The position numbers and the translations under genes were made by a program. A model generated the notes under the pieces. That model had not been told where the DNA came from, searched no databases, and was given only the letters and a program-made list of their open reading frames with translations. A stretch of DNA of 49,653 bases, from sequence record PP069513; one strand, 5' to 3'. Positions 1 to 49,653 of the stretch are shown here, in pieces; the stretch's first letter is position 1; every line of letters begins with the position of its first letter. Source of the DNA: Escherichia phage BUCT-XGG-1.

Positions 1-46
1 CATCAAAGCGAACCTATAGCAAAGCACGGTAAACCATTGACGAGAG

Positions 47-271
47 ATGAAAATGAACCAGGATCTTAATAAAATTGCTTTCAACAATACCATCGCTGAC
101 ATTGCTGCCAAGGTCGAGCTATCCCGCAATCCCGTTAAGCAGATCGCTTCTGAGTGTGAGTTCTTCGCATTGCAGATTGAAGGTGACGAATACAAGAGAG
201 TGTTTGCAGCCCTAAGTAAATGCAAAACACGCAAAGCAATGAGTATTATCATCAATAGCACGAATTGCTAA
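47..271 (+). CDS. hypothetical early protein (74 aa)
   Basis: ORF with AGAGA-like RBS; last codons NSTNC plus TAA stop are supplied by the 19-bp box at 254-272. Confidence 0.5.
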   Translation: MKMNQDLNKIAFNNTIADIAAKVELSRNPVKQIASECEFFALQIEGDEYKRVFAALSKCKTRKAMSIIINSTNC

Positions 272-298
272 ACTAAGCCTCACGGATTGAGGCATAAT
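254..298 (+). promoter_or_regulatory. box promoter candidate (AATAGCACGAATTGCTAAA, then -10 CATAAT)
   Basis: Box 254-272, hairpin GCCTCA/TGAGGC, CATAAT at 293-298 (22-bp gap from TTGCTA); followed by leader CATCGAAACGAA and gene 337..561. Confidence 0.5.
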
Positions 299-336
299 AA
301 TTTCATCGAAACGAAGTACACAAAGAGGAAGTAAAA

Positions 337-561
337 ATGTCAGTTAAAACTCAGAACGTAGTGGCACACATCGAAGCAAAAGGCCGTGCAATCGTCAAGC
401 TGGACCGCGCCGCAGGCGTAAGCCAAATCACCATCACGCGCCGTGAGTTCGACCGCTACGTTGTTGGCACACATCCAGGCTCAATCATCCGTAGCCTTAC
501 CCGTGCTGAGATGGTAAACCTGTTAAACGATAACTCACTTTACATCAATTCCTGGAGCTAG
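337..561 (+). CDS. hypothetical protein (74 aa)
   Basis: ORF with RBS AAGAGGAAG upstream of ATG. Confidence 0.5.
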   Translation: MSVKTQNVVAHIEAKGRAIVKLDRAAGVSQITITRREFDRYVVGTHPGSIIRSLTRAEMVNLLNDNSLYINSWS

Positions 562-563
562 CA

Positions 564-779
564 GTGCATCAAGACAATTTCTGTAGCCGCCACCGCGCGG
601 CACTTGAAGCCGGACTCAATGAAGAGTGGGCGCTCAATGTTGCTTACGGATGCATCGAACTCGATGACGCATTGGGCGTTATGGATATGGATCTGGAAAG
701 CGAAGGCAACCAGTCAGTAGACGGAATCGGTGATGACTTCGACTACCGCTTAAAATTTGATGACGGCATACCGTTCTAA
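564..779 (+). CDS. small acidic protein ending in SSB-like tip (FDDGIPF)
   Basis: GTG start with GGAG RBS; very acidic; C-terminus DDGIPF resembles the SSB C-terminal tip DDDIPF. Confidence 0.5.
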   Translation: MHQDNFCSRHRAALEAGLNEEWALNVAYGCIELDDALGVMDMDLESEGNQSVDGIGDDFDYRLKFDDGIPF

Positions 780-785
780 GGAACC

Positions 786-1028
786 ATGATGAAAATTCTC
801 TGCAAAAACGTAATCACCAGCACAGACAAGAAGGTTCTTACACCATTCGTTAAAGGCTATGTATACGACGCTGAGCCGCTAATCATTAACGGTAAGACAA
901 TCCCGAACGAGTGGGTGATTAATGGCGCTGAGCGACCGCATAAGCACGATTCTGGCTGGATTGCTATCGCTGCATGGCCCAGCGGATTTGCCATCATTGG
1001 CATCGCAACGTTTGACGAGGTGAAATAA
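786..1028 (+). CDS. hypothetical protein (80 aa)
   Basis: ORF in tight early gene array. Confidence 0.45.
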   Translation: MMKILCKNVITSTDKKVLTPFVKGYVYDAEPLIINGKTIPNEWVINGAERPHKHDSGWIAIAAWPSGFAIIGIATFDEVK

Positions 1029-1186
1029 TGCTCACTCAAGCCATCCGATTTGAACTACTACGACAACTACACGATCGCGAAGCTCTCAGGTCAAGGATGG
1101 TATCCATGGAGCACCAGCGCTCAGGTTGAAGACTTGCAAAGCAGTTACGAAATCACAAAGAAAGCAATTGAGAAGGCAAAGAAGAA

Positions 1187-1444
1187 ATGAATAGAAAAAG
1201 AAGTCCAGACGGAAAATTTTCTGGTGATCCGCTACTACCTGGAGGTTTTCATAATTGCAACTCATGCGGAATTAAAAAGGAGGCTGACGATAAAAACTTT
1301 AGAACAATAAATAAAGGAAAAACATGCGAGAGCCTAAGCAAAACTTGCAGAAAATGCGAGTATCAAAAAGGAAAGGATAAACACGCAAGGAACATGAAAA
1401 ACCCTGAATTTGCAGATGCGAGAAGGGAAAGGTGCAGGAACTAG
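1187..1444 (+). CDS. Cys-rich protein (possible N-terminal part of an HNH-like gene)
   Basis: ATGA overlap with upstream frame; CxxC pairs; same reading frame as 1466..1756, separated by TAG at 1442-1444. Confidence 0.4.
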   Translation: MNRKRSPDGKFSGDPLLPGGFHNCNSCGIKKEADDKNFRTINKGKTCESLSKTCRKCEYQKGKDKHARNMKNPEFADARRERCRN

Positions 1445-1465
1445 AGGAGCAACAACAGAAGTAAG

Positions 1466-1756
1466 GTGGCGCTTAAAAATTATCAAGCAATAGATAAAAA
1501 GAAAGGACTTACATGCACCATGACAATTGATGATGTTGATGAGTTGCAGTCAATGCCATGCTACTATTGCGGAGATACGGAGCGGGTTGGTGCTGACAGG
1601 ATTGGCAACTCACTTGCTCACACGCGCAAAAACTGCCTTCCATGTTGCCCTGATTGTAATATCTGTAGGAGTAACACTTTTTCAGTTGATGAGATGATGG
1701 TGATAGGCAAAGCGATAAGACTCGTAAAGAAATCAAGAAATAGCACGAATTGCTAA
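1466..1756 (+). CDS. HNH-like endonuclease domain protein
   Basis: GTG start; Cys/His/Asn pattern CYYCG..DRI..H..N..PCC..CN; C-terminal NSTNC and stop encoded by the box. Confidence 0.45.
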   Translation: MALKNYQAIDKKKGLTCTMTIDDVDELQSMPCYYCGDTERVGADRIGNSLAHTRKNCLPCCPDCNICRSNTFSVDEMMVIGKAIRLVKKSRNSTNC

Positions 1757-1783
1757 AGCCCTTCGGGGCTTTTCCTGTATATT
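1739..1783 (+). promoter_or_regulatory. box promoter candidate (TGTATATT -10)
   Basis: Box 1739-1757, hairpin GCCCTTCGGGGC, TATATT at 1778-1783 (22-bp gap), leader CATCGAAACGAA, gene 1822. Confidence 0.5.
1758..1775 (+). terminator. intrinsic terminator-like hairpin
   Basis: GCCC TTCG GGGC followed by TTTTCC, directly after stop of 1466..1756. Confidence 0.4.
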
Positions 1784-1821
1784 CATCTCATCGAAACGAA
1801 ACACACTAAAGGAAAATAATC

Positions 1822-2175
1822 ATGGCTACCACTATCACCAAAAACTTCGTCACATCCGATAACCGCCTACTGAAAGCTCGCGTGAAAGATGAGGTAGAGC
1901 AAATCAAGGTTGATGGCAAGTGGGTTAACCTGGACGTCAAGGGGCGCTACATTAAGACCAAAACCCTTTACGTTACGAAGATTAATCACAAGTCTTCCGT
2001 TAAAAAAGACTTCACGCAAGGTAAACGCTATCAGGTTGACATGCGCGCAGGACTCGGTAGTAACGCTGGTTACATCTTCGACAACGACGGCGTAGCCTGG
2101 CAATTGTACCGCTCGGATGATGTCGGATTCGAAACAGTGTGCGGAACTTACCGATTTGAGGCGGCGTATAAATAA
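1822..2175 (+). CDS. hypothetical protein (117 aa)
   Basis: ORF with RBS AAAGGAAAA. Confidence 0.5.
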   Translation: MATTITKNFVTSDNRLLKARVKDEVEQIKVDGKWVNLDVKGRYIKTKTLYVTKINHKSSVKKDFTQGKRYQVDMRAGLGSNAGYIFDNDGVAWQLYRSDDVGFETVCGTYRFEAAYK

Positions 2176-2246
2176 GTAGCATTTTCTGGCAAGCGGTTTT
2201 ACCATAGGTGCGTTAACATTAGCGCACCAACTAAGGAGTTATTTTA

Positions 2247-3830
2247 ATGTTTGATTTCAACGAAGATAAATTGTCAATCGATCAGGTCATGGCTGTAGCA
2301 GCTGCCGATAACCTGCCACCTTTGCGCGTTGCCATCAATGCGAACGGATACAGGCAGAGCCAATCATTCTGGAAAGCCCCAACAGAAATTGACTCAGGCG
2401 GTGACAAATATCCGGTTATCTCACTTGGTAACGATTATGATGTCGTTGGTAAGCTGTCAAGCAATGCCGCTCGTTCAGTTCAGTTCCCCGAGTCGTCCGC
2501 TTACATGCATTTCCTCGGATGCATATCAGCCGCCATGCTGGGCAGATTTACGGTTGAGTATCACGGAACACAACAGCCTACCGCGCTGTACGTCGTAACC
2601 AGTCAGCCACCATCGACAGGTAAATCAGCCATCAACTCACTTTCGCTGGCCCCGATGATCGCAGAGACTGAGCGACTCAACGAGATCAGAAAGCGTGACC
2701 GCAAGAAGATTATGGCTAAGCTCTCCGCTCTATCCAAGGAGATGAAGCAGGAGAAATCACCGTCTGACATGGCGGCGCTGTTTGAGGAAAAAGAAGAACT
2801 GGAAGAAAAACTGGAGCGACTTTGTGACATCGTGTTCCCCGTATCCGACACCACGCCGGAAGGTCTTGCGCGAATCAACAACCGCCAGGGAAACTTTGCA
2901 GTGATCTCGGATGAAGCAACGAGCGTGAACTCACTGTTAGGCATGACCTATGGTGATGGCTCGAAGAAAACGAACAGCGAACTCGTTCTTAAGGCGTGGG
3001 ATGCTGGTAACGTATCTATCGCGCGTGCGAACGCAGACAATAACATGAGCTTCATTGCGATGGGCTGCATATCTGTAATTGCACAGGATGAAACGATAAA
3101 CGCGATCATGAACGCTGGCGCGCGTGGTATCGGTGTATCCGAGCGTTTCCTGCTTGTGCGTGAGAAGTCATTCCTTGGTGAGCGTGTGTTCGTAGATGAG
3201 AAAGGCGAATCAACATATGAGCCGATTGATGGCGGACTCAAGGCGGACTACTTCCGTCTGGTCCATGAGATCATGAGCGAACACGAAGTCAACCTGACAG
3301 TGAGCACGTCGGCGATGAAATATCTCAACCGTGCGCGTCAGGATATGGAACCTCACCTTGCGGACGGCGGTAAGTATTCACACACAATGCTTCGCGGCGC
3401 GCTGGGTAAGTTCGATAAGCAGGCTATCAGGATCGCGGCTGTTCTTCACACTGTGCGTAACTGGTTTAATCCCAATGGCGGGAGTCCGCAGAAGTCCAGA
3501 GAGATTGAGCTTGACACAATGCAGGAAGCAGTAATTATGTTCCAGGAACTGAGTAAGACCTATCTGTCATCTGCAAACGCTGCTGGTCATGCTGGCGACC
3601 ATGCGGAGATGAATAAGCTGATCGATATTCTGATCAAGCAAGGTAAGAACGGGAAAGGCGTTGTAGGTGTCCGATCCCTATATGAAGCGGCTCGTAAGGT
3701 TAAGCCATTCGAGGGCCAGGCTGGCGTAATGACTCGAATCAAAGACCATCTGATCCCTATGCTTGATGAGAAAAACTATACGTGCCTGATTGGTGATAAA
3801 ATTTACATTAATCCGCGACTGCTGGGGTAA
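2247..3830 (+). CDS. large early protein with P-loop-like motifs (527 aa)
   Basis: RBS AAGGAG; Walker A-like PSTGKS and Walker B-like VISDEAT; N- and C-terminal segments repeated in 47566..48123. Confidence 0.6.
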   Translation: MFDFNEDKLSIDQVMAVAAADNLPPLRVAINANGYRQSQSFWKAPTEIDSGGDKYPVISLGNDYDVVGKLSSNAARSVQFPESSAYMHFLGCISAAMLGRFTVEYHGTQQPTALYVVTSQPPSTGKSAINSLSLAPMIAETERLNEIRKRDRKKIMAKLSALSKEMKQEKSPSDMAALFEEKEELEEKLERLCDIVFPVSDTTPEGLARINNRQGNFAVISDEATSVNSLLGMTYGDGSKKTNSELVLKAWDAGNVSIARANADNNMSFIAMGCISVIAQDETINAIMNAGARGIGVSERFLLVREKSFLGERVFVDEKGESTYEPIDGGLKADYFRLVHEIMSEHEVNLTVSTSAMKYLNRARQDMEPHLADGGKYSHTMLRGALGKFDKQAIRIAAVLHTVRNWFNPNGGSPQKSREIELDTMQEAVIMFQELSKTYLSSANAAGHAGDHAEMNKLIDILIKQGKNGKGVVGVRSLYEAARKVKPFEGQAGVMTRIKDHLIPMLDEKNYTCLIGDKIYINPRLLG

Positions 3831-3833
3831 ATT

Positions 3834-4208
3834 ATGTTTCTTCTGGATCTGTACCGTTTTTGCGAAGGCTATGAAAAATTCAACCGTCAGCACCTGGCGG
3901 TATTCATATACAAGCATAGGGAGTGCGAGCGACTGGCGAAGGCTGCCGGAGTTACGCCTCGCTACTTCGCATCATCAGCATCAAAGGAGTTCATCGCAAG
4001 ATGCATGGGCGAAGGATACCTTGACGGCGTGAACAACTGGTACTGGTCCAAAGGGGCGCAAAAAAGGCCATTTGAATTTCATTTCAGGTGCTATGGCGGT
4101 GAGAAAGAACGCTATACATGGGAGATGATGAACATAGAGAAGATGAGCGATGAAGAGTCATTCGGAAAGCCAGGTCGTAATCGACGCGATAATCAGATGC
4201 AGTTCTGA
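3834..4208 (+). CDS. hypothetical protein (124 aa)
   Basis: ORF starting 4 nt after stop of 2247..3830. Confidence 0.45.
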   Translation: MFLLDLYRFCEGYEKFNRQHLAVFIYKHRECERLAKAAGVTPRYFASSASKEFIARCMGEGYLDGVNNWYWSKGAQKRPFEFHFRCYGGEKERYTWEMMNIEKMSDEESFGKPGRNRRDNQMQF

Positions 4209-4347
4209 GAATGGCATTAGTGAGGACGGGCTTAACCAAGCCCTTATCTCAATGCTTAACTCATCCATGCGCGCCGGACGACGTGATGAGCATACGTTGT
4301 GCAATAATGAAGGTGAATTGTTGCTACTGGTGCAAAGATTTGGATAA
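4150..4347 (+). CDS. possible small protein (65 aa)
   Basis: ORF ends right before the terminator hairpin; overlaps 3834..4208 by 59 nt so start is uncertain. Confidence 0.3.
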   Translation: MKSHSESQVVIDAIIRCSSENGISEDGLNQALISMLNSSMRAGRRDEHTLCNNEGELLLLVQRFG

Positions 4348-4380
4348 AAAAAGGGAGCCTTTCGGCTCCTTTTATTTTTT
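4346..4380. terminator. bidirectional intrinsic terminator
   Basis: A-run, GGAGCC TTTC GGCTCC, T-run; lies between convergent plus early genes and minus lysis genes. Confidence 0.65.
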
Positions 4381-4785
4381 GCGTCGTTCCAGCCAAATTG
4401 AAAGAGCAATCATCAGAATGCCAATGAACAGGAATACCAGTCCGGCAATCAGATTACCTTTCGAGTCATCGTTCATGATCTCAATCTTATCAGCGATGAT
4501 GGTGTCAGCCTTGATGCTTGAGGTGCTGACAGACTTCCCGTTTGACGTATCAACCTTTCCTACCTTTGAATCTTTGATAGTGGTGTCGTTGTCGTTTGAC
4601 TTATCCACCTTTCCGGTAACGCCTACCGTTTGCTTCACGTTCTCAGCCCCAGCCTGCGCACTGATTTCTGGCTTGCTGCCAATTAAACCAGTCAGCGCAG
4701 ATGTCGCCGAACAACCTGATAACACGAACAAGGCCCACACTACGAAGCCGATAACCAAAGCGCGCTGTAAATTTAGACAACTCAT
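4372..4785 (-). CDS. unimolecular spanin (lipoprotein with C-terminal TMD)
   Basis: Lipobox LSGC near N-terminus and hydrophobic C-terminal segment, last gene of lysis cassette; architecture of T1 gp11-type u-spanins. Confidence 0.6.
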
Positions 4786-5279
4786 TCCTGTAGCTCCTTA
4801 ACACAATATTCATATTCGAATGCCCGACGATTCTTAAGCCCCTTGGACCGCTCTTTCTTTCCGGTCTTCGGATTCTTAAAGTAAGTCCAGGCCCATAGCT
4901 GTTCGCAAGCTTCAAGTAGTTTACCATGGTTAGTAAGTCTCAGCATAGTGGAATTACGGTAAGCACCAGTACCAACGTTGAAAGTGAAGCTGTACATTGC
5001 CGCACGGAAGTGATCTGGCACGTCAACCTTGATTTGCTTATCAACTTCACGCTTGGCGATGTCTATATGCTTGTATAGCAATGCGTCGCATTCTCTTTTG
5101 GTGTACGTCTTGCCGAGAATAACGTCAGGTCCAGTGATGCCAGCGCACACCGTCCATACTCCGGCAATATCCTTATATGGCTTGTACTCAACGCCCTCAA
5201 TCTTTTCAACGAGTGAAGGCGTTAGCGATAAAGCTACACCAAAAGAAATACTAGCAAGCGTCCTGTTTACGCTCATCAT
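4782..5279 (-). CDS. endolysin, lysozyme with N-terminal SAR-type signal
   Basis: N-terminal hydrophobic stretch then E-x8-D-x5-T lysozyme catalytic pattern ([16 protein letters not shown]); ATGA overlap with holin. Confidence 0.75.
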
Positions 5280-5494
5280 TATTTACCCCTTAGTTTAAGC
5301 GCCGTCGGCAAGTCTCCTGAGTCAAGCGCCTGACGAATGGCTTTGCTATCCTGATATTTCCAGTAAGCACCCCAAATGCCAAAACAAAAGAACAGGATGA
5401 ACGTCGCCCCCGCAATCGCCAGTTGGCCCGTCGCAGCGACAGCGAAAGATGCTCCGCCAGTGCCAGCCGTTACAGTGTTTAATACCTCTTTCAT
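5279..5494 (-). CDS. holin (pinholin-like, 71 aa)
   Basis: Two hydrophobic helices and charged C-terminus, directly upstream of SAR endolysin; start taken at MKEVL with GGTGG RBS. Confidence 0.55.
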
Positions 5495-5574
5495 ATGATC
5501 CACCATTTATGTAATTGTCAATATCTCAGTTAGTAAAAAATATAATACATTAGCACAGTATGAAAAAGAAGCGC

Positions 5575-5599
5575 AAAAAAAGGGAGCCTAAAGGCTCCC
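5575..5599 (-). terminator. intrinsic terminator
   Basis: Minus strand GGGAGCC TTTA GGCTCCC followed by T7. Confidence 0.6.
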
Positions 5600-5626
5600 C
5601 GTGCGTAACGTTATGTTTTTATTGCG

Positions 5627-5800
5627 CTAGTCAGCGATAATAAATTCAACCAGCGCACCATCAATCGGCGCAAAAATCCACGTCATATCGTCGCCGTAAA
5701 TCTTGTAGTTACCGTCACCTTGATACTCGGCGCTGTACGGATTGTTGACAGTGAAAGGCAGGGTTTTAGATGTGTTCTTAACGCAAAATAATTTAACCAT
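5627..5800 (-). CDS. small hypothetical protein (57 aa)
   Basis: Unlisted ORF MVKLFCVKNT... with RBS AAGAGGA, between box promoter and terminator. Confidence 0.4.
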   Translation of the reverse strand: MVKLFCVKNTSKTLPFTVNNPYSAEYQGDGNYKIYGDDMTWIFAPIDGALVEFIIAD

Positions 5801-5827
5801 GATTGAATCCTCTTTGAGTGAGATATG

Positions 5828-5873
5828 AATATAGCGCCTTCCGGCGCTATAGTGTTAGGCAATTCGTGCTATC
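5828..5873 (-). promoter_or_regulatory. box promoter candidate (variant ATAGCACGAATTGCCTAA)
   Basis: Box 5855-5873 abutting TGA stop of 5872..7014; hairpin GCGCC GGAA GGCGC; TATATT at 5828-5833 (23-bp gap). Confidence 0.45.
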
Positions 5874-7014
5874 AGATGTCGCTCATTTCAGGACGGTAAA
5901 CAAATCGACCTACTTCGCCGAACTCCTTGGAGTAGACGATTACCGCCGCCTGGCGATACGAGCGCCAACCGCCGCGCGCCGCATAGGCATCTTTCGCGCC
6001 CAACTGACCATGAACCTCATCAATGCCAAGTGTACCCTCAGTGATCGTCTGGTGATGCCAGTGCCCCGAGTGAGTGTAAATATATTTGCTCGTACCGAAC
6101 TCTTCGCGGAAGTCAGTAGCCATTGCCGCCAGTCGAGTATCTGCTTTCTTCATGGTGTGACCATGAGTGTATCCCAGCAATGTTTTGCCCCACTTGGTAC
6201 GGTGAAGAATCATAGGAGATGTATCAACCGTTACACGCACCTCATCTTCAAAGTATGCCGCCATTGCAGCGCGGAGCCAAATCATACCAGCCTGGTCATG
6301 GTTTCCTTCAATGATCTGAATTTCGACCTCTTCGTGCTTATCCAGCATTAGCGCCACCGCGCGGCGTACGGAACGGATTGCAACGTGAACTAGCTTGGCG
6401 TATCGACTATCCTGATCCAGTACGTGACCGCTTGCAGGCGTTACTGCGTCCAGGCCATCAGAGTGAAGGAAGTCACCGCCGATTAACAGGACTGCTTTCT
6501 TAGCCTTCGGAGATACGCCGACAGAATAATCAAAGAAGTTTTTCAGTACTTTCTCTGAGATGTCGGTGCTGTAGTTCTCACCGCATTCATGCTTGTGTGC
6601 CATAGCGCCAATATGAAGATCGAATACCGGATAGAGCGCCAGGAGATTTTCATCGTAGTGAGGTTCGCCAAGGATAGGCTGAGCCGCCGCGCGTGGTAGT
6701 TCATCACAGAATGCTTCAATTGCAGCATCCATCATGGCGGCTAACTTTTCCTTGTCCTGATCGGTCTTAACCCAGCGCACAACCTCAGAACCGTCAGCGC
6801 GAATCATAGTTGATGTACCTTTAACCTGAAAACCCTCTGGTACGTGTACTCTTACGTGTTTATTTCCGTGGAACTCACCGCGCTTTGCCAGGCGGCTTGA
6901 GCGCTGCTCAACAGTTCGAATGTTCATCCCGTATTCCTGGGCGATTTGGCGCAGTGTTTTACCAGCTTCGCGTTCAGCAATGAATTGTTCGTCAGTGATT
7001 TTTTGAATAGCCAT
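5872..7014 (-). CDS. metallophosphoesterase with N-terminal HTH
   Basis: Motifs DLHIG, GGDFLHSD, GNHD, GHTH, GHWHH (calcineurin-like, SbcD/Mre11-like order); N-terminal TLRQIAQEYGMNIRTVEQR helix-turn-helix. Confidence 0.65.
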   Translation of the reverse strand: MAIQKITDEQFIAEREAGKTLRQIAQEYGMNIRTVEQRSSRLAKRGEFHGNKHVRVHVPEGFQVKGTSTMIRADGSEVVRWVKTDQDKEKLAAMMDAAIEAFCDELPRAAAQPILGEPHYDENLLALYPVFDLHIGAMAHKHECGENYSTDISEKVLKNFFDYSVGVSPKAKKAVLLIGGDFLHSDGLDAVTPASGHVLDQDSRYAKLVHVAIRSVRRAVALMLDKHEEVEIQIIEGNHDQAGMIWLRAAMAAYFEDEVRVTVDTSPMILHRTKWGKTLLGYTHGHTMKKADTRLAAMATDFREEFGTSKYIYTHSGHWHHQTITEGTLGIDEVHGQLGAKDAYAARGGWRSYRQAAVIVYSKEFGEVGRFVYRPEMSDI

Positions 7015-7097
7015 TTTTATAAATCCTTATCGTGTTAGTAAGTAGATGATAATAAAACCAATTAGCGTCGGTAATAATACATGAATTAAGCAGCGCA

Positions 7098-7349
7098 TCA
7101 AATCTTTTTCAACCATGTTGTTAAAGTATCTGGATCAACCGCTTCACCTGCACTCTCTGATTCACTGGGAACCATCATACCAGTTGAAGGGCTAAAATAC
7201 ATCAGGCGATAGCCGCCACCGCGCGAACATGGCACATCTTCGAAGTCAGAAGGCAACCAGTCAGCGAAAGGGATGATCGCGAACGTCTCATTGTTGTTGC
7301 TGCAAGTCGGATATTTGTCAGCGTCAAAATCAAGGCCTGGTAAGTTCAT
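7098..7349 (-). CDS. hypothetical protein (83 aa)
   Basis: ORF in operon, ATGA-type overlap with upstream gene. Confidence 0.4.
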   Translation of the reverse strand: MNLPGLDFDADKYPTCSNNNETFAIIPFADWLPSDFEDVPCSRGGGYRLMYFSPSTGMMVPSESESAGEAVDPDTLTTWLKKI

Positions 7350-7591
7350 TTATATCTTCTCTCTGCGTCTTTCGTTGCTTGAATGCAGGCCTTGTAGTCA
7401 ATCTTCACCGGATTTGCCGGAACCCTGATCAGCTTACGTGGCCTTTCGTGTATATACGTCATCTTTCCGTTGAAAATGACGCATATATCTTTAATATCGA
7501 AATACTTTGCTATAAGAGCAATATCATCACTTATGCCTGCCTCCTTGCAGTGATCCCAAACAGCCTGACGACCTACCTCAACAGTTACCAT
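7346..7591 (-). CDS. hypothetical protein
   Basis: Start moved to internal Met (MVTVEVG) with AGGGAG RBS to avoid a 95-nt overlap. Confidence 0.4.
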   Translation of the reverse strand: MVTVEVGRQAVWDHCKEAGISDDIALIAKYFDIKDICVIFNGKMTYIHERPRKLIRVPANPVKIDYKACIQATKDAERRYK

Positions 7592-7811
7592 AAATGTCAA
7601 AGCTCCCTGACATGGCTTGATAGTCAGCCACTGGCAAATGACCATAAGCGCCCTTGAGATAAGTAACGGCAATCACTTCGTCAAGCCCACCATCCTTTCC
7701 AAGTGCCAGCGCTTCACTTGCGCACTCATTAGCCAGACGGAGCAGATGCGGTAATAAAACTTTATTGCGGCCTGCTGCGTGATTGTAGGTGCTAAAAGGT
7801 TGCTTCTTCAT
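7578..7811 (-). CDS. hypothetical protein (77 aa)
   Basis: ORF with RBS GAGGAA, first gene after box promoter at 7842-7886. Confidence 0.4.
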   Translation of the reverse strand: MKKQPFSTYNHAAGRNKVLLPHLLRLANECASEALALGKDGGLDEVIAVTYLKGAYGHLPVADYQAMSGSFDIYGNC

Positions 7812-7841
7812 GATGATTCCTCGTCTCGTTGGTATGAAAGA

Positions 7842-7886
7842 AGTATACCCGCGCGGTGGCGGGTATGTTTAGCAATTCGTGCTATT
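7842..7886 (-). promoter_or_regulatory. box promoter candidate
   Basis: Box 7868-7886 containing TAG stop of 7882..8109; TATACT at 7842-7847 (22-bp gap). Confidence 0.45.
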
Positions 7887-8109
7887 CTGCGAAATATTCG
7901 GGGCAATCTCGCTTATAGTCTTCCATATCCTTTCGTATTGCAGCGCGCCATGATGATACTGACTGATCTTTCAACTCATCAAATGACATATCAAGATCAC
8001 CTGAGAATAACCACGCATCACCTTTGAACCCTGAACTTGTTAACTCATCGCAAACGATAGCACGAAATAAATGAAATTGATTACTTGATTTTACGCTCAT
8101 CTTAAACAC
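7882..8109 (-). CDS. hypothetical protein (75 aa)
   Basis: ORF overlapping end of methyltransferase gene. Confidence 0.4.
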   Translation of the reverse strand: MFKMSVKSSNQFHLFRAIVCDELTSSGFKGDAWLFSGDLDMSFDELKDQSVSSWRAAIRKDMEDYKRDCPEYFAE

Positions 8110-8833
8110 TCCGTTTACGTGGTTTCTTACGGCTTACGCCAGGGCAAATATCAGCGACGCTAACATATGTAGTCTTCTGCGTTTCGCCTTCTTGCAGTTT
8201 TCGCATGACAAAAATCACGCTACCTTTATTGTTGCCATCGACAGGCTTTCCGGTCATTCCAGAGATAAAGGCTAAGCGCCCCGTCCGGCAATATTCGTTG
8301 CTGTCAATATCCACAATAATATCCGCCTCAATCCAGATGATTTCAGCCGCGTTGCGTCTGGCTTCGGCAAACCACGCCGTTGAGTTATCACCAGGAAGCA
8401 ACATATCAATCTGATTGTTGTGCTCCATTTGCTCGATCGCTTTCTTCACGAAAGGATCTGGATGTGAGTACGGCGGATTAAGCCAGATGTGCTTATTGCT
8501 ACCCCACCAGATTTTTAGGCAGTTCACCTTTTCGCTGTAGAACTTTTCGCAAACAGCATTGTTAGCGCTGGCGGCGGCGTCAATGTCATACTTCCCATAG
8601 CGCGATTCCATCCAGGAAATCACTTCTCGGTCGGTGGCCCACAGATCACGCACGGCGTCAGGTGTCTTGCTTCCGGCGTATCGGTTTCCAGTTACCTGAT
8701 AGAAGGTGTCCGGCTTAACCGCCTGGTAATGACCGTTGCCAGGAACAAGCGCATTGTTAACAAAGTTTTCACGCTCGATCTGTTCAAAGCTAACAAATGC
8801 GTCATTGGTATCTTTGTCATTTGAGTCAATCAT
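8102..8833 (-). CDS. dam: DNA N6-adenine methyltransferase (Dam-like)
   Basis: NPPY catalytic motif (IWLNPPYSHPD) typical of N6-adenine amino-methyltransferases. Confidence 0.75.
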   Translation of the reverse strand: MIDSNDKDTNDAFVSFEQIERENFVNNALVPGNGHYQAVKPDTFYQVTGNRYAGSKTPDAVRDLWATDREVISWMESRYGKYDIDAAASANNAVCEKFYSEKVNCLKIWWGSNKHIWLNPPYSHPDPFVKKAIEQMEHNNQIDMLLPGDNSTAWFAEARRNAAEIIWIEADIIVDIDSNEYCRTGRLAFISGMTGKPVDGNNKGSVIFVMRKLQEGETQKTTYVSVADICPGVSRKKPRKRSV

Positions 8834-8834
8834 C

Positions 8835-9107
8835 TTATTTAACCTCGGTAACTTTACAGTTATTTACGGCAACAAACCCACCTACGCTAACTTTGACCTG
8901 ACTTTCAGTCACGTTGTAAACTGCCTTCCCCAAGAAAGTTTGCAGTTCGTAGTGATCGCCTTCACGCTCAATAACAACGCCTTTATCTGAAACAATCTGC
9001 GATTTGGTTACTGTGAAGGATTCCTTGCCGCAATCGTAAAACTTGGTATCTTCTGCGCAACCTGCCATTGCCACAACTGCCAGTAAAGCGATGATTGATT
9101 TTTTCAT
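8835..9107 (-). CDS. lipoprotein (possible superinfection-exclusion type)
   Basis: Signal peptide with lipobox MAGC; small size; first gene after box promoter. Confidence 0.5.
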   Translation of the reverse strand: MKKSIIALLAVVAMAGCAEDTKFYDCGKESFTVTKSQIVSDKGVVIEREGDHYELQTFLGKAVYNVTESQVKVSVGGFVAVNNCKVTEVK

Positions 9108-9146
9108 TTTGATTTCCTTGGTTGGTTACTTCGTTTCGATGAGGTG

Positions 9147-9192
9147 ATAATACACCACCTCACCGATTCGTCTTTAGCAATTAGTGCTATTC
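9147..9192 (-). promoter_or_regulatory. box promoter candidate
   Basis: Box ATAGCACTAATTGCTAAA (9173-9192) supplying NSTNC-stop of 9174..9602; TATTAT at 9147-9152 (22-bp gap); leader CATCGAAACGAA. Confidence 0.5.
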
Positions 9193-9602
9193 AGCATATC
9201 AGCAACGGCTTTCTTGTATTCCTCCTGGCCGTACGCCACCGCCGCGAATCCGCCACGCTCTCGGACACGCCGGAGGAAATCTTTCTGCTCCTTACTGACT
9301 GGTGATGCCTTTCCTTTTCCGCTCTTATTGACGCGCTTTAATTCTATGGCTCCGAAAGGATATTTACCGAACGGACCTAGAAGGAATACAAAGTCACTAA
9401 CCCCCTTCAATAACCCGCTCTGAGCATCCTTTAACGCCGTGTGGATGTGCTTCTTGTTCTCATTAACGGCGTGCCAGAACAGCAAATCACCATGCCTAAC
9501 CTTCGTCCAAGTCACGCAATCTACTTGGTGCTTGCTTTCCGTCCATGTGTCAGATTTGTCTGGCGTGTAATATTCAATGTAATCTATTTTATCGGTTTTC
9601 AT
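9174..9602 (-). CDS. VRR-NUC domain nuclease
   Basis: GVSDFVF ... AIELKR pattern matching VRR-NUC PD-(D/E)xK core. Confidence 0.55.
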   Translation of the reverse strand: MKTDKIDYIEYYTPDKSDTWTESKHQVDCVTWTKVRHGDLLFWHAVNENKKHIHTALKDAQSGLLKGVSDFVFLLGPFGKYPFGAIELKRVNKSGKGKASPVSKEQKDFLRRVRERGGFAAVAYGQEEYKKAVADMLNSTNC

Positions 9603-10081
9603 TTTTTCGCTCCGTGGTTTTTATGGAACCCATTGGTTGACTCTGTAAGTTTTCTTGCTGAGATTGCATCGGCAAGTGACCTTCCTTCGTATAGGAATTT
9701 TTTCTTACCGCCAATCTGTATCTGTGCTACCCATGTCTTATTCCTTGACTTCCAGTTAACTCCTGTAACTCCGCTTTTGTTGTTTGAATACATCGACTTG
9801 TTAAGCATGTTATCGCCGCGACTAACAAGCCTTAAGTTTTCTATTCTATTATCAGTTCTTATGTGGTTTATGTGGTCAACCTCCATTCCGTTCGGCATTG
9901 GTCCGTTATGCATTACCCAAACTATGACGTGAGCGGGTTATGACTTCTTTTTGTACATGACTTTAATGTAACCTTCGCTGTCTATAGTGCCGGCTAAGTC
10001 TCCCTCATACACCTTTGCGCTGGGCTTTATAGCCCAGAATAATAATCCATTTTTATAATTCAGTATGTTATTAAAAATCAT
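9599..10081 (-). pseudogene. HNH-AP2 homing endonuclease interrupted by in-frame TAA
   Basis: ATG at 10081 (ATGA overlap with helicase stop) gives MIFNNILNYKNG...YKKKS then TAA at 9938-9940, then in frame PAHVIVWVMHNG...DHINHIRTDNRIENLRLV; full-length paralogs at 17492, 36060, 12801. Confidence 0.6.
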
Positions 10082-12180
10082 AAGTTACCGTCCAATCCGA
10101 AATCCTTACGTGAGATAATATCCTCACCTTTTGCATTCTTGCGGTGAGTTACCCGCACCGGATGTGCTATGTGGTGAGCGTTGTTTAAAATCATTTTCGC
10201 ACTTCTGTAAGCTGCCATTAATTTTGCGATCTTACTGTCATGCACGTGAGGTAATACCCCTTTTTGTTTCCATATCGTGTGGCATACCTGCGCCGTTGAC
10301 TGAGGGAAGAACTTCTCATACGCGATGAAATTAACTCCCACTGAGTCTGTTAGGTCGTAACGATAAAGAATACCAGTCTGATTGCGTGTCAGCGTTACTT
10401 CAAAACTGTTCACTGTGCACCAGTCGTTTTTGGTGTAAGCCTTACCAGTCAGATTATCATTTGGATCTTTCAGACTCACGTCACAGCAACGGCATATTCT
10501 CGCCACTACGTCATTCTCAGCGCCACATCCCTTAACGATAACCTCACCAGTGCGATCATCAACCTGATCCTCACAAATACGAGACTTCCAGAAATACTCA
10601 CAACGATTGCCGTTTTCGTCCCTGTGAATGCAGCGGCGGGCGTAAAAGCTGTTCTCGGTTCCGCACAGTTCACATTTTTTCGTCTCTTTCTTACCATCGA
10701 AGCGGCGCTGGTACTGAGCCTCTTCAAGAATCGGATCGAAGTAAAGCTGACCAAGCTCATCCATCGTGCCAGCGAAATCCCATACCAAGTGATCTTCTTT
10801 CACCATTCCCATCGCTTTTTGCCACGGCTTAAGCAATCGCATACCTCGACCAAGCAACTGTATTAGCAGGGTAAGTGAGCCGATCTTGCGCATGATTACC
10901 GAAAAATCCCAAAACGGAACGTTAACGCCAGTGGTTAGCGCTAACACCTGGAATATGTATTTGATCTCGCCACGGTTCGCCGCCTCCAGTATCGCTTGTC
11001 GTTTTTTGGTGTTCGTCTTCTCCGTGATGATCTCATAGGTAGCGTCAGGTGGCAGATAGCTCGCCGCCTCTTTGCAATGGCGCTGGCCTGAACACGTAAT
11101 CAGTACACCATTTCGCTTCTTCGCCTCTTCGACTACCATTCCCATTATTCGCTTGGTCATGCTGGCGTTATCATGGATTTTCTTCTCCATCGCCTTCATT
11201 TCTTTCTGACCGAAGTCAGCCGTTCCATCCTGACTGGACGCCTTAAACTCATCCAGATCATATCCAGCGTCACCGACACTTCCGAAGATTGTTGGAACAA
11301 CAGAGCCGAACTCAATCAGGTAGCTGGTGTCGATGTTAGTAACCTGCTCACGCCAGAATCCTGGAAGCTTAGGGTTATCGACAACAATTGGCGCTGTTCC
11401 TCTGAACTCCGAACCAGTCATGCCGAAGATGCGTAATTCCTTCCCGTTCTTCTCTTTGCAGCGGCGCATCAATTCAGTGATTATGATCGTGTACTGGCTT
11501 CGTTTTGTTCCAAGAACAGGCTCGCCAGTCTTCCGGCTTATCAGCAATTGCTTATCCATCACCTGAACGCCAACCTCTACGCCATCAAGGTATCCATTGA
11601 CATAACCTTCGCTGTTTTTCGGGTAGTCAACGAATACACGCTCATCCTTTTCAGTGAGCATCATTTCAATCGTCTCTTCGTTGTCGATGGCGGCGGCAAG
11701 GTCTTCCCAATCCACCTGGTGACATTCATCAATACCCAGCACCATAGGTGTAAAATCACCAAGCGCCTTAAACAGACCGTTCGCAACCGAACCTTCCGAA
11801 CCGACAACGATAGGGAAGTAAGCTGATTTTGTGTTCAGTCCAGCACAGTAAACTGAGTTAGGAACACCGAAGTTTGAGATCTCCTCACTATCCTGAGCGA
11901 CTATATCGCCCTGACGCGCCAGTATCATCATCGACAGGCCCATTTCTTTTACGCGCGATGCAATCATGGCAAAGCCGATCGTCTTACCTGCCGACACTGA
12001 CGCTTTAACGATGAATGGATGCTTATAGCGAGCAATGCGCTTGCCGATCTCGTCATACATTACGCACTGATACTCATAAGGAACCATGTCGCCAAATGTG
12101 AATTTATCCTGAATCTCTTTAATCTTTTGCGGGCCAAGTTCTTCTATCTGTTTTTTAATGGATTTAATGCGCATAGCCAT
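10078..12180 (-). CDS. SF2 DExH-box helicase with C-terminal Cys-rich region
   Basis: Walker A SAGKT, DECH box (GIDECHQ), C-terminal CxxC zinc-finger-like clusters. Confidence 0.8.
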   Translation of the reverse strand: MAMRIKSIKKQIEELGPQKIKEIQDKFTFGDMVPYEYQCVMYDEIGKRIARYKHPFIVKASVSAGKTIGFAMIASRVKEMGLSMMILARQGDIVAQDSEEISNFGVPNSVYCAGLNTKSAYFPIVVGSEGSVANGLFKALGDFTPMVLGIDECHQVDWEDLAAAIDNEETIEMMLTEKDERVFVDYPKNSEGYVNGYLDGVEVGVQVMDKQLLISRKTGEPVLGTKRSQYTIIITELMRRCKEKNGKELRIFGMTGSEFRGTAPIVVDNPKLPGFWREQVTNIDTSYLIEFGSVVPTIFGSVGDAGYDLDEFKASSQDGTADFGQKEMKAMEKKIHDNASMTKRIMGMVVEEAKKRNGVLITCSGQRHCKEAASYLPPDATYEIITEKTNTKKRQAILEAANRGEIKYIFQVLALTTGVNVPFWDFSVIMRKIGSLTLLIQLLGRGMRLLKPWQKAMGMVKEDHLVWDFAGTMDELGQLYFDPILEEAQYQRRFDGKKETKKCELCGTENSFYARRCIHRDENGNRCEYFWKSRICEDQVDDRTGEVIVKGCGAENDVVARICRCCDVSLKDPNDNLTGKAYTKNDWCTVNSFEVTLTRNQTGILYRYDLTDSVGVNFIAYEKFFPQSTAQVCHTIWKQKGVLPHVHDSKIAKLMAAYRSAKMILNNAHHIAHPVRVTHRKNAKGEDIISRKDFGLDGNL

Positions 12181-12217
12181 AGTATTAAATGCCTTTCATG
12201 TTCGTTCGATTGACGTT

Positions 12218-12261
12218 ATAATAACAACCATCGAAACCAATGTTTAACAAAAAGTGCTATT
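12218..12261 (-). promoter_or_regulatory. box promoter candidate (variant ATAGCACTTTTTGTTAAA)
   Basis: Box 12243-12260; TATTAT at 12218-12223 (21-bp gap); upstream of helicase operon. Confidence 0.45.
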
Positions 12262-12264
12262 GAG

Positions 12265-12747
12265 GTGATGAAAATGAATGCAAATGATAAGCGTACTCTT
12301 AACGGTAACAACGGAACTATCCGCACGGAAGATAAGAAGCAGCGCAAACGACCGTCAGGTTACTATGTTCTCAAGGATGAAGTAAAGGCCGGATTAAGAG
12401 CGCGACTTGATATTGTGTTTGAGTTCTACGGCAGCAAGGCGAACATGGCGAAGCAATTAAAAGTTACTCGACAGGCAGTTGAGGAATGGTTTAAGCGTGG
12501 GATGATGTCGGCGCGCGGTGCTCAACTGGCGCACAACCGATATAAGCGAACTGGCGAAGGGTTCCGCGCTACATTCTGCCGACCAGACTTGCAATTCGAC
12601 GGGAACGGTAAGCCGTTAACGCTGCGTTGCAAAAAGCGTCACATGTTGCGCGTCGTCACCGAGGCTGAACTAGCCACTAAGCCTGAATGTCGCTCATGGC
12701 GAAAAATTAAAGCAGCAAACGAAGCAGCACGGAAAGCTAAAGAATAA
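12265..12747 (+). CDS. HTH DNA-binding protein (Cro/YdaS-like)
   Basis: Segment GSKANMAKQLKVTRQAVEEWF fits an HTH; basic protein; divergent from helicase operon. Confidence 0.45.
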   Translation: MMKMNANDKRTLNGNNGTIRTEDKKQRKRPSGYYVLKDEVKAGLRARLDIVFEFYGSKANMAKQLKVTRQAVEEWFKRGMMSARGAQLAHNRYKRTGEGFRATFCRPDLQFDGNGKPLTLRCKKRHMLRVVTEAELATKPECRSWRKIKAANEAARKAKE

Positions 12748-12754
12748 CAATCAA

Positions 12755-12787
12755 GGTTGTGCCATAATTGGTGCAACCTTTTTTTAT
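12755..12787 (+). terminator. intrinsic terminator
   Basis: GGTTGTGCCA TAAT TGGTGCAACC (two G.U pairs) followed by T7. Confidence 0.5.
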
Positions 12788-12800
12788 TGGAGTAAATACA

Positions 12801-13247
12801 GTGAAGATATTAAGATTTTTGTATCTATATAAAGATGGTAATTTAATTCGATGCTACAGGGCTGGGAGGCACGCGCCTGGAGAAGTAGCAGGCACTGCTC
12901 ATATCTCAGGTTACATTCATGTTGGCGTGCTAGGGAAAATAATGAAAGCGCATAGGGTTTCATGGTGGATAAACTATGGCTTCATACCTGATCATTTGCA
13001 TATAGACCACAAAAATCACATTAGGAGTGATAACAGAATAGAAAACCTTGAATTGAAAAGTAACGCCGAGAATCACAAAAACATGTCTATATATAAAAAC
13101 AATAAGAGTGGAACTCATGGCGTTAGATGGAATAGAAAATTCTCAAGGTGGGACGTAAACATCGTAGTTAATGGCAAAAAGTGCTACGTTGGAGTTTTCA
13201 AGTCTCTTTCTGCCGCAGTAGATGCTAAGATTAAAGCAGAAATATAA
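12801..13247 (+). CDS. HNH-AP2 homing endonuclease
   Basis: GTG start after GGAG RBS; HxxH..N..H HNH core (HIDHKNHIRSDNRIENL) and AP2-like tail; start moved downstream of terminator. Confidence 0.7.
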   Translation: MKILRFLYLYKDGNLIRCYRAGRHAPGEVAGTAHISGYIHVGVLGKIMKAHRVSWWINYGFIPDHLHIDHKNHIRSDNRIENLELKSNAENHKNMSIYKNNKSGTHGVRWNRKFSRWDVNIVVNGKKCYVGVFKSLSAAVDAKIKAEI

Positions 13248-13273
13248 AATAAATTTCATAGGAATCATGGAAA

Positions 13274-14218
13274 ATGAATGAGCCAAATTACCAGAAAGAA
13301 GAAGTGCTGCCGTATATGAAGGGATTATGGCGTGAAGCGTTACAATCCATTTGTGGCTTGCAGTCCGGCGTGTTCAATAAGAAGCACCAACCATGCCCTT
13401 ACTGCGGCGGCAAGGATAGATTCCGGTGGACTGACGAACTAGACTCCCCTGGTGACGGCGGCGCGATCTGTAACGGATGTGGTAACGATAAAGGCGTCGG
13501 CTGGATGATGAAACTGACTGGTGAGCCTTACAGTGAAGTGATTAACATCCTTGGTCGATTCCTTAGTAAAGTTCCGCAGGATTACAAAGCTAAGGCTTAC
13601 CGCAGGGCGTCTCGCGTACCGGAGAAAGGCCTTGGCAAGATGGCGGATCATGAGTCGTGCGTATCTGTAATGGAACGCACAGAAAAGCGCGAGAGCACCG
13701 ATTTAAGCGTGTATGAGTGCCTAACCGAAGATTCATATGATGTTGGCGTAAAAGTGCGTCAGAATGGCACTGAGGAGCTAATACACGCACTACCGTGCTA
13801 CATGGTCCACCATGACGGAATTGATGAGGATATGTGTAACGTCATGTTTGCTTATGATAATGGCGAATACACTTTCCTTGCGCGTGATTATTCTCGCGGC
13901 TCAGTGGTTAAACTGGGGGGTGGCGAGGATGATGCAGCTATATATATGACAAGCGATCTGATTGATGGTTATCGTGTGAAGATGGCGACCAGTCAGGAAG
14001 TGTGGGTGACTTTCTCCCCTGAGAATCTTGAGATTGTTGCTTATCGGTATCGTGGCGAACGTGAATTGCGCGTAGCGTGTCCTGCTGATGATTTGCGAAC
14101 GCTTTACATGGCAGATGAACGTGATTTAAAAGTTGTAGTGCCGAACGGAGGAAACTTCAAAATGGGCCTTGAGCGAAAGTTATATACGCCGCAGGATCTG
14201 ATAGATAAGTATTCATAA
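13274..14218 (+). CDS. DNA primase-like protein with zinc-ribbon
   Basis: CPYCGGKDRFRW ... CNGCG zinc-binding motif typical of phage primase N-termini. Confidence 0.6.
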   Translation: MNEPNYQKEEVLPYMKGLWREALQSICGLQSGVFNKKHQPCPYCGGKDRFRWTDELDSPGDGGAICNGCGNDKGVGWMMKLTGEPYSEVINILGRFLSKVPQDYKAKAYRRASRVPEKGLGKMADHESCVSVMERTEKRESTDLSVYECLTEDSYDVGVKVRQNGTEELIHALPCYMVHHDGIDEDMCNVMFAYDNGEYTFLARDYSRGSVVKLGGGEDDAAIYMTSDLIDGYRVKMATSQEVWVTFSPENLEIVAYRYRGERELRVACPADDLRTLYMADERDLKVVVPNGGNFKMGLERKLYTPQDLIDKYS

Positions 14219-14224
14219 CAATTA

Positions 14225-14245
14225 CCCGCTACGGCGGGTTTTTTT
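14225..14245 (+). terminator. intrinsic terminator
   Basis: CCCGC TACG GCGGG followed by T7. Confidence 0.65.
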
Positions 14246-14270
14246 ATGCCTGACGTAATGCTACAATGTG

Positions 14271-14289
14271 TTTTAGCAATTAGTGCTAT
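14271..14289 (-). promoter_or_regulatory. orphan box copy in inverted orientation
   Basis: TTTTAGCAATTAGTGCTAT on plus strand; no -10 at the usual spacing in the box orientation; sits 22 nt upstream of tail fibre ATG. Confidence 0.4.
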
Positions 14290-14312
14290 CCATAAAAAAA
14301 GAGGTTTACATT

Positions 14313-16232
14313 ATGGCAATTTACAGAACTGGTACTGCCTCGCTGGCTGCAAACGGCGTGGTAATTGGTGTAGGGACAAAGTGGCAGGACAAGTTATCTC
14401 TGATCCGTGTCGGAGCTACGATCATGTTTCCAACCGTAGTTGGGGCTATTGGCACTATCTCGGCAATAGTTAGCGATACAGAATTGCGAGTTATGACGAC
14501 GAACGGCTCTGTAGTTCCTGCCGGATCTCAATACGTCATCCTGCTTCACGATTCAATTACGGTTGATGGCTTGGCCCAGGACGTAGCGGAAACACTGCGA
14601 TACTACCAAAGCAAAGAAACTGAGGTTGCCGAAGCGATTGACTTCTTCAAAACGTTCGATTGGGAGCAATTCAAGGTTGTTGCTGACAATGTTACGGCTG
14701 ATGCAGCGGCGGCTAACGCAAGTAAGAACGCAGCGGCGGCATCTCAGACTGCGGCTAAGACGTCAGAGAATAACGCTAAGAATTACGCCGATAGCATTAA
14801 CCCGTCTCTTTTGCTGGCTAAAAACCAGAACCTTGCAGATCTTGCTAACAAGGATACGGCAAGATCTAACATTGGTCTTGATCGATTCTTCCAGCTCATT
14901 GGCGCTGGCGAAACTCGAGTAAAAAGCGGAGATGCTTCAAAATGGGTGTTTGTTAAAGATAACGGTGATTGGGGATGTTGGGATTCTACAACAAGCAAAG
15001 CTAAAGCGCTTGCGTTGCCATTTGGCGGAACTGGCGCGAGTGACGCGGCAGGTGCGCGGACTAACTTTGATGTTTACAGCAAGGAGGAATCACTTGACGC
15101 AGTTGGCATTGGAGCATCGCCAAGGCATATTGCAGACATGGCTGATATTCCGAAAGGGTTTGCTCGAATTGTAGACGGATCAACAACTGGAGGGATTAGC
15201 GGATTCACTGGTGCTGGTTGGATTGCTCAGGTTGACGGATCGCAAAGTTATGCTGGGATGTTTGTACAGCCTGACGGTAACAGGGTTTTTGCTGGGGGGC
15301 AAAACATTGGTTCGTCATGGTCGTGGCATGAAATCCCAACACTTGACAGAAACAACCAATTTAAGGGTGACATTGAAATACTTAGAGAGTGGCCAGGGCT
15401 TAGGTTGTCAGTTGCATCCGCTGCGCAAGATGATATTGGCGGACAAATACATGTAGAGAACAACGGAAAGAGTAGTCTAAACATTTACTTCACTAGGAAG
15501 GATGGAAATACTGACGGAAGGAGCAAAATAGCAATAGAAAGACCACCTAGCGAGGTGCTGCTTTTTATGGGCATGAATGGTGGGCTGGCTCCTAATGGCA
15601 CTAATGATTACTTATTTTCTGGTAACAATTTCAACGTTCAGCCTCAAGGTTGGCGTAATGTTGGTGGCCCATACACTAACGGACCAACATCCGGAAGTGT
15701 TTATGGCTCTTTGTTCACTCAGTGCACGCAAGGTTTATACTTGGGGAACTCTCCTGATGTTAACCCTAATCAAGTGTGGTGGCAGCAAAGGTTCTTTGAT
15801 ACAAATAACAGGATCTTTACAAGGGTTAACACCAACAAAGGAGCTTGGGGAGGGTGGGCTCAGTTAACGACAAGCGCCGTGTCTGATGAGCGACTCAAGA
15901 ATGTACTGGGTAGTTTGAACGTAGAAGGCGCACTGGACAACATCAACCGGATGGAGTTCAAACTTTTTAAATTCAAAGAGGAACAGGTAGAGGGCAAGGA
16001 ACCTACGTTACGACGTGGTGTTATTTCTCAGCAATTGAGATTGATTGACAAGGAATACACCAAGGAAATTGGCGGTTATTATCACCTTGACCAAACTCCG
16101 ATGCTTCTTGATGGCCTTGCTGCAATTAAGGCATTAAGAGAAAGGGATGAGGATAACAAAGTGAGAATTGCAAAACTTGAATCTGATATTGAGGAATTGA
16201 AGGCGATGGTTTTAGCATTGAGTAGCAAATAA
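14313..16232 (+). CDS. tail fibre with C-terminal intramolecular chaperone (peptidase S74-like)
   Basis: C-terminal AVSDERLKNVLG motif of self-cleaving chaperone domains; Ala-rich shaft; start at ATG 14313 after AAAGAGG RBS. Confidence 0.8.
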   Translation: MAIYRTGTASLAANGVVIGVGTKWQDKLSLIRVGATIMFPTVVGAIGTISAIVSDTELRVMTTNGSVVPAGSQYVILLHDSITVDGLAQDVAETLRYYQSKETEVAEAIDFFKTFDWEQFKVVADNVTADAAAANASKNAAAASQTAAKTSENNAKNYADSINPSLLLAKNQNLADLANKDTARSNIGLDRFFQLIGAGETRVKSGDASKWVFVKDNGDWGCWDSTTSKAKALALPFGGTGASDAAGARTNFDVYSKEESLDAVGIGASPRHIADMADIPKGFARIVDGSTTGGISGFTGAGWIAQVDGSQSYAGMFVQPDGNRVFAGGQNIGSSWSWHEIPTLDRNNQFKGDIEILREWPGLRLSVASAAQDDIGGQIHVENNGKSSLNIYFTRKDGNTDGRSKIAIERPPSEVLLFMGMNGGLAPNGTNDYLFSGNNFNVQPQGWRNVGGPYTNGPTSGSVYGSLFTQCTQGLYLGNSPDVNPNQVWWQQRFFDTNNRIFTRVNTNKGAWGGWAQLTTSAVSDERLKNVLGSLNVEGALDNINRMEFKLFKFKEEQVEGKEPTLRRGVISQQLRLIDKEYTKEIGGYYHLDQTPMLLDGLAAIKALRERDEDNKVRIAKLESDIEELKAMVLALSSK

Positions 16233-16263
16233 AAAAAGGAGCCGCAAGGCTCCTTATTTGTTT
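16231..16263. terminator. bidirectional intrinsic terminator
   Basis: A7 GGAGCC GCAA GGCTCC T-rich, between convergent tail fibre and SSB genes. Confidence 0.65.
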
Positions 16264-16268
16264 ACCAA

Positions 16269-16718
16269 TCAGAATGGGATGTCATCATCGAACTGGTTTT
16301 GCTGCTGCGGTTGCTGCTGCTGGCGTTGTTGCTGCTGAGGCTGCTGACGTTGTTGCTGCTGGCCTTGGCCCTGCTGTGATGGCTCACGCTGGCTGAATTG
16401 CAACTGAGGCCGGATCATCTCTGCGGTTACATAAACAGTGCCGTCATTACCCTGGCGTGACGCCAAGTGAAGCGTGTCGGCAGAAATTGATACAATCTTA
16501 CCTTCCTTGAACGCTTCATCATACCACTGCATAACGTTTTCTTTTGCGAAGAACGTAGCGCGGTAGTTACTGTAAACCGTCTCATCCTCGCCCTGTTGAT
16601 TGCGAATCTTCATGCGTTCTGACAGTTCGACGGCGTACATTTTCCAGCGCCCGTTGTTGTTGCTGCCTTCTTTGGTAAATGGTGCTTTTCGGATCTGACC
16701 AGTGATTACGTGTGGCAT
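16269..16718 (-). CDS. ssb: single-stranded DNA-binding protein
   Basis: Gln/Pro-rich linker and acidic C-terminal tip DDDIPF characteristic of bacterial-type SSB. Confidence 0.85.
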   Translation of the reverse strand: MPHVITGQIRKAPFTKEGSNNNGRWKMYAVELSERMKIRNQQGEDETVYSNYRATFFAKENVMQWYDEAFKEGKIVSISADTLHLASRQGNDGTVYVTAEMIRPQLQFSQREPSQQGQGQQQQRQQPQQQQRQQQQPQQQNQFDDDIPF

Positions 16719-16758
16719 TGTATATTTTCCTTTTTGGATGTGGCCGAAGCCACTTTAA

Positions 16759-17415
16759 TTAGAATTGCTCGATGGATTCAGATTGTACAGGTTCGGACGG
16801 TGCATTTGCAACCTTGTCTTCAACCTTTTGAGTATCTGCCTTTTTCGCTGGCTGGAAACCGCGAGCGTTACCGATACTCAGTTCAGCCTTGCGCTTCTGC
16901 AAGTGGTCTTCTGCAATCTTCCATTCCGCCGCGCCAAGCGAACCTTTCGCGCTCTTATAGATCACCTGGAGGTCTTCCAGTTTTTCACAGTTGGTGATAA
17001 GTTTTTTGTAGTCCGCTGCCGTGCGCTTCGCGATTTCAGCGTCGTCATCGCTCTGAGTGATTCCAAGCGCTGCGCACAATGCGTAACGGCGACCGTATGA
17101 GGTTGTTGAGCCGTAAGCCTGGGCGCTAATCTTCTCGATCGGCATATTGTACTGGAACGCAAGCCACTCGCCGGAGCTGTGAAGTATGAGTGTCTCAATG
17201 TGCATTACCTTCTCGGTTGACGTGTCAAGATTTGACTGGATAACCATAAGGTCATGCTCTTTTAGTGCTGGCTCAACAGCCTCCAGAACGTCCGTCAGGT
17301 TTGAGTAATGGTTTTTCAGGTGAGTGTTAAATCCTGATTTTTTTGCGATAGCAAACTGCTTTTTAGCTGCAATTAGAGCGGCTGAAACATTCGAAAACTT
17401 CTCTGATGTACGCAT
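16759..17415 (-). CDS. Erf-family single-strand annealing protein
   Basis: GSTTSYGRRYAL-type motif of ERF recombinases; next to exonuclease and SSB. Confidence 0.7.
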   Translation of the reverse strand: MRTSEKFSNVSAALIAAKKQFAIAKKSGFNTHLKNHYSNLTDVLEAVEPALKEHDLMVIQSNLDTSTEKVMHIETLILHSSGEWLAFQYNMPIEKISAQAYGSTTSYGRRYALCAALGITQSDDDAEIAKRTAADYKKLITNCEKLEDLQVIYKSAKGSLGAAEWKIAEDHLQKRKAELSIGNARGFQPAKKADTQKVEDKVANAPSEPVQSESIEQF

Positions 17416-17452
17416 TATATATACCTTTGTTTACTTTGTTTGATTTACGGTG

Positions 17453-17495
17453 ATTATAGCAAATCACCGCGTTCGTGTTTAGCAAAAAGTGCTAC
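17453..17495 (-). promoter_or_regulatory. box promoter candidate
   Basis: Box GTAGCACTTTTTGCTAAA (17478-17495) containing TAG stop of HNH gene; hairpin CGGTGATT..AATCACCG holding TGCTATAAT (21-bp gap). Confidence 0.5.
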
Positions 17496-17950
17496 CTGCC
17501 ATGCCTTAAAGTAAAATCACCATTCATTGAGATGTATCTTTCCCTTGCCTCTTTCGCTTCAATTGCCGTGTTGAAACTACCAAGGCTTTTCTGCACTCCA
17601 TTTACCTTTACCCTTGCGTTCCATTTACATCTTTGCTTAACAAAAACAACACCTGTGAATCCTGATGTGTTATTTGACTGCATCTTTTTATTTTTATTGT
17701 TGATGGCTCTAGTTACAAGTCTTAGGTTTTCAATCCTGTTATCACTTCTTATTCCGTTAATGTGGTCTATCTCGTAACCTTCTGGTATAGGTCCGTAGTG
17801 CATTTCCCATATAACCCTATGATATAGAAACTTCACATAGTTAAATGAGATCATTAAGTACCCGTTACCTTTCGGTGTTCCGGCAATCTTGCCGCTTTTT
17901 ATCCAGTAAAGGTTGCCGTCTATGTATTTTAATTTCTCATTGAAATTCAT
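17492..17950 (-). CDS. HNH-AP2 homing endonuclease
   Basis: EIDHINGIRSDNRIENLRLV HNH core and AP2-like C-terminal region; inserted between exonuclease and Erf. Confidence 0.8.
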   Translation of the reverse strand: MNFNEKLKYIDGNLYWIKSGKIAGTPKGNGYLMISFNYVKFLYHRVIWEMHYGPIPEGYEIDHINGIRSDNRIENLRLVTRAINNKNKKMQSNNTSGFTGVVFVKQRCKWNARVKVNGVQKSLGSFNTAIEAKEARERYISMNGDFTLRHGR

Positions 17951-18981
17951 AGTATTGACTCAAATTGCTTCATTACCCATGGCGGCGTCTCCAGTTCGAC
18001 TTCCGGCTCGCCATTATTGTATGAAGGCCACACATCATTGGCTTCGCACATTGAAAAGGTGTGAATCACGCTCATGTACTGCGCTCGCCCAATCTTAAGC
18101 TGATCGCCACTCATCCGGTACGCCATAGGCAAGTAAGGTTCTTTCTTCTCCTGGGCCAGCAAGCGCACAACCACAGGTCGCGTTTCCTCAAAGCATTTAA
18201 CGAACAGGTCACGCTGCAATGCCATCTTGAGGTAATATCCAAGGTTGAACGCCAGGCGCGGGAACTCGGTCGGGTTGGCGCTCATTGTCGTTTTGTAATC
18301 AGTGATGACGACGATTTCAGGGTGAATCTCAGGATCGTAACCCATGCGCCGAATTGCTTCTGGATCATTAATGATGTCAACATGGTCAAGTCGCACCTTA
18401 ACTTTAACGCCACATATTACGCCGAACAAAGAATACTCACGGAATGCCGTTTCGCTGTTCATGCAAGCGTTATGCTCAGGAATCATTTCAAGAACCTGGC
18501 GCATACTGACGCAAGCGTCGTAGTCTTCCGCCTTAACCAGTTCCACGCCATCTGCCCACGCCTGACATTGTGCGATCATATCAATCAGCCACATGACGTT
18601 GAGGTCTTCTCCGCAATCAACCATCATCTTGATCAGCTCTGGATATTGCTTGCCGCTTGTACCAGTCAGGCCAAATGATTTTAATTTCGTTGCCAATGCC
18701 GCCTGGCTAGTGATTACGTTTTCAATCTCGCTATCTTTCGGTGCACGGCGATACTGGCGTTCAAACAGTGCCTTACTCTCGAAATTGGTATGCGACTGCG
18801 TACCGAAGACCAGTGCCTTAGTCGTCGAGTTCATTTCAAACTTCCACGCCGCAGGGCAAGTACTGTGGATCTTGCTGAGTGACGAACCTGATACATACTC
18901 GGCGGTCCACTCATCTTTGCTGTGGTAAAAGTCGTTGCTCATTTCTTCTGACGTGAAGTATTGAAACAGTGGCTTTGTCAT
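17947..18981 (-). CDS. PD-(D/E)xK recombination exonuclease
   Basis: RLDHVD ... ITDYKT motif consistent with a PD-(D/E)xK nuclease; partner position to Erf. Confidence 0.55.
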   Translation of the reverse strand: MTKPLFQYFTSEEMSNDFYHSKDEWTAEYVSGSSLSKIHSTCPAAWKFEMNSTTKALVFGTQSHTNFESKALFERQYRRAPKDSEIENVITSQAALATKLKSFGLTGTSGKQYPELIKMMVDCGEDLNVMWLIDMIAQCQAWADGVELVKAEDYDACVSMRQVLEMIPEHNACMNSETAFREYSLFGVICGVKVKVRLDHVDIINDPEAIRRMGYDPEIHPEIVVITDYKTTMSANPTEFPRLAFNLGYYLKMALQRDLFVKCFEETRPVVVRLLAQEKKEPYLPMAYRMSGDQLKIGRAQYMSVIHTFSMCEANDVWPSYNNGEPEVELETPPWVMKQFESIL

Positions 18982-19266
18982 CTCTTTAATCCTCGTTAGT
19001 TGTTGATGCTGGTAACTATACTCGCTTGGTTGCGTTAGTCAAGTGGTTACATGTAGATGTTTGTAATCACGTGTATGCAATGGCGTCAGTTACATAAAAT
19101 GTCTATCCATACCAGCTATAGCTTGATGTAAACAGCTTGTATATCGTGTATACCATTTTTCGCTGAGGGTGCATTAGTGTATGCGTGATTAGATACTGTA
19201 TGAATATACATATTAGAAATTTATAAGCGGAATACTCTATAGAAGTAGTTACACGATATACACAGT

Positions 19267-19345
19267 AATATATATAATAATAATAATTATAGTAGAGGGT
19301 TGATATATATAGATATTTTAATGTAACTATCGCGTAACTAGGCGT
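19267..19345 (+). repeat. AT-rich element, copy A of a two-copy repeat
   Basis: ATATATAATAATAATAAT..GAGGGTTGATATAT..GATATTTTAATGTAAC..GCGTAACT, homologous to 48941-49016; GTAACT/GTTACA iterons around it. Confidence 0.6.
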
Positions 19346-19412
19346 AACTGCGCGTATATCATTTTCCGCGGACGAGATTGTATACATCGAGTTACATCGG
19401 TTACACGTATAC

Positions 19413-19458
19413 AATAGCACAAATAGCTAAAGACTCCGCCGCTCGTTGCATGTATAGT
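19413..19458 (+). promoter_or_regulatory. box promoter candidate (variant AATAGCACAAATAGCTAAA)
   Basis: Box 19413-19431, TGTATAGT at 19453-19458 (23-bp gap), then membrane peptide and lipoprotein genes. Confidence 0.45.
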
Positions 19459-19494
19459 TACTCCATAGAAAGCAAATCACATAAGGGTTAAGAA

Positions 19495-19590
19495 ATGAAA
19501 AACGTAATCATCTCAATAATTTTCGGCGCGGCTGTTACTGGTTTCTTCGTGTGGGTTCTCACTCTTGCTTCTAACTTCAACGGATTCTAA
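19495..19590 (+). CDS. small membrane peptide (31 aa)
   Basis: Unlisted ORF MKNVIISIIFGAAVTGFFVWVLTLASNFNGF; hydrophobic. Confidence 0.3.
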   Translation: MKNVIISIIFGAAVTGFFVWVLTLASNFNGF

Positions 19591-19591
19591 T

Positions 19592-19816
19592 ATGAAAAAG
19601 TTAATTTTGATTGTGGCTGCACTTGCCTTTACTGGTTGTTCATCAATGCCTGAGCGCACTTGCACGGCTGTGTATGAATCAGGCGGTGCAGATTACTCGG
19701 TTTATGTTTTTGGTACGCAGAAACGCGGAGAGGAACTTTTACTCAGGGCTGGATACCCATTCTCGTTTCACTACGTATCTGAGCGTAACTTCAAAGATCA
19801 TGACTGCGGCGGTTGA
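19592..19816 (+). CDS. lipoprotein (possible Cor-like exclusion protein)
   Basis: MKKLILIVAALAFTGC lipobox; small; start taken at ATG 19592. Confidence 0.45.
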   Translation: MKKLILIVAALAFTGCSSMPERTCTAVYESGGADYSVYVFGTQKRGEELLLRAGYPFSFHYVSERNFKDHDCGG

Positions 19817-19820
19817 TTAA

Positions 19821-19845
19821 TAAAAAAGCCCCGAAAGGGGCTTTA
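19821..19845. terminator. bidirectional intrinsic terminator
   Basis: A6 GCCCC GAAA GGGGC; strongest for minus strand after the late operon. Confidence 0.65.
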
Positions 19846-20535
19846 ATCGTATGCGGCTGTGTTAATTGCAGTAATCACATTACCGTTATTCGTAGTGCTA
19901 AGAACTTGACCGCCCCCCATTGTTGACTGGGCGTTTATTCTTGTTCTGCTTCCATCAAACCTACACGATGAGCCAGCTGTCGCGTTAGATATTATTGGTT
20001 GACCTGTTGGTAGTGAGCCAACCCGTATCTGACTGTTGCCAAGTGTGGTAGGAACAACCGCCCAGCTACCATTTAGTGTAACATCTATGTTTAATCCACC
20101 ACCAGAAAATCCAGGCGTACCAACTGTTGTTAAATCACTCAAAACCTTTGTCTCGTTTGTAAGAATTAGCTTACCTTGAGCATCCCATATAGCCATACCC
20201 CACCTAGGAAGGGTTTGAGGGAATATTGCAAAAATATAATACGTCAGAACAAATGACTGATTATTTGGGTTTACGCCCTGAAAGTAAATCTTACCAACGT
20301 TTGCACCGGATCTAAACGTGAATGCTGAGAGTGCTGTGCCATTACTGGTATTTGTCGTTTTGCAAAATGCAATAACTGGCACACCCTGCGGTATGTTTAC
20401 GTATCTCTCTGCATACTGAGTTCTGTTTTTTTCACCAGACGATATTGTGCCTTTAGAGTAAAGGGCGAACGGTGTTGATAAAGGTGTTATAAACGGGTTT
20501 CCGTTCACATCTATAAAAGCTCCATATTCAGCCAT
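19843..20535 (-). CDS. distal tail protein (possible receptor-binding accessory)
   Basis: Last gene of late operon; N-terminus MAEYGAFIDVNGNPF paralogous to 20535..20843. Confidence 0.45.
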   Translation of the reverse strand: MAEYGAFIDVNGNPFITPLSTPFALYSKGTISSGEKNRTQYAERYVNIPQGVPVIAFCKTTNTSNGTALSAFTFRSGANVGKIYFQGVNPNNQSFVLTYYIFAIFPQTLPRWGMAIWDAQGKLILTNETKVLSDLTTVGTPGFSGGGLNIDVTLNGSWAVVPTTLGNSQIRVGSLPTGQPIISNATAGSSCRFDGSRTRINAQSTMGGGQVLSTTNNGNVITAINTAAYD

Positions 20536-20843
20536 TATGATTTCTCCAGGTATGCTATCAAATAGCAGTTTGATGATGGGTACACGTTCGCCCCTGGTGA
20601 TGACGTCGGGGTTATAGTGATCTTATTGCCGCTGGCTACAATCTTTCTTGCTGGTCCGCTTATCGCACCATCATCAAGACTGATAACAAACCCTACCTTT
20701 GTTCCTGCTGGTATTGAGTATGAAAAAGAGTATGAGTTTTTGCCAGCCGAAAGGAAATCAAAACCAACAACACTGACAGGTTTGATACCATAGTTGTTAT
20801 ATTTACCATTTGCATCATATGTAGCAATTCCGTATTCATCCAT
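20535..20843 (-). CDS. distal tail protein paralog
   Basis: N-terminus MDEYGIATYDANGKY similar to downstream gene; overlapping stop/start. Confidence 0.45.
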   Translation of the reverse strand: MDEYGIATYDANGKYNNYGIKPVSVVGFDFLSAGKNSYSFSYSIPAGTKVGFVISLDDGAISGPARKIVASGNKITITPTSSPGANVYPSSNCYLIAYLEKS

Positions 20844-20890
20844 AATTTTTCTCCAATTTAAAAGGCAAGTCCATTTGCCTATGTTATCAC

Positions 20891-23800
20891 TTAGTAAGAG
20901 CCAGTCAAACGTCCGATCTGAACTCTAAGCATACCAGAACCATCTGCAACCGATATAGTTTGGTTTGTTTGTTTCATCTTGCCCTCTCCAGATGTTGAGC
21001 CGTTATTCTCGAATGTACCCCCTTTGTCAAGCCTCCAACCAGTCTGACCTGCAACATAGTTGTTGGACTCAATCTCGTTACCGATTTTTGCGTTGGTAAT
21101 GGAGCCATTCTTGATGAATGCGTCACGCATAAATACCTGCGAACCTTCAATAAGGAACGGGAACTGCGCCAGAGTTCCGCCAGAAATCCTACCGACTGCG
21201 AACCTGTCAACGTCAAACAATACCTGTGCTTTCGGTGCCGATTCGCTGCCAACTAACTGCATACCGAACCCAGCATTGTACTCAACGCCGTCGCGCTTAA
21301 TACCCAGCTTGACGGTGTACGTTGAACCTACCGAACCGTTATCAATCCACGAGTCAAGTTTCTGGCTTACCGTCGCTGCCGCCTGATTCGCCGTGTTCTC
21401 CGCATTACCTGCCGCAGTGTTAGCCGCGTTTGCTTTCGCTTCAACCTGAGTGATTGCCGATGCCCTGGCGCTTGCCTCATCTGCGATTGCTTTATCCACT
21501 CGCGTGATTGATGCCTGAGTCTCAGTTTTTAAATCGCCAACCTGCTTAGTAAACTTGGTGTCGAGTGCCGTAATTGCCTGCGCTCTAGCCATGCTCTCAT
21601 TGGTGATTGCCTCATCCAAACGACCGATGCTTGCGTTAGTCGTAGTGGTAAGGTCGCCTACCTGCTTAGTGAACTTAGCATCAAGCTCCTGTACTGCCTT
21701 CACCCGCGCTTCCGTTTCTGTCGCCACCGCTTCCTTAATGGTAGTGATCTGGCCCTGAATGTCATCACCGATGCTTGCTCTCAGTTCTTCGATTGCAGCG
21801 ACGCGTGCCTCAGTCTCAGTAGCGATAAGTTCTACAGCGTGACCATACTCAGCCTTACGAAGTCCATTCTGTTTCCTGGTCCAAATCAGGTTGTAATCGT
21901 TAGCCAGGGCGTTGTGAATATCCGCCTGCGCCTGCTCCCTGATCTTGTTTGCGCTTTCGATTGTGCTTTCAGCAAGCTCCTTGAAGATCTCAGAGTTTTC
22001 AATGTCAATCTTAACGACGTCCATAATCTGATCCGCATCATCCGAAGCCATACCCCTGACAAAATCAGTCCATTCAGACACGTTACCGATCCTGTCAACC
22101 GATCGGATTCTGTACCAGTCAACGTAACCAGCCGGAAGAACGCTGTGCCAGTATTCGTACTGCGGATAAGGGATCAGCGTAAGCAGTGATGAATCACTAA
22201 CCTGACCTGACGGCGATTGATGCAATTCAATGTAGGCCGTATCCTCTGTTCCCGCTGGCATACCCCATTTCACGCGAATGCCGAATACTTCGTCCGTACT
22301 GGCTGTCAGGTTAATTGGTTTGCCTGGTGCGCCAATCTTGCCTGTCAACCCAACACTCACAACCTCAGACCATGGAGACGCATTCTCTCCGCTTGAGATG
22401 CTCCTTACGCGTACGTGATAATTGCCTGCGTAAATCCCTTCAACCTCGACTTCTTTGTTTGCTGTGCGCGGTACGTTCATCCAGTTGCCATTGTCCTTGC
22501 GCCACTGCACATCGTACTTGCTCGCGTACTGCACTTTATCCCATGAGATGACCATAGTTTCTACGCTCATTCCCTGGACAATCCTTGAGTATGAAGACGC
22601 CTTGATATTTTTAGGCGGCTGCATGTTGTCAGGATCTACAATGCTGGTTGGTCGGTCATCAATATTTACGCCGTAGTCGATTTCGTCGTATTTGTTCGGA
22701 TCGTATTCAACTGCCGTGATGCTGTATGTGAACTCATCATCTCCGTCGCCCTTCGTGATTCCGGTTACAACGTATTGCTGCAAGGCCACATCAGTGCGGT
22801 CGATTGCGAACACTGTGTTGGGTTGAACATCAAAGCCGAATCCAATGTTAAGCTCAATGGTTTTCCCGTCCGCAGATACTTTTGAAATCGTCCGACGCAC
22901 CGGATTTCCGTCAGCCTTGTTCACGATAATGAAATCACCAGCGCGCGCATCGACCTTAAAGTGTGTGAACACTTGCAGGCCTGACACTTCCATTACACGA
23001 CCTGATAACGAAAGCGTCAGATTGCTTGACCAGAAGTTATCAGCGATTGCTACCACGTCGCCAATCATCGGAATCATACCCTCAAGGCCAGTTGCAAAAC
23101 TCACCGTTGTGCTGCGAAGGTTTGTTTTGAGAACCCAGCGGCCCCGTCGATTCGCTTCACTGCGTCGAGTACATCCGATCGCCGTAATGCTTGTCGGGTT
23201 ATGCCCGAAGCGTAACGAAGCGTTAAGGTCGAACACCCCCTCAATGTCTTGGCTGTACATGTTCTGCTCATCGTCGAACGTGACGTTGCATGTTGTGTAC
23301 ATGCTTTTTTCACTTGCGAACGTATAGGCAAATGAGCCATCAACGACGTTATCGTTAGTAAAAATATACGACGCCTCTCTCGGTCGGTCGATGACAATTG
23401 AAAGGCTCTCGCCGTTCCAGAAGCTCATTCCTCGGAATATTGAGCAAATGTCTCGCACAAGATTGTACGCTTCAACCTGAGATTGAATAACTACATCGCA
23501 AAGATAGCGAGGCTCTGTTCCGCCGTGACCGTCTGGCACTTTCTGGTCGCAGTATTGACCAGCGTCATATAGTGACCACTTATCAACTGCAATCCCCAAT
23601 TCACGTTGGTCGAGTCCGTAGCGCTGATTGGTGATCAAATCATAAAGCACCCACGCCGGATTATTTGACCACGCTTTTTTGAAGCTGCCATCCCATGTGC
23701 CGTTATACTCGCGAAGCTCTGGATTATAGTTGCTCGGAACGTTAATGAGCTTCCATTTCTTTTTCGTGCTAATGCTTGGGATCTGCGTGAATAGCTCGCT

Positions 23801-24499
23801 GTTAAACTCGACGTAAACAAGACCAGTCAGAGGGTAACGGAATTTAGCATCAACCACTTCGGCATAAGACTGAATGTTTATCGTATCAACGACGCGCGCA
23901 TCAGTTGAATCAGCCGTAACTCGGCGCACACGCAATAGAACCTGGCTATTGAACGTTGGTAGGTCGATTCGCTTTGTTTTGTCATATCCGCTAATTGTCT
24001 TTCCGTCGATTACGTCCGATAAAACCTCTTGGTAGCTCCCGCCATCAACCGCCATATCTACGGCCCACTTCACGACCACGCCGACCATATCGCCGTTTTC
24101 TTTCGTGGTAACGCCGCGAGGCATCAGGATTTTGACGCGTACGGCTGATAGCTGTTTATTCGTTACCGAGATCACGTAGGGCGTCGTTGTTTTCAATTCA
24201 CGACCTACAGTAAATTCAGCCGCCGTGTCGTTGAAGCCTTTGATGTAATCCTGTGTCTGAGTACCAGGTCTGAACTCAGCCGTTACTCCTTCATAGTTAA
24301 CCTCGCCGGAAGGTGCAATTACAGGAACATCATTAAGATACAAGTCCTTTAATGAGAAATTAGCATCAACCTCGCCATCACTGACAGCGAGTAAAACCTT
24401 AATCTTGTTGATTGAGATCAGGTTATCTTCCATCTCCTGTGGGGTATGCGGCTTGCTGCTGCCACCCTTTCGGCCAGTCACTACATTATTTTTAATCAT
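20891..24499 (-). CDS. tail tip/central fibre protein (lambda J-like host specificity protein)
   Basis: 1202 aa, follows M-L-K-I homologues; fibronectin-III-like segments and imperfect ~35-39-aa repeats (TETEARV, FTKQVGDL). Confidence 0.8.
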   Translation of the reverse strand: MIKNNVVTGRKGGSSKPHTPQEMEDNLISINKIKVLLAVSDGEVDANFSLKDLYLNDVPVIAPSGEVNYEGVTAEFRPGTQTQDYIKGFNDTAAEFTVGRELKTTTPYVISVTNKQLSAVRVKILMPRGVTTKENGDMVGVVVKWAVDMAVDGGSYQEVLSDVIDGKTISGYDKTKRIDLPTFNSQVLLRVRRVTADSTDARVVDTINIQSYAEVVDAKFRYPLTGLVYVEFNSELFTQIPSISTKKKWKLINVPSNYNPELREYNGTWDGSFKKAWSNNPAWVLYDLITNQRYGLDQRELGIAVDKWSLYDAGQYCDQKVPDGHGGTEPRYLCDVVIQSQVEAYNLVRDICSIFRGMSFWNGESLSIVIDRPREASYIFTNDNVVDGSFAYTFASEKSMYTTCNVTFDDEQNMYSQDIEGVFDLNASLRFGHNPTSITAIGCTRRSEANRRGRWVLKTNLRSTTVSFATGLEGMIPMIGDVVAIADNFWSSNLTLSLSGRVMEVSGLQVFTHFKVDARAGDFIIVNKADGNPVRRTISKVSADGKTIELNIGFGFDVQPNTVFAIDRTDVALQQYVVTGITKGDGDDEFTYSITAVEYDPNKYDEIDYGVNIDDRPTSIVDPDNMQPPKNIKASSYSRIVQGMSVETMVISWDKVQYASKYDVQWRKDNGNWMNVPRTANKEVEVEGIYAGNYHVRVRSISSGENASPWSEVVSVGLTGKIGAPGKPINLTASTDEVFGIRVKWGMPAGTEDTAYIELHQSPSGQVSDSSLLTLIPYPQYEYWHSVLPAGYVDWYRIRSVDRIGNVSEWTDFVRGMASDDADQIMDVVKIDIENSEIFKELAESTIESANKIREQAQADIHNALANDYNLIWTRKQNGLRKAEYGHAVELIATETEARVAAIEELRASIGDDIQGQITTIKEAVATETEARVKAVQELDAKFTKQVGDLTTTTNASIGRLDEAITNESMARAQAITALDTKFTKQVGDLKTETQASITRVDKAIADEASARASAITQVEAKANAANTAAGNAENTANQAAATVSQKLDSWIDNGSVGSTYTVKLGIKRDGVEYNAGFGMQLVGSESAPKAQVLFDVDRFAVGRISGGTLAQFPFLIEGSQVFMRDAFIKNGSITNAKIGNEIESNNYVAGQTGWRLDKGGTFENNGSTSGEGKMKQTNQTISVADGSGMLRVQIGRLTGSY

Positions 24500-24534
24500 G
24501 ATGTTTAACCTTTCGTGCGATTTATCGAAGTTTC

Positions 24535-24543
24535 ATTATACAG
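24535..24543 (-). promoter_or_regulatory. candidate sigma70 -10 (CTGTATAAT) upstream of J
   Basis: TATAAT preceded by TG, placed after terminator and before RBS of J gene. Confidence 0.3.
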
Positions 24544-24546
24544 GCA

Positions 24547-24571
24547 CAAAAAAACCCGCGCAAGGCGGGTT
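24547..24571 (-). terminator. intrinsic terminator between I and J
   Basis: CCCGCC TTGC GCGGG followed by T7 on minus strand. Confidence 0.6.
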
Positions 24572-24575
24572 TAAC

Positions 24576-25169
24576 TTAGGCCACATCTTCCGCAACGCTG
24601 TATGCTGAGAACGTTGCTCCGCCAACTGTTCGATACCCGTATGGCACAGGGATCGGGTTTCCTGCTGCGGTAGTGTTTACTGCGCCGCCGAATGCGTATG
24701 ATGGTTTGTTCTTGCTGCTTTTAACCTCCATCTTTGAGCCGCCTTGCTGCGGTGAAATCATCTGCATTACGCCGCCGAGAACCATCGCGCCGCCCATCAT
24801 GAATGCTGATGTTGCGAATGTACCCATTAGCGCCAGCGATGCGCCGCCAGTGTAGAATGCCGCCACCATCATTACCGCGCCTACAACAATCTGGAACATC
24901 CCGCCGTTTTTTGAGCCTGTAGGGATCGGAATAATGCGAACCTCCTTAGCACAAACGAATGCGGCCTCGTCATGCTGACCTACATTCTTTCCGTCAACGA
25001 ATACTGCGAAGTGCATACGTGAGCCGATCTCACTCTGCATGAACTCCTTAAACCCTTCCACCTGGGAGGATAACGCCCGAATTGCTTCGGGGTATGAGTC
25101 AACGTCGAACTTATGGAAAACACCGAATCGACGGCCAAGAGAACCGGATAGCTTAATTGTTTTTAACAT
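24576..25169 (-). CDS. tail assembly protein (lambda I-like)
   Basis: Position after K; Gly/Ala-rich hydrophobic C-terminal half. Confidence 0.65.
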   Translation of the reverse strand: MLKTIKLSGSLGRRFGVFHKFDVDSYPEAIRALSSQVEGFKEFMQSEIGSRMHFAVFVDGKNVGQHDEAAFVCAKEVRIIPIPTGSKNGGMFQIVVGAVMMVAAFYTGGASLALMGTFATSAFMMGGAMVLGGVMQMISPQQGGSKMEVKSSKNKPSYAFGGAVNTTAAGNPIPVPYGYRTVGGATFSAYSVAEDVA

Positions 25170-25888
25170 TTTTCTAAGTCCTTATGTCTGCAAACCATTA
25201 CTGTATGTTCCTGGAACCAGCCTGAGTAAATATCCGTCTTTGACAGCTTACCGAAGGCGTGGTGAAGAATTTGATTGTTTCCAAGGTAAATTCCCGCATG
25301 ATTCCACACTTCGGCCTGTAGCTTCATGATTACCATGTCTCCAGGTTCAGGATCTTTCCCTGTTTCAACGAATCCCTCTTTGATGTAGTTGTCCTGGTAT
25401 AGATTCTCTCCATGCTCAGGCTTCCACCATTCGTAAGGCTTTCGGAAGTCATTCAGGATTAAGCCCTGCTCTTTGTGCCACGCCATCACCAAGCCCCAAC
25501 AATCGAATGAGCCAAGCGACCAGGGCCGACCAATCAGCGGCATAGCTTCTGGATGAACGATTCTCATGTCACCTTCTGGCAGACTTACAATCACCCATGG
25601 CAATTCCATCTCATTCAATACGCATAGGTCATGTGCGCTTGGTAAAGTGGTCGCCCCGTCGCCAGTGTGACTATGGACGATGGCGATCGTGGTTAGGTCG
25701 GCGTCATCCTCAATGCAGGCGTACTGTACAGAATGAAGCTGAAAACCTTTTTCCGGCTCTGAGTGAACGTTGTCAATAGGCCAGTATTTTTGCACTCGGC
25801 CTTTCTGAGTAACCACCCCGCAACATTCATTGGGGTAAACTGATTTTGCATGTTCGAAGATTGCCATCTTAATTTTGCCGTTAATCAT
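25163..25888 (-). CDS. tail assembly protein (lambda K-like; MPN/JAMM + NlpC/P60)
   Basis: HSHTGDGATTLPSAHD JAMM-like motif and Cys...His NlpC/P60-like pair (FDCWGLV, WNHAG). Confidence 0.75.
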   Translation of the reverse strand: MINGKIKMAIFEHAKSVYPNECCGVVTQKGRVQKYWPIDNVHSEPEKGFQLHSVQYACIEDDADLTTIAIVHSHTGDGATTLPSAHDLCVLNEMELPWVIVSLPEGDMRIVHPEAMPLIGRPWSLGSFDCWGLVMAWHKEQGLILNDFRKPYEWWKPEHGENLYQDNYIKEGFVETGKDPEPGDMVIMKLQAEVWNHAGIYLGNNQILHHAFGKLSKTDIYSGWFQEHTVMVCRHKDLEKC

Positions 25889-26631
25889 TGGTTTTTCCTG
25901 TCAAGTGATGCGACCGCGCAGCCGCCGAAATCTAATTCATTTTTGTCGCCAAATCGTAATTTGCAGGCGGTTACCGTTCCTGCGCATACGTCCTGTGATG
26001 GATCAGTTACTGGATTGTTGTCTTTGTCAAACATCCTGCTTCCATTATAACCGCAACCGCGTCCGCTCCGATACCATCCACGCTGCGCCCAAAAGCAAAC
26101 ACTCTGAGTAACTCGCGGCGGGATCATAATGCCATCCATATCGTATGGTGATGTCAGGTCGAATCGCGCAAGGCTCTGATCCACAAAGTTCGGTCGTTCA
26201 ACGTAGTAAACGTATTTTCGGAAGTCACCAGCCGCAACGTTACCTGTGCTGCCTAGCATTTCGCGTGAGGTTATCCAGATAGTCACCTTGGCCTGCATCA
26301 TGCCGTTGTAGGACCGGATAAGCGCCGACACGCGGCTATCAAGGTTTGACAAAGATAGCTGAGGCTTTCCGGCCTTGCCGTTACCATTTAGGTCAATGCC
26401 AGAGATGCCGAAAGGGCGTGCGCCATATTCATTTCCCTGAAAGGTGATTGTTTTTGGCTTAAGGCTTCCGCCTGGTTGTGTCGCTGCGAGAATCTCTTCC
26501 GGCGTAAACTGGATGTTCTCGTTGTGGAATCTGTAGACCTGCGCGCCGAACTTAGTTCCGTCAACGTCAATTAGCGTCATGATCTCACCAGGGAATAGCC
26601 CCTGCAATACGTTTTCAAACTTAGGTGTCAT
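25885..26631 (-). CDS. minor tail protein (lambda L-like)
   Basis: Size and position between M and K homologues; C-terminal Cys cluster. Confidence 0.7.
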   Translation of the reverse strand: MTPKFENVLQGLFPGEIMTLIDVDGTKFGAQVYRFHNENIQFTPEEILAATQPGGSLKPKTITFQGNEYGARPFGISGIDLNGNGKAGKPQLSLSNLDSRVSALIRSYNGMMQAKVTIWITSREMLGSTGNVAAGDFRKYVYYVERPNFVDQSLARFDLTSPYDMDGIMIPPRVTQSVCFWAQRGWYRSGRGCGYNGSRMFDKDNNPVTDPSQDVCAGTVTACKLRFGDKNELDFGGCAVASLDRKNQ

Positions 26632-26674
26632 GTGATTACCTCCAATAAAAAAGCCCCCGTTAGGAGGCTTTATT

Positions 26675-27022
26675 CTACACCGCTGTGAAGGCTTCTACAA
26701 TGGTGCATTTTACAACAAGAAGACCACGACCGATTGGCTGAGTATTCAGCGTGTCCGGCTTCAATAGGAAGACGCCGATCTTGTCCTCCGGTGGGGTAAA
26801 GGCAAAGGCTTTCAGTCTATGCGATCGCAAAAACTCGCGCACTTCTTTCCAGTCCTTGCCAACGTAACTGATTGCGTACTCTCGTCGCTCAGTGTTATAG
26901 CCAGACGATGCAACCTGGCGGAATCCATTGCCAAACTGCACCTGCCTGTCATTGTTAGTGACGGTCATTACACCGCCACCATCCTGAACCTGTACGCACC
27001 ACTTGAACACGTCTATGGCCAT
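26675..27022 (-). CDS. minor tail protein (lambda M-like)
   Basis: 115 aa directly downstream of tape measure. Confidence 0.65.
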   Translation of the reverse strand: MAIDVFKWCVQVQDGGGVMTVTNNDRQVQFGNGFRQVASSGYNTERREYAISYVGKDWKEVREFLRSHRLKAFAFTPPEDKIGVFLLKPDTLNTQPIGRGLLVVKCTIVEAFTAV

Positions 27023-27025
27023 TTA

Positions 27026-29941
27026 TTACGCTCCTGCTTTTCCGTTGATGTAATTGTAAACTTCGCCACCCTGGGAACATGATTCCTGAATCATTTGCTT
27101 GAAAATCATTTTCACGCCCTGCTCCATGCCCTTCGGATCGCTACCGTTATTGATGCTAACAGGGATGCTACCAATTGTCACGCCGCCAGCCATGATTGCA
27201 CCGCCACCGCCACCACCGCTTGAAGTTCCACCAACCATCCCACCATTCGCATAACCGCGCATCATTCGATAAAGGTTATCGACTCCAATTCGCTTGGTAG
27301 CTTCCTTGGTCATGACAAATTCACCTTTATGAACTGTGCCCGCTGGCTCATACTTTCCGCCGTCTCCGGTATATCCGCCAGTGGCGAACCATCCTGAGTT
27401 AGCGAAGGAGAACCCCTTACCGCTGCCACCGCCCATCATACCTGACAGTGAGTTAAAGATTACCATCTGCGTTATCATCTTAATAATCTGGCTGATAATA
27501 CTCTTTGCAAAGTCGGCAAAGTTGGCCTGGCCCGTCATCAAGAACTCAGTCATCATGTCAGACAAACCGTTCAGGGCGTTAGCTGCGATGTTGCCTACGT
27601 TGGTGTACATATCCGTTGCGCTTTCTCCGTAGTCTTCAAATGCACGTTGCGCGCCTGCAAGCCAGTCTCTGCGTTTCTCATCCTCGTTGGCGTAATACTC
27701 TTTCTGCTTGTCAATCATTTTCTTGAGAGCTTCATCATCCTGACCGCCGCCCTTAGACATGTAATCCGCTCGGATCTTCTCAAGCTGAATCTGGCGTTCT
27801 GCCTCAAGTGTACCCATGGCGCGCGTGGCGTTAAGGCTTTTGCTCGCTGCGTCAATTTGCATGATGAACTTCATTGATTCGTCATTCAGTTTGTTGATCT
27901 GCTCCTGCTTAACAATCTGATCACCAATCTCTGCTTTCTCCTTCGCTAACGAAAGCACCTTTTGCTGACTGGCTAGCAATGCTTTTTCCTCGTTGGTCAG
28001 CTTGCGCTTACTCTGTGCATCCTGGAGGATTGAAATCTGAGCCTCTGTAGCCCACAAAGCACGGCGCTGTGTTGAGATCTTGTCGTTAATAGACTTGTGA
28101 TCTTCTAAAACTTTAAGCTGAGCTTTGAGAACGTAAAGTTCTTTATCAAGCTGTTCAGTAGCGCCCTTGGTTACTACTGCGCCGCTGCTCTTAGTCTTCT
28201 TCCTGTTCTGCTCTTCAATGGCTTTTGCTTCCTTCTCTACAGCCTCCTTTGTCTCCTTGCTGTATTGCTTCTCCATATCGCGTCGGTTCTTGAGAGCGTT
28301 GATGTAACCCATTTCGCCCTTTTCTACTCGCGCGTTAATCACGTCCAGATCTTTTGCGAGGCTGTCATAGGTGTCTTTGGAGTTCTTAACGATAGTCTGC
28401 TGTTCGTTGAGAATATCCTTACCGAAATCACTCATACCAGGCAGGCTTTGCGTTGCCTTGATTGCTGAGGCAATAAAGCTAGAAATGTACTCGTCACCTT
28501 TGGCGAGAATCATTTTTACCTGAATCACCGTACCGCTAACCACGTCAATTATGAGGTTTAGAGCACCAAGCGTATGATCGCCAACCCACCCCCAGGCGTC
28601 GGATGACCATTTCTTAATGTCGGTCCACATTTTCTCAAGCGGCGTTGCAGTACCTGCAATCTTGCTCATGCGTTCTTCCATGGTGTCAGCAAACAGCTTG
28701 GTCGCCTCCGTCACGGCTTCGGTTTCGCCCTTGGTTTTAACAATCCCGTTGATATAGGTCAGTTGGCCTTTCTCCAGGAAGTTGTATTGCTCATTTAGCT
28801 TCGCAAGCCCTTTCACCGGATCATCTGCAATCTTGCCAAAGTCACTGATAATGTCGCTCGTAGCTCGGCCCGTTGCGGCTGACCATTCAGCGGTGGCGCG
28901 GGTGATATTCCTGATTTGGTCCTGAGTGTACTTACCGCTTTTTGCAAGCTCAGTGGCAATTTCTCGCACAGATCCGATAGTCGCATTGCTGGTGTCTGCA
29001 ATTTTGTTTGCGATCTGGTCAAGGTCCGCCGCGCTCGCCGCTGCAAATCCGCCAGTCTCAATCAGGGCGTTTTTCATGTCTGTGATGGATCGGTAGGAGT
29101 CGTAACCAGCTTTAGCAAGGCCAGCAAGTGCGATACCCATAGCGCCCATACCAACCGTTACCGGATTAAGGTAAGAAAGCAAAACTTTAAACGTATTCCC
29201 AACACCGCCGAACGAATCCTTGATCTGCCCGCCCTGCTGGATTGCAACCAGCCATACAGGCATACCGGAAGCAAGGGAGGTAACAACGTCAGTGATCTGC
29301 ATTGGCAAGATGCGCAGCGCGTTCTTGTACTCGCCAGCGGAAAGGCCAGCCGCATTTGTCGCTACAGTCTGCTTGTTCATCGCTGCAATTAAAGGTGCGG
29401 CCTGATTCGATACGCCAAGCTGTGCCGCCTTCAATTCGAGAAGCTCAGTCTTGGTCATTGTCGCAGCATTGGCTTGTTCTTGCAGTGATTTAAGGAACCT
29501 GTCAGCGTCCTTTGTTGCCGCCTCTTTGGCTTTTGAGTTAGCCATAGCCGCACGGCCTTCTTCGGTCAGCGCCATCTTGGATCGGTTAAGCGCATTGATC
29601 TGAGTTTCAATCATGCTTGACAGATTGAAGAACTCGGCGTCTGGAACTAGGCCTTTGCTCCAGAGGTTATCCAGGTCAACGCTCGCCTTCTGCAACTGGC
29701 GCATTTTTCCGATTGTAGGATCAATGGCTTTCTCTACGTCGGCAAATTCTTTCTTCTGGCGCTTAACCTCGTTGTTGAACTCTTTCATCTTCTGCTTTGC
29801 TACTTGCTCAGCATCAATGAAATTGTCAAAGCTCTTTCCGGCTGTGTTGTTCGCCCTGGATAAGTCATCCAGAGATTTAACCGCCGCATCAACCTGGGAT
29901 ACGTCAACCCCAAGCGATAGCCCTGCAAATTTATCTGTCAT
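27026..29941 (-). CDS. tail tape measure protein
   Basis: 971 aa, Ala/Lys/Glu-rich helical composition, Gly-rich C-terminal part, follows G/GT chaperone. Confidence 0.85.
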
Positions 29942-29977
29942 AAAACCCCCATACGAAAAAAGCGCCCGTAGGCGCTA

Positions 29978-30606
29978 TTATTTTTTGTGCATCTGCTTAA
30001 GCGCTTCCGCTTCCATCACACGCACATCATTTAAGGCCATTTCTTCACAATCTATTTTATAGATTCGAAATAGCATAGGCAAGACATTATAATCAAGCCC
30101 GTAGGCTCCGGCTCCGGCAGATCTCCATTGCGTTTGCATCGCGGTGAATACTTCCCATGACTGGTATGTTTCCTCGTCGAACTGCAATATCTCCGGCTCT
30201 TCGTTGTCGTAGTCTTCACGGGTTAATCCGTATGCCTCAAGCTCTGAGTCGGTGGGCGCTCGCCTGAATAATAGCTCGACCGCCCGTTTTAGTTTTTTAC
30301 TCGGTAGCCAGCCAGCGCTTGAGTGTAGGTTGAGATCAGGCCACCAACAACGGCAGGGTAACTATCAACAAGCTTATTGATGTTTTCATCATTGAACTCG
30401 TCCTCAAGTTCCCACCCGCTAGCCAGGGATTTTACAAACTGAGCGCCAGTCTGTTTTTCTGCATTTTTCAGCGTGGCGTTAAGTTCGGATGACGTTAGCG
30501 CCTTGACAGTGAATGAAAACGAAGCTTCAACGCCGTTCGGCAATACGAATTTAACCGGAAGCGGGAAGTCTGGCAGGCGTTCAGATAGGGTTACTTTAAA
30601 GCTCAT
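29978..30606 (-). CDS. tail assembly chaperone G-T fusion (via -1 frameshift)
   Basis: -1 frame stays open from slippery site 30292-30298 to stop at 29978; lambda G/GT-like arrangement between major tail and tape measure. Confidence 0.5.
30289..30606 (-). CDS. tail assembly chaperone (G-like)
   Basis: 105-aa ORF ending GYRVKN just after AAAAAAC heptamer. Confidence 0.6.
   Translation of the reverse strand: MSFKVTLSERLPDFPLPVKFVLPNGVEASFSFTVKALTSSELNATLKNAEKQTGAQFVKSLASGWELEDEFNDENINKLVDSYPAVVGGLISTYTQALAGYRVKN
30292..30298 (-). other. -1 programmed frameshift slippery heptamer A_AAA_AAC
   Basis: Minus strand GTA AAA AAC TAA: X_XXY_YYZ heptamer in frame with G, 3 nt before its stop. Confidence 0.55.
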
Positions 30607-30650
30607 GGTGTTTTCCTCTTTGTTTGAATTGGTGATATTAAATCACAAAT

Positions 30651-30674
30651 AGAAAAAGGGGGCAATAGCCCCCC
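30651..30674 (-). terminator. intrinsic terminator after major tail gene
   Basis: GGGGG CTATTG CCCCC followed by T5. Confidence 0.55.
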
Positions 30675-30678
30675 TGCA

Positions 30679-31350
30679 TTACTCAGATTCTTTCATGTGC
30701 GTGTATTTGCCATCAAGCGAGATGGTCAGAGTGGTCGTTTCATCTTCGTTCATCACCGTGTTAGGGATGTCATCGAAAGATGGCGTGCCAGAGAAGGTGC
30801 GGATCGGATAGCTTGCCTTCGGTACAAACATTCGCATAGCGCGCGTCTTGCCGTCTTCGTCGTAACCAATCAGAAGCTGCGTGATTGGGTTAGAGTAGTC
30901 GAAGTCGAACGTATACGCGATGGACGTCGCAGATTTAAAGGTCGGGATCTGCTTCTCTCGGTCATCTGATAGACACTGCTTAGTATAGAACTGCTGCTCG
31001 CCACCAGATTTTGCGATGTCGCTCACGCATGGAATCTCAATCCAGCTTTCGATCTTAACGAAAGTGGAAGCGCCGCCAGCGGGGAACTTGTTAAGGTCAG
31101 CCGTGGAAGTGTTCTTGTCGCCTTCAAGCGTGATTGATGCGTTGCTAACCACTTCTTTTACGCGCATTACGCGGTTTTTAAATGCAGCCCATACGCTTTC
31201 CAGCACCAGGACGTAATCGCCTTTCACAATGCCAGTGGTCGATGTAACAGTCGCTATCGGATCATCCGCGTTGCTTACTTTGCTTGCGTCAATTTCAGTG
31301 GCTGCTCGGGTCTGTTCAATAAAGATTTGGGAACCGTTAGGAAGTGCCAT
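30679..31350 (-). CDS. major tail protein
   Basis: 223 aa, immediately upstream of chaperone and tape measure, followed by terminator. Confidence 0.65.
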   Translation of the reverse strand: MALPNGSQIFIEQTRAATEIDASKVSNADDPIATVTSTTGIVKGDYVLVLESVWAAFKNRVMRVKEVVSNASITLEGDKNTSTADLNKFPAGGASTFVKIESWIEIPCVSDIAKSGGEQQFYTKQCLSDDREKQIPTFKSATSIAYTFDFDYSNPITQLLIGYDEDGKTRAMRMFVPKASYPIRTFSGTPSFDDIPNTVMNEDETTTLTISLDGKYTHMKESE

Positions 31351-31363
31351 AGTTAATGCTCCT

Positions 31364-31783
31364 TTATTCGTCGTATTGTACTGTGAGGCGGATTGGAATT
31401 AACCAGCCTCTTTGGGATTTCTGCACGGGCTTTTGGCTCGCGCCTTCGAAAATAAAACCTACAGAAAGGATTTTACCATCTTCGAAGAAATTAGCAATTT
31501 CTTTTGCGAGCTTGCGCGCGTCGTCCATGCCAGTATCAGGCGAAAAAACAATGCCAATTTGGACAAGGCCACGAATCCTGATACACTTCCGGCTCAAAGA
31601 TTTGTACGTCTTCTCTGCCGGAATGTAATCAAACTTCAACCACGTAGAGCCATCGTCAGGCTCAGTGAACGCTACGTTCTCATACATGATAGGGAATCGA
31701 CTTCCGAACTCACCATGTAGCGCCTTACGCGCCGCGACCGCCAGGTCATAATCGTCATAAACCATTTTTATTCCTTGATTCAA
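31364..31783 (-). CDS. tail terminator / tail completion protein (putative)
   Basis: Position upstream of major tail gene; start may be the internal Met at 31765. Confidence 0.4.
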   Translation of the reverse strand: MNQGIKMVYDDYDLAVAARKALHGEFGSRFPIMYENVAFTEPDDGSTWLKFDYIPAEKTYKSLSRKCIRIRGLVQIGIVFSPDTGMDDARKLAKEIANFFEDGKILSVGFIFEGASQKPVQKSQRGWLIPIRLTVQYDE

Positions 31784-32198
31784 TAATTGCTTCTGCCATG
31801 TAAGATCTCAACCGGATAGCCACCAGGCCAAGCACGCCAGCTGGAGCTTGCTGTGAATGTCCGTACTCCAGAGCATTTGCATAGATCAGCATGTTAGAAA
31901 AATAGATGGTAGTTACCGCGCCGCCACGACCTAACGGCAATGAGTTAGCTGCTCGTATACCTGCGGCGATGGTTTTGTCACCCGTTTTGTCATACTCATT
32001 CAGCGCGTACATTGGGATGTGGTTATAGGTTATCTGCCAGTTAGCTCTAAATCGCCCTGTATCGACTGGAGAGCCTTTAACTAAATCGGCGTGTACAGCC
32101 TTGACGAACTCACGAATAACGTCATCAAGGCCCGATTTAACCTGCTTAATCCACTTCTCTATATCGCCATGGAATTTCCTGACGATATAGTTAGCCAT
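31755..32198 (-). CDS. neck / tail-component protein (putative)
   Basis: Position in head-tail joining block; start taken at MANYIVRKF. Confidence 0.4.
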   Translation of the reverse strand: MANYIVRKFHGDIEKWIKQVKSGLDDVIREFVKAVHADLVKGSPVDTGRFRANWQITYNHIPMYALNEYDKTGDKTIAAGIRAANSLPLGRGGAVTTIYFSNMLIYANALEYGHSQQAPAGVLGLVAIRLRSYMAEAIIESRNKNGL

Positions 32199-32571
32199 TT
32201 GCTGCCACCTTACGCAAGATCGGACGGTATGCGATAACGTGAGATTGAGTCGGGTTAACTGGTCGATTGTCAACGACTCGCCAGTGCTGGCCCTCAAGGA
32301 TGATAATCATCCCATTCTCAATCGGTGTAACGTTAGAGAAGAACGCACGCTTGTCTCCCAGCTTGATAGATTCGCCATCAATCATGTGATAGTTGATCGC
32401 TCTCACAGCGCCGAACACTTTACCTCGAACCTCCGGCACTTTCACCTCTTCACCGTCAACCATTTGGACGCCGCCACCAGTAATGATAATGTCGAACCCG
32501 ACCTCATCGTTACCAGAGAAGGCATTAATCCCCTGATCGGTAAGCCTTTGGACTTCGTTATAATCAATCAT
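32191..32571 (-). CDS. head closure protein (putative)
   Basis: Position; start taken at MIDYNEV giving ATGA overlap with upstream gene. Confidence 0.4.
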   Translation of the reverse strand: MIDYNEVQRLTDQGINAFSGNDEVGFDIIITGGGVQMVDGEEVKVPEVRGKVFGAVRAINYHMIDGESIKLGDKRAFFSNVTPIENGMIIILEGQHWRVVDNRPVNPTQSHVIAYRPILRKVAANG

Positions 32572-32996
32572 CGCACACACCCCCGCGCCCGAATACCAGA
32601 GATAATGCCGAAGCCGCCGCCTTTCTTCTTGTTGAGAACGTCGTACATTTTGCCCCATGGGGTTTGTGTAATCTGACGCCCATCAGTGTTCTGAGTTACA
32701 GATCCGTAGCCAGTCGAAAATTCACCGCTCAGGGAGAATGACGTTACTCGCCGTGAGTAGTTCTCCAGACTTTCATTCTCTCCCTTCATTGCGCCATCCA
32801 AAAACATCAGGTGCATGGTGTACAGTGCCAACGCTTTGTAATAATCCTTACCGAATTTATTCTTGCACACAAAAGATTCAGCCAGCACCATCCACGCAAG
32901 AAATATTTCAGGATCAACCTCCTTTAATGCTGGGGCTAGTTGGCACATAAACTCGAAAGCCTTAGTCTGATATTCATTCATATTTTGCCTCCACAA
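32568..32996 (-). CDS. head-tail connector protein (putative)
   Basis: Position downstream of capsid gene. Confidence 0.4.
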   Translation of the reverse strand: MWRQNMNEYQTKAFEFMCQLAPALKEVDPEIFLAWMVLAESFVCKNKFGKDYYKALALYTMHLMFLDGAMKGENESLENYSRRVTSFSLSGEFSTGYGSVTQNTDGRQITQTPWGKMYDVLNKKKGGGFGIISGIRARGCVR

Positions 32997-33026
32997 TCAA
33001 AAAAGGACCCGTAAGGGTCCATTGAT

Positions 33027-33272
33027 TTAAACGGTCCCGCCGTTTTCAGCCTCAGGGATGCTCTTAGCTTCTTTCTTCCCTTTCTTCTTGCTATTAATTT
33101 CTTCGGCGATCTCTTTAGTCTTTGTTCGACTCTCTTCAACCTCAAGTCGACCTTCTGCGATTAGTCGCTTGTGCGAGTCCTGCAGTTCTTCAACATCAAA
33201 GAAATCACCAGGAAGAACCATTTTTTCAGGTGTAAAGATGATGCTTACGCTAATGTTTGTTAAACGAATCAT
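33027..33272 (-). CDS. hypothetical structural-module protein (81 aa)
   Basis: Charged Lys/Glu-rich C-terminal half; RBS AAGAGGAG. Confidence 0.4.
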   Translation of the reverse strand: MIRLTNISVSIIFTPEKMVLPGDFFDVEELQDSHKRLIAEGRLEVEESRTKTKEIAEEINSKKKGKKEAKSIPEAENGGTV

Positions 33273-33321
33273 TTATTAACTCCTCTTGTTTGAATTGATT
33301 AAATTCTACATTAACCAAAAT

Positions 33322-33354
33322 AAAAAAGCCACCAATTAAGGTGGCTTTTATTTT
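33322..33354. terminator. intrinsic terminator after major capsid gene
   Basis: A6 GCCACC AATTAA GGTGGC T4AT4, overlapping capsid stop codon. Confidence 0.65.
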
Positions 33355-34300
33355 AAGCGGCTGTGATACCCTTCATCACAGCGATGGTCAGCGGTCGGTA
33401 GATTACCAGTCCAGTGGTTTTGGATGTAACAGGCACTTTGAAGTGCAGATCTTTCGGCTGCATAGGCAGCGCGTTAGTCGCCTCAGGGATCTCAATGCTC
33501 ATGTTCATCGGATCGTATTCGTAAGCCAGTGCAGCTTTGCCACCTGCGCCATCGTAATCATCAAGAAGCGCAAGATACTGTAGCTCAACACCTGGGTTGT
33601 TCTTGGTGTACAGTTCTTGATAACTAACTGTGGTATTCGGAGCCAGTTGCTGCATCAGGCGACGCATTGAAGCAGGCAGAAGAATACGGTTTGCACGGTG
33701 GAAGCCTTGAGTTGCAGTCTCGATACTGTCGATAAGACGAGTAATATCGTTGCTTGCAACCTCTGGGCTTGTCCACGCGCCAGTAGGCGTTACCTGGTTT
33801 ACGTTGGAGGCCTCGAACACGCTCTTAATACCATGCGGAGCGGAACCTTTCCATACCAGCTTATCAAGCAGGTTGTCGTGAGCCTCAAAAGCTATGTTTT
33901 GCTTACGAGTCTGCAAGCTGTTACCAAGAGCAGCGCCAGCTTTGATTTCGTCGATTGAGATCAGATAGGCGTTACCGAAACGGAATACTTTACCTTGCTT
34001 CTCTGTCATCAGCGCATCAACCAGCGGCAGGTCGTCAGAGTAATCTGCGACAATCTGCGCTACACCTACTGCGTCCAGTTCGGGGTATTCGAAATACTTA
34101 GCATGGCTAGGAATTTCGTTGCTAACAGGGAACAAGTTAACTACGGAGGTGGTAGGGTAATCACGCTCATAGACACGCTTCAACTGAGCGGTTAACTGCT
34201 TAACAGTCCAGATGCCAACAGCGTCAGCCTTATCAACGCCAGAGCGGCGAAGGTGGCTAGTGATTTCGTTTAGTTCGAAAGAGTCTAATTTCATGGTCAT
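33353..34300 (-). CDS. major capsid protein
   Basis: 315 aa, preceded by strong promoter and followed by strong terminator; position after scaffold and decoration-like genes. Confidence 0.7.
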   Translation of the reverse strand: MTMKLDSFELNEITSHLRRSGVDKADAVGIWTVKQLTAQLKRVYERDYPTTSVVNLFPVSNEIPSHAKYFEYPELDAVGVAQIVADYSDDLPLVDALMTEKQGKVFRFGNAYLISIDEIKAGAALGNSLQTRKQNIAFEAHDNLLDKLVWKGSAPHGIKSVFEASNVNQVTPTGAWTSPEVASNDITRLIDSIETATQGFHRANRILLPASMRRLMQQLAPNTTVSYQELYTKNNPGVELQYLALLDDYDGAGGKAALAYEYDPMNMSIEIPEATNALPMQPKDLHFKVPVTSKTTGLVIYRPLTIAVMKGITAA

Positions 34301-34334
34301 TTTAAATTTCCTTTTGGGTTAATGTACGTGATTG

Positions 34335-34364
34335 ATTATACATTGCTGAGCCTGCGGATTGCAA
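34335..34364 (-). promoter_or_regulatory. sigma70-type promoter (TTGCAA-N18-TGnTATAAT)
   Basis: Minus strand TTGCAA at 34359-34364, 18-bp spacer, TG-extended TATAAT at 34335-34340, then RBS and capsid ATG. Confidence 0.5.
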
Positions 34365-34399
34365 TAGTGGGTAGAATATTTATTTTATCTTAATTGATC

Positions 34400-34420
34400 A
34401 AAAAACCTCCCGAAGGAGGT
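34400..34420 (-). terminator. intrinsic terminator
   Basis: ACCTCC TTCG GGAGGT with T6 on minus strand after 34438..34914. Confidence 0.55.
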
Positions 34421-34437
34421 CTTTGTTTTTATACCAA

Positions 34438-34914
34438 TTACTTCTGCAGTAACTGAACTTCAACAAGCGCTGGCTCGCCAGACACTGCATCAGCCGCCTG
34501 GAATCCACCAGCCGCAGTACCAAGAGCAAAGTCAGCAGCACCAGCGACGGTTGAACTTGCAATACCAGATGCGTTAACGGTGATTGCTGAGCCAAATGCC
34601 GGGGCAGCGTCTAAGCTAGTTTGAACCCAGATTCGACCATGTGTCATTACGTTTGCCACTTGGTAATTATCAATATCACCAGCTGCACCGCCATAAGTTC
34701 CTTTTGGTGATTCGTAGTGCGATTTAACCAGAACGCCGTATACACTTTCAGCTGACGGAGCGGCCAGTACTTTGTGACCATCAACAACAGAGCTAACCCC
34801 AACAGCCGTACCAACCTGACGAACCAAGCTGGATGACATTGCGCAAGCACCATCAATGTTATAAAGGGAAGTATCTGCGATCATGCCCGCAGTGGCTTGA
34901 CGACGAATTGCCAT
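34438..34914 (-). CDS. capsid decoration-like protein (putative)
   Basis: Gly/Ala/Val-rich 158-aa protein between scaffold and capsid genes (lambda D-like position). Confidence 0.4.
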   Translation of the reverse strand: MAIRRQATAGMIADTSLYNIDGACAMSSSLVRQVGTAVGVSSVVDGHKVLAAPSAESVYGVLVKSHYESPKGTYGGAAGDIDNYQVANVMTHGRIWVQTSLDAAPAFGSAITVNASGIASSTVAGAADFALGTAAGGFQAADAVSGEPALVEVQLLQK

Positions 34915-34926
34915 GATATTTTATCC

Positions 34927-36063
34927 TTACTTTTTGTTAATTAATTTTTTCAGTCGATCTTGCGGATCAAATGATTCGTTTTCTTTACCGTCAGATTTGT
35001 CGGCAGTGCCGAAAACCTTAACGCGCTGAGCGGCCATTTTATCAGACTCTTTAGCCAAATCAAAGGCAGCTTCGATGTACGAGTCAGATTTCTCAGTAGC
35101 ATCAATACCAGAAACCTCCTTGATGTAGGCAACCTTAATTTCTTTTGCGCCAAGTCCATCGCACTTAATGCCAATCTCACCAGCAATAGCAACCAGGCCA
35201 GCCAGCTCATCAGCGTCAGCTTTTGCTTTAGCAACAGCGGCTTCGATCTGTGCTGGAATGCCATCCACTTTAACTTTCAGAGCGTCGCGCTCAGCTTCAA
35301 TTTCGCTAACCTTTTTCTTTTCTGCATCTGCATCTGCCTTGATGGATGCGATGTGGTCAGCTACGTCTTTTGACACTTCCACTTCTGCGGAATCAATTTT
35401 GATTTTTACGGTCATTTTACTTTCCTCTTTTGGTAATTGAACATGCTCATCATATTTAATTTCTTCTGAGCCGTCAAGGTTTAATCTGGCAATACCTGCG
35501 CGACCGTGCTTTACCTTGGCGACGTGGTTTGGGATGATGTTCGTTTGCAGCACGTCAAACTCTTCCCACTCGTCGGTCATGACGGTTCCGTTAGGGAATT
35601 GCGCCTCCATTCCCTCAGCGTCATCCTTGAAAACATACTCGCCAGTATTGACGTTTCCCCACCCTTCGCGGTGAATGTCATTGGTCTTGTAACCAACCGA
35701 CAATTCTGCGGCGTCGCCACGCTTGGCGGATTCAATTGATTCCTTGTCGTGAATTACGATCGGACACTTCAAGCCAATACCATCACGACGACCAGCGCCG
35801 GATAGTGAGCCGACAACAATCTTCCGCGCGTTGCTTGTGCTTACTTCCTGGTGGCCCTCTACGATCGGCATACCGCGAAACAGTTCCATCGCCTCGGCCT
35901 TGAACACTTCGTTTGCTGGTCGGAACTCACGCTGAATTGTTCCATCGGCACGCATATATTCCTGAATACCGATTCGCGCAATGATTGGCTCATCATGCAT
36001 GAATCCGTTAGAGTCAAAGCGTGCTTTCAGTTGCACGCTATCGTATCGTTGCTTAGTGGTCAT
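34927..36063 (-). CDS. prohead scaffold / protease-like protein
   Basis: 378 aa with Ala/Lys/Glu/Asp-rich helical C-terminal half typical of scaffolds. Confidence 0.5.
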   Translation of the reverse strand: MTTKQRYDSVQLKARFDSNGFMHDEPIIARIGIQEYMRADGTIQREFRPANEVFKAEAMELFRGMPIVEGHQEVSTSNARKIVVGSLSGAGRRDGIGLKCPIVIHDKESIESAKRGDAAELSVGYKTNDIHREGWGNVNTGEYVFKDDAEGMEAQFPNGTVMTDEWEEFDVLQTNIIPNHVAKVKHGRAGIARLNLDGSEEIKYDEHVQLPKEESKMTVKIKIDSAEVEVSKDVADHIASIKADADAEKKKVSEIEAERDALKVKVDGIPAQIEAAVAKAKADADELAGLVAIAGEIGIKCDGLGAKEIKVAYIKEVSGIDATEKSDSYIEAAFDLAKESDKMAAQRVKVFGTADKSDGKENESFDPQDRLKKLINKK

Positions 36064-36545
36064 TTTTTACTCCCGTGATTTTTATGAAATTTATATACAG
36101 ACTCCGCAACCTTTCTTGCAGAGATTGCGTCATCTTTTCTATCGTATCTACCAAGGAATTTCTCCTTTTTGTCCACCCTTATTGAAGCAATCCATTTACT
36201 GGTTCTATTACACCAGCTAACGCCAACAACTCCGCTTTTGTTTGACTTGCTCATGGATACGTTTTTGCAATTCTCTTGTCTAGTAGTTACGAGCCTTAGG
36301 TTTTCTATCCTGTTATCATCTCTGATATGGTTTATATGGTCAATCTCCATTCCTTCAGGTATTTTACCATGGTGCATCTCCCATATTACCCTATGAGCCG
36401 GAGTTAGCCTACCCATAATCCTAACGTAAATATATCCACCCTCATCCTTCCAGCCAGCCATATCGCCAACTTTAACCCTTTTCGATGTCGGATTTTTCCA
36501 GATGAGATCTTTCTCTATATGATAAAAATAATCATTGAAATTCAT
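36060..36545 (-). CDS. HNH-AP2 homing endonuclease
   Basis: EIDHINHIRDDNRIENLRLV core and AP2-like tail; inserted between head morphogenesis and scaffold genes with 4-nt overlaps. Confidence 0.8.
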   Translation of the reverse strand: MNFNDYFYHIEKDLIWKNPTSKRVKVGDMAGWKDEGGYIYVRIMGRLTPAHRVIWEMHHGKIPEGMEIDHINHIRDDNRIENLRLVTTRQENCKNVSMSKSNKSGVVGVSWCNRTSKWIASIRVDKKEKFLGRYDRKDDAISARKVAESVYKFHKNHGSKK

Positions 36546-37312
36546 AGTTGATCCCCACTGCTATCAAATGATGGCACGGCCCAGCATCGGCAGCCGTAAG
36601 GCTCACCAGGGAACGGATGGTCACTTGAGATCTCAATACGTTTCCCTTCCCATTTTACGTGCTGCAATCGCTCGCGTTCATCCAGCTTACCATGCCAGAA
36701 GTAGTGAGTTACTCCCGCATCCTCCAGGCGCTGGCGCATCAGTACGCTGTTCCATGTGGACACAATTCCACGTGAGCGATTCACAGTCCAGCCAGTATAC
36801 ACCTTGTAGCGCTGCTTTAAAACTTCATCAATCTGCTGACTTGTTTTATTGCGCACGTTTTCGACGCGTAGGTTTTGCGACCAGTCAGAGATAATGTCGT
36901 TCGATAACTTTAGGATGCTAGCCTCAGCCGAACCGCGCCATTGCGATGACTTCTCGCGATACCATGACTCATTGGCATTCGCCCCGAGCGCGCCAAGCAA
37001 GATCACAGATTGATTCTTTCCGCCACCAGCCTTTTTCGCCACGTTGAGGAATTGCCTTGAGTTAAACTTGTAGATAGTCAGAGCCAGCGCCGGAAGCGTG
37101 GCAACAATCGCCGCGATCAGTCCGGCAGCATATTCCGCAAGATCACTTTCTGCATCATTGATTTCTTCGTCCGAAGCGTCAAACCTCATGCCGCCAGTAA
37201 GCGATCTGGCTTTCTTTGCCATCTCGCCTGCGAATATTGACAATGAGCGGCTAAGCTGCCGCTCGCTTGCTTCGGGGTAACTCCATTGGTTTACAATGCC
37301 GTTAACCTTCAT
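36542..37312 (-). CDS. head morphogenesis protein (minor capsid, Mu F/SPP1 gp7-like)
   Basis: Position after portal; C-terminal ...GEPYGCRCWAV motif. Confidence 0.6.
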   Translation of the reverse strand: MKVNGIVNQWSYPEASERQLSRSLSIFAGEMAKKARSLTGGMRFDASDEEINDAESDLAEYAAGLIAAIVATLPALALTIYKFNSRQFLNVAKKAGGGKNQSVILLGALGANANESWYREKSSQWRGSAEASILKLSNDIISDWSQNLRVENVRNKTSQQIDEVLKQRYKVYTGWTVNRSRGIVSTWNSVLMRQRLEDAGVTHYFWHGKLDERERLQHVKWEGKRIEISSDHPFPGEPYGCRCWAVPSFDSSGDQL

Positions 37313-37314
37313 GA

Positions 37315-38577
37315 TTATTCCTCGTTGTTCACCTGCTGGTTAGTTGGCTCGATCTCTTCAATCTCCGGCGCTGGGCCTTGAATCTTGATAAAGTCTGCGA
37401 TTGCCTCAAGTGTATCACGCGCTTCGTCACGGTCAATTACCTGCTCTGTCAACAGCTTTGAAAGTGACTCAACGTTATTTTTCAGCGTCTCTGATTGCTC
37501 TTTCTCGCTTGGCATTGATAGCGGCTCAAAGCGGATTGACCATTCCTCCTCCTGAATAAGCATAGGAAGCAACCACTCCAGAAGAGGTCTGTAATACTCG
37601 TTACGCTTGCGGTCAATCATCTTATAGAAAGTCTCAAGCGCTGTATTCTGACTCGCTGACACGCCGCCTACGTTCTTATTCTTGAGGATAATCTCATGAA
37701 TGCCAGAGTAGTTCACGATGCGGTCCATTTTCTTATCCAAGAAAGCATCAACGCCGCCAATGTCAGAGTTAAGAACGTCGTATTCTTCGTCGGTGGCATC
37801 AATGCCAATCGTCCGGCCTACTCCGCTATTGTCATCAACCTGAGCTAATCGCATTCGAGCCGCGTAACGCCCTTCGTCATCGTCGCACAAATCAGCCAGT
37901 CCTTTTGCTTTCCATACGCCTTGCTGCTTACGGCGCAATAGCTGAGTAGCCAGTTCTTCACAGTAGTTGTAGTCCAAGATGGCGTCAATCAAGCCCTTAC
38001 TCAGCACCGATGCGCCCCAATCGTTATTCTGCGCGCGAAGTGAGTTAGGTACGCGCTCGCCGCCGTTAACATAGATTCGCGTGTAGTGTACGTCGTATTC
38101 CGGTACGCTGCCGCCAGGGTTAATGGTGTAAATCTTCGGCATACCATAGCGAGGGTTGCGTGCGTTCTTCTCGCGGTCCTTGATGCGGATCTGCTCTTTC
38201 TCGTACACTCGGATTGATTCAAGCTGCGCACCTTCCTTGATTGGTGATGTCAGGAGTCGGTTGTCACGGACGACGGCAACGATAGCGGAACCACCATAAA
38301 GCCGCTCCCATGAGAACGCCTCGACAATCTGCTTGTTCAGCTTCATGCCATCCCACAAAGATTTGAACGCCTTCTCATCCTTCACCCCGTCCAGGCCGAA
38401 TCCAGGGAAAACCATTTCCTCTGGAATAACATCGACAATTTTCTTAGCCATAGGATCATCAATGTAAAACTGCGTCACATACATCTGATCGTATAGCGAT
38501 GCAAGCGCGCCGCCTGCCGTACCTTCACCCTTAAACGTCTTGTTGTAAGAGTCGGTCTTTACGCTTTTTTTACTCAT
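37315..38577 (-). CDS. portal protein
   Basis: 420 aa directly downstream of large terminase; acidic C-terminus. Confidence 0.75.
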   Translation of the reverse strand: MSKKSVKTDSYNKTFKGEGTAGGALASLYDQMYVTQFYIDDPMAKKIVDVIPEEMVFPGFGLDGVKDEKAFKSLWDGMKLNKQIVEAFSWERLYGGSAIVAVVRDNRLLTSPIKEGAQLESIRVYEKEQIRIKDREKNARNPRYGMPKIYTINPGGSVPEYDVHYTRIYVNGGERVPNSLRAQNNDWGASVLSKGLIDAILDYNYCEELATQLLRRKQQGVWKAKGLADLCDDDEGRYAARMRLAQVDDNSGVGRTIGIDATDEEYDVLNSDIGGVDAFLDKKMDRIVNYSGIHEIILKNKNVGGVSASQNTALETFYKMIDRKRNEYYRPLLEWLLPMLIQEEEWSIRFEPLSMPSEKEQSETLKNNVESLSKLLTEQVIDRDEARDTLEAIADFIKIQGPAPEIEEIEPTNQQVNNEE

Positions 38578-38628
38578 CCGCTTTTCTCCAAATAAAAATG
38601 GCTAGGTTGTTAGCTTAGCCATTATACA

Positions 38629-40215
38629 TTATTTGCGCATTCCCGCTAATCGTTTCATTCGCGCTACCGGATCATCAAGCAAGTTCATTTCGAAGTTTCC
38701 AGCATCAACCACGTTATCCACGATATCATCGTGAGGATGGCTATCATCAAAGGTGAAGCCTACCAGTTCCGCTTCCATTTCAGTAAGCATTGGGTGAGAT
38801 TCAGGAAAAACGATTCGCCCTGCTTTCATGATTGGTGCTGCGTCCATTGCACGCGTAACCTTGTCGGTATCTCGCTGCACTGGCGTGATGTCAATCGGGA
38901 GCTTCTTGTTAATTGACTGGATCAGGCCCGTACCGCTCGCCTTGTCTTCAATGTAAACCTTGCGTAATGACGTCTTGTTCTCCTTCGCCCACTTAAAGCA
39001 GTTGCCATAAAAGTTAAGGGCCATCGTCTCAAGGTCCGGCGCTTCCCACTTACCGCGAATGCCGTCGATGAAATATACGCGATCCTTATACTTGCCCCAC
39101 AAAACAAAGACGCTGTAGTCGTGAATTTCCTCGGCCTTCTGCGCAGTATCCGCAGTGGTAAAAAGGTATTCGAAGCGATCCGGTTTTGGCATATTGGCTT
39201 TCTCACCGTCGCCGTAATACTGGAACCAGTCCGACTTAAACGCATTGCCACCAAGCGCAATGGGCTTCTGCTGATACTGAGACTCGAAGGTGTACAGGTC
39301 AGCTTCGCGCAACGCCAGTAGGCTTTCTGCGCTTTCCTTCGCAGGCCAGAAAGAGAAGTGCTCAACACCGTCAATCATTACCGACGGGGACGATAGCACG
39401 TCTTTATCAAATTCCTCTTTCAACCAGTCAGGAAGCGTGTCTCTGTATTCCTCAGTTACCAGCGCCGGAATGATTACCTGCTCAAACTTCATGCCACCCA
39501 TGCCGCCATTCATCAGGAACCACGTCGAGTCGTTAACGTGCAGTCGCTGCTGCACAACAACGCATGGCGTTCTGTCAGTCATACGACGTGATCGCACGGT
39601 GTTTTTTAGCAGTGTATGAGCCGCCTTGCGCTTAACGGACGAATACATGTCTTTCGGTTTGTCGGGGTCATCAAGCGTTAACATTCCGGTAAAGCTCCAG
39701 GGTTTACTGGGGTCTTCCATGTACCCGCCACGCTTACCAGTTACCTGGCCGCCGATCGCACGTGATGTTAACGTCAGCCACTCCTTATCGTTATCGTTAA
39801 GTGCGGTAATATCGCCACCGGACGCCTTAGCTAGTTTGGTAGGCCATAGCTCCTGGAACTCATCGCAACCGATAATCTCACGCGTCCTGATCCCGTTATC
39901 CTTCACCAGACTGTCAGAGAACGAAAGGTTCAAATTTCGAACCTTCGGACTCTTTAACATCCCGTACACTGGCATGTGGATGGAGAAGATCTCAGTTTTG
40001 CCGGAGCCTGGCGTGATGTTGAATATCACGTTCTGAGCCTCACCTTTGATGATCTGCTCAACCTTCCAGCAAAGGTAAGTGAAGTGCCAGTTGCTTTGGA
40101 ACTTCTGAGCCTGCCCGATCTGGAACCAGATTCGTAACATCTTTTCGAATGACTGCTCAGAGAGCGCCTTTATTGCCTGCTTTCTTGCAAGGTCGAGATC
40201 TTCCCACTGGATCAT
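38629..40215 (-). CDS. terminase large subunit
   Basis: Walker A-like ITPGSGKTE near N-terminus, nuclease-type C-terminal half, 528 aa. Confidence 0.8.
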   Translation of the reverse strand: MIQWEDLDLARKQAIKALSEQSFEKMLRIWFQIGQAQKFQSNWHFTYLCWKVEQIIKGEAQNVIFNITPGSGKTEIFSIHMPVYGMLKSPKVRNLNLSFSDSLVKDNGIRTREIIGCDEFQELWPTKLAKASGGDITALNDNDKEWLTLTSRAIGGQVTGKRGGYMEDPSKPWSFTGMLTLDDPDKPKDMYSSVKRKAAHTLLKNTVRSRRMTDRTPCVVVQQRLHVNDSTWFLMNGGMGGMKFEQVIIPALVTEEYRDTLPDWLKEEFDKDVLSSPSVMIDGVEHFSFWPAKESAESLLALREADLYTFESQYQQKPIALGGNAFKSDWFQYYGDGEKANMPKPDRFEYLFTTADTAQKAEEIHDYSVFVLWGKYKDRVYFIDGIRGKWEAPDLETMALNFYGNCFKWAKENKTSLRKVYIEDKASGTGLIQSINKKLPIDITPVQRDTDKVTRAMDAAPIMKAGRIVFPESHPMLTEMEAELVGFTFDDSHPHDDIVDNVVDAGNFEMNLLDDPVARMKRLAGMRK

Positions 40216-40748
40216 AATTCCCCCAAAATATCCTTAACGGCTTCTTTAAATTCATCAGTAGTCACGGACACCGCGCCAGCAGATACGTTGTTCTGCACGT
40301 TCACTTCTGCAGCCTTGTCGATACCAATGTCTTTGCCTACGAATCCGGCGTTGATAAGGTTGGACGCAGCTAACTGATATTTCTGTTCAATAATTACTGA
40401 GTCGATGAACTCCATTACCTCAGAGAATCCAGGCGACGCGCGCCAGCTTTGGATCGCACCGGAGGTAACGCCGCAATAAAGCTGGAAGCCGTTGAGCGTG
40501 AACACTCGCGGCTTGTGCACTAGGTTCTCAGTGACAACGCCCTGGAAGCTCGCCGTTTCGATTGCCTTAATTGCCTGGTCCTCGGCCCATGAGAAATATT
40601 TAACCGCAAGGTTGAATACAGTCTCAGGCGTCATTGGGTGACGATGGTTCAGGTTGGCAATGTCGCCATACTTTTTATTGTATAGCTCTTTGAAGTTACC
40701 GATTCGAACCTTCTCGTTCGCGTGACTGGTGAAGTTTTCGTCTTTCAT
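40212..40748 (-). CDS. terminase small subunit (putative)
   Basis: 178-aa gene overlapping start of large terminase by 4 nt; first gene after late promoter. Confidence 0.5.
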   Translation of the reverse strand: MKDENFTSHANEKVRIGNFKELYNKKYGDIANLNHRHPMTPETVFNLAVKYFSWAEDQAIKAIETASFQGVVTENLVHKPRVFTLNGFQLYCGVTSGAIQSWRASPGFSEVMEFIDSVIIEQKYQLAASNLINAGFVGKDIGIDKAAEVNVQNNVSAGAVSVTTDEFKEAVKDILGEL

Positions 40749-40777
40749 AGTTGTTTCCCCTTGTTGAATAGGAATGA

Positions 40778-40786
40778 ATTATACCA
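40778..40786 (-). promoter_or_regulatory. extended -10 promoter (TGGTATAAT) for packaging/head operon
   Basis: Minus strand CTGGTATAAT ~30 nt upstream of the terminase small-subunit ATG. Confidence 0.45.
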
Positions 40787-40796
40787 GATTGCAGGC

Positions 40797-40823
40797 ATAA
40801 AAAAAGCACCCCGAAGGATGCTT
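40797..40823 (-). terminator. intrinsic terminator
   Basis: AAGCATCC TTCG GGGTGCTT followed by T7. Confidence 0.65.
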
Positions 40824-40830
40824 AAATGAA

Positions 40831-41052
40831 TCAGTCAACGTATTTGATGGCCCCAGGCTTCCGCCCCGATCGAATGTCGTTAATCTCGTTAAACACAGAG
40901 ATAAACTTGCCGGATACTCGCCACTGCTTTTTCTTCTCATCGTATCGCGCTTGAGCGAATTGCCCGCGCTTGATTAGCTTGGCAATCCAGGCGCAAGATA
41001 ACGAGATGATCAGGACGGAAGCGAAAATAAAACCATAAATAAACGTCAGCAT
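40831..41052 (-). CDS. small membrane protein (73 aa)
   Basis: N-terminal hydrophobic helix; followed by terminator. Confidence 0.4.
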   Translation of the reverse strand: MLTFIYGFIFASVLIISLSCAWIAKLIKRGQFAQARYDEKKKQWRVSGKFISVFNEINDIRSGRKPGAIKYVD

Positions 41053-41234
41053 GAAATACCCCTTACATAATTAACTAAAAATTTATGAGTCGTTGTATCG
41101 ACCCCGCTCATTTCCTTCACCTTTGAAACGGCTTCTTCGGCGCTACTGGCCTCGACATTTGCTTCAAAGTTTTGCTTACACGATGCGCATGTGCGCCCCA
41201 TGAGAAGGATTGTTAATTTAACTTCGTATATCAT
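41046..41234 (-). CDS. hypothetical protein (62 aa)
   Basis: ORF overlapping start of downstream gene. Confidence 0.35.
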   Translation of the reverse strand: MIYEVKLTILLMGRTCASCKQNFEANVEASSAEEAVSKVKEMSGVDTTTHKFLVNYVRGISC

Positions 41235-41452
41235 TTAATGACCTTTGAATGTCACTGAACCCATGGTTATCAATACTGTTATTGTGCTCAATACTAATAT
41301 TTACATACACCCCATTCATTAATCCTAAGTGCTCTTTCTGCTAGCCGCCTTTTAATCTTTGATTATACTTGGAGATACTTCCAGTAACGGTGTCTTTTAC
41401 AATTACAGTTACAATCTTCATATTTACCTCAATGCACATAGTGCTGGTTATT

Positions 41453-41529
41453 TGGCGTTCAGCGCTGGACTCGAACCAGCAACTAAGACTTAGGAGGTCT
41501 TTGCGTTATCCTGTTAACGCCAGCAGAAC
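41453..41529 (-). tRNA. tRNA-Arg (anticodon CCU)
   Basis: Hand-folded cloverleaf: D stem GCGT/ACGC, anticodon stem AAGAC/GTCTT, loop CU-CCU-AA, T arm GCTGG-TTCGAGT-CCAGC, encoded CCA; acceptor stem has one U.U mismatch. Confidence 0.65.
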
Positions 41530-41734
41530 TGAATTAAGGCCGGTTACGGATCTCCGGCGAGCTTTCACAATGCTCCGACAAACAACGCAGTCTCTTTTGG
41601 CAGCTGCCGCCATTTGCAAGTTTACGCCTTATCTTGCATGGTCCAAGCTATATATACGACTTACGAATCGCTCGTTGCCAATTAGTGGCCTCGTCTGTTT
41701 ACGGGATTAAATATACCAGTCAGTGAGATGTCTG

Positions 41735-41929
41735 TCAATCAACTTTTTTAAAAGTTCCATACGTCGGGCAGACAGGGTAGTCGATCGCGACCTTATTCCC
41801 CTCGTCACTGTAGACGTAAACGTATCCCTGGGAATCAACTTTTTCCACTGTGCACTCGCAGCCAGTAAAGAACTCATAACCGCGCGCGCCGATGCACTTG
41901 ATCACGTCACCTTTCTTGATCTTACTCAT
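41735..41929 (-). CDS. hypothetical protein (64 aa)
   Basis: Start taken at MSKIKKGDV with GGAGAAAG RBS; Cys-containing. Confidence 0.4.
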   Translation of the reverse strand: MSKIKKGDVIKCIGARGYEFFTGCECTVEKVDSQGYVYVYSDEGNKVAIDYPVCPTYGTFKKVD

Positions 41930-42161
41930 AGACACTTTCTCCGTTTTCACGTTTGCCAACCAGACCCTTAAGATAACCAGCAATCCACACAAATTTGTCA
42001 CGCGATATAATGGTCGCTACGGCATCATGGTGCTTGGTAATAATTGAGGCAACCAGCTTATCATCTTTGCGATCTTTCTTGTTCAGATCGGCATACGCTG
42101 CGTTTAATTGCTTGGCTTTGGCCTTTACTGCGTTCATCTGCGGGTCAGTTAATCCAAACAT
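41922..42161 (-). CDS. hypothetical protein (79 aa)
   Basis: ORF in operon. Confidence 0.4.
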   Translation of the reverse strand: MFGLTDPQMNAVKAKAKQLNAAYADLNKKDRKDDKLVASIITKHHDAVATIISRDKFVWIAGYLKGLVGKRENGESVYE

Positions 42162-42487
42162 TATTCGTACACCTCATCAATGATTTCGCTGATCTTGTTC
42201 ATTATGTCAACCTTGGCGCAATCCCATTCCGGTGAGCCTGGTTCTTCCCATGATCCGCCAGGGCCGTGACACGTCATGTTATCGATAAGCTCTGACACTT
42301 CGCTTTCCAGAACATTGCGCATGTGCTCAATCTGCCAGCACTCAACCGAGTCTTCTGCGTCGCGGTAAGCCTTGAACTCACCGCCGAGAACTTTTTGCGC
42401 CGCTTCTGCTGATTCCTTCGTTTCGTGAACGGTCCGATGAATCTCTTTGCCGAACTTGCCAACGCCGTAAGTGTGTATGTAAATCAT
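42161..42487 (-). CDS. hypothetical acidic protein (108 aa)
   Basis: ORF, 4-nt overlap with upstream gene. Confidence 0.45.
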   Translation of the reverse strand: MIYIHTYGVGKFGKEIHRTVHETKESAEAAQKVLGGEFKAYRDAEDSVECWQIEHMRNVLESEVSELIDNMTCHGPGGSWEEPGSPEWDCAKVDIMNKISEIIDEVYE

Positions 42488-42696
42488 TCTTCGATCACCT
42501 TATATTCATTTTCGCTAATACTGATCTCGTTGCCTACGTGCACAAACTCAGTTTCACGGATAGCCTTGATTGAAAGGTCGCCGTCCTTGTATTTACCTGA
42601 CACTTCGATTACGTCGCCAACCTTAAAGCCGCAATCTTCCAGGGTGAGAGCGTAGTCATCGGTCACATAGTTGACGTCGATAATTTCAATTTTCAT
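42484..42696 (-). CDS. hypothetical protein (70 aa)
   Basis: First gene after box promoter 42727-42770; RBS GAGGAAG. Confidence 0.45.
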   Translation of the reverse strand: MKIEIIDVNYVTDDYALTLEDCGFKVGDVIEVSGKYKDGDLSIKAIRETEFVHVGNEISISENEYKVIEE

Positions 42697-42726
42697 TTCT
42701 GCTTCCTCGTTCGTTTCGATGGGGTA

Positions 42727-42770
42727 ACTATACAGCCACCCCGATTATGAGTTTTAACAAAAAGTGCTAT
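42727..42770 (-). promoter_or_regulatory. box promoter candidate
   Basis: Box ATAGCACTTTTTGTTAAAA (42752-42770) containing TAG stop of upstream gene; hairpin with TGTATAGT (22-bp gap); leader CATCGAAACGAA. Confidence 0.5.
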
Positions 42771-43165
42771 CGTTGGTGATTTCGTGCATTCTTTTTCATT
42801 GCGGCGAATGCGATAAAGCAGAACATCCCAGGCTCAGTAAATCGAAGCTTACCGTACTGGCGGCACATGCGGCGAAATTTACGCTTGTCGTTTAACACGT
42901 TAGTTACACGTTTTTCAGTCACCACTAAGCTGCGCGGACCCTTTACTACCACGAAAGTGACGGCTGGGCCACTTGCGAGATTCAGGTTGTACTTGCTTCC
43001 TTTCTGGACGGCGTACCATGAAAGACCGTTATAATCATCAATGACATCAGCCACGTTGAGGTGACGGTTAGGTCGGCGCTTGGCCTCGTATACTTGACCA
43101 ACCTGAAAGTAATCATTAAACAGCATCGCTAACCCTGGATGTATTTTAACACAACGTAATTTCAT
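42767..43165 (-). CDS. hypothetical basic protein
   Basis: Start taken at MKLRCV (GGGGA RBS); stop TAG lies inside the box. Confidence 0.45.
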   Translation of the reverse strand: MKLRCVKIHPGLAMLFNDYFQVGQVYEAKRRPNRHLNVADVIDDYNGLSWYAVQKGSKYNLNLASGPAVTFVVVKGPRSLVVTEKRVTNVLNDKRKFRRMCRQYGKLRFTEPGMFCFIAFAAMKKNARNHQR

Positions 43166-43167
43166 GG

Positions 43168-43326
43168 TTATCCCCATTCGTTTTCGTCAAATTGTTGATT
43201 GTTGATCTGAGTGCGAACCTCTTTAACCATCTCTGAGAACTCATCGGCTGAGCACTGCATAGTCTGAGTGGCCAGTAGTTGCTTAAGGATGACGGCTTGC
43301 TTGTCTGACAGGTTGATAGTAATCAT
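43168..43326 (-). CDS. small hypothetical protein (52 aa)
   Basis: Unlisted ORF MITINLSDKQAVILKQ... with GAGAGGAAAG RBS. Confidence 0.3.
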   Translation of the reverse strand: MITINLSDKQAVILKQLLATQTMQCSADEFSEMVKEVRTQINNQQFDENEWG

Positions 43327-43355
43327 TTTGCTTTCCTCTCGTTTGGTGTGAACTA

Positions 43356-43401
43356 ACTATAACAAAACCCGCCGGAGCGGGTTTAGCAATTCGTGCTATT
43401 T
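43356..43401 (-). promoter_or_regulatory. box promoter candidate
   Basis: Box 43382-43401 abutting TAA of kinase gene; hairpin CCCGCTCCGGCGGG; TGTTATAGT (22-bp gap). Confidence 0.5.
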
Positions 43402-44020
43402 ACCAAGGAATATCGTCGGCCCAATCATCATCCATTGAAGGACTAACCAAGCAAGCGCGAACTACTTTAAGGACGCCATCATCAACATCACCATTTACCA
43501 GATGCACATCATGCTCGTTATATTTCTTGTAATCAGGGAAGTGCGATTCCTTGATGCGGATGTAATCACGGCTATCTCCCGCGAAAGTCTTGCCATCCAT
43601 GAACAAGCGGACCAGGGTAACATCGTGACCATCTTCAACGAGTCGAATCACTTCATCGGGGAAGCCGCCATCAGTGCAAACAAAACAGAAGCCTTCATCA
43701 CACAGACGGATATGTTCGCTCATCAATTTGCCGAACTGCTGATTGCCAAAAAGCGGCTTGACCACCGTTTCGCTAATCCAGATCATGAACTCACGGCAGG
43801 TCTTGCCACCGAGAAAGACCTGAGGCTGCTCTTTCTGATCGCGGTCGTCGTATGCTGTGATGAACTTTGAAAAAGCCCTGGCCCCAAGGATGGATGCTGC
43901 AATCTCAAACATCGGACGTTTGAAGCTGGTAGGGATGCAATTGTAATCTGCTGCCAGTGCATTGCCGATCGTGTCTTTACCTACGCCAGCAGGGCCGTTT
44001 AGAATGATAATCTTTGACAT
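43400..44020 (-). CDS. P-loop kinase (dNMP kinase-like) with SSB-like tip DDIPW
   Basis: Walker A GPAGVGKDT; C-terminus DDDWADDIPW. Confidence 0.6.
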   Translation of the reverse strand: MSKIIILNGPAGVGKDTIGNALAADYNCIPTSFKRPMFEIAASILGARAFSKFITAYDDRDQKEQPQVFLGGKTCREFMIWISETVVKPLFGNQQFGKLMSEHIRLCDEGFCFVCTDGGFPDEVIRLVEDGHDVTLVRLFMDGKTFAGDSRDYIRIKESHFPDYKKYNEHDVHLVNGDVDDGVLKVVRACLVSPSMDDDWADDIPW

Positions 44021-44069
44021 TTTGATATTCCTGAGAAGTGGGCGCGATGTGCGCCAGTTAAGGTTAGTT

Positions 44070-44687
44070 TTATTTACCGCTTACGAGATTGCATTTTTTG
44101 CACTGGCGAACGCCATGTGGAGGTAGCGGATCGCTAAATTCGTGCTCGCAAACTTTTTCTACGCCGTGAGACTTAAGTCCAGAGTGCACGTTGTCGCCAT
44201 AGTCACACACCTGATAGGTGGTGATGCCGAGGCTTCTGAAGTGCGCGATAACGCTAGGACTATCATCAAAGGCCGCAGTGATGCGGTGCAAGCCAATGTA
44301 TCGTAAAAATTCTTCCTTGATGATCGTATCCTTTCGATTGTCATCAGCTTGGCGCATGACCAGAAAGTTGTATTTAGCGCCAGCATCATACAGCCATTGC
44401 GTTGATTCTTCAACAACTGCATCCGATCGACCAGTAAGTACGATGATGAAAGCGCCGGAAGCGAACAGGCCATTCATTACGTCAATCGTTTCCTGGAATG
44501 GCGTGTCGAATTTACTCAGTGAGTTAAATTCAAGCCATGACTCAGTGAGGTGTAAATCTTTGGTCGGTAGCTTATGCAGGCGGTGAGTTCCGTCTGACAG
44601 AGTGCCGTCGAAATCAAAGCAGTATACTTTTTTATTGACTGCAACTGTTTCTAAATGGTGTTTAATCATGGTGTATAGCTGATTCAT
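44070..44687 (-). CDS. HAD-superfamily phosphatase
   Basis: HAD motif I FDFDGTLSD near N-terminus; C-terminal Cys pairs. Confidence 0.65.
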   Translation of the reverse strand: MNQLYTMIKHHLETVAVNKKVYCFDFDGTLSDGTHRLHKLPTKDLHLTESWLEFNSLSKFDTPFQETIDVMNGLFASGAFIIVLTGRSDAVVEESTQWLYDAGAKYNFLVMRQADDNRKDTIIKEEFLRYIGLHRITAAFDDSPSVIAHFRSLGITTYQVCDYGDNVHSGLKSHGVEKVCEHEFSDPLPPHGVRQCKKCNLVSGK

Positions 44688-45136
44688 AGTAAGTATCCTG
44701 TAGTTATCACTCTGTATGCTGTTCTTTTGCCAACTCCCATTGCGTCAGCTATATCCTGATAGGTCATGCCATCAGTTCTCATTCTTAACATCTTTCTTGA
44801 GTCTTCGCTAGTTACTATTGACTTCGGGTTCTTAAGCCCCTCAACGCTTCGGAACCTGCCCTTCGATACGCAATCAATCACGTTATCATGCTGACTACCT
44901 ACCGATAGGTGCTTTGGATTAATGCAAGAAGGATTATCGCATGAATGCATTATTACACCTTTTACGCATTCATAATCTACATCATTGCTTATGAAGTAAG
45001 CTACTTTGTGCGCCCTTCTAGTAGCTCCAGCGTATCTTACCTGGCCATATCCATCAACGGTCCTTGAGTTATTCCACTCTATACAATCATCCGTCTGCCT
45101 CCTTATCATTATTATTAATTCATCTACCTTTTTCAT
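44684..45136 (-). CDS. HNH endonuclease with C-terminal HTH
   Basis: HSCDNPSCINPKHL HNH/zinc motif and C-terminal HTH (MTYQDIADAMGVGKRTAYRV); 4-nt overlap with phosphatase. Confidence 0.65.
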   Translation of the reverse strand: MKKVDELIIMIRRQTDDCIEWNNSRTVDGYGQVRYAGATRRAHKVAYFISNDVDYECVKGVIMHSCDNPSCINPKHLSVGSQHDNVIDCVSKGRFRSVEGLKNPKSIVTSEDSRKMLRMRTDGMTYQDIADAMGVGKRTAYRVITTGYLL

Positions 45137-45167
45137 GTTGCCACCCTTTCGTGTGGTTGGTGTGGGG

Positions 45168-45212
45168 ATTATACCAGTCAGGATGAATCCCCTTTTAACA
45201 AAAAGTGCTATT
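45168..45212 (-). promoter_or_regulatory. box promoter candidate
   Basis: Box 45194-45212 containing TAG stop; hairpin GGGGATT..AATCCCC holding TGGTATAAT (22-bp gap). Confidence 0.5.
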
Positions 45213-46014
45213 TGATATAGAACTGAGCCACTACGCCACCATCAGGATTTATGATTGCGTATGCGTCACCGAGCGTTGCCTTGGCATTCATAACCTTACC
45301 AATTCTCCTGGCTTCCCAACGGTAATCACCTTTTAATCCAGAGCAGAAGGCATCTTGCGTGATTTGAATAAGTCGCGGATCACATCCTGGTTCGCATTCA
45401 TCAATTTCATACGCGTACTCGCAACCATTGATAAACTCATTGCCTCCAACATGGTAGCAAACCGCCACCTTGCGATCGCGTGCTGATTCACATTCACCCA
45501 CCGCCCATACGTGACGATTGCTATAACCGTAACCTCCGCTTCGTGGTTCCATTTTCGCGGTTGACATGGTAAGCGCCTTGCCTTCACCGAAATTGCTACC
45601 GAAAGTGAACTTGGCATCTTTCGTCAGGTAATCAAACTTTACGCCATCATCTACGACGGTTTTCCCTGAGCCAGCCGCAAGCTCATTCACGAATGCATCG
45701 ACAGTGCTGTGACACGGATCGCCATTGTACTTAGGCAAATCCTTGAGCAATTGCTCACATGCTTCGTGAATCAACTTTCCAGCCACCGCTTTGAGGATTG
45801 CTTGCTCAACATGGTCAGCGATAATCGACGGTGAAGAAATTTGATGTTTTTGAGTCCATTCTAAGGCCTTTAAACGCTCCTGTAACGAATCGATTTCTTG
45901 CTTATGCATTGCGTAGGATACCCATGCTCCATCGTCGCAGGCTTGCATTCCGACGCCGTGAATGTTGACGCTGGTTGCCACTGCTACATGGTTAAAACGG
46001 TTGATGCTGTTCAT
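45208..46014 (-). CDS. hypothetical Cys-rich protein (268 aa)
   Basis: ORF after box promoter; no recognisable motif. Confidence 0.5.
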   Translation of the reverse strand: MNSINRFNHVAVATSVNIHGVGMQACDDGAWVSYAMHKQEIDSLQERLKALEWTQKHQISSPSIIADHVEQAILKAVAGKLIHEACEQLLKDLPKYNGDPCHSTVDAFVNELAAGSGKTVVDDGVKFDYLTKDAKFTFGSNFGEGKALTMSTAKMEPRSGGYGYSNRHVWAVGECESARDRKVAVCYHVGGNEFINGCEYAYEIDECEPGCDPRLIQITQDAFCSGLKGDYRWEARRIGKVMNAKATLGDAYAIINPDGGVVAQFYIK

Positions 46015-46055
46015 ATGTGATTCCTCAGTTGGTTTGTGTTCACTTGACAGGAGAC

Positions 46056-46099
46056 ACTATAGCTAATGTCTCCGAGCAAGTTTTAACAAAAAGTGCTAT
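46056..46099 (-). promoter_or_regulatory. box promoter candidate
   Basis: Box 46081-46099 containing TAG stop; hairpin GGAGACA..TGTCTCC with GCTATAGT (22-bp gap). Confidence 0.5.
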
Positions 46100-46314
46100 T
46101 CGATGAACCCAACGCGAACCGCAGCATCAAGTGTGATGTAATCATCGGCCGTCAACGATGAGTGATAGGTAAAGATTCCAGCCTGGATGCCCTTTACCAA
46201 CTGATCCTGTGTGATGCGTGAGATTTTAACAACCCCGACATCGCTACCAGTGCGCAGGATAACATCGCCTACCGCGCAAAACTCAACGCCTTTACTGTTA
46301 ACATAGACTTGCAT
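46096..46314 (-). CDS. hypothetical protein (72 aa)
   Basis: ORF; stop inside box. Confidence 0.4.
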   Translation of the reverse strand: MQVYVNSKGVEFCAVGDVILRTGSDVGVVKISRITQDQLVKGIQAGIFTYHSSLTADDYITLDAAVRVGFIE

Positions 46315-46492
46315 GATTATTGCTCCTTCAACTTTTGGTAGATGCCCTTAACCACTCCGAGCGAAATGGCCAGGGGCCAGATAGCGGCAACGATTACCAT
46401 GTCGTACCACTTGTTGTCACTATTGCTAACATCTTTTGCAATTGCATAAACCGGAAGTGCGCCAAGAGCGTAAAGCAGAATGCATAAAGTAA

Positions 46493-46723
46493 TCATAAAT
46501 ACCCCTTCTCAGCGCGGTGGGCCGCTTCCATCAGATACACTGCCAACTGGCGCGCCTGGTCTGGCGTGTACACCATGTAACTTGATGCGTCAACATACTC
46601 TTCAGGATTGAAGTCAACGCACACCTTGAATGCAAAGCCCTGGGTGCTGCTATGCAGTTTCTTTACCATTACCTCGGCCTGTTCGCCTGAGTCGTCAGCG
46701 ATGCGTACGGCGGTTGTGCTCAT
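46493..46723 (-). CDS. hypothetical protein (76 aa)
   Basis: ORF after box promoter; RBS AAGGGG. Confidence 0.4.
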   Translation of the reverse strand: MSTTAVRIADDSGEQAEVMVKKLHSSTQGFAFKVCVDFNPEEYVDASSYMVYTPDQARQLAVYLMEAAHRAEKGYL

Positions 46724-46762
46724 AAATTACCCCTTAGTTTATTGTTTCACTTCAATGAGTGC

Positions 46763-46806
46763 ACTATAGCAAATGCACTCACGGCAGTTTTAACAAAAAG
46801 TGCTAT
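46763..46806 (-). promoter_or_regulatory. box promoter candidate
   Basis: Box 46788-46806 containing TAG stop; hairpin GAGTGCA..TGCACTC with TGCTATAGT (22-bp gap). Confidence 0.5.
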
Positions 46807-47093
46807 CGTTCATCTTCTCTGGAGCATCCCTTGCCGCAACCATGGCGACCAACTCCCACGATCCCGGCGCCGCTTAAGCTGATGTATTCCTGACCAGTGT
46901 CCTTATCGGTGATGACGTATATCGCTCTGACGTTCTCATATGCCAGTTCATCCCTGAACTCCTGAATCTTCACAACCTGGACGCGATCGTTGACATTCAC
47001 TGGCATCTTCTGCCGAGCCTCTGAATCTACACAGGTGCTTCCGAAATCACATCCAGCCAGAGCTAGTGCTGCTAATAAAATTAGTTTCTTCAT
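46803..47093 (-). CDS. lipoprotein
   Basis: MKKLILLAALALAGC signal peptide with lipobox. Confidence 0.5.
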   Translation of the reverse strand: MKKLILLAALALAGCDFGSTCVDSEARQKMPVNVNDRVQVVKIQEFRDELAYENVRAIYVITDKDTGQEYISLSGAGIVGVGRHGCGKGCSREDER

Positions 47094-47290
47094 TCGATAA
47101 TCCTCACTACTTTCTCTTTGCGATGCGGTGCGCCGGACTTATGCAGCCAGTAGCGAGCCTGGTAAAGCTGGCTTGCATGGGCCACTGTAACCCACCAGAA
47201 CAAAGCCACCCGTTTTTGGACGGAATACCACTTGACCGGATGACCGAAGGTGGTAGTCGTGTCAACCAATGCGATCCTGAATTTACTCAT
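47090..47290 (-). CDS. hypothetical protein (66 aa)
   Basis: ORF with 4-nt overlap to downstream gene. Confidence 0.35.
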   Translation of the reverse strand: MSKFRIALVDTTTTFGHPVKWYSVQKRVALFWWVTVAHASQLYQARYWLHKSGAPHRKEKVVRIIE

Positions 47291-47348
47291 CGGCTTCTGC
47301 CTCCACTTCCTCAGCCGCCCTGATGAGTGCCGCCGCCAGTTTGCGGGC

Positions 47349-47501
47349 TTACTTAGGACTGTATTGCATCAGTGTCTGGCCGCCCCTGTAGTAATCCGGA
47401 TCGAAGTCAATGGACACAACGGTATCCCAATCTCTTTTTGTGATGGCTACTTCAGCCTGGTCAAAGTAAACATCTTCAATACGAACATTTTTCATCTTCA
47501 T
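47349..47501 (-). CDS. hypothetical protein (~50 aa)
   Basis: Start taken at MKMKNV after AAAGAGGAAA RBS. Confidence 0.35.
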   Translation of the reverse strand: MKMKNVRIEDVYFDQAEVAITKRDWDTVVSIDFDPDYYRGGQTLMQYSPK

Positions 47502-47525
47502 TTCCTCTTTGTTGTCTATGGGGTA

Positions 47526-47571
47526 ATCATAGCTGACTACCCGATCCATTGTTTAGCAATTCGTGCTATTC
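47526..47571 (-). promoter_or_regulatory. box promoter candidate
   Basis: Box 47552-47571 containing TAG stop of 47566..48123; hairpin GGGTA..TACCC with GCTATGAT (22-bp gap). Confidence 0.5.
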
Positions 47572-48123
47572 ACCATTCAGGAGTGATTTAGCTTTCCGAT
47601 AAAACTCGACAGCCTTTCTGACCTCATCTGCATCATAGCCATGAATCATGTCTGAGCTTGCCTGCAATTTGCTATGAGATTTGCGCTCAACCGATCTCCA
47701 TGAGTCGCACCACTTGTGAATGTCTCTCCCATACATGCCCACCAGGTATGGGTGTGCATATATCTTGTCACCAATAAGGCAAATGATTCCCGAGTCCTGT
47801 AGTGATGGTAGGATGTTGTCAATCAGGTTATTCATTACTCCATTACGCTCGACGAACGGCTGGACCTTTCTGATCGCCTCATATGTTGAGCGAACTCCCA
47901 CAACGCCTTTTCCATTTATCGCTTGCTTCCAGATCTTTTCAACCACGACGCATTGTTCACGATTTAGGTTTGCGCGACGCATAACTTCTAATTCGCACCA
48001 GTACTTTTGTGACTGTCGGTATCCGTTAGCATTGATTGCAACTCGTAGTGGTGGAAGCCCATCTTCCGTAGCAATCTTCACAATCTGCTCATCTGTCAGC
48101 TTCTCTTCGTTAAAATCAAACAT
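47566..48123 (-). CDS. mini-paralog of the 527-aa early protein
   Basis: N-terminus MFDFNEEKL..LPPLRVAINANGYRQSQ and segment NGKGVVGVRS..CLIGDKIY match the two ends of 2247..3830. Confidence 0.55.
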   Translation of the reverse strand: MFDFNEEKLTDEQIVKIATEDGLPPLRVAINANGYRQSQKYWCELEVMRRANLNREQCVVVEKIWKQAINGKGVVGVRSTYEAIRKVQPFVERNGVMNNLIDNILPSLQDSGIICLIGDKIYAHPYLVGMYGRDIHKWCDSWRSVERKSHSKLQASSDMIHGYDADEVRKAVEFYRKAKSLLNGE

Positions 48124-48128
48124 CCCCG

Positions 48129-48656
48129 TTATTTCGTCTCCCTAATCATTTCCTGGTACATTTTGATTGCCTTGATGGCTCCTGTAATCTCATCGCCCTC
48201 AAAGTTAGTCACGGATGGCATCAGCTTGAGTATTTTGACCTTAAAGTCGCTCACGGCCTTCTCTGCAATCTGGCCGTTTGCCTTCACTCGCTTTCCTGTC
48301 TGGATTGCGCCATCAACCAAAGACAGATAAGCACACCGAACCTCGACGTCATCACCGAAATCACCATCCTTAATTGAAAGTTTTGCACGAACGTTTGCCT
48401 CCTGTATCTCTGGCATCCTGGCTACCGTATTGGCGACATATGACGCCTTCAGCTTTGACATGCTGTACTTGCCACCTACATCCAGATCCTCACGACTTAT
48501 GCCTCCTATATCACTAGATGTGAGGCCGTAAACCTGGCGAGCTATTAGATGGATTGGAACGTGGTAGCTGCGGTTCTCGGACTTGAGCGCTTGCTCAGCC
48601 ATGTAGCGGATAACGTCACCGAGGCTTACTGCTTCTTTGTGCTCTGACATACTCAT
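48129..48656 (-). CDS. hypothetical protein (175 aa)
   Basis: First gene of leftward early operon. Confidence 0.5.
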   Translation of the reverse strand: MSMSEHKEAVSLGDVIRYMAEQALKSENRSYHVPIHLIARQVYGLTSSDIGGISREDLDVGGKYSMSKLKASYVANTVARMPEIQEANVRAKLSIKDGDFGDDVEVRCAYLSLVDGAIQTGKRVKANGQIAEKAVSDFKVKILKLMPSVTNFEGDEITGAIKAIKMYQEMIRETK

Positions 48657-48692
48657 TACTCCTGATTGGTTTGTCTTCGTTAAGATGAATAC

Positions 48693-48720
48693 ATAGTATC
48701 ACACATCTACGCGTTATCAA
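48693..48720 (-). promoter_or_regulatory. candidate sigma70 promoter (TTGATA-N16-TACTAT)
   Basis: Minus strand TTGATA at 48715-48720, 16-bp spacer, TACTAT at 48693-48698, ~35 nt upstream of first leftward gene. Confidence 0.4.
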
Positions 48721-48940
48721 GCGTTATCCGTGCAAATTATCTGACTAGTTACAGATTTCTGCCAATTTCGCCATATATAGCTCAATGTAAAGTCTGCGTA
48801 CAGTTTGTAGATAAAGATTTTTAGCAAATTGGCCCCTATATGCCTTTTTATTCCTACAATGTCGTCATATTCCTACAAGTGTAGGAAAATATCATAGAAA
48901 ACTATCGCAATATCCCATATCCCTTATCTACATTATCTAC

Positions 48941-49016
48941 ATATATATATAATAATAATAATAATATAGATAAAGGGTTGTTATATAAGGATATTTTATT
49001 GTAACCATGGCGTAAT
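48941..49016 (+). repeat. AT-rich element, copy B of a two-copy repeat
   Basis: Homologous to 19267-19345 by eye; flanked by short direct/inverted repeats (TTCCTACAA x2, ATCTACAT x2, GGCGTAA x3). Confidence 0.6.
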
Positions 49017-49283
49017 TCTGCGTGATAAGCGTACACGATTCCTACGGTGGGCTTCTTCATCTACACGGCGTAACTTTTATAACGCGTATGCGCTAGAAAC
49101 GTGTGGTGGGAAAATCCTACCAGGCGATCAGGTGATCAGACTTCACCCCATCATTCCCCCCATCAATGAATCATTGCTCAATTCGCAACAATCGAAAACA
49201 TAATTGCAATAGATGCAATATTGCTATCTGCGCAATAGTGAAGTGAATCATTGCAATAGCTGCAACAATCCATAAATCGAACG

Positions 49284-49328
49284 AATAGCACTTTTTGCTA
49301 AATACATAAATCATCATTCTGGTAATGT
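49284..49328 (+). promoter_or_regulatory. box promoter candidate
   Basis: Box AATAGCACTTTTTGCTAAA (49284-49302); TGgTAATGT at 49320-49328 (22-bp gap). Confidence 0.4.
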
Positions 49329-49528
49329 GTATCTCAAGGAAGCAGTGAAGCGAACGCCAAGTAGCTACTTCCCAGAGGTCGAATCGTCCAGATGAAAAAT
49401 GCTGGCGAGTGTTGAGAAAGGGCACGTTGAGTCACTTCCGAATAGGTAAACTCCCAGACACCTTCTCCGGCAGCAAAGTCTGACCGGGTTCCTCGAAAGA
49501 AGTAAATGAAGTAGAAATAAGGTTAGTA

Positions 49529-49573
49529 AATAGCACGAAATGTTAAAACAGCAATAAAGAAAATAAGTATAGT
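49529..49573 (+). promoter_or_regulatory. box promoter candidate reading across window end
   Basis: Box AATAGCACGAAATGTTAAA (49529-49547), TATAGT at 49568-49573 (22-bp gap); no long ORF before window end. Confidence 0.45.
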
Positions 49574-49653
49574 TAGCACATAGAGAACGGAGTGGGAAGT
49601 AAAGAGCCGAACGGCCTCCTGAAGGAACAGGATAACCACTCAAGCAGCGATGA

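Follow-up and report, generated by a model that had tools for sequence, protein, structure and literature searches.

Candidate host-activated promoter cassettes built on a marbox-like repeat in T1-like phages

In the Mor- and C-dependent middle and late promoters of phage Mu and the MotA-dependent middle promoters of phage T4, a good -10 element is combined with an activator site that overlaps the -35 region, and there is no -35 element. The activators are encoded by the phages themselves, with AsiA in addition for T4. Class II sites for the host activators MarA, SoxS and Rob are described as forward-oriented and clustered near -41, in promoters that have a canonical -10 but nothing recognisable as a -35 (PMC10268841, PMC9638938, PMC8811837). 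The E. coli marbox motif to which these proteins bind has been published as 5'-gcannwwntgnnaaa-3' (PMC12052159). A repeat found in phages TLS, T1, Rtp and Rogue1 was published earlier with its function left as an open question; the authors considered a stoperator, an enhancer or an UP element, and reported three sigma70-like promoters only (PMC11447400, Phage 2024). The stretch of DNA analysed here (49,653 nucleotides, hereafter the window) is a complete, circularly permuted T1-like genome (Drexlerviridae) that carries the same repeat.

The repeated box and its distribution

The window holds 17 copies of a 19-20 bp box, (A)ATAGCAC-N3-TTGYTAAA, one at each of the 17 positions listed in a first-pass annotation made from the sequence. 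That annotation wrote the central gap as N4, and a literal search for its consensus returns only 4 three-mismatch matches, no better than chance; the 19 bp length that it gave agrees with the true spacing, N3. A search with TAGCACNNNWWGYTAA yields 16 exact matches and 2 chance-like one-mismatch matches (0.47 expected), and the shuffled-sequence control named with the original claim does not reproduce this count in any of 100 shuffles. The seventeenth copy (5855) is the variant ATAGCACGAATTGCCTAA. As first described, all copies but that at 14271 are oriented with the downstream gene. The structural module, said to be free of boxes, indeed has no strong copy, but it does contain one degenerate match to the marbox consensus, ATCGCACGAAAGGTTAAA (24504-24521, minus strand), which lacks a -10 and immediately precedes the start codon of tail J; its T1 counterpart is at 25022.

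Across ~25 T1-like genomes, 369 non-identical copies give the column consensus aAATAGCACtttTTGcTAAAac-N16-tG.TATaaTtacc.CAtc.AAA. The box itself is known from related phages (PMC11447400), a point on which the first-pass annotation had been in doubt. Its core had also been described as an inverted repeat. The 5-bp inverted arms are present, but an asymmetric site is a better reading of the sequence than a dyad recognised by an HTH dimer, because the box matches the marbox at every specified position, is strictly oriented and is flanked asymmetrically (by A at position 1 and by AAA at 16-18).

The unrelated podophage C130_2 (Hungariovirus) carries 8 identical cassettes, and shares with T1-like phages only replication and recombination enzymes, an endolysin and three small proteins. 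A few copies are present in RB43-like T4-type phages (Lw1, RB16, RB43, CfP1), and the cassettes are found in three unrelated phage lineages. All five of these phages infect Enterobacteriaceae, and they have no regulator in common with T1-like phages, yet their cassettes are identical.

Promoter geometry and marbox match

A TATAAT-like hexamer follows TTGYTA at 21-23 bp in 16 of the 17 copies, as had been noted, with 12 at 22 bp (rather than the 13 counted before), 2 at 21 and 2 at 23. The -10 is TG-extended in about half of the cassettes. When the 369 copies from related genomes are aligned on the box alone, the fixed distance recurs: the best -10-like hexamer falls at exactly 22 bp in 225 copies and at 21-23 bp in 273. 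A distance of 22 bp is too far for TTGYTA to serve as a -35, and the box is centred where class II activators bind, at about -41/-42, so that both earlier proposals on geometry stand. With a -10 present and a usable -35 absent, the boxes also qualify as parts of promoter cassettes. Of 313 cassettes, 260 have 18 bp between the end of the phage 20-mer and the -10; in the window, 12 of 16 do. In micF of E. coli, a class II promoter, the marbox ACAGCACTGAATGTCAAAAC ends 18 bp before the -10 TAGAAT.

The forward-oriented box agrees with the published marbox at every specified position. Searching the window with gcannwwntgnnaaa gives 15 exact matches against 1.02 expected, all 15 of which are boxes, and AYNGCACNNWNNRYYAAA, the Martin marbox consensus, gives 16 matches against 0.04 expected. 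Among the 313 cassettes, 267 agree with the host motif at all positions, and the only variable box positions (8, 9, 10 and 14) are the degenerate ones of that motif. Four positions were left unconstrained by the selection pattern, and there the cassettes have A1 in 294, W9 in 312, W10 in 309 and A18 in 286. The MG1655 mar operator marbox has 16 of 20 bases in common with the phage box. Since the box was compared informally with many factors before the marbox match emerged, some look-elsewhere discount applies to this match. The phage box is also more uniform than host marboxes, T2, A3, T11 and T15 being nearly invariant, which could reflect a different and more stringent protein, or extra constraints from the TAG/TAA stop codons in the box and a 5-bp RNA stem.

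The factor had been listed as unknown; from the marbox match we propose host MarA, SoxS or Rob, and consider it rather likely that the cassettes are sigma70 promoters activated by these proteins. Each box would open a compact intergenic cassette and make up its upstream half, the whole being arranged as a 20-bp marbox with the upstream-gene stop codon inside it, an 18-bp spacer, a -10 (often TG-extended), a +1 placed at the A of CATCGAAACGAA, a ribosome-binding site and a start codon. At such a class II MarA/SoxS/Rob promoter, a monomer of the host MarA-family activator would bind the forward marbox, which overlaps the -35 position, and stand in for the absent -35 contact by interacting with sigma70 region 4 and the alpha-CTD, as in solved micF complexes. 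Almost every early and middle operon, whether for small early genes, replication, recombination, Dam or lysis, would be under such host-factor-assisted promoters, with the structural operon relying on ordinary ones. Because the box matches the marbox and is placed as in micF-type host promoters, the phage appears to couple its early and middle genes to the host antibiotic-stress regulon.

Rob is constitutively abundant, and MarA and SoxS are stress-induced; in unstressed cells there is little MarA or SoxS, and most Rob is sequestered. Laboratory growth of T1-like phages is good nonetheless, which speaks against activation by these host proteins. In a Keio screen with LL5, a T1-like phage, the only genes recovered were those for the receptor and LPS, secB and ppiB; rob, marA and soxS were not among them (PMC7229145). 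Thus no single one of these three factors is essential for plating in LB. Three-fold redundancy, together with factor-independent activity of extended -10 elements, could mask an effect in this screen.

Individual cassettes and the hairpin layer

Cassette 1 (255..305, plus strand) has its marbox at 255-274 (ATAGCACGAATTGCTAAACT), -10 CATAAT at 293-298, a predicted +1 at ~305 (CATCGAAACGAA) and a GCCTCA/TGAGGC hairpin in the spacer; the upstream ORF 47-271 terminates at the box TAA. Cassette 2 (1740..1790, plus; marbox 1740-1759, -10 TATATT 1778-1783, +1 ~1790) contains a terminator-like AGCCC-TTCG-GGGCT hairpin followed by a T run, and its predicted targets are an ST7-like gene and a helicase (2247-3830). 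On the minus strand, cassette 3 (5821..5872) has the variant box ATAGCACGAATTGCCTAACA, a gap of 19, -10 TATATT at 5833-5828 and a hairpin of 9 bp that overlaps the -10 with its 3' arm; the predicted targets are an ST14-like gene, holin, endolysin and spanin. Cassette 4 (7835..7885, minus; marbox 7885-7866, -10 TATACT 7847-7842, hairpin ATACCCGC/GCGGGTAT) would target the DNA repair exonuclease (5872-7014) together with small ORFs, and cassette 5 (9140..9190, minus; marbox 9190-9171, -10 TATTAT 9152-9147 in the hairpin loop, +1 ~9140 at CATCGAAACGAA) would target a lipoprotein-like ORF and Dam methylase. The exceptional copy at 14271 (14270..14289, minus) is a marbox with no -10 at class II distance; it lies reversed, just 3' of a plus-strand extended -10 (TGCTACAAT), before the tail-fibre gene. 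Cassette 8 (17446..17495, minus; box GTAGCACTTTTTGCTAAACA, gap 17) has an extended -10, TGCTATAAT (17458-17453), in a hairpin loop and would serve Erf and an ST27-like gene. Cassette 9 (19414..19465, plus; box ATAGCACAAATAGCTAAAGA, gap 19, -10 TATAGT 19453-19458) would drive the Cor homolog, and has neither a strong hairpin nor a co-directional upstream gene.

The next six cassettes are all on the minus strand: cassette 10 (42720..42770; marbox 42770-42751, -10 TATAGT 42732-42727 in a GGGGT/ACCCC loop, +1 ~42720 at CATCGAAACGAA); cassette 11 (43349..43399; marbox 43399-43380, extended -10 TGTTATAGT, terminator-like ACCCGC-TCCG-GCGGGT plus TTTTG); cassette 12 (45161..45211; marbox 45211-45192, -10 TATAAT 45173-45168, stem GGGGAT/ATCCCC), whose predicted targets are genes for an HNH endonuclease and polynucleotide kinase and an ST62-like gene; cassette 13 (46049..46099; marbox 46099-46080, -10 TATAGT in a GGAGACA/TGTCTCC loop); cassette 14 (46756..46806; marbox 46806-46787, extended -10 TGCTATAGT in a GAGTGCA/TGCACTC loop); and cassette 15 (47519..47569; marbox 47569-47550, -10 TATGAT, stem GGGTA/TACCC). 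Cassette 16 (49285..49335, plus) is the first rightward promoter of a ~1 kb non-coding divergent region; its marbox (49285-49304, ATAGCACTTTTTGCTAAATA) has 16/20 identity to the E. coli mar marbox, its -10 (TAATGT) is weak, and it has no hairpin. Cassette 17 (49530..49580, plus; marbox 49530-49549, -10 TATAGT 49568-49573) also has no hairpin and, because the genome is circularly permuted, its transcript would cross the window end into ORF 47-271.

The hairpin region folds at -9.4 kcal/mol, compared with -4.1 for shuffles. Internal hairpin pairs include 136 G:T and 27 A:C, where shuffles give about 1:1, and a stable hairpin is present in 12/12 window cassettes behind a co-directional gene and in 0/4 others. 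The hairpins are sense-strand RNA-type structures, a layer apart from the promoter mechanism. The -10 had earlier been placed, in most copies, inside a short hairpin; the hairpins' sense-strand bias and restriction to sites behind co-directional genes separate them from promoter function. Each would act as a terminator, an attenuator or a 3'-end structure for the preceding gene's transcript, as in the promoter-early stem-loop (PeSL) cassettes of T4-type phages, where stem-loops at equivalent positions function as terminators (PMC2839356).

Alternative factors and relation to known systems

An activator encoded by the phage, recognising the box as a pseudo-dyad (TAGCA-N5-TGYTA) and acting from the class II position, is in our view unlikely; the marbox likeness would then be due to coincidence or mimicry. 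Such a protein could be the Pir homolog or an unrecognised early protein, and would fit the 5-bp inverted arms and a box uniformity exceeding that of host marboxes. In T1, Pir activates the box-containing Pdam and represses its own promoter, which has a box in its leader, and Orf65 activates the minimal Porf65 (PMC6737242); phage proteins therefore modulate some box promoters. However, the minimal T1 cassette Porf65 is reported to be independent of Pir, and a reporter that runs from 9 nt before the box to 15 nt into orf65 shows promoter activity in E. coli without infection (PMC6737242). The window has no Orf65 homolog despite its 17 boxes. Asymmetric conservation and strict orientation are not required by a symmetric dimer site, and orthologous T1 and window sites differ in the class of their central triplet (GAA or TTT).

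Two loci had been put forward as regulators. The Pir (T1 Orf23) homolog, a Cro/YdaS-like HTH regulator (12265..12747, plus), cannot be the general box factor, because C130_2 carries its 8 full cassettes with no Pir homolog; 5872..7014, proposed for an HTH domain, is the DNA repair exonuclease and has no HTH match. Cassette 6 (12211..12260, minus; marbox 12260-12241, gap 17, -10 TATTAT 12223-12218; predicted target helicase 10078-12180) adjoins the Pir-homolog gene. Its -10 overlaps, on the opposite strand, the TATAAT (12217-12222) of the divergent Pir-homolog promoter, and its marbox falls at about +12..+31 of the pir leader, where whatever binds it probably occludes that gene. No MarA/SoxS homolog was found among the ORFs of the window, T1 or C130_2 (phmmer --max), and Pfam scans of 30 window ORFs gave an AraC match at noise level only.

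It is improbable that no trans-acting factor takes part, the cassettes being factor-independent extended -10 promoters whose box is kept as recombination homology, as in the PeSL idea, or for direct RNA polymerase contact. Activity of the minimal cassette without phage, TG-extended -10 elements in about half of the cassettes, spread over three unrelated lineages and an architecture like that of PeSLs, proposed to mediate modular shuffling (PMC2839356), are consistent with this explanation. Yet shared homology could serve recombination whatever its distance to the -10, here fixed at 18 bp, and without following the motif of a host factor position by position; homology breakpoints between the window and its relatives are not enriched at cassettes (7.2% vs 6.3% expected, in a crude test); and the box is no A/T-tract UP element. 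Very improbable indeed are repressor sites (stoperators, an option raised by the TLS authors; PMC11447400) or RNA elements, in which a 5-bp UAGCA/UGYUA stem and a second hairpin would resemble a nut or put site: the sole variable paired position, Y14, does retain a G-C or G-U pair with G4, and the adjoining hairpin is clearly RNA-type, but variants of the box stem merely lose pairs with no compensatory changes, the boxes lie upstream of the -10 at the activator position and not over -10/+1 or inside transcription units, and the hairpin shifts relative to both box and -10 while the spacing between these two is fixed within 1 bp, which points to a DNA-level partnership.

Mu Mor/C and T4 MotA promoters resemble the cassettes in having a good -10, no -35 and a site overlapping the -35 region; site sequences and positions differ, and no homologous phage protein was found in the searched ORFs. 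The PeSL mobile cassettes of phi1 and RB49 (PMC2839356) are similar in their order of upstream stop codon, promoter, stem-loop, Shine-Dalgarno and start codon, in a G-T-paired stem-loop between -35 and -10 or over the -10 (a terminator in PeSLs), and in their many copies in early, plastic regions. PeSLs, however, have a consensus sigma70 -35 and an AT-rich upstream region where the box cassettes have a marbox, and the crude breakpoint test shows no recombination signal at the latter. The TLS 21-nt intergenic direct repeat, aaATAGCACnnnTTGnTAAAA (PMC11447400), is alike in sequence, in orientation with transcription, in its ~76 nt distance to start codons and in the A, T and G subgroups of its central triplet; the fixed -10, the hairpin layer and the marbox match are absent from that account. 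Compared with the class II MarA/SoxS/Rob (RamA) promoters of Enterobacteriaceae, of which micF is the archetype, the candidate phage cassettes differ in residing in a phage genome (17-25 copies per 50 kb), in being far more uniform and far closer to consensus, and in having a terminator-type hairpin and a conserved leader. They share with micF-type promoters the 20-bp asymmetric marbox with GCAC and YYAAA around an A/T-rich stretch, its forward placement over the -35 position with a centre at ~-41 and 18 bp to the -10, and the combination of a canonical -10 with no recognisable -35.

Repeat copies and promoter geometry

The window is a complete, circularly permuted T1-like siphophage genome (Drexlerviridae) of 49,653 bp. 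Its closest records are Escherichia phages P818, TH21/TH30, P817, PH1062 and ESCO41, with 87-94% identity across 60-86% of the length, and both window ends are adjacent in PH1062. Mapping of T1 proteins onto the window gave the gene layout. Early genes run rightward from ~49.3 kb over the window end to ~4.8 kb, and small early genes run leftward from 48.7 to 41.7 kb. The minus strand carries the lysis, exonuclease, Dam, helicase, Erf and RecE genes (4.5-19 kb) as well as the structural module (40.7 to 19.8 kb), and the plus strand encodes the Pir regulator, primase and tail fibre between 12.3 and 16.2 kb. HNH-type homing endonucleases are encoded at four dispersed sites, 9599-10081 (-), 17492-17950 (-), 35979-36461 (-) and 44684-45136 (-), the last with a C-terminal HTH (HTH_23/HTH_7).

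The first-pass annotation had placed a repeated box at 17 positions, and each of the 17 does carry a copy. Its consensus was written with an N4 gap, which should be N3: searched as written, the pattern occurs at chance level, and TAGCACNNNWWGYTAA has 16 exact matches in the window versus 0.47 expected (the copy at 5855 is a variant box). A TATAAT-like hexamer does follow TTGYTA at 21-23 bp in 16/17 copies, with a distance of 22 bp in 12 of them rather than the 13 originally counted. Also borne out is the common orientation, with 16/17 boxes pointing to the downstream gene and the -10, and the copy at 14271 as the exception. About half of the window cassettes, each consisting of box, spacer, -10 hexamer, predicted start and leader, have a TG-extended -10, and almost all early and middle operons have a box promoter in front of them. 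Transcription of the structural module relies on different promoters, among them a near-consensus TTGACA-17-TATATT with TG at 41738-41710 (-). The sole Rfam match in the window, tRNA-Arg(CCU) at 41453-41529 (-), lies ~175 nt downstream of the near-consensus sigma70 promoter at the head of the structural operon.

The repeat itself is already known. When phage TLS was re-annotated in 2024, a direct repeat of 21 nt, aaATAGCACnnnTTGnTAAAA, was described in 18 intergenic, co-oriented copies located ~76 nt before start codons, and was noted in T1, Rtp and Rogue1 as well (PMC11447400). The window box shares this consensus, as well as the intergenic location, co-orientation and ~76-nt distance to starts. 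The TLS authors found only three sigma70-like promoters, considered stoperators, enhancer sites and UP elements as options, and listed the function of the repeat among the open T1-like questions (PMC11447400).

An exact IMG/VR scan returned ~25 T1-like genomes, from which 369 non-identical copies were aligned on the box alone. The columns 3' of the box in this alignment still read tG.TATaaTtacc.CAtc.AAA. The best -10 (consensus tG.TATaaT) lies exactly 22 bp away in 225/369 copies and 21-23 bp away in 273/369, and the -35 position reads AAAacN or TAAACA, with no recognisable -35 hexamer. We predict that transcription starts at the A of a conserved CATCGAAACGAA / CATCGAAAC, ~7 nt past the hexamer (for example, at ~305, 1790, 9140 and 42720). 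With the start so predicted, the box lies over the -35 region with its centre near -41, which supports the class II activator geometry proposed earlier. Likewise, TTGYTA is no sigma70 -35, being 22 bp from the -10.

The leader at the predicted +1 of box promoters is (C)ATCGAAACGAA (window ~305-316, 1790-1801, 9140-9129 and 42720-42709). The same leader follows canonical promoters that have no box, both at T1 recE (~30350 in L001, the T1 record) and at window 48688-48676, where the site at 48688 is the first leftward early promoter. This recurrence supports the hexamers as real -10 elements. The leader is common also to cassettes of phages C130_2, where it takes the form CCCATCGAAACGAA, and Lw1, and could have a role in initiation, mRNA stability or translation.

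Predicted marbox identity and candidate activators

Read as an asymmetric 20-mer, A-T-A-G-C-A-C-n-W-W-T-T-G-Y-T-A-A-A, with position 1 being the A that precedes TAGCAC, the box has the sequence of a marbox, the site of the AraC-family monomers MarA, SoxS and Rob of E. coli, and we predict that it is bound by these proteins. Marboxes have been defined as 5'-gcannwwntgnnaaa-3' (PMC12052159), as GCAC plus CAAA elements (PMC9638938), and as CACG/T-7N-AAA (PMC8811837). The host motif gcannwwntgnnaaa has 15 exact matches in the window versus 1.02 expected, and 15/15 are boxes. AYnGCACnnWnnRYYAAA, the older marbox consensus, has 16 matches versus 0.04 expected.

Across phages, 267/313 cassettes match the host motif at every position. 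Positions outside the selection pattern also follow the marbox in these 313 cassettes (A1 in 294, W9 in 312, W10 in 309 and A18 in 286), and the variable box positions are solely the degenerate positions of the host motif. The marbox of the E. coli mar operator is identical to the phage box at 16/20 bases. At micF, the archetypal class II promoter, the marbox ACAGCACTGAATGTCAAAAC and the -10 TAGAAT are separated by 18 bp; the phage box has this 18-bp gap to its -10 in 260/313 cassettes (12/16 in the window) and a gap of 17-19 bp in 313/313. Class II sites are clustered near -41, where they overlap and replace the -35 and a canonical -10 is kept (PMC10268841), and they follow a forward-orientation rule (PMC10268841, PMC12052159). 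Phage cassettes agree with this class in sequence, in forward orientation, in position and distance as at micF, and in having a canonical -10 with no -35. The phage boxes are less variable than host marboxes; possible reasons are selection for the tightest binding, the stop codons that the box contains, a short stem formed in the RNA, or recognition by some other protein.

Among phages of Enterobacteriaceae, the cassettes are found in more than one family. Besides T1-like genomes, the IMG/VR scan brought up Escherichia phage C130_2 (NC_048067; record L122), a podophage of the Hungariovirus group with a P22-like virion that falls outside Drexlerviridae. It has eight complete cassettes (among them those at 3760, 4736, 10710, 13857, 34813 and 37099), with box, spacing, -10 and leader all as in T1-like phages. 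The only genes that C130_2 has in common with T1-like phages are those for endolysin, Dam, primase, helicase, a VRR-NUC protein, RecE, Erf and two tiny ORFs, and no Pir homolog was found in it. A few cassettes occur in the T4-type phages Lw1 (record L124, at 10292 and 10908), RB16, RB43 and CfP1 (further records are L072 and L092). Because these phages carry cassettes, the general explanation cannot lie in a regulator confined to T1-like phages.

Phage regulators do modulate some box promoters in T1. In a 2019 study that cloned short T1 promoter fragments upstream of gfp, T1 Pir (Orf23) activated Pdam, which has a box, and repressed its own promoter (PMC6737242). The Porf65 fragment, which runs from 9 nt before a box to 15 nt inside the gene, was active in uninfected E. 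coli, independent of Pir and raised by Orf65 (PMC6737242). The first-pass annotation had named the window Pir homolog, 12265..12747 (53% identity, Cro/YdaS-like HTH, phrog_2856), as a candidate regulator; as a general factor it was rejected, because C130_2 has the cassettes without Pir and T1 Porf65 does not depend on Pir. Orf65, an activator of the minimal box cassette and a repressor of Ppir, was dismissed too, since neither the window nor C130_2 encodes a homolog. The reading of the box as a two-fold site for a dimeric HTH protein of the CRP/FNR type, which would work in either orientation, does not hold: symmetry is limited to the 5-bp arms, and both the flanks (A1, A16-A18) and the strict orientation depart from it. 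A phage-encoded MarA-like protein was rejected: among the ORFs of the window, T1 and C130_2, phmmer gave no MarA/SoxS-like match better than E=3, and Pfam scans of 30 window ORFs gave an AraC match at noise level only (14-bit HTH_AraC, ORF 47-271). A division into two regulons by the central triplet (GAA or TTT) fails as well, since the classes differ at orthologous T1 and window sites and have no regional pattern. A sigma54 promoter (TGGCAC-N5-TTGCW, with GG and GC 10 bp apart at -24/-12) is dismissed because the box, TAGCAC-N3-TTGC, is 2 bp short and has no GG; the other proposed regulator, 5872..7014, is a DNA repair exonuclease, and ORF 44684-45136, considered as an Orf65 equivalent, is the HNH endonuclease with an HTH tail. 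We thus retain the class II geometry and replace the dyad and its unnamed factor with a predicted assignment to MarA, SoxS and Rob.

We propose that the cassettes are sigma70 promoters at which the -35 contact is supplied instead by an activator of the host MarA family, occupying -50..-31. This contact is modelled on the solved SoxS, Rob and RamA complexes with micF (PMC8811837, PMC9638938). Rob would be the obvious constitutive candidate, with MarA and SoxS adding stress responsiveness. In a Keio screen with the T1-like phage LL5, rob, marA and soxS were not individually required (PMC7229145), which excludes strict dependence on one factor. Factor redundancy together with basal activity of extended -10 elements could mask an effect in that screen.

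We tentatively suggest, with slightly less than even confidence, that Drexlerviridae have placed nearly all of their early and middle transcription under the host mar/sox/rob stress regulon through ~20 consensus class II marboxes per genome, that C130_2 has done likewise and RB43-like T4-type phages through a few transferred cassettes, that phage expression, and perhaps infection outcome, depends on the stress or antibiotic-resistance state of the host, and that replicating genomes could titrate MarA, SoxS and Rob. The marbox reading appears to be new, our literature search, of incomplete coverage, having found no link between marboxes and T1-like phages, and it offers an answer to the functional question listed as open in 2024 (PMC11447400).

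If true, a virulent phage family would be running its own promoters with a stress-response activator of the host, which would be unusual. Phage development would be tied to the regulon governing AcrAB-TolC efflux and porins, and TolC also serves TLS-type relatives as their receptor. Infection may then depend on bile, salicylate, superoxide, or marR or soxR mutant state, and hundreds of phage genomes could draw the activators away from host efflux and porin control. The same reading would matter for how phages and antibiotics interact and for whether T1-like phages are chosen to treat multidrug-resistant strains that overexpress MarA, and synthetic biology would gain a set of compact, insulated marbox promoters of consensus strength.

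Divergent junctions and isolated sites

The helicase and pir genes are arranged divergently at window 12205-12265, as they are in T1 (L001 36432-36525). The -10 of the helicase marbox promoter (12218-12223) overlaps the pir -10 (12217-12222) on the opposite strand, and the marbox falls within the pir leader at ~+12 to +31. Given the overlapping -10 elements and the marbox in the leader, occupancy of the marbox promoter should shut off pir. As predicted from this layout, the overlap would give a structural rationale for the Ppir repression seen in T1, and the junction might work as a small switch that favours either the replication genes or the regulator.

The box with the opposite orientation lies at window 14246-14289, just downstream of an extended -10 on the plus strand, TGCTACAAT, and ahead of the tail-fibre gene. 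Binding at this site could repress the tail-fibre promoter. T1 has a box at 34903, near the equivalent tail-fibre gene. A match to the marbox consensus with no -10 is found at 24504-24521 (-), directly before the start of tail gene J, and is kept in T1 (L001 25022).

Between the divergent early units lies ~1 kb with no convincing ORF (window 48657-49653), which contains the marbox cassettes at 49285 and 49530, canonical leftward promoters at 48765-48693, and AT-rich repeats. The cassette at 49285 would transcribe ~200 nt of apparently non-coding sequence. T1 has a long AT-rich intergenic region before recE (L001 29850-30378), with repeated GTGTAACAG/GTTACA motifs, which might serve as an origin or be bound by another regulator; Pir has been reported to repress PrecE.

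Hairpins and comparison with PeSL cassettes

The stretch from box to +1 folds at a mean of -9.4 kcal/mol versus -4.1 for shuffled sequences. Helices with 5 or more Watson-Crick pairs are present in 254/313 cassettes versus ~130 in shuffles, and stem sequences vary from copy to copy. The stem takes one of two positions. In the first, it occupies the spacer with its 3' arm reaching into the -10, and is terminator-like, often with a tetraloop and a T-rich stretch after it. In the second, it brackets the -10 and ends at -1. Window hairpins that bracket or abut the -10 include those at 9140-9172, 42720-42752, 46049-46082 and 46756-46789.

Internal pairs in the 313 cassettes comprise 136 G:T versus 27 A:C, compared with a ratio of ~1:1 in shuffles. 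This excess indicates sense-strand selection, acting on the hairpin as it forms in readthrough RNA from the preceding gene. With a threshold of at most -8 kcal/mol, a stable hairpin is present in 12/12 window cassettes located directly behind a co-directional gene and in 0/4 others, namely 12259 (-), 19415 (+), 49286 (+) and 49531 (+), which have no co-directional upstream gene. In 12 cassettes, the stop codon of the upstream gene lies inside or next to the box, and is usually the TAG or TAA of the box. The 5:1 bias of G:T over A:C, and the lack of hairpins at cassettes with no co-directional upstream gene, led us to reject the hairpin as a DNA cruciform or as a part of the promoter. The hairpins look like a separate layer of RNA terminators or 3'-end structures, as in the promoter-early stem-loop (PeSL) cassettes of the T4-type phages phi1 and RB49. 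A further PeSL trait is recombination between cassettes (module shuffling, mini-circles); here, homology breakpoints were not enriched at cassettes in a fragmentary comparison set (7.2% versus 6.3% expected).

PeSL stem-loops have been reported to terminate transcription (PMC2839356). The cassettes resemble PeSL in combining a stop codon, a promoter, a G-T-paired stem-loop near or over the -10, an SD sequence and a start codon (PMC2839356). They differ in that a marbox replaces the consensus sigma70 -35 with its AT-rich upstream region. We favour a description of the boxes as putative class II marbox promoters packed in PeSL-like cassettes. Independently of the marbox reading, the "promoter plus terminator" concept, known from T4-type phages, is thereby carried over to siphoviruses and podoviruses.

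Follow-up and report, generated by a model that had tools for sequence, protein, structure and literature searches.

Unrelated genes in the genome of Escherichia phage BUCT-XGG-1 (sequence record PP069513) end within or against copies of one short repeat, here called the box. This arrangement raises the question of what joins gene ends to a repeated element. The window, that is, the whole stretch of 49,653 nucleotides that was analysed, is a complete, circularly permuted Nouzillyvirus (Drexlerviridae) genome of a T1-like coliphage. It holds 17 box copies at a PWM score of at least 23.5, and 11 copies lie within three mismatches of AATAGCACGAATTGCTAAA, against 0.01 expected. The box is 19-21 nt long and has the palindromic core TAGCA-N5-TGCTA.

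A published repeat at fixed spacing from a -10-like hexamer

The box matches the 21-nt direct repeat aaATAGCACnnnTTGnTAAAA published for phage TLS, where 21 copies lie ~76 nt ahead of start codons (PMC11447400, 2024). That paper mentions unpublished copies in T1, Rtp, and Rogue1, and floats a stoperator, an enhancer site, or a UP-like element as possible functions. The boxes described here share with the TLS repeats the sequence family, orientation with transcription, the distance of ~76 nt to start codons, a similar copy number, and the same subgroups by central triplet. The text and supplements searched make no mention of embedded stops, a 22-nt spacing to a -10, a hairpin dependent on the upstream gene, or box-to-box indels. 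Ten related genomes, T1 and Rtp among them, carry 15-23 copies each.

Downstream of the box, a -10-like hexamer follows TTGyTA at a fixed 22 nt, which would place the box centre near -42. Of 79 non-redundant cassettes, 49 have the first base of the hexamer at box position 40, and 62 have it at positions 39-41. The window repeats this pattern in 16 of 17 copies (positions 39-41, one of them weak: TAATGT, box 49284), and for 14 of 17 the distance from box position 1 to the start codon is 69-86 nt. Matches to the canonical sigma-70 consensus are no commoner in the window genome than in shuffled sequence. As the 22 nt from TTGyTA to the -10 exceed the sigma-70 range, something besides plain sigma-70 -35 recognition must act. 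These sequence features indicate that the box is probably a promoter element.

The spacer adds a second component. All 12 boxes fused to an upstream gene carry a hairpin (dG -8.9 to -17.6, z -2.1 to -5.0), which is absent or weak in the five unfused copies of the window. In a set of 77 non-redundant cassettes, fused copies have a median MFE of -12.15 and unfused copies one of -3.6 (Mann-Whitney p=2.6e-7); the genome background is -4.7. A stable spacer hairpin is tied to the presence of an upstream gene. Most of the hairpins have no U-tract and so may not be terminators.

Box copies without an upstream gene

Three unfused copies lie on the plus strand. Box AATAGCACAAATAGCTAAA (19413-19431; region 19413..19458) occupies a divergent region with no upstream gene and has a -10-like TATAGT (19453-19458) and no hairpin (z +0.3). 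Homology to most relatives breaks at 19404-19411, beside this copy. Box AATAGCACTTTTTGCTAAA (49284..49302) sits in a control region of roughly 1 kb, again with no upstream gene, and shows its weak hexamer and a weak AU-rich fold; homology to most relatives stops at 49301, inside the box. Box AATAGCACGAAATGTTAAA (49529-49547; region 49529..49573) has a -10-like TATAGT (49568-49573), no upstream gene, and no hairpin, and precedes gene 47..271 across the arbitrary window ends.

Two further copies are on the minus strand. Box AATAGCACTTTTTGTTAAA (12261-12243; region 12218..12261), with a -10-like TATTAT, stands upstream of a helicase gene (ATG 12180) and has neither an upstream co-directional gene nor a strong hairpin (z -1.0). 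Its reverse complement falls just ahead of the ribosome-binding site of a divergent HTH regulator gene (ATG 12275). Box GATAGCACTAATTGCTAAA (14272..14290) is antisense and occupies the interval that separates the primase terminator from the tail-fibre gene, a place conserved in T1 and Rtp; it lacks both a hairpin and a -10 at the usual distance, and no co-directional gene follows it.

These copies bear on the alternative that survives best, in which the box is not a promoter element but a stoperator-like roadblock or repressor site, or an RNA 3'-UTR element. The fusion would then follow from the box being part of the upstream gene. Copies are indeed orientation-specific and intergenic, and two reverse copies, at 14272-14290 (tail fibre) and 12243-12261 (HTH regulator), overlap or immediately follow the probable transcription starts of opposite-strand genes. 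The core could also form a 5-bp RNA stem, which a G-U pair preserves in TGTTA variants. However, 5 of the 17 copies lack an upstream gene, and in four of these five the hexamer is still found at positions 39-41 of the box, though it is weak in one. What stays constant is the distance to the downstream hexamer, not to any upstream feature, and in mosaics the box accompanies the downstream unit as often as the upstream one. The genome has no other recognisable promoters, and Rfam holds no match for the box. We regard this alternative as unlikely.

Gene ends at the box

The preliminary description placed a stop codon inside or against the box in 12 of 17 copies. Box positions and stops agree with the ORF list and the count stands, but as a rate it is too low. 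The remaining five copies (19413+, 49284+, 49529+, 14290-, and 12261-) have no co-directional gene upstream, so the true rate of fusion is 12/12.

The TAG of the box terminates seven genes, all on the minus strand. Gene 7882..8109 ends in box 7886-7868 (cassette 7842..7886; hairpin TACCCGC..GCGGGTA, dG -13.0; -10-like TATACT). The HNH endonuclease gene 17492..17950 ends in box GGTAGCACTTTTTGCTAAA (17496-17478; cassette 17453..17496; hairpin around TGcTATAAT, dG -12.7), at which the exonuclease gene itself ends by TAG in six of eight Nouzillyvirus-like genomes compared. Gene 42767..43177 stops in box GATAGCACTTTTTGTTAAA (42771-42753; cassette 42727..42771), whose hairpin GGGGTGGCT..ACCCC (dG -14.4) has TATAGT in and after the loop and is accompanied by the leader ATCGAAACGAA. 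For gene 45208..46014, the box is 45212-45194 (cassette 45168..45212; hairpin GGGGAT..ATCCCC, dG -13.4; -10 TATAAT), and for gene 46096..46314 it is 46100-46082 (cassette 46056..46100; hairpin GGAGACA..TGTCTCC around TATAGT, dG -14.8). A second GATAGCACTTTTTGTTAAA box (46807-46789; cassette 46763..46807; hairpin GAGTGCA..TGCACTC around TGcTATAGT, dG -15.4) closes gene 46803..47093. Gene 47566..48123 ends in box 47570-47552 (cassette 47526..47570; hairpin GGGTAGTC..TACCC, dG -13.3; -10-like TATGAT), the first minus-strand box after the leftmost operon, which is box-less.

Three genes end at the TAA of GCTAAA, and their products share a C-terminal NSTNC. On the plus strand, gene 47..271 (...IIINSTNC) stops at TAA 269-271 of box AATAGCACGAATTGCTAAA (254-272; cassette 254..298; hairpin 277-293, dG -9.3, z -3.8; -10-like CATAAT 293-298), ahead of an ATG at 337. 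The endonuclease-VII-like gene 1466..1756 (...KSRNSTNC) stops at TAA 1754-1756 of plus-strand box 1739-1757 (cassette 1739..1783), which is followed by a terminator-like hairpin GCCCTTCGGGGC with a T-run, a -10-like TATATT (1778-1783), and an ATG at 1822. The minus-strand VRR-NUC gene 9174..9602 (...DMLNSTNC) stops at TAA 9176-9174 of box AATAGCACTAATTGCTAAA (9191-9173; cassette 9147..9191; hairpin around a -10-like TATTAT, dG -17.6; leader CATCGAAACGAA).

At the last two fused copies, both on the minus strand, the stop lies on the box edge. The TGA (5874-5872) of the DNA-repair exonuclease gene 5872..7014 overlaps positions 1-2 of box GATAGCACGAATTGCCTAA (5873-5855; cassette 5828..5873; hairpin dG -15.3, z -5.0; -10-like TATATT), and the box TAG is next in frame. 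Gene 43400..44020 is in the frame without a box stop and ends at a TAA (43402-43400) that takes the first A of box 43400-43382 (cassette 43356..43400; terminator CCCGCTCCGGCGGG plus TTTT running into TGtTATAGT, dG -12.4).

The fusion pattern is family-wide. In 11 genomes, an upstream ORF runs to 144 of the box copies, and for 142 of them its stop is in or at the box. The 131 related sequences give 266 non-redundant upstream gene ends, of which 252 (95%) are fused and 14 fall 5-81 nt before the box. Fused ends use TAG (154), TAA (32), T+AA (39), or a tandem stop (27). Three stop positions are in use, at offsets of -2, +2, and +15 from box position 1. The TAG frame accounts for ~70% of fused ends, a strong excess that compaction alone does not explain. 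In 143 of the 154 non-redundant genes that stop at the box TAG, the final amino acid is K, E, R, or Q. By hand curation of a greedy gene set, the box accounts for about seven of the genome's roughly ten credible TAG stops.

The three NSTNC proteins (a 74-aa protein, the endonuclease-VII-like protein, and VRR-NUC) are unrelated, as first described; their only cross-hit is the tail region (E=0.01). Box subtype sets the tail, with GAA/TAA boxes giving NSTNC and TTT boxes giving NSTFC, and both are simply the box translated in frame 1. Aligning orthologous gene ends, as had been proposed, reveals a lineage-specific tail. Two earlier suggestions are borne out. The conserved unit is DNA or RNA and not protein, given a box used in three frames and at non-coding places, a 5' flank of about zero information content, and a tail dictated by subtype. 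Gene ends are also adapted to a constrained box: positions 1-2 vary (AA, GA, GG, CG, CA) along with the last sense codon while TAGCAC is invariant, and the frame solutions of VRR-NUC differ by lineage.

A regulatory coupling could account for the same facts if translation had to stop inside the box, with the ribosome halting a set distance before the hairpin. Such a halt would control hairpin folding (termination, anti-termination, or Rho protection) or clear the box for the next promoter, and the fusion would not be merely compact. Stop, box, and hairpin are always contiguous, the hairpin occurs only where a translated gene enters the box, and the TAG preference points the same way. Yet the three offsets let the stop-to-hairpin distance vary by 17 nt, and 14 non-redundant genes end short of the box altogether. 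The VRR-NUC orthologues of T1, Rtp, and ESCO41 terminate at the box TAG instead of an NSTNC tail, while the downstream cassette stays the same. Boxes without an upstream gene hold the same -10 spacing. We regard coupling as unlikely too, slightly less probable than a non-promoter role.

Recombination at the boxes

Recombination of gene ends at the boxes had also been proposed. Precise cassette indels support the idea in part, but they are no more frequent than at other gene junctions. At least three clean box-to-box indels were found. PH1062 joins window[..253], a box, and window[1758..], with the 1,485-bp cassette between boxes 254 and 1739 absent. ETEP102 lacks a 707-bp cassette, the upstream flank of box 46807 being joined to the downstream flank of box 46100, and TH21 lacks an 888-bp cassette, with box 46100 joined to box 45212. 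In addition, TH30 and TH27 carry an HNH cassette between two boxes at the site of box 5873. Exactly at the box, one downstream putative promoter and gene meet different upstream genes from phage to phage, at least 5-7 of them unrelated. HSP ends within 25 nt of a box number 42 of 305, against 7.2 expected; of 123 indel or replacement records from pairwise comparisons, 95 have no box involved. Boxes make up ~14% of unique homology breakpoints, roughly the share of junctions that carry a box, both being approximate hand counts. Boxes are recombination joints, but not hot spots relative to other gene junctions.

The suggestion that boxes spread as units is not supported, given that low breakpoint share and box positions that are orthologous from T1 to Rtp and Nouzillyvirus, across subfamilies. 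It is also very improbable that boxes belong to small mobile units with a preference for inserting at or beside stop codons, with fusion reflecting target choice; the same orthology speaks against this. Box-flanked cassettes do come and go among close relatives, often with HNH endonuclease genes as cargo. However, copies have in common only box, -10, and leader, terminal repeats or target duplications are not seen at the junctions, and most endonuclease insertions are at box-less junctions. An origin in chance or ORF calling, in which an open frame meeting a motif with stops in two of three frames only seems to end there, is refuted: the box does hold TAG and TAA in two frames and some first-pass "read-through" and small ORFs are heuristic artefacts, but genes in the stop-less frame also end exactly at T+AA on the box edge, the upstream ORFs are annotated as genes in relatives and have PHROG or Pfam families, and 95% of ends are fused.

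Comparison with known systems

Class II activator-dependent promoters, such as lambda PRM with cI, or those with CRP/FNR sites centred near -41.5, have a palindromic site at about -42 and a good -10, while their -35 is poor or missing. The box would resemble these in each respect. Early genes carry the box too, so its reader may be a host factor or RNA polymerase itself. Compact phage genomes also show overlapping stop/start signals (ATGA, TAATG) and promoters overlapping gene ends. As in those overlaps, adjacent elements share nucleotides when no spacer is needed; unlike them, one repeated regulatory motif provides the stop codon of about one gene in seven and adds a fixed peptide tail in one frame.

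Mycobacteriophage L5 stoperators are short asymmetric sites that recur many times in the short gaps between genes, all oriented the same way with respect to transcription; the prophage repressor binds them and blocks elongation. T1-like phages are described as virulent. Boxes share the many short intergenic copies and the single orientation, whereas their constant distance to a downstream -10 is more in keeping with a promoter element. The TLS paper cites the L5 stoperators (PMC11447400).

The promoter-early stem-loops (PeSLs) of T4-like phages are small composite promoter and stem-loop cassettes between small genes, whose recombination deletes, inserts, or swaps whole expressed ORF modules; mini-circles and promoter/terminator activity were demonstrated experimentally (PMC2839356, PMC4122927). 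Box cassettes, as predicted from sequence, are likewise composite units whose recombination moves whole ORF modules. Compared by description, they differ in having no -35 at 16-18 nt and a conserved element ~5 bp further upstream. Their stem-loop either fills the stretch from the upstream element to the -10 or surrounds the -10, and they are no more recombinogenic than other junctions.

A compact cassette that closes the preceding gene

With a probability of roughly 70%, compact composite cassettes of promoter and terminator are used throughout Drexlerviridae, with the box as their upstream element, which doubles as an ORF terminator. The predicted order is box, 22-nt spacer with a hairpin serving the upstream transcript, -10-like hexamer, leader start ~7 nt after the hexamer, short leader (often ATCGAAACGAA), Shine-Dalgarno, and ATG, for a total of 69-86 nt. 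The box, by binding a factor or RNA polymerase, may replace the missing -35, and the hairpin may terminate or stabilise the upstream RNA. The pattern argues for compaction as the selective force: in a genome with no spare nucleotides, each upstream ORF would extend right up to the box, and its stop would land there for that reason. The box closes the ORF by TAG in one frame, by TAA in another, and by a preceding T plus its first As in the third. Near-identical 19-bp repeats would let recombination insert, delete, or swap whole cassettes, and an ORF with its stop in the box would be re-closed by whatever box it lands beside.

Beyond the preliminary description, the box emerges as a published repeat with a fixed spacing to a -10-like hexamer and a hairpin dependent on the upstream gene. 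The embedded stops look like a by-product of compaction and cassette shuffling and not like a new mechanism.

Genome and sequences compared

The window belongs to a T1-like siphophage of the genus Nouzillyvirus (Drexlerviridae). TH21, P817, and 50EP show 92-94% identity to it, counted over aligned parts only, and the type phage ESCO41 shows ~89%. In PH1062, the first base of the window directly follows its last base. Because the two ends are joined there, the window represents a complete genome opened at an arbitrary point. The close comparison set comprised eight congeneric genomes together with T1 and Rtp, which belong to other subfamilies, and each of these ten genomes carries 15-23 boxes. 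A further 120 box-bearing stretches were added from IMG/VR, with source contigs of ~42-53 kb in nearly all cases, the span of T1-like genomes. A single tRNA-Arg gene with anticodon CCT lies at 41453-41529 (minus strand), and a tRNA was the only match in an Rfam search. The ESCO41 record annotates a tRNA-Arg(TCT) in a comparable part of the genome.

The box corresponds to the TLS repeat

The box has the form AATAGCAC-NNN-TTG(C/T)TAAA, and all 17 copies in the window, each named here by the coordinate of its position 1, were recovered where the preliminary description had placed them. A 2024 re-annotation of phage TLS reported a 21-nt direct repeat, aaATAGCACnnnTTGnTAAAA, in 21 copies (PMC11447400). 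That paper describes the repeat as intergenic, oriented with transcription, located ~76 nt before predicted start codons, and present in ~18-21 copies per genome, with subgroups A, T, and G defined by the central triplet (AAA, TTT, GAA). Its authors also report the repeat in T1, Rtp, and Rogue1, and suggest a stoperator, an enhancer site, or an UP-like element while leaving its function open (PMC11447400).

The window copies match this repeat, with TAGCAC and (T/A)TGyTAAA fixed in all 17, and 11 lie within three mismatches of AATAGCACGAATTGCTAAA (0.01 expected). Their central triplets are GAA (7), TTT (7), TAA (2), and AAA (1). Fifteen of the 17 face a downstream co-directional gene, the exceptions being box 14290 (minus strand), which is antisense, and box 49284 (plus strand), which is followed by a second box. 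The distance from box position 1 to the start codon is 69-86 nt in 14 of 17 copies. Box and repeat are therefore alike in consensus, copy number, orientation, distance to the start codon, and triplet subgroups, and the box is the already described TLS repeat. Searches of the literature for the box sequence itself, for promoter motifs of Drexlerviridae, and for transcriptomes or mapped start sites yielded the TLS paper only, and embedded stop codons receive no mention in its searchable parts or in the other literature searched. An 18th, weak PWM match, AATCGCACGAAAGGTTAAA (24522-24504, minus strand), was read as a ribosome-binding region and rejected as a box; it is kept in all relatives, lies 4 nt before the ATG of the tail-tip (J-like) gene, and includes the likely Shine-Dalgarno (SD) sequence.

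Gene ends are fused to the box

The stop codons of preceding co-directional genes fall inside or touch the box. Seven minus-strand genes in the ORF list end at the TAG of the box: 7882..8109, 17492..17950 (an HNH endonuclease), 42767..43177, 45208..46014, 46096..46314, 46803..47093, and 47566..48123. Three others, 47..271, 1466..1756, and 9174..9602, share the C-terminal peptide NSTNC because the box TAA terminates each of them. In two more genes, the stop (TGA at 5872-5874, TAA at 43400-43402) shares one or two bases with the 5' edge of the box. These assignments bear out those made from the sequence at the outset. The three NSTNC proteins are unrelated, as first described: one is an orphan, one resembles endonuclease VII, and the third is a VRR-NUC nuclease. 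The initial estimate that 12 of 17 copies are fused was correct in its count but understated the rate. The remaining five copies have no co-directional gene upstream, hence the rate in the window is 12/12. About seven of the ~10 credible TAG stops of the genome are box TAGs, a hand-curated and approximate count, as the greedy gene set behind it includes a few wrong-strand ORFs.

Fusion extends across the relatives. In the window and the ten genomes of the close set, an upstream ORF of 35 codons or more runs into 144 box copies. It stops at the box TAG in 85 of them and at the box TAA in 19, its stop overlaps or abuts the 5' edge in 38, and two copies are read through. A first classification had returned 27 read-through cases, but nearly all were downstream genes extended 5' through the box, and only the two remained after re-scoring by ORF length upstream of the box. 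Non-redundant upstream gene ends from the genomes and IMG/VR include 252 that are fused and 14 that end 5-81 nt short of the box (95% fused). ORFs that merely ran on to the next available stop would not give this pattern, since genes in the frame that lacks a box stop also end at the box edge: in 39 non-redundant cases, a T and the first A of the box form part of a T+AA stop. Fusion of gene ends to the box is a real, non-random feature that is nearly universal across the family.

C-terminal tails follow the box subtype

The shared tails depend on the central triplet: GAA or TAA boxes encode NSTNC, and TTT boxes encode NSTFC. Orthologous gene ends, whose comparison the preliminary description proposed, were compared for the VRR-NUC protein. 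The protein ends in ...DML-NSTNC in the window and in ETEP102; its orthologues stop at the box TAG and end in ...EMISK in ESCO41 and Rtp and in ...EMMK in T1. The NSTNC tail is lineage-specific. Box positions 1-2 change with the last sense codon while TAGCAC stays constant. Of 154 non-redundant genes that stop at the box TAG, 143 have K, E, R, or Q as their last residue, as dictated by the leading AA or GA of the box. The NSTNC and NSTFC tails are by-products of the box. Given that the five tail codons are fixed by a DNA element, a dN/dS estimate over them would say nothing about the protein. For annotation, this means that these C-termini and many TAG stops derive from the box.

A hairpin and a -10-like hexamer follow the box

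Of 79 non-redundant cassettes, 62 have their best TATAAT-like hexamer downstream of the box beginning at box positions 39-41, and in 49 of these it begins exactly at position 40. In the window, it starts at positions 39-41 in 16 of 17 copies, including a weak TAATGT at box 49284. Position 40 lies 22 nt past TTGyTA, the 3' part of the box. At each of the 12 fused boxes, this 22-nt spacer and the bases around the hexamer fold into a stable hairpin (dG between -8.9 and -17.6 kcal/mol; z between -2.1 and -5.0). The other five copies, which have no upstream gene, show a weak hairpin or none. The contrast holds in a set of 77 non-redundant cassettes, where fused boxes have a median MFE of -12.15 and unfused boxes one of -3.6 (Mann-Whitney p = 2.6e-7); the genome background is -4.7. 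The hairpin goes with the upstream gene and would belong to its transcript. A clear T-run follows only two or three hairpins (1739, 43400, and partly 7886), and these look like intrinsic terminators. The remaining hairpins hold the -10-like hexamer in the loop or the 3' arm. Fusion and this layout together define the order: ORF stop and box, a hairpin for the upstream RNA, and a putative -10 for the downstream RNA. Two transcription units would hence be interleaved without spare bases.

Taken as a -10, the hexamer has no -35 at normal spacing. A sigma-70 consensus scan returned only weak TAAACA-type -35 elements and matches no commoner than in shuffled sequence, a terminator scan gave counts not above shuffled sequence, and neither scan picked out the cassettes. 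The promoter features of the ETEP102 record are software predictions, a few of which coincide by position with the hexamer 3' of the box, and they were left out of the evidence. An exact 12-mer, CATCGAAACGAA, directly follows the hexamer in four cassettes (304-315, 1789-1800, 9130-9141 on the minus strand, and 42710-42721 on the minus strand), and is probably a conserved leader at the start of the transcript. Looser variants of it occur in other cassettes, T1, and Rtp.

The cassette of box 19413 is followed by an ORF of ~31 codons (19495-19590, plus strand) with a signal-peptide-like start (MKNVIISIIFGAAVTG...), perhaps a gene for a membrane protein or lipoprotein, either short or truncated. 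Just 5' of this box, at 19404-19411, lies a break in homology with most relatives.

Recombination at boxes

The preliminary description also proposed that gene 3' ends recombine at boxes. Different phages indeed carry unrelated upstream genes in front of the same downstream unit, with the joint exactly at the box; there are at least five different upstream ends for box 254 and seven for box 1739. Three box-to-box indels are precise: PH1062 is without 273..1757, a cassette of ~6 ORFs; ETEP102 is without the 707 bp between boxes 46807 and 46100; and TH21 is without the 888 bp between boxes 46100 and 45212. The ETEP102 junction takes its position-1 G from one box and its flank from the other. In TH30 and TH27, an HNH gene between two boxes occupies the position of box 5873. 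Short homologies of this kind are plausible substrates for the annotated exonuclease VIII, Erf, and SSB homologues that the phage encodes.

Recombination at boxes is nevertheless no more frequent than at other junctions. HSP ends lie within 25 nt of a box in 42 of 305 cases, six-fold above the 7.2 expected from random positions, but this enrichment vanishes against a gene-junction baseline, and boxes as recombination hot spots were rejected. Most pairwise indel or replacement records involve no box at all (95/123), and boxes occur at ~14% of unique breakpoints by hand tally, about their share of gene junctions.

Several presence/absence polymorphisms of ~460-500 bp distinguish the window from close relatives (9602-10076, 12805-13291, 36070-36566, 44687-45145, and 17495-17960). 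They lie mostly at box-free junctions, and much of the mosaicism of the genus is due to them. As 17492..17950 is an HNH endonuclease, there are hints that the others are homing-type genes too.

Candidate regulators and reversed boxes

A reverse-oriented box (14272-14290) directly follows a possible extended -10, TGcTACAAT (14259-14267, plus strand), itself downstream of the primase terminator (14224-14245). From its position, this box would cover ~-2 to +17 of the tail-fibre transcript, as a repressor site might. Naive ORF calling has probably mis-set two start codons in the window. For the tail-fibre gene, the probable start is ATG 14313 (SD AAGAGG, 14298-14303) rather than GTG 14283 of the ORF list, and the gene of a Cro/YdaS-like HTH regulator (12275..12747; score below Pfam cut-offs) probably starts at ATG 12275. 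In the divergent helicase/regulator region (12181-12280), a plus-strand TATAAT (12217-12222) overlaps a minus-strand TATTAT, placing two -10-like hexamers back-to-back, and box 12243-12261 ends 1 nt before the SD (GAGGTG) of the regulator. This layout would suit autoregulation if the HTH protein binds the box. No box precedes the leftmost minus-strand operon, whose genes 48129..48656 and 47566..48123 belong to PHROGs of unknown function; two sigma-70-like matches lie upstream instead (48765-48736 and 48720-48693; minus strand, region 47566-48800). The first box comes after this operon, as in T1 and ESCO41, and its genes may be box-independent immediate-early genes.

Interpretation and significance

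The best explanation for the fused gene ends is an ordinary one, the extreme compaction of a composite promoter/terminator cassette. The upstream element of this cassette, the box, happens to contain stop triplets, and cassette exchange at boxes would keep fused ends intact. Compaction alone does not explain the excess of the TAG frame. We infer the promoter function, a factor that reads the box, and a role for the hairpins without a U-tract. The palindromic core TAGCA-N5-TGCTA would be centred at ~-42, provided that the hexamer at box positions 40-45 serves as the -10. This geometry would fit class II activator-dependent promoters, which combine an activator site centred near -41.5 with a poor -35 and a functional -10. 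L5-type stoperators, by comparison, are bound by the phage repressor and block elongating RNA polymerase.

The closest analogue of the cassette is the promoter-early stem-loop (PeSL) of T4-like phages (PMC2839356, PMC4122927), for which promoter and terminator activity and mini-circles were shown by experiment (PMC2839356). Both systems contain a stem-loop, with the terminator role predicted in fused box cassettes, and in both, ORF modules are lost, gained, or swapped by recombination between cassettes, here seen in the three indels and the HNH cassette. PeSLs differ in having a strong sigma-70-like promoter with standard -35/-10 spacing, whereas the box cassette places TTGyTA 22 nt upstream of its -10-like hexamer.

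A broader and, in our judgement, improbable reading makes the box the one operator that governs T1-type transcription as a whole, read at ~-42 by a phage protein that would activate from forward boxes and repress from reversed ones. Candidates for the reader would be the Cro-like HTH regulator, which is conserved, and the products of the leftmost operon, which lacks a box. Repression would occur where a reversed box lies just past the start site, at the tail-fibre gene and the gene of the reader itself. The 19 bp would then act at once as universal ORF terminator, as homology patch for the RecE/Erf-type recombination system of the phage, and as switch. Any ORF between two boxes would be closed, terminated, and expressed, providing plug-and-play cassettes in a virulent siphovirus.

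The analysis also has practical consequences. T1-like phages are common laboratory and fermentation contaminants as well as phage-therapy candidates, and for phage engineering, boxes offer natural cassette borders at which genes are insertable or removable without breaking their neighbours. To our knowledge, transcription of T1-like phages is essentially uncharted, and standard scans find almost no sigma-70 promoters in them. For this family, a published but unexplained repeat becomes a concrete cassette model, with fixed geometry, a hairpin of the upstream transcript, predicted start sites, and candidate regulators.

Follow-up and report, generated by a model that had tools for sequence, protein, structure and literature searches.

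A small acidic protein of Escherichia phage BUCT-XGG-1 with a C-terminal tip resembling that of SSB

Why should a phage protein of 71 residues end in nearly the same letters as the SSB of the phage that encodes it? The question is raised by a small gene at positions 564..779 (+ strand) of Escherichia phage BUCT-XGG-1 (sequence record PP069513), which we analyzed together with the whole surrounding stretch of 49,653 nucleotides (hereafter, the window). A preliminary description, drawn from the letters alone, had called the product a small, strongly acidic protein ending in DDGIPF and had supposed that a protein carrying only an SSB-like tip could act as a decoy or an adaptor for SSB-interacting host enzymes. 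The ORF translation bears out the ending: the gene begins with GTG, its stop codon (777..779) follows directly after Phe71 and thereby leaves a free C-terminal carboxylate, and the product runs MHQDNFCSRH...DFDYRLKFDDGIPF, with FDDGIPF as its last seven residues (aa 65-71). A GGAG ribosome-binding box read from the sequence (554..557, + strand) lies 6 nt before the GTG, and this start matches the aligned start position in homologues. The acidity is likewise borne out, as the composition gives 17 Asp and Glu residues against 4 Lys and Arg, a net charge of -13, and a pI of 4.05. DNA and protein searches identified BUCT-XGG-1 as a T1-like siphovirus (Drexlerviridae), and the 100% identical BUCT-XGG-1 product is labelled "hypothetical protein".

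The counterpart of this tip is found in the phage SSB of 149 aa (16269..16718), for which the coordinates and the tail given earlier were correct but the strand has to be amended, because the gene lies on the minus strand. The SSB matches PHROG 44 ("single strand DNA binding protein", E 1.5e-26), has no significant match in Pfam, and ends, after a Gln-rich linker, with ...QQNQFDDDIPF, the last seven codons covering 16272..16292. FDDGIPF and FDDDIPF have 6 of 7 residues in common, the aromatic at -7 among them, and differ by Gly for Asp at -4. Given the amino-acid composition of the window, the probability of a protein ending in DDxIP[FW] is 4.3e-7, that is, about 3e-5 such endings expected per genome of 80 genes. 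When all stop-terminated six-frame segments of at least 30 aa in the window were inspected for the looser ending [ILVMF]P[FWY], 3 of 868 carried it, namely the 71-aa ORF, the SSB, and a kinase-like gene, each of them a real gene whose tip is preceded by acidic residues. The three tails further agree in having an aromatic at -7, Asp at -5, and an I-P-aromatic end.

The letters in question are those on which SSB interactions depend. E. coli SSB ends in DDDIPF with an essentially invariant final Phe, and the critical contacts of its tip are this Phe, the penultimate Pro, and the free carboxyl end; the pockets receiving it on exonuclease I, RecQ, RecO, chi, and DnaG are hydrophobic with basic rims, the ssb-113 defect stems from a changed penultimate Pro, and a single Gly added after the Phe impairs E. 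coli SSB (PMC3632105). SSB tails are also read by annealing proteins of phages: RecT proteins recognize the last seven SSB residues (Filsinger et al. preprint), and Sak4 depends on the final six of the SSB cognate to it (PMC5928155).

We then examined how widely the small protein and its tip are kept. The 71-aa protein is a member of uncharacterized PHROGs only (PHROG 9085, E 1.9e-32, residues 1-71; PHROG 9323, E 8.5e-21, residues 1-47). By tblastn, homologues were found in 377 phage records, mostly of Enterobacteriaceae phages, consistent with Drexlerviridae. Protein searches yielded 39 close clusters and 254 clusters overall, and an exhaustive HMM search added about 30 diverse representatives; the ankyrin and PKD repeat proteins from the latter search (P0040, P0055, P0066) were discarded as false positives. 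A terminal hydrophobic-Pro-Phe/Trp motif is present in 138 of 144 short family members, the last three residues being IPF (57), FPF (57), IPW (19), LPF (2), VPF (1), and PFW (2). The two members of the last kind end in IPFW, with an extra Trp after the Phe, and the six members outside the motif comprise one EPF, one ISF, and four truncated or frameshifted fragments. The LPF, VPF, and EPF members lie on contigs too short to reach the SSB gene. The motif extends to AugustePiccard, where the same locus holds a diverged 57-aa gene of the same layout that ends in CEECLPW, belongs to its own PHROG 9053, and is beyond the reach of BLAST (hhalign to the family profile, E 2e-4).

The codons of the tip differ between clades (ATA, ATT, ATC, TTC, ATG, CTA, or GTA; CCG, CCC, CCA, or CCT; TTC, TTT, or TGG), and one P-to-Q variant was seen among the tip codon sequences. 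This synonymous variation is indicative of selection on the protein and not on an overlapping DNA element, so the tip is not an artefact of the kind that produces the NSTNC endings described below. Short ORFs are easily over-called, and the notion that the resemblance is fortuitous or that the ORF is not a gene had therefore to be considered; however, this ORF recurs with the same start across hundreds of phages and metagenomic contigs and has a ribosome-binding site, the ending is very rarely expected by chance, and the tip is under purifying selection. Conservation, the tip census, and the codon variation together effectively refute chance or a spurious ORF.

The protein is far from being a bare tip. 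Its N-terminal domain (aa 1-46; 564..701, + strand) has three predicted helices and the pattern AGLNxEWAxxVAY...LDxALGxMDMDxES, bears a net charge of -8 on its own, and is the best-conserved block in the family alignments A1-A4. AlphaFold2, run with the family alignment, placed helices at residues 4-15, 20-27, and 33-45 with pLDDT of about 76-81 and no strands; from residue 45 to the C-terminus, the model is non-regular with pLDDT below 55. A variable acidic linker (aa 47-64; 702..755, + strand), predicted to be disordered, leads to the tip F-D-D-G-I-P-F (756..776, + strand), which is not packed on the helical domain in the model, as expected of a linear motif.

Neither the 71-aa protein nor a 29-member profile gave anything meaningful against Pfam, NCBIfam, and PDB sequences, the sole PDB-sequence match being a designed repeat protein (E 0.032), and Foldseek of the AlphaFold2 model against PDB returned no hit at E <= 0.001. 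Against viral models, Foldseek retrieved uncharacterized proteins only, the common feature being the N-terminal module; among them are Ackermannviridae-type phage proteins of 143-245 residues which share the N-terminal module only. The module also occurs inside longer metagenomic proteins without the tip. The longer module-bearing proteins P0060, P0062, P0065, P0070, and P0072 have no Pfam matches and no tip, and a Phage_Mu_gp6 match precomputed in the record of one longer relative was not reproduced in our own Pfam scan. As the module occurs without the tip in longer proteins, the N-terminal domain and the tip appear to be separate modules that were combined in Drexlerviridae. The supposition that the protein carries only the tip is thus wrong, because the helical domain of about 46 residues is the most conserved part and is found alone in other phage proteins.

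What lies between domain and tip differs strongly among relatives. The linker is hypervariable in length and resists alignment from one clade to another; the BUCT-XGG-1 and T1 clades have an acidic version free of cysteines, and most other clades have a four-cysteine CxC-x5-CxxC knuckle in its place. The 71-aa protein has no knuckle cysteines, and a zinc finger of the DksA/TraR type (CxxC-x17-CxxC) was ruled out, since the relatives have the CxC-x5-CxxC spacing and the 71-aa protein has no Pfam match. At positions -6 to -4, the 71-aa protein has D-D-G (two of three acidic) and the T1 clade D-D-Y. In the Tls/Warwickvirus clade, the largest of the others, the ending is C-[KAP]-R-C-F-P-F, which is not acidic and puts a basic residue and a probable zinc knuckle immediately ahead of the tip. 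A low-confidence model of a cysteine-knuckle relative (AlphaFold2, mean pLDDT 59) gave no sign of the tip packing on the helices. As CKRCFPF endings are common, the acidic residues are not a family-wide feature and the likeness to SSB is strongest in the BUCT-XGG-1 clade; the presence of the knuckle in most of the diverse members further suggests that the acidic SSB-like tail may be derived. From these alignments, the family-level motif is best described as a hydrophobic-Pro-Phe/Trp ending at a free C-terminus and not as the full SSB tip. The earlier interpretation therefore holds for the tip itself, a near-invariant end behind a hypervariable linker and hence selected, but does not hold for the acidic stretch before it, which is clade-specific.

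The third protein of the window with such an ending is a dNMP-kinase-like P-loop protein of 206 aa (43400..44020, - strand), which matches PHROG 139 ("deoxynucleoside monophosphate kinase", E 3.3e-44) and ends in ...DDDWADDIPW, the appended acidic tail W-A-D-D-I-P-W covering 43403..43423. An acidic stretch followed by an [ILVT]-P-W end is found in 84 of 120 clusters of kinase homologues (e.g., IDEWADDIPW, EWEDGLPW, and EELDEIPW). More distant kinase clades, at about 50% identity, end in ...DHLAK without the tail, which indicates that the tail was gained as a module and then kept. With a kinase bearing the same kind of tail, it looks as though several phage proteins use the tail as a transferable address label.

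Comparison of complete genomes gave a less clear picture of the link to SSB. Each of the six Drexlerviridae genomes examined has an SSB ending in FDDDIPF, a constancy which suggests that receptors of the SSB tail matter in these infections. In the same six genomes, the tip of the small protein varies (IPF, IPW, FPF, and MPF) with no covariation with the SSB tip, and the kinase tail is present in two (BUCT-XGG-1 and HazelMika) and absent in four. Because the SSB tip is invariant in this set, the covariation test is uninformative as to a link, or mildly negative; absence of covariation would also be expected if SSB serves many partners and the small protein only one.

The neighborhood of the small gene is also conserved. 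Directly upstream lies the gene of a basic 74-aa protein (337..561, + strand; pI 10.1, PHROG 4344), whose stop codon (559..561) ends two bases before the GTG, so that the two genes look translationally coupled; tblastn places the 74-aa gene immediately before the small gene, or with one gene between them, in T1, Tls-like phages, tonijn, HazelMika, ESP2949-1, and a metagenomic contig. The basic protein may be a partner of the acidic one. Downstream, a DUF3987-type helicase of 527 aa (2247..3830, + strand; PHROG 2373, E 3.5e-255) recurs 1-5 genes beyond the small gene wherever a related locus that we examined reaches that far. The recurrent order, namely the basic 74-aa gene, the acidic small gene, a few small ORFs or a cytosine methyltransferase, and the DUF3987 helicase, is found again in T1, Tls-like phages, Warwickvirus, Vilniusvirus, Kyungwonvirus, and metagenomic contigs of sufficient length. 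The SSB gene adjoins that of an Erf-like single-strand annealing protein (16759..17415, - strand; PHROG 155, E 1.3e-42), and an exonuclease VIII-like gene lies two genes beyond the latter in the same minus-strand block. By analogy, and as inference only, the Erf-like protein is a candidate for a phage-encoded receptor of the tail.

A + strand run of small ORFs, of which the 71-aa gene is the second, follows a repeated intergenic cassette at about 254..336 (+ strand) and leads up to the helicase gene. Copies of AC[G/T]AATTGCTAA number 7 in the window, against 0.32 expected, and each lies in a cassette of about 90 nt made up of the conserved 19-mer AATAGCACGAATTGCTAAA, a GC-rich hairpin, a TATAAT-like box, and the leader TCATCGAAACGA, which is conserved as well. 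The TATAAT-like box lies 23 nt after TTGCTA, and a T run follows the hairpin in some copies. Unrelated proteins in these phages end in NSTNC because the gene ends often run into the 19-mer. A generic promoter scan upstream of the 71-aa gene gave nothing convincing.

From these observations, the tip is very probably a functional C-terminal docking motif. That its receptor is the SSB-tail pocket is a more tentative proposition, suggested by the sequence match and falling somewhat short of even odds. The reading that we prefer, to which we give a probability of roughly 0.45, is that the 71-aa protein is a two-part competitor or adaptor for the SSB-tip pocket, in which a small three-helix domain and a flexible acidic linker would present a free F-D-D-G-I-P-F end. 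The tail would insert into a site of the SSB-tail type, a hydrophobic pocket ringed by basic residues on partner enzymes, and the protein would thereby compete with the SSBs of both host and phage for a single partner or a small set of them. Conceivable host partners are exonuclease I, RecQ, RecJ, PriA, and the chi subunit, and the phage's own Erf-like annealing protein or helicase could equally be the target. The N-terminal domain may act as a second contact that sets specificity, either by adding affinity for the same target (an inhibitor) or by binding a second protein (an adaptor). Without affinity added by the N-terminal domain, a single-tailed monomer would be a poor competitor for SSB, which is tetrameric. 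It also counts against SSB-pocket docking that the acidic residues contacting the basic rim of known pockets are not kept across the family and that IPFW ends bury the carboxylate of the Phe.

Exonuclease I would be an attractive, though unproven, target. It is recruited by the SSB tail and destroys 3' single-stranded tails such as exonuclease VIII/Erf recombination makes, and an acidic domain joined to an SSB tail might look to this enzyme like SSB-coated ssDNA. The tail of the kinase could represent a recruiting use of the same code; an old proposal for T4 holds that nucleotide-synthesis enzymes gather at the fork through gp32. A broader scheme, possible but doubtful, is that the SSB, the dNMP kinase, and the small protein carry interchangeable tails that serve as an address label and compete for one pocket on a hub enzyme, the small protein being the dedicated tail-dependent blocker or re-router of a host partner of SSB, e.g., exonuclease I.

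Docking need not involve SSB partners at all. The terminal hydrophobic-Pro-aromatic motif may bind elsewhere, e.g., in the cleft of the beta sliding clamp, on the 74-aa protein, or on the DUF3987 helicase, in which case the SSB match in the BUCT-XGG-1 clade would amount to an acidic linker placed beside a short tripeptide that both share. The family-wide motif is indeed of three residues, the CKRCFPF clade lacks the acidic part and most diverse members have the four-cysteine knuckle before the tip, the tip of the small protein varies under a constant SSB tip, and synteny with the basic 74-aa gene and the helicase gene is tight. Against this, the match spans seven residues in the BUCT-XGG-1 clade, with the aromatic at -7 included, and the kinase tail has the same extended pattern. 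As for the clamp, the beta-clamp-binding consensus is QL[SD]LF or QLxLxL, and ...KFDDGIPF lacks both Gln and Leu at the required positions. Finally, Pro-Phe at the chain end, with its carboxylate free, is precisely what characterizes an SSB tip (PMC3632105). On balance, we consider docking on an SSB-unrelated partner unlikely, though it is a serious contender.

The strong negative charge, that of the N-terminal domain included, the small size and predicted helical fold, and a setting of small ORFs that, in many relatives, lies close to methyltransferase genes are what one would expect of an acidic nucleic-acid mimic of the anti-restriction or anti-RecBCD type, which would block a DNA-binding enzyme and in which the tip would have a minor or stabilizing role. 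T1-type genomes are linear and therefore exposed to host exonucleases, a further point in favor of a mimic. Such charge is, however, not specific to DNA mimics, and a mimic explains neither the conservation of the last three residues, stricter than that of anything else beyond the N-terminal domain, nor the gain of the same tail by an unrelated kinase; moreover, no sequence or fold match to known mimics such as Ocr, ArdA, Gam, and gp5.9 was obtained (Pfam, NCBIfam, PDB sequences at E <= 0.01, Foldseek against PDB at E <= 0.001). We regard a mimic as improbable. Only a slight chance is left for a tip that acts within its own protein, by folding onto the helical domain or the zinc knuckle, or as a C-terminal degradation signal that would shorten the life of the protein. 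Hydrophobic C-termini can serve as protease tags, but a degradation signal would not need a penultimate Pro or an aromatic end across such diverse clades. In the knuckle variants, the tip follows directly after the last cysteine and may belong to the folded unit; both AlphaFold2 models are nevertheless of low confidence in the tail and show no packing, and the kinase acquired its tail as an extension past its fold. A precedent for an internal role is that E. coli SSB tails also bind SSB's own core, as cited in PMC5928155.

Competition for, or adaptation to, the SSB-tip pocket remains our preferred reading, and it would have wider consequences. Our literature search found no publication on the 71-aa protein family and no non-SSB protein described as a decoy or adaptor of the SSB tail. 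If the broader and more doubtful scheme of a dedicated blocker were true, the 71-aa protein would be the first naturally occurring protein to inhibit the SSB interaction hub. The SSB tail docks more than a dozen bacterial enzymes of replication, repair, and recombination and is already being pursued as an antibiotic target. A phage copy of the SSB tail would show how viruses tap or jam this hub and would provide a ready probe or inhibitor scaffold. The natural tips (IPF, IPW, FPF, and LPW, with or without the zinc knuckle) form a mutational series with which the targeted partner could be mapped, and the kinase tail suggests a simple route by which nucleotides may be supplied to the phage replication fork. 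There is also a possible bearing on defence systems that sense SSB-like phage proteins or need exonuclease I.

Among known systems, the small acidic early DNA mimics T7 Ocr, gp5.9, lambda Gam, and Ugi are comparable in being small, strongly negative, and helical, and the 71-aa gene likewise lies among small ORFs of unknown function. The 71-aa protein, however, has no sequence or structural similarity to Ocr, gp5.9, Gam, or Ugi, and we know of no conserved C-terminal Pro-aromatic motif in these four proteins. Closer in principle are the clamp-binding tails of T4 gp33 and gp55 and the staphylococcal phage proteins that block the beta clamp, where a small phage protein reaches the pocket of a central replication hub through a short terminal linear motif, although both the hub and the motif are different. 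Another phage protein with a copy of the host SSB tip is Bas52_0087, whose FDDDIPF tip closely resembles that of E. coli, which is needed to trigger DRT10 defence, and which is linked to host exonuclease I and proposed to interface with host ssDNA-processing enzymes, e.g., SbcB (exonuclease I) (bioRxiv 10.64898/2026.04.29.721553). Bas52_0087 is a large SSB-like protein with two OB folds from another phage family, whereas the 71-aa protein has no OB fold.

With the C-terminal tail of bacterial SSB itself, which in E. coli reads ...DFDDDIPF, the 71-aa protein shares the position at the extreme C-terminus, the free carboxylate, I-P-F after Asp, the aromatic residue at -7, and the flexible acidic segment. 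It departs from SSB in that Pfam, NCBIfam, and AlphaFold2 give no OB fold, the 46-residue helical domain being all that precedes the tail region, and nothing in the protein suggests ssDNA binding or tetramer formation; sister clades, in addition, replace the acidic part with a cysteine knuckle, and the last residue may be Trp. T7 offers the nearest parallel for several tails in one phage. The acidic, Phe-ended tails of T7 gp2.5 (the SSB) and gp4 (the helicase-primase) compete for a site on T7 DNA polymerase, a competition reportedly described by Kong and Richardson in 1998, a paper that PMC5928155 cites. In both phages, several proteins share an acidic, aromatic-ended tail, and the T7 proteins take turns on a common receptor. 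T1-type phages are not, to our knowledge, known to encode a polymerase, and none is among the replication genes annotated in BUCT-XGG-1. By analogy, the SSB, the kinase, and the small protein would follow the same logic as the T7 tails, with the difference that the T7 tails bind a phage-encoded polymerase whereas the BUCT-XGG-1 tail copies the tip of the host SSB.

Besides the acidic 71-aa protein and the SSB, whose C-terminus ends in FDDDIPF, the window encodes a dNMP-kinase-like P-loop protein (43400..44020, minus strand; PHROG 139) with an appended acidic tail that ends in DDDWADDIPW. The acidic-[ILVT]PW tail of this protein is kept in 84 of its 120 homologue clusters and is absent from the deeper clades, a distribution which suggests that the kinase-like protein is tethered to the receiver of SSB-type tails, whatever its identity. 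An unannotated 89-aa ORF of Cronobacter phage ESP2949-1 (16283..16552, minus strand; PHROG 7116, unknown function) may be an additional carrier of an acidic Pro-Phe tail; its C-terminal end reads WEYVEELPF.

Within the acidic-protein family, the 57-aa bas01_0062 of Escherichia phage AugustePiccard (2126..2299, plus strand; PHROG 9053), which occupies the locus equivalent to the acidic gene and ends in CCDGLGCEECLPW, is assigned as a diverged member; it was missed by tblastn with the window's acidic protein as query and aligns weakly with the family profile (hhalign E 2e-4). A natural tip variant, CKRCFQF, occurs in IMGVR_UViG_2711768829_000001 (49,816 bp; gene at about 3001..3225), the sole case among the DNA loci in which Gln replaces the penultimate Pro. 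The N-terminal module (signature AGLNxEWA...ALGDMDxDxE) is also found, without the C-terminal tip, within uncharacterised proteins of 140-310 residues from other phage types (P0060, P0062, P0065, P0070 and P0072; BFVD hits in Salmonella phages ViI and PhiSH19, Erwinia phage phiEa2809 and Pantoea phage LIET2), two of which run on into a CPAC...CPAC zinc-ribbon-like region.

Directly upstream of the acidic gene lies a gene for a basic 74-aa protein (337..561, plus strand; pI 10.1, PHROG 4344), and the two genes appear to be translationally coupled. Synteny of this pair in T1, Tls-like phages, tonijn, HazelMika, ESP2949-1 and one metagenomic contig indicates that both proteins may form a complex.

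Several unrelated proteins, namely the products of 47..271 and 1466..1756 (both plus strand) and the kinases of phages Brooksby and ESP2949-1, end in NSTNC or NSTNW. The cause of this recurrent ending is at the DNA level, because the gene 3' ends, including those of both kinases, extend into the conserved 19-mer of a repeated intergenic cassette. Seven copies of the cassette are present in the window against 0.32 expected, at 254..336 and 1739..1821 and, on the minus strand, near 7880, 9185, 14284, 43394 and 47564. Its elements follow the order AATAGCAC[G/T]AATTGCTAAA, a GC-rich hairpin (with a T run after it in some copies), a TATAAT-like box and the leader TCATCGAAACGA. The cassette is probably a phage promoter/terminator unit, with a 23-nt distance from TTGCTA to the TATAAT-like box that is unusual for a sigma-70 promoter.

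Follow-up and report, generated by a model that had tools for sequence, protein, structure and literature searches.

An apparent amber allele of a predicted PacI-like nuclease gene in a swap-prone slot of Escherichia phage BUCT-XGG-1

Introduction

Do the two adjacent open reading frames (ORFs) at 1187-1756 of Escherichia phage BUCT-XGG-1 represent two genes, one gene held at low expression by an in-frame stop codon, or one gene that has lately been broken? The question arises in the window analysed here, that is, the whole 49,653-nt stretch of DNA (record PP069513). On its plus strand, an upstream ORF (1187..1444; 85 aa plus TAG) and a downstream ORF with a GTG start (1466..1756; 96 aa) share one frame, which runs from ATG 1187 to the amber codon TAG at 1442..1444 and, after 21 nt (1445-1465), from GTG 1466 to TAA 1754-1756. 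A preliminary description had reported same-frame ORFs split only by TAG and 21 nt that together would encode ~190 aa, and the sequence and its translation agree: joined, the two ORFs give a product of 189 aa, with the amber at codon 86 of the 189-codon gene (1187..1756). The start codon ATG 1187 overlaps the TGA of a small upstream ORF (ATGA, 1187-1190), and the same ATGA coupling is seen for the gene that occupies this slot in relatives.

Homologs of the Joined Reading Frame

A megablast search of 1000-1900 against 50,697 phage records grouped the window with Nouzillyvirus-like Drexlerviridae (T1-like coliphages) and found the whole stretch in only one record, Escherichia phage P818 (ON062054.1), which carries a single annotated 570-nt CDS of 189 aa (UOX38467.1) at the same position. 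The joined translation is 97.9% identical to UOX38467.1 over all 189 residues, and the genes share 99.1% nucleotide identity (5/570 differences); in the nucleotide alignment, the window TAG stands against TGG (Trp86) in P818, a G-to-A transition at 1443. Trp86 is invariant in P818 and in the homolog clusters P0001 and P0002, and is also found in P0154, while Tyr or His replaces it in more distant members of a 19-sequence alignment. P0001 (189 aa, 91% amino-acid identity) and P0002 (184 aa, 62% identity) are single chains with Trp at the break position, and intact P0001 occupies the same slot on Nouzillyvirus-like contigs. More broadly, tblastn identified a relative in 64 phage records, 47 of them with an uninterrupted match over at least 80% of the query, and a profile search of 1.84 billion representatives recovered 8,909 relatives (E<=1e-3), many of the top ones 165-200 aa in length and covering profile positions ~20-185, which span the break point.

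Occurrence of the two parts as separate genes elsewhere was considered and rejected. The sole short homolog, P0023 (116 aa), reflects a mis-called start, its frame being open upstream (MPRNYRK...CNRC...CRGC) so as to include the Cys4 zinc ribbon; the P0023 gene itself lies at 2728-3351 of L005 (a Logan SRR30300780 contig), on the opposite strand and inside a lysis-gene cluster. Because the homologs are single-chain and P0023 is a gene-calling artefact, no relative is left in which the parts stand apart, and the earlier view of the ORFs as halves of one zinc-finger-plus-nuclease gene is upheld by close homologs that are all single chains. Alignment with these intact homologs shows that the two ORFs correspond to one gene broken by a single in-frame TAG.

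Predicted Fold and Active Site

The affiliation of the encoded protein is less apparent from domain libraries. With a cut-off as lax as E<=1, Pfam still yielded no nuclease family for the two halves or for the fusion; its HNH families (PF01844, PF13392 HNH_3, PF02945 Endonuclease_7, and others) did not reach the gathering score, and 8 of the 10 diverse homologs scanned likewise had no Pfam nuclease match. NCBIfam returned nothing and PADLOC only marginal matches. PHROGs placed the fusion in phrog_1035, "endonuclease VII" (E 6e-15, residues 18-175), with 56.8 bits for the fusion as against 38.4 for the C-terminal part alone.

An AlphaFold model computed on the 19-sequence alignment (pLDDT 92.4) predicts a beta-rich zinc ribbon at residues 21-54, followed by three helices between residues 55 and 105, the second of which contains Trp86. 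Another helix spans 114-121, the beta-beta-alpha core occupies 135-161, and a long helix forms the C-terminus. The ribbon, with cysteines C24, C27, C54, and C57 and beta strands at residues 21-54, belongs to an N-terminal region that is variable across the 19 homologs, the CxxC...CxxC module being present in close relatives. The upstream ORF accordingly holds this zinc ribbon and most of two linker helices, and the downstream ORF holds the whole PacI-homologous catalytic core (residues 94-189). Ten residues are invariant in the alignment (C125, Y127, C128, D137, R138, N141, N149, C154, C157, and N158), and the active-site and zinc motif (1559..1660, plus strand; C125-x-Y-C128, D137-R138, (G140), H145, N149, C154-x-x-C157-N158) is intact, all active-site residues being retained in the downstream ORF of the window.

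The canonical catalytic His, which closes beta-1 and supplies the first H of HNH, is absent; an invariant Arg takes its place in all 19 homologs. HMM alignment equates D137-R138 with PacI D92-R93, N158 with N113, and C125, C128, C154, and C157 with C63, C66, C109, and C112; it further matches His145 (His in most homologs, Tyr in P0164-P0166) to the general-base Tyr100 of PacI and places Leu108 at the position of PacI His42, which is not conserved. PacI is described as devoid of the canonical catalytic His, with an omega-loop Tyr filling its role, and Arg93, Tyr100, and His42 are described as catalytic (PMC5714182, PMC4081073, PMC13139853); its metal ligands are given as Asp and Asn (PMC4081073). 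By position, His145 could take the role of PacI Tyr100. The predicted protein thus has the metal-ligand Asp/Asn of a His-Me finger together with a flanking structural Cys4 site, and its nearest sequence and structural relation is PacI (PDB 3LDY/3M7K) rather than other HNH clades; PacI is listed as His-Me finger "group 20" in the classification of Jablonska et al. (2017; PMC5714182). Several differences from PacI are evident: the phage protein has His145 where PacI has its general-base Tyr100 (although Tyr occurs in some family members), PacI is without the additional N-terminal Cys4 zinc ribbon and two helices (phage residues 1-90), and the predicted nuclease is phage-encoded and, in the window, amber-interrupted. 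T4 endonuclease VII, whose name is attached to phrog_1035 and to several phage records, is also a Cys4-stabilised beta-beta-alpha-metal nuclease. We conclude that the gene product is a His-Me finger protein akin to PacI that carries an additional zinc ribbon, and not a classical HNH protein or endonuclease VII. The "HNH-like" label of the preliminary description therefore survives as a His-Me (beta-beta-alpha-metal) relationship but not in its narrower sense, as Pfam HNH models miss the protein and Arg occupies the catalytic His position.

Nuclease and Methyltransferase Cassettes

ESCO41, CJ19, and most other relatives carry a 222-aa DNA methyltransferase (MTase) at the same position. Homology to these MTase-carrying relatives stops at 1191, just past the start codon, and resumes at 1729, within the last codons ("...NSTNC*"). 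The family of the slot MTase was found in 1,481 phage records, and the nuclease is accordingly the rare alternative in the slot; this MTase is encoded elsewhere in neither the window nor P818. Relative to P818, the cassette (1200-1799) is 98-100% identical and the adjacent 200-300 nt are 81-94% identical, with immediate flanks of 81-91% (left, 900-1099) and 81-85% (right, 1800-1999), a mosaic that is consistent with recent lateral transfer of the cassette. P818 (UOX38467.1) and cluster P0001 resemble the window in slot, length (189 aa), ATGA coupling, and 3' boundary element, and differ in having TGG (Trp86) and an uninterrupted frame where the window has TAG, as well as in reading DRIDN (P818) or DRINN (P0001) in place of DRIGN.

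The 3' junction of the nuclease/MTase swap is marked by a repeated element (1739..1783, plus strand) that comprises the 18-mer AATAGCACGAATTGCTAA (N-S-T-N-C-stop), a hairpin (AAAGCCC-TTCG-GGGCTTT, 1755-1772), and TATATT (1778-1783). With up to one mismatch, AATAGCACGAATTGCTAA occurs 9 times in the window versus 0.01 expected, namely at 254-271, 1739-1756, 19413-19430, and 49529-49546 on the plus strand and at 7869-7886, 9174-9191, 14273-14290, 43383-43400, and 47553-47570 on the minus strand. Downstream of every copy come a 22-nt spacer that often forms a GC hairpin, then a -10-like hexamer (TATAnT) and then the ribosome-binding site of the next gene, and the 18-mer often supplies the last codons of unrelated genes, such that several proteins end in ...NSTNC. 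The record of a related phage annotates a "terminator" under the 1739-1783 stretch; the hairpin at 1755-1772 was not called by an in-house terminator scan. By its composition, the unit looks like a repeated promoter/terminator boundary cassette, which we take to be reminiscent of the PeSL elements of T4-type phages.

In the Klebsiella phage KB57 (Mydovirus; L008, NC_028659.1; 1812-3067), an MTase gene and a full-length homolog of the focal nuclease share 4 nt at the start of the latter, and this MTase is 40% identical (E 8e-51) to the slot MTase of ESCO41 (L002, 1458-2126) and CJ19; in Ro1, a DNA methyltransferase is annotated at the match to the focal gene. In Drexlerviridae the two genes occur as alternatives for the slot, and in Mydovirus KB57/Ro1 they form an MTase-nuclease pair that is translationally coupled. 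The latter pairing may indicate a functional link or may be coincidental; a general nuclease-MTase link was not established, given that the MTase family occurs in 1,481 phage records and adjacency may be due to chance.

The gene also invites comparison with the free-standing homing endonuclease genes (HNH_3/PF13392) of T1-, T4-, and T5-like phages. Like these, it is a small nuclease gene whose presence varies at a fixed site flanked by conserved genes, its cassette is more conserved than the flanks, and inactivating point mutations are tolerated. Unlike HNH_3 homing genes, it belongs to another His-Me clade without a PF13392 match, and it replaces an MTase ORF-for-ORF instead of inserting into an intergenic or intron site.

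Selection on the Family and Other Interrupted Genes

Comparison of P818-type with P0001-type intact copies gives dS 0.56 and dN 0.045, and because their dN/dS is 0.08, the full-length protein is, as judged from codon substitutions, normally functional and under strong purifying selection; the N-terminal half is under the same selection as the remainder. The window differs from P818 by one synonymous, three nonsynonymous, and one nonsense change, which is too few for a test. When L006 serves as outgroup, the changes E118D, D140G, and W86* appear to be derived on the window lineage, a pattern that fits relaxed constraint.

When all 75 P818 proteins were mapped onto the window, stops within the alignments fell only in accessory genes, i.e., the focal gene, an HNH_3 gene at 9599-10081 (minus strand), and a small ORF near 47.3 kb; a secondary HSP added a fourth stop, close to the C-terminal end of a further HNH_3 gene (12822-13274). 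No frameshifts were detected among the P818 proteins aligned to the window, and over 50 conserved orthologs were intact. The limitation of stops to dispensable genes fits real mutations filtered by selection and not random base-call errors.

The gene at 9599-10081 (PF13392, E 5e-21) lies between a helicase gene and a VRR-NUC-like gene, where P818 is without the insert, and is TAA-interrupted ("KKKS*PAH"); its closest relative, in Klebsiella phage Opt-817 (66% identity), has TAC (Tyr) at the position of the TAA. The earlier observation of two nuclease genes with one in-frame stop apiece is consequently confirmed. The further claim that the two are paralogs was rejected, as the 9599-10081 gene is on the minus strand, belongs to the HNH_3 family, and shows no relationship to the focal protein that BLASTP could detect (E 2.1). 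The two genes differ in family and in stop codon, which favours knockouts that arose independently over a common mechanism. The remaining two cases are smaller. The gene at 12822-13274 (plus strand) ends in "...KAEI*", with C-terminal similarity running for 9 more in-frame codons ("NKFHRNHGK*"), which points to loss of the final ~10 residues through a premature stop. The small hypothetical ORF at 47322-47549 (minus strand; 66 aa) bears a TAA stop ("QYSPK*ARKLAAALI"), its P818 homolog UOX38515 reads through at the site ("QYSPDAARKLAAALI..."), and similarity extends beyond the stop, making it a third accessory gene in which the stop is apparently premature.

The TAG allele was found in no other public assembly or collection, and a protein look-up recovered neither the exact 85-aa nor the exact 96-aa truncated product. 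A 26-nt pattern allowing TAG or TGG had zero matches in IMG/VR and the JGI metagenomes, a result that is uninformative rather than negative. Since the gene otherwise matches an intact copy at 99% identity, the event appears recent, and as the family dN/dS is 0.08, it is a knockout in one lineage and not part of a general decay. The preliminary suggestion of ongoing decay of selfish endonuclease genes is therefore sound insofar as premature stops are confined to accessory genes, but does not extend to the family, which is under purifying selection.

Alternative Explanations

The probable explanation, in which we have good confidence, is that a dispensable PacI-like nuclease gene has recently acquired an amber nonsense mutation. 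A sequencing or assembly error, such that the phage really has TGG at 1442-1444 and an intact gene, is unlikely. It would account for a difference that amounts to one substitution against a 99%-identical intact gene and for an allele without a match in other public assemblies. The assembly is otherwise clean, however, as the conserved orthologs described above attest, and the clear premature stops sit in dispensable nuclease genes that make up roughly 5% of the genome; from the coordinates, the chance of two random substitution errors both landing there is estimated at ~0.002. In addition, two of the three replacements relative to P818 (E118D and D140G) appear to be window-derived with L006 as outgroup, consistent with relaxed constraint.

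We consider it very unlikely that the locus is a functional split, in which ribosomes would stop at TAG and start anew at GTG 1466, 22 nt downstream, to give a stand-alone PacI-like catalytic core and a separate zinc-ribbon peptide. In E. coli, translation is known to restart after amber codons (lacI, T4 rII), the onset of PacI homology coincides exactly with the start of the downstream ORF, which encloses every invariant residue, and the Shine-Dalgarno-like duplex (-5.6 kcal/mol) is within the range of real starts (median -6.0). Nevertheless, the GGAG lies 16 nt from GTG 1466, outside the usual spacing of 5-9 nt, the arrangement is absent from relatives (the short P0023 being an artefact), and equal purifying selection on the N-terminal half implies that the fused form is the functional one.

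The slot itself gives rise to a reading that we likewise rate as quite improbable, in which the intact gene is a PacI-type site-specific nuclease that rivals a C5-methyltransferase-like gene for the slot, and the amber allele is an attenuated or conditional form of a nuclease that is costly without the MTase. If this were true, the nuclease would serve as a weapon or homing device between phages, its activity tied to that methylation, and the amber allele would be expressed via read-through, restart at GTG 1466, or suppressor hosts.

Lastly, the preliminary description had raised deliberate low-level expression through stop read-through. A UAG followed by A is a comparatively leaky and well-suppressed context in E. 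coli, a nuclease could be toxic without a protecting methyltransferase (the slot MTase being absent from both the window and P818), and the occurrence of Tyr at this position in a distant homolog suggests that a supF-suppressed product would probably be functional. The in-frame stop, however, is shared by no relative: P818, P0001, P0002, and P0154 have Trp, and the match is uninterrupted in 47 phage records. A 95-nt stretch that covers the stop and the sequence after it folds no better than shuffled sequences (z +0.61), no Rfam match was found, and the genome encodes no suppressor tRNA, its only phage tRNA being tRNA-Arg(CCU). This tRNA gene (41453-41529, minus strand; anticodon CCU) reads the rare codon AGG. 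Reassignment of TAG was also rejected, as TAG is an ordinary terminator in this genome, ending 6 of 54 conserved genes exactly where their P818 orthologs end. With neither a downstream structure nor a recoding motif nor a suppressor tRNA, with a stop that no relative conserves, and with P818- and P0001-type phages that carry the intact gene without the slot MTase and hence tolerate full expression, the proposal that UAG has been retained to restrict a toxic nuclease to low levels from natural read-through, or to amber-suppressor hosts, is extremely improbable, and the earlier suggestion is not sustained. Low-level read-through, supE/supF suppression, or restart at GTG 1466 may each occur to some extent; no sign of selection for them was seen.

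Concluding Remarks

On the reading of a recent amber allele, the locus at 1187-1756 would be a single accessory gene whose product, a small nuclease of site-specific type from the PacI branch, bears an N-terminal Cys4 zinc ribbon; the gene lies in a swap-prone early-region slot of a Nouzillyvirus-like (Drexlerviridae, T1-like) coliphage. One G-to-A transition at 1443 would have turned TGG, the codon for the conserved Trp86, into the amber TAG, from which it would follow that ribosomes coupled from the upstream ORF by ATGA make an 85-aa zinc-ribbon fragment and then terminate; this fragment is the expected product of the allele. The catalytic core (94-189), which keeps all conserved residues, would be left untranslated, save for background UAG read-through, occasional restart at GTG 1466, or growth in an amber-suppressor host. 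The downstream 96-aa ORF is thus probably untranslated or translated only at a low level, and some C-terminal product is possible in view of the intact downstream catalytic residues and the SD-like GGAG before GTG 1466. The knockout would be tolerated because the gene is dispensable, a DNA methyltransferase filling the slot in most relatives. We infer the nuclease activity of the intact copies from their likeness to PacI; loss of function in the window, dispensability of the gene, and the fate of the C-terminal part are likewise put forward as the interpretation that best fits the comparisons.

In practical terms, the split matters chiefly for annotation, the phenomenon being an ordinary one: the two ORFs should be recorded as one disrupted gene (a pseudogene or amber allele) and neither as two hypothetical proteins nor as a recoding event. 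Of somewhat wider relevance is the family, whose members bear inconsistent labels ("endonuclease VII", "HNH", "restriction endonuclease", and "hypothetical"); a large phage family (8,909 representatives at E<=1e-3) without a Pfam or NCBIfam model is here placed beside PacI, an atypical, His-less HNH enzyme. Finally, the slot constitutes a clean ORF-for-ORF exchange of nuclease and methyltransferase and, as such, offers a tractable example of modular shuffling in T1-like phages.

Follow-up and report, generated by a model that had tools for sequence, protein, structure and literature searches.

The genome of Escherichia phage BUCT-XGG-1 (PP069513), a T1-like (Drexlerviridae) phage genome whose 49,653 nucleotides are called the window below, encodes a protein in which an N-terminal helix-turn-helix (HTH) is fused to a calcineurin-like metallophosphoesterase (MPE). 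This HTH-MPE protein is no one-off: it is an ordinary member of a large, catalogued and under-studied phage family. Structure and profile searches place its MPE core nearest to the nuclease branch of these enzymes, i.e., the DP1 subunit of PolD, Mre11, SbcD and PdeM. We tentatively favour, as a quite possible reading, that the protein is a stand-alone, Rad50-independent, metal-dependent nuclease or phosphodiesterase of phage DNA metabolism that targets itself to DNA ends or structures. The features discussed below are listed in Table 1.

The ORF for a 380-aa product claimed in the initial annotation indeed exists on the minus strand. It begins with an ATG codon, with an AAGGA ribosome-binding site located 8 nt upstream, and ends with a TGA codon at positions 5874-5872. 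This is a real gene and not a chance ORF; chance is no issue here because thousands of full-length homologues are known. An antisense ORF of the plus strand (5818-6351) is a by-product of the real gene. The promoter candidate found 5′ of the gene is not of the box type described below, and the depositors of ETEP102 annotate a promoter at the equivalent place.

Table 1. Features of the HTH-MPE gene, its surroundings and the possible partner genes in the window.
Feature	Position	Strand	Basis	Remarks
HTH-metallophosphoesterase gene	5872..7014	minus	ORF list and sequence	380 aa; orthologue of phage T1 ST16 / gp16
Three-helix HTH, tentatively LuxR/GerE / sigma-70 region-4-like	6883..6993	minus	AF2, Pfam, PDB profile	aa 8-44
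Family-specific module, long beta-hairpin and helix	6703..6840	minus	AF2	aa 62-86 and aa 88-104
Calcineurin-like metallophosphoesterase core	5875..6654	minus		aa 121-380
Sigma-70-like promoter candidate TTGATG-16-TATTAT	7074..7101	minus	Consensus scan, pattern match only	83-nt gap 5′ of gene
Drexlerviridae promoter box ATAGCACGAATTGCCTAA	5855..5872	minus		Palindromic core TAGCA-N5-TGCxA; belongs to promoter of next gene
Hairpin TATAGCGCC-GGAA-GGCGCTATA	5830..5851	minus		Perfect 9-bp stem, 4-nt loop; between box and -10
57-aa gene (DUF7244 / phrog_4788)	5627..5800	minus	Synteny	Downstream; driven by box promoter
Intrinsic terminator	5581-5600			After 57-aa gene; then holin, endolysin and spanin genes
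P-loop kinase (dNMP-kinase-like, phrog_139)	43400..44020	minus	phrog_139, 3.3e-44	Unlinked to HTH-MPE gene here
PNKP-type HAD 3′-phosphatase	44070..44687	minus	Pfam HAD_PNKP, 2.6e-17	Unlinked to HTH-MPE gene here

The domain search proposed in the initial annotation gave a full-length match to PHROG 704, named ‘DNA repair exonuclease’ (E-value 1.6e-152, residues 4-378 aligned to positions 2-389 of the 390-position profile), and a further match to PHROG 284, named ‘exonuclease’ (8.6e-11), but in Pfam no match of the window protein to Metallophos (PF00149 or PF12850) even at E ≤ 1. This Pfam miss reflects the sensitivity of the models and is not evidence against the fold; at E ≤ 0.01, Metallophos matches 26 and Metallophos_2 19 of 122 relatives. 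The window protein is 99% identical to a protein of phage CJ19 and 66% identical to a Tunavirus protein named ‘Phosphoesterase’, and ST16 of phage T1 occupies the syntenic place. The fusion of an HTH to a phosphoesterase is not unusual; it is that of the T1 gene 16 family (PHROG 704), which is present in 2,057 phage records and, when clustered at 50% identity, is spread over more than 5,000 clusters. Members have been deposited as ‘phosphoesterase’, ‘metallophosphoesterase’, ‘sigma-70 region 4 domain-containing protein’ or ‘transcriptional regulator’. All these names are computational, and ‘DNA repair exonuclease’ is based on remote homology only. The cluster names of distant representatives are uninformative metagenomic entries. 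Our literature search retrieved no functional study and no biochemical or genetic data for any family member, and nothing on timing in work on T1-like transcriptomics.

Single-protein searches of Pfam, NCBIfam and PDB sequences gave no usable catalytic-domain match, and the placement of the MPE core relied on family alignments and on the structure model. The five motifs of the calcineurin-like signature previously reported for this protein are all present and in order, but motif II does not have the GDxxD form that was claimed. As read from the translation, motif I is D132-L-H134, motif II is G180-D181-F-L-H184-S-D186 (GDxxHxD, corresponding to the Mre11-like GDxxH), motif III is G237-N238-H239-D240, motif IV is H284-G-H286 and motif V is G317-H318-W-H320, which together make up the series characteristic of the superfamily (DxH, GDxx(D/H), GNH(D/E), H, GHxH). 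The residues D132, D181, N238, H239, H284 and H320 never vary among 122 relatives sharing 29-87% identity with the window protein, and conservation reaches at least 90% for H134, H184 and H318. Judged by these motifs, the phosphoesterase core is predicted to be catalytically intact. The protein has the beta-sandwich fold of MPEs (AF2 model, pLDDT 94), and a conserved loop particular to the family, VTPxSGHxLDxDxR (aa 191-204), lies in its core (aa 121-380), which has no C-terminal capping domain. When a profile restricted to the MPE was compared with MPE structures of the PDB, only Mre11/SbcD and the PdeM ‘Nuclease MPE’ were matched (best E-value 0.024), with an alignment over motifs I, II, III and V that takes in their common GDxxH; the sequence-level PDB matches are marginal (E-values 0.02-0.6). 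The initial annotation had proposed a sequence-targeted nuclease or phosphatase: the nearest relatives in structure and sequence, DP1, Mre11, SbcD and PdeM, are nucleases and speak for the enzymatic part of this proposal, but sequence targeting is without support, as detailed below for the promoter box.

The presence of the N-terminal HTH is certain, and its assignment to the LuxR/GerE or sigma-70 region 4 type is tentative. In the AF2 model, it comprises helices at aa 8-16, 21-27 and 32-44 (pLDDT about 95), the last one being the recognition helix (IRTVEQRSSRLAK). The window protein itself has weak Pfam matches to HTH_23 and Sigma70_r4 (E-values 0.02-0.19, below thresholds), while relatives match Sigma70_r4_2 at 1.5e-9 and GerE at 2.4e-8, as well as LysR, Fis and transposase HTH models, and the family profile matches a GerE structure in the PDB (E-value 0.008). 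The AF2 helices, the Pfam matches of the relatives and the conserved motifs thus confirm the fusion of an HTH to a calcineurin-like phosphoesterase. The HTH is conserved throughout the family, with two copies in some members, and a fusion (‘Rosetta stone’) search of the longer members yielded only duplicated HTHs as extra domains. The HTH is followed by a family-specific module with a long beta-hairpin of the pattern VKGTSTxx...WVKT, in which G66, S68, W81 and K83 are invariant in distant relatives and at least 90% of the 122 sequences keep G75 and W81, and then by a linker of lower AF2 confidence (aa 105-120).

The stop codon directly abuts a box promoter, as initially described: the first A of the box is the last base of the TGA codon. 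The window contains 18 such boxes, and in each case a TATAnT -10 element lies 21-23 nt after TTGCTA. The hairpin located between the box and the -10 element is a unique exact match in the window, and its 3′ arm shares bases with the -10 hexamer TATATT (5828-5833). It is terminator-like with a weak T tract; its tail has too few T to be called by a simple terminator scan, and its T1 counterpart is annotated as a rho-independent terminator. As this terminator-like stem-loop follows the box, the stop codon abuts a compound terminator/promoter element serving the next gene.

This arrangement bears on the possibility that the protein is a transcription factor, whose sigma-4-like HTH would bind the TAGCA-N5-TGCTA box, centred around position -42, and activate or repress the box promoters, the esterase activity being secondary. 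The box is palindromic, sits at a class II activator position and abuts the HTH-MPE gene, box promoters have no normally spaced -35 hexamer, the HTH is similar to sigma-70 region 4 and LuxR, and ‘transcriptional regulator’ is the name that some depositors chose for homologues. However, a strict pattern finds 145 boxes in the Drexlerviridae loci (464 kb) and none in the loci with the HTH-MPE architecture of other phage groups (562 kb), which include T7-like phages, at least one of which (LIMEzero) has an annotated RNA polymerase of its own. The box is restricted to Drexlerviridae and the architecture is far more widespread; therefore, the idea that the HTH binds the box, put forward in the initial annotation, is unsupported. 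Several positions of the recognition helix vary even within Drexlerviridae (mean column identity 0.73, vs. 0.82 for the MPE core), whereas the core of the box is sufficiently conserved to be recovered 145 times with the strict pattern. Furthermore, the catalytic residues are strictly conserved, and the box might instead be bound by a dedicated Cro/YdaS-like regulator (12265-12747). Box binding was consequently abandoned as a leading idea after the comparison of box distribution and conservation, and a transcription factor appears very improbable.

Two contexts of the gene recur. Of 38 Drexlerviridae loci, 37 have it next to the lysis cassette, as do all six Dhillonvirus loci and two distant contigs (L092 and L093); this count is unreliable for T7-like loci and for locus L008, one of the ‘endolysin’ queries being probably MazG-like. 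In many other phages, a HAD 3′-phosphatase is encoded by the first gene downstream of the HTH-MPE gene and a kinase by the second one. A HAD_PNKP phosphatase and the kinase directly follow in 26-27 of the 89 loci sampled for adjacency, which belong to Webervirus-like Drexlerviridae, Kagunavirus and T7-like phages. In the T7-like phages, the HTH-MPE gene follows a 5′-3′ exonuclease gene and an endonuclease VII-type gene, and in VAP7 it adjoins the primase gene. Homologues of both partners are encoded elsewhere in the window: the HAD protein matches the phosphatase domain of T4 Pnkp and Pnkp1 in the PDB (E-values 2e-6 to 3e-5) and the P-loop kinase has a weak match to the P-loop of guanylate kinase. 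Phage HK578 has the MPE without phosphatase and kinase, and we rejected an obligatory trio on this ground. Mass spectrometry of a virion preparation has revealed one family member (PMC8004638).

The initial annotation had seen no SbcC/Rad50-like partner in the window, and this remains true: we detected no SbcC/Rad50/gp46-like ATPase among the window ORFs, the large ones of which encode helicases, a primase, tail and tape-measure proteins, RecE, Erf and Dam, none is annotated in the collinear T1 genome, and none adjoins the homologues in the other phages examined. In the reading that we favour, the HTH-MPE protein would hold DNA without the Rad50/SbcC ATPase clamp, whose place would be taken by its own N-terminal HTH, tentatively of LuxR/sigma-4 type, binding DNA without sequence specificity, and by the conserved beta-hairpin module. 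The putative binuclear metal centre would consist of D132, H134, D181, N238, H284, H318 and H320, with H184 and H239 as catalytic histidines, and may cleave phosphodiester bonds at DNA ends or in nicked or structured DNA. The enzyme would function late in the cycle in phage DNA metabolism, either in the breakdown of host or unpackaged DNA or in end cleaning. It may act with the PNKP-type 3′-phosphatase and the P-loop kinase encoded elsewhere in this genome, a cooperation that would not be obligatory because HK578 lacks both.

The same partners could equally well be nucleotide-pool enzymes. The MPE might hydrolyse nucleotides, dinucleotides or cyclic nucleotides and, jointly with these two partners, reshape or salvage the nucleotide pool; host signalling nucleotides might be destroyed as well, with the HTH serving in regulation or protein interaction. 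The authors of the AAS23 study filed the trio under nucleotide metabolism (PMC8004638), and this reading agrees with the HAD phosphatase and dNMP-kinase-like P-loop protein as operon partners and with the additional presence of a MazG-like dGTP diphosphohydrolase in T7-like phages. The bacterial defence systems Metis and PUA-Cal-HAD, in which MPE and HAD pairs act on (d)NTPs, are no more than an analogy. We nevertheless consider it rather unlikely, since an enzyme for small molecules hardly accounts for a conserved HTH of DNA-binding type, both the sequence profile and the best structural matches speak for nucleases, and the HAD partner matches the polynucleotide 3′-phosphatase domain of T4 Pnkp and not nucleotidases. 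PADLOC gave no match, which leaves the HTH-MPE protein unconnected to known defence proteins, and anti-defence families gave no match either. Similarly, nothing in PADLOC or in the literature points to an action on a host nucleic-acid signal, as had been suggested initially.

The three proteins could instead form a split end-healing module, in which the MPE would open 2′,3′-cyclic phosphates or remove 3′ blocks, the HAD protein would remove the 3′-phosphate and the kinase would phosphorylate the 5′-OH, so that a host ligase could reseal broken phage DNA or tRNA cleaved by host ribotoxins; such a module would be analogous to T4 Pnkp or to bacterial Pnkp/Hen1. Bacterial Pnkp does use an MPE domain for end healing, the order MPE, PNKP-type phosphatase, kinase recurs in three unrelated phage groups, the HAD protein matches the phosphatase domains noted above, and in Kagunavirus the three genes make up an accessory-looking island within the tail module, encoded on the opposite strand and lying beside a superinfection-immunity gene. 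However, the T4-type HAD domain already handles cyclic phosphates, a ligase is neither annotated in the collinear T1 genome nor found among the scanned window ORFs, the MPE is kept alone in Dhillonvirus, and the three genes of the window lie about 11 kb apart around the genome ends. End healing by this trio is therefore an unlikely explanation.

A bolder version of the autonomous nuclease, to which we give a low probability, is that the T1 gp16 family represents a previously unrecognised class of Mre11/DP1-like nucleases with a built-in HTH replacing the Rad50 clamp, combined with a split-PNKP module. Such a portable module would then serve phages in the repair of DNA or RNA ends or in counter-defence; it may be delivered or expressed around lysis or entry, as the virion detection of one member suggests, and the Drexlerviridae HTH might additionally dock on the promoter box. 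An autonomous, HTH-guided Mre11-like nuclease would show how small phages process ends without a Rad50 partner and, if real, might explain host-DNA breakdown or end healing in phages without their own polymerase and ligase. For this window, the HTH-MPE gene brings no new biology beyond that of any T1-like genome; the family is among the commonest conserved ‘DNA metabolism’ genes of T1-like phages, Dhillonvirus, Guernseyvirinae and some T7-like phages, groups that include many therapeutic-phage candidates.

Compared with known systems, the recurrent trio encodes the same set of activities as T4 Pnkp and bacterial Pnkp/Hen1 (kinase, 3′-phosphatase and, as in bacterial Pnkp, an MPE domain), but these activities are split over three separate proteins, the genes of which are unlinked in the window. 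The window MPE is also closer to nucleases than to lambda-phosphatase-type domains, and the combination of a PPP/lambda-phosphatase-like fold with a fusion to kinase and ligase, typical of the bacterial Pnkp-type MPE, was not found in it. DP1, the small subunit and 3′-5′ proofreading exonuclease of archaeal PolD, has a similar PDE domain (13% identity). DP1 partners with DP2, whereas no DP2-sized subunit is annotated in T1 or encoded in the window, since the large window ORFs correspond to tail, tape-measure and helicase proteins; the N-terminal OB fold of DP1 was not identified in the window protein, which begins with the HTH and the hairpin. With Mre11/SbcD, the window protein shares the nuclease-domain motifs, including GDxxH and GNHD (alignment with Thermotoga maritima Mre11/SbcD), at 12-16% identity to such nucleases, examples of which are T. 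maritima Mre11 and the Staphylococcus aureus and E. coli SbcD proteins; it lacks their capping domain and C-terminal Rad50-binding helices and instead carries the N-terminal HTH and beta-hairpin module. PdeM (‘Nuclease MPE’, TIGR04123; PDB 6nvo), a ligase-associated DNA damage response endonuclease, is likewise a stand-alone MPE nuclease without SMC partner. It is the best NCBIfam match, around motif III, with 18.1 bits for a curated cutoff of 150, and a weak PDB profile match; the Lhr and ligase genes of its neighbourhood are neither annotated in T1 nor present among the scanned window ORFs. The closest known counterpart is gp16 of T1 itself, which shares with the window protein its length, its full-length architecture, its position between Dam and the lysis cassette and the same arrangement of box and hairpin directly after the stop codon, with no difference of substance between the two proteins.

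The window is an almost complete genome of a T1-like siphophage, sharing 94-96% identity over the region with Escherichia phages P817, TH21 and PH1062 (Drexlerviridae, Nouzillyvirus) and collinear with the phage T1 genome. Its large ORFs encode helicases, a primase, a RecE-like exonuclease, Erf, Dam, and tail and tape-measure proteins. The HTH-MPE gene encodes the orthologue of T1 ST16. The initial annotation, which described a helix-turn-helix (HTH) fused to a five-motif calcineurin-like metallophosphoesterase (MPE), is confirmed, with the strand, motif II and the identity of the downstream element corrected. The five motifs are legible directly in the sequence (see the table), and the HTH is visible in an AlphaFold2 model and in the matches of relatives. 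Motif II, initially given as GDxxD, reads GDxxH, as in Mre11. A 177-aa plus-strand ORF inside the gene was discarded as an antisense by-product. As previously stated, the window contains no SbcC/Rad50-like gene, and T1 has none either.

Six residues, D132, D181, N238, H239, H284 and H320, do not vary among 122 aligned relatives that share 29-87% identity with the window protein; for H134, H184 and H318, conservation is 90% or higher. With the window sequence, Pfam gave no catalytic-domain match, NCBIfam only a weak PdeM match around motif III, and a single-sequence PDB search nothing; among the 122 relatives, 26 have a Metallophos match and 19 a Metallophos_2 match. The AlphaFold2 model based on this alignment is confident (pLDDT 94.1, pTM 0.82). 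The HTH matches are weak in the window sequence (HTH_23 and Sigma70_r4, E 0.02-0.19) and clear in relatives (Sigma70_r4_2, 1.5e-9; GerE, 2.4e-8; also LysR and Fis types), and the family profile matched a GerE structure (E 0.008). Longer family members just have a duplicated HTH.

The window protein matches PHROG 704 ('DNA repair exonuclease') over its whole length (E 1.6e-152), and the databases already contain entries 100% and 99% identical to it. The family itself has been on record since deposition of the T1 genome. A word-indexed search yielded 3,219 matches, and an exhaustive search 5,284 clusters (50% identity) at E<=1e-3, including 1,323 at E<=1e-30, most of them about 370-420 aa long and aligning from near the N terminus. 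The family is present in 2,057 of 50,697 deposited phage genomes, including Drexlerviridae, Dhillonvirus, Guernseyvirinae (Jerseyvirus, Kagunavirus), some Autographiviridae (LIMEzero, J8-65), Vibrio phage VAP7, Campylobacter and Flavobacterium phages, and roseophages. Depositors named these proteins hypothetical protein, (metallo)phosphoesterase, DNA repair exonuclease, sigma-70 region 4 domain protein, transcriptional regulator or recombination endonuclease. We found no functional study of any member in the literature; the sole experimental mention is the LC-MS/MS detection of the homologue gp38 in a virion preparation of Pantoea phage AAS23 (PMC8004638). This protein, not a predicted structural one, could be carry-over or really packaged.

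Positions of the features discussed (nucleotides of the window, or residues of the HTH-MPE protein where marked aa)
Feature	Position	Strand	Remarks
HTH-MPE ORF	5872-7014	-	380 aa; ATG start, AAGGA ribosome-binding site, TGA stop
Three-helix HTH	aa 8-44		AlphaFold2 model
Long beta-hairpin	aa 62-86		AlphaFold2 model; followed by helix 88-104
Linker	aa 105-120		AlphaFold2 model; lower confidence
MPE core	aa 121-380		AlphaFold2 model
MPE motif I	D132, H134		FDLH
MPE motif II	D181, H184, D186		GGDFLHSD
MPE motif III	N238, H239		GNHD
MPE motif IV	H284, H286		THGH
MPE motif V	H318, H320		GHWH
Sigma-70-like candidate promoter	7074-7101		ordinary type; upstream of HTH-MPE gene
Box at the stop codon	5855-5872	-	ATAGCACGAATTGCCTAA; first base is the last base of the HTH-MPE TGA
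Perfect 9-bp stem hairpin	5830-5851		3' arm overlaps -10 hexamer TATATT
DUF7244 protein gene	5627-5800		57 aa; downstream of HTH-MPE gene
Strong terminator	5581-5600		after DUF7244 gene; lysis genes follow
Further boxes (examples)	255-272, 1740-1757	+
Further boxes (examples)	7868-7885, 9173-9190, 43382-43399, 47552-47569	-
Cro/YdaS-like HTH protein	12265-12747	+	160 aa; phrog_2856 'transcriptional regulator'; T1 ST23 equivalent
P-loop kinase gene	43400-44020	-	unlinked to HTH-MPE gene
PNKP-type HAD 3'-phosphatase gene	44070-44687	-	unlinked to HTH-MPE gene
HNH homing-endonuclease paralogues	12768-13247(+), 17492-17950(-), 44684-45136(-)		scattered between core genes
Probable HNH paralogues	36060-36545, ~9600-10080	-
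113-nt repeat family	9820-9932, 17710-17822, 36284-36396
72-nt AT-rich repeat	19274-19345, 48952-49023		intergenic; two copies, 79% identical; ATAATAATAATAAT...GGGTTG.TATATA...
Imperfect 15-nt-period repeat	16286-16408		GCTGCTG/GTTGCTG-rich; directly after 649-aa tail-fibre-like ORF

Among the other features of the window, the 113-nt repeat family is probably explained by the HNH paralogues, one of which lies between the PNKP phosphatase gene and its upstream neighbour. The 72-nt repeat is possibly regulatory or origin-like, and the 15-nt-period repeat would encode a Gln/Ser-rich low-complexity stretch on the opposite strand.

The box pattern ATAGCAC-N4/5-TG(C/T)TAAA occurs in 18 copies in the window and at 16 sites in the T1 locus. 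At every window copy, a TATAnT hexamer follows the TTGCTA part by 21-23 nt and a -35 hexamer at normal spacing is absent, which places the palindromic core TAGCA-N5-TGCTA near -42 of the inferred start. The spacer or the surroundings of the -10 almost always contain a GC-rich hairpin, variable in sequence and in several cases resembling a terminator. T1 gene 16 likewise ends in a stop codon followed by box and hairpin, and its depositors gave this hairpin a rho-independent terminator annotation. The HTH-MPE stop codon therefore does adjoin a box, as initially proposed, within a compound terminator/promoter element rather than a simple promoter; this element drives the DUF7244 gene. The boxes look like activator-dependent promoters fused to the terminator of the upstream gene, an architecture specific for Drexlerviridae.

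To describe gene neighbourhoods, two genes on each side were clustered for 89 homologue loci (80 IMG/VR loci, annotated phages and metagenomic contigs). The two largest clusters correspond to a PNKP-type HAD phosphatase (27 loci, immediately downstream in 26) and a P-loop dNMP-kinase-like protein (27 loci, second downstream in 25). This MPE-phosphatase-kinase order is found in Webervirus-like Klebsiella Drexlerviridae, in Kagunavirus, as a small opposite-strand island within the tail module, in AAS23 (PMC8004638) and in T7-like podophages, where the trio follows a 5'-3' exonuclease and an endonuclease VII-type gene and is accompanied by a MazG-like dGTP diphosphohydrolase. A gene of Vibrio phage 91E30-1 (5911-6282 of its locus) that matches the latter by tblastn is deposited as 'endolysin', probably a mis-annotation. 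The HAD protein matches the phosphatase domains of T4 Pnkp and Pnkp1 (E 2e-6 to 3e-5). Such a split PNKP, with separate phosphatase and kinase genes, is conserved across unrelated phage groups, usually directly downstream of the HTH-phosphoesterase gene (loci L004, L003, L007, L014-L024 and L078-L080 of our collection). In T1, as in the window, both genes are present and unlinked to the MPE gene, and Dhillonvirus HK578 has the MPE and neither partner, so that the association is frequent and not obligatory. The second recurrent context is a lysis cassette or the end of the late operon: the gene is lysis-adjacent in 37/38 Drexlerviridae and 6/6 Dhillonvirus loci, and two distant metagenomic phages carry it between tail-fibre/structural genes and an endolysin, one of them (L093) with a holin too.

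Structure searches with the model put nucleases nearest, PolD DP1 among them; the figures were 14.7 for Thermotoga maritima Mre11 and 14.3 for Staphylococcus aureus SbcD, followed by MJ0936 (13.9), LpxH (13.6), other Mre11s, Vps29, YfcE, Rv0805 and GpdQ (12-13), PdeM 'Nuclease MPE' (9.1) and protein phosphatases (9 or less); Foldseek recovered the same relatives. Among PDB MPE structures, an MPE-only profile retrieved only Mre11/SbcD entries and PdeM, at marginal E values (0.024-0.6), with motifs I, II, III and V aligned to T. maritima Mre11/SbcD (motif II, GDLLHS versus GDFLHSD). Viral relatives outside the family in BFVD mostly carry the automatic names 'DNA polymerase II small subunit' or calcineurin-like phosphoesterase, SbcD-labelled proteins ranking much lower. 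By these relatives, the catalytic domain leans towards the nuclease branch, within a gradient that shows no clear break from small-molecule esterases.

The protein thus combines an intact binuclear-metal MPE active site with a DNA-binding-type HTH and no clamp partner, and its gene lies among DNA-processing, nucleotide and late genes. We tentatively favour a DNA-binding, end- or structure-cleaving phosphodiesterase. It would bind DNA through the HTH, possibly also the hairpin module, and cleave phosphodiester bonds at ends or in structured or nicked DNA, for breakdown of host or unpackaged DNA or for end cleaning; the 3'-phosphatase and kinase may frequently cooperate by rendering ends, or the nucleotides set free, usable again. 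A nucleotide or small-molecule phosphodiesterase acting within a nucleotide-pool module, as the kinase and MazG-like neighbours might suggest, seems unlikely given the lean towards nucleases. Membership in a split end-healing system, removing cyclic phosphates or 3' blocks, would suit the PNKP-type neighbours and is rather improbable, HK578 having neither.

A further reading, a transcription factor whose HTH binds the box, we consider very improbable. The strict pattern has 145 matches in 464 kb of Drexlerviridae loci and none in 562 kb of other-lineage loci encoding the same architecture. Within Drexlerviridae, conservation of the recognition helix is no more than moderate (mean column identity 0.73 versus 0.82 for the MPE core), with substitutions at several positions, whereas the box core is conserved enough for strict-pattern detection. 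Box binding is therefore not the family-level function, and we found no support for a lineage-specific interaction. The Cro/YdaS-like regulator, whose gene is divergent from the helicase operon, is another plausible candidate box binder.

The gene itself would not surprise specialists; what is new and useful is the conservation of the phosphatase/kinase operon, the placement next to lysis genes and the negative outcome for box binding. In no case does the protein show the accessory features that define a nuclease family. Unlike Mre11/SbcD, it has no Rad50/SbcC partner and no capping domain, since only 60 residues follow motif V; unlike PolD DP1, it has neither DP2 nor an OB fold; and its PdeM score is 18, where the cutoff is 150. 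It is best regarded as a separate MPE family with its own N-terminal HTH and hairpin module, an HTH-fused, partner-independent variant of the MPE nuclease theme.
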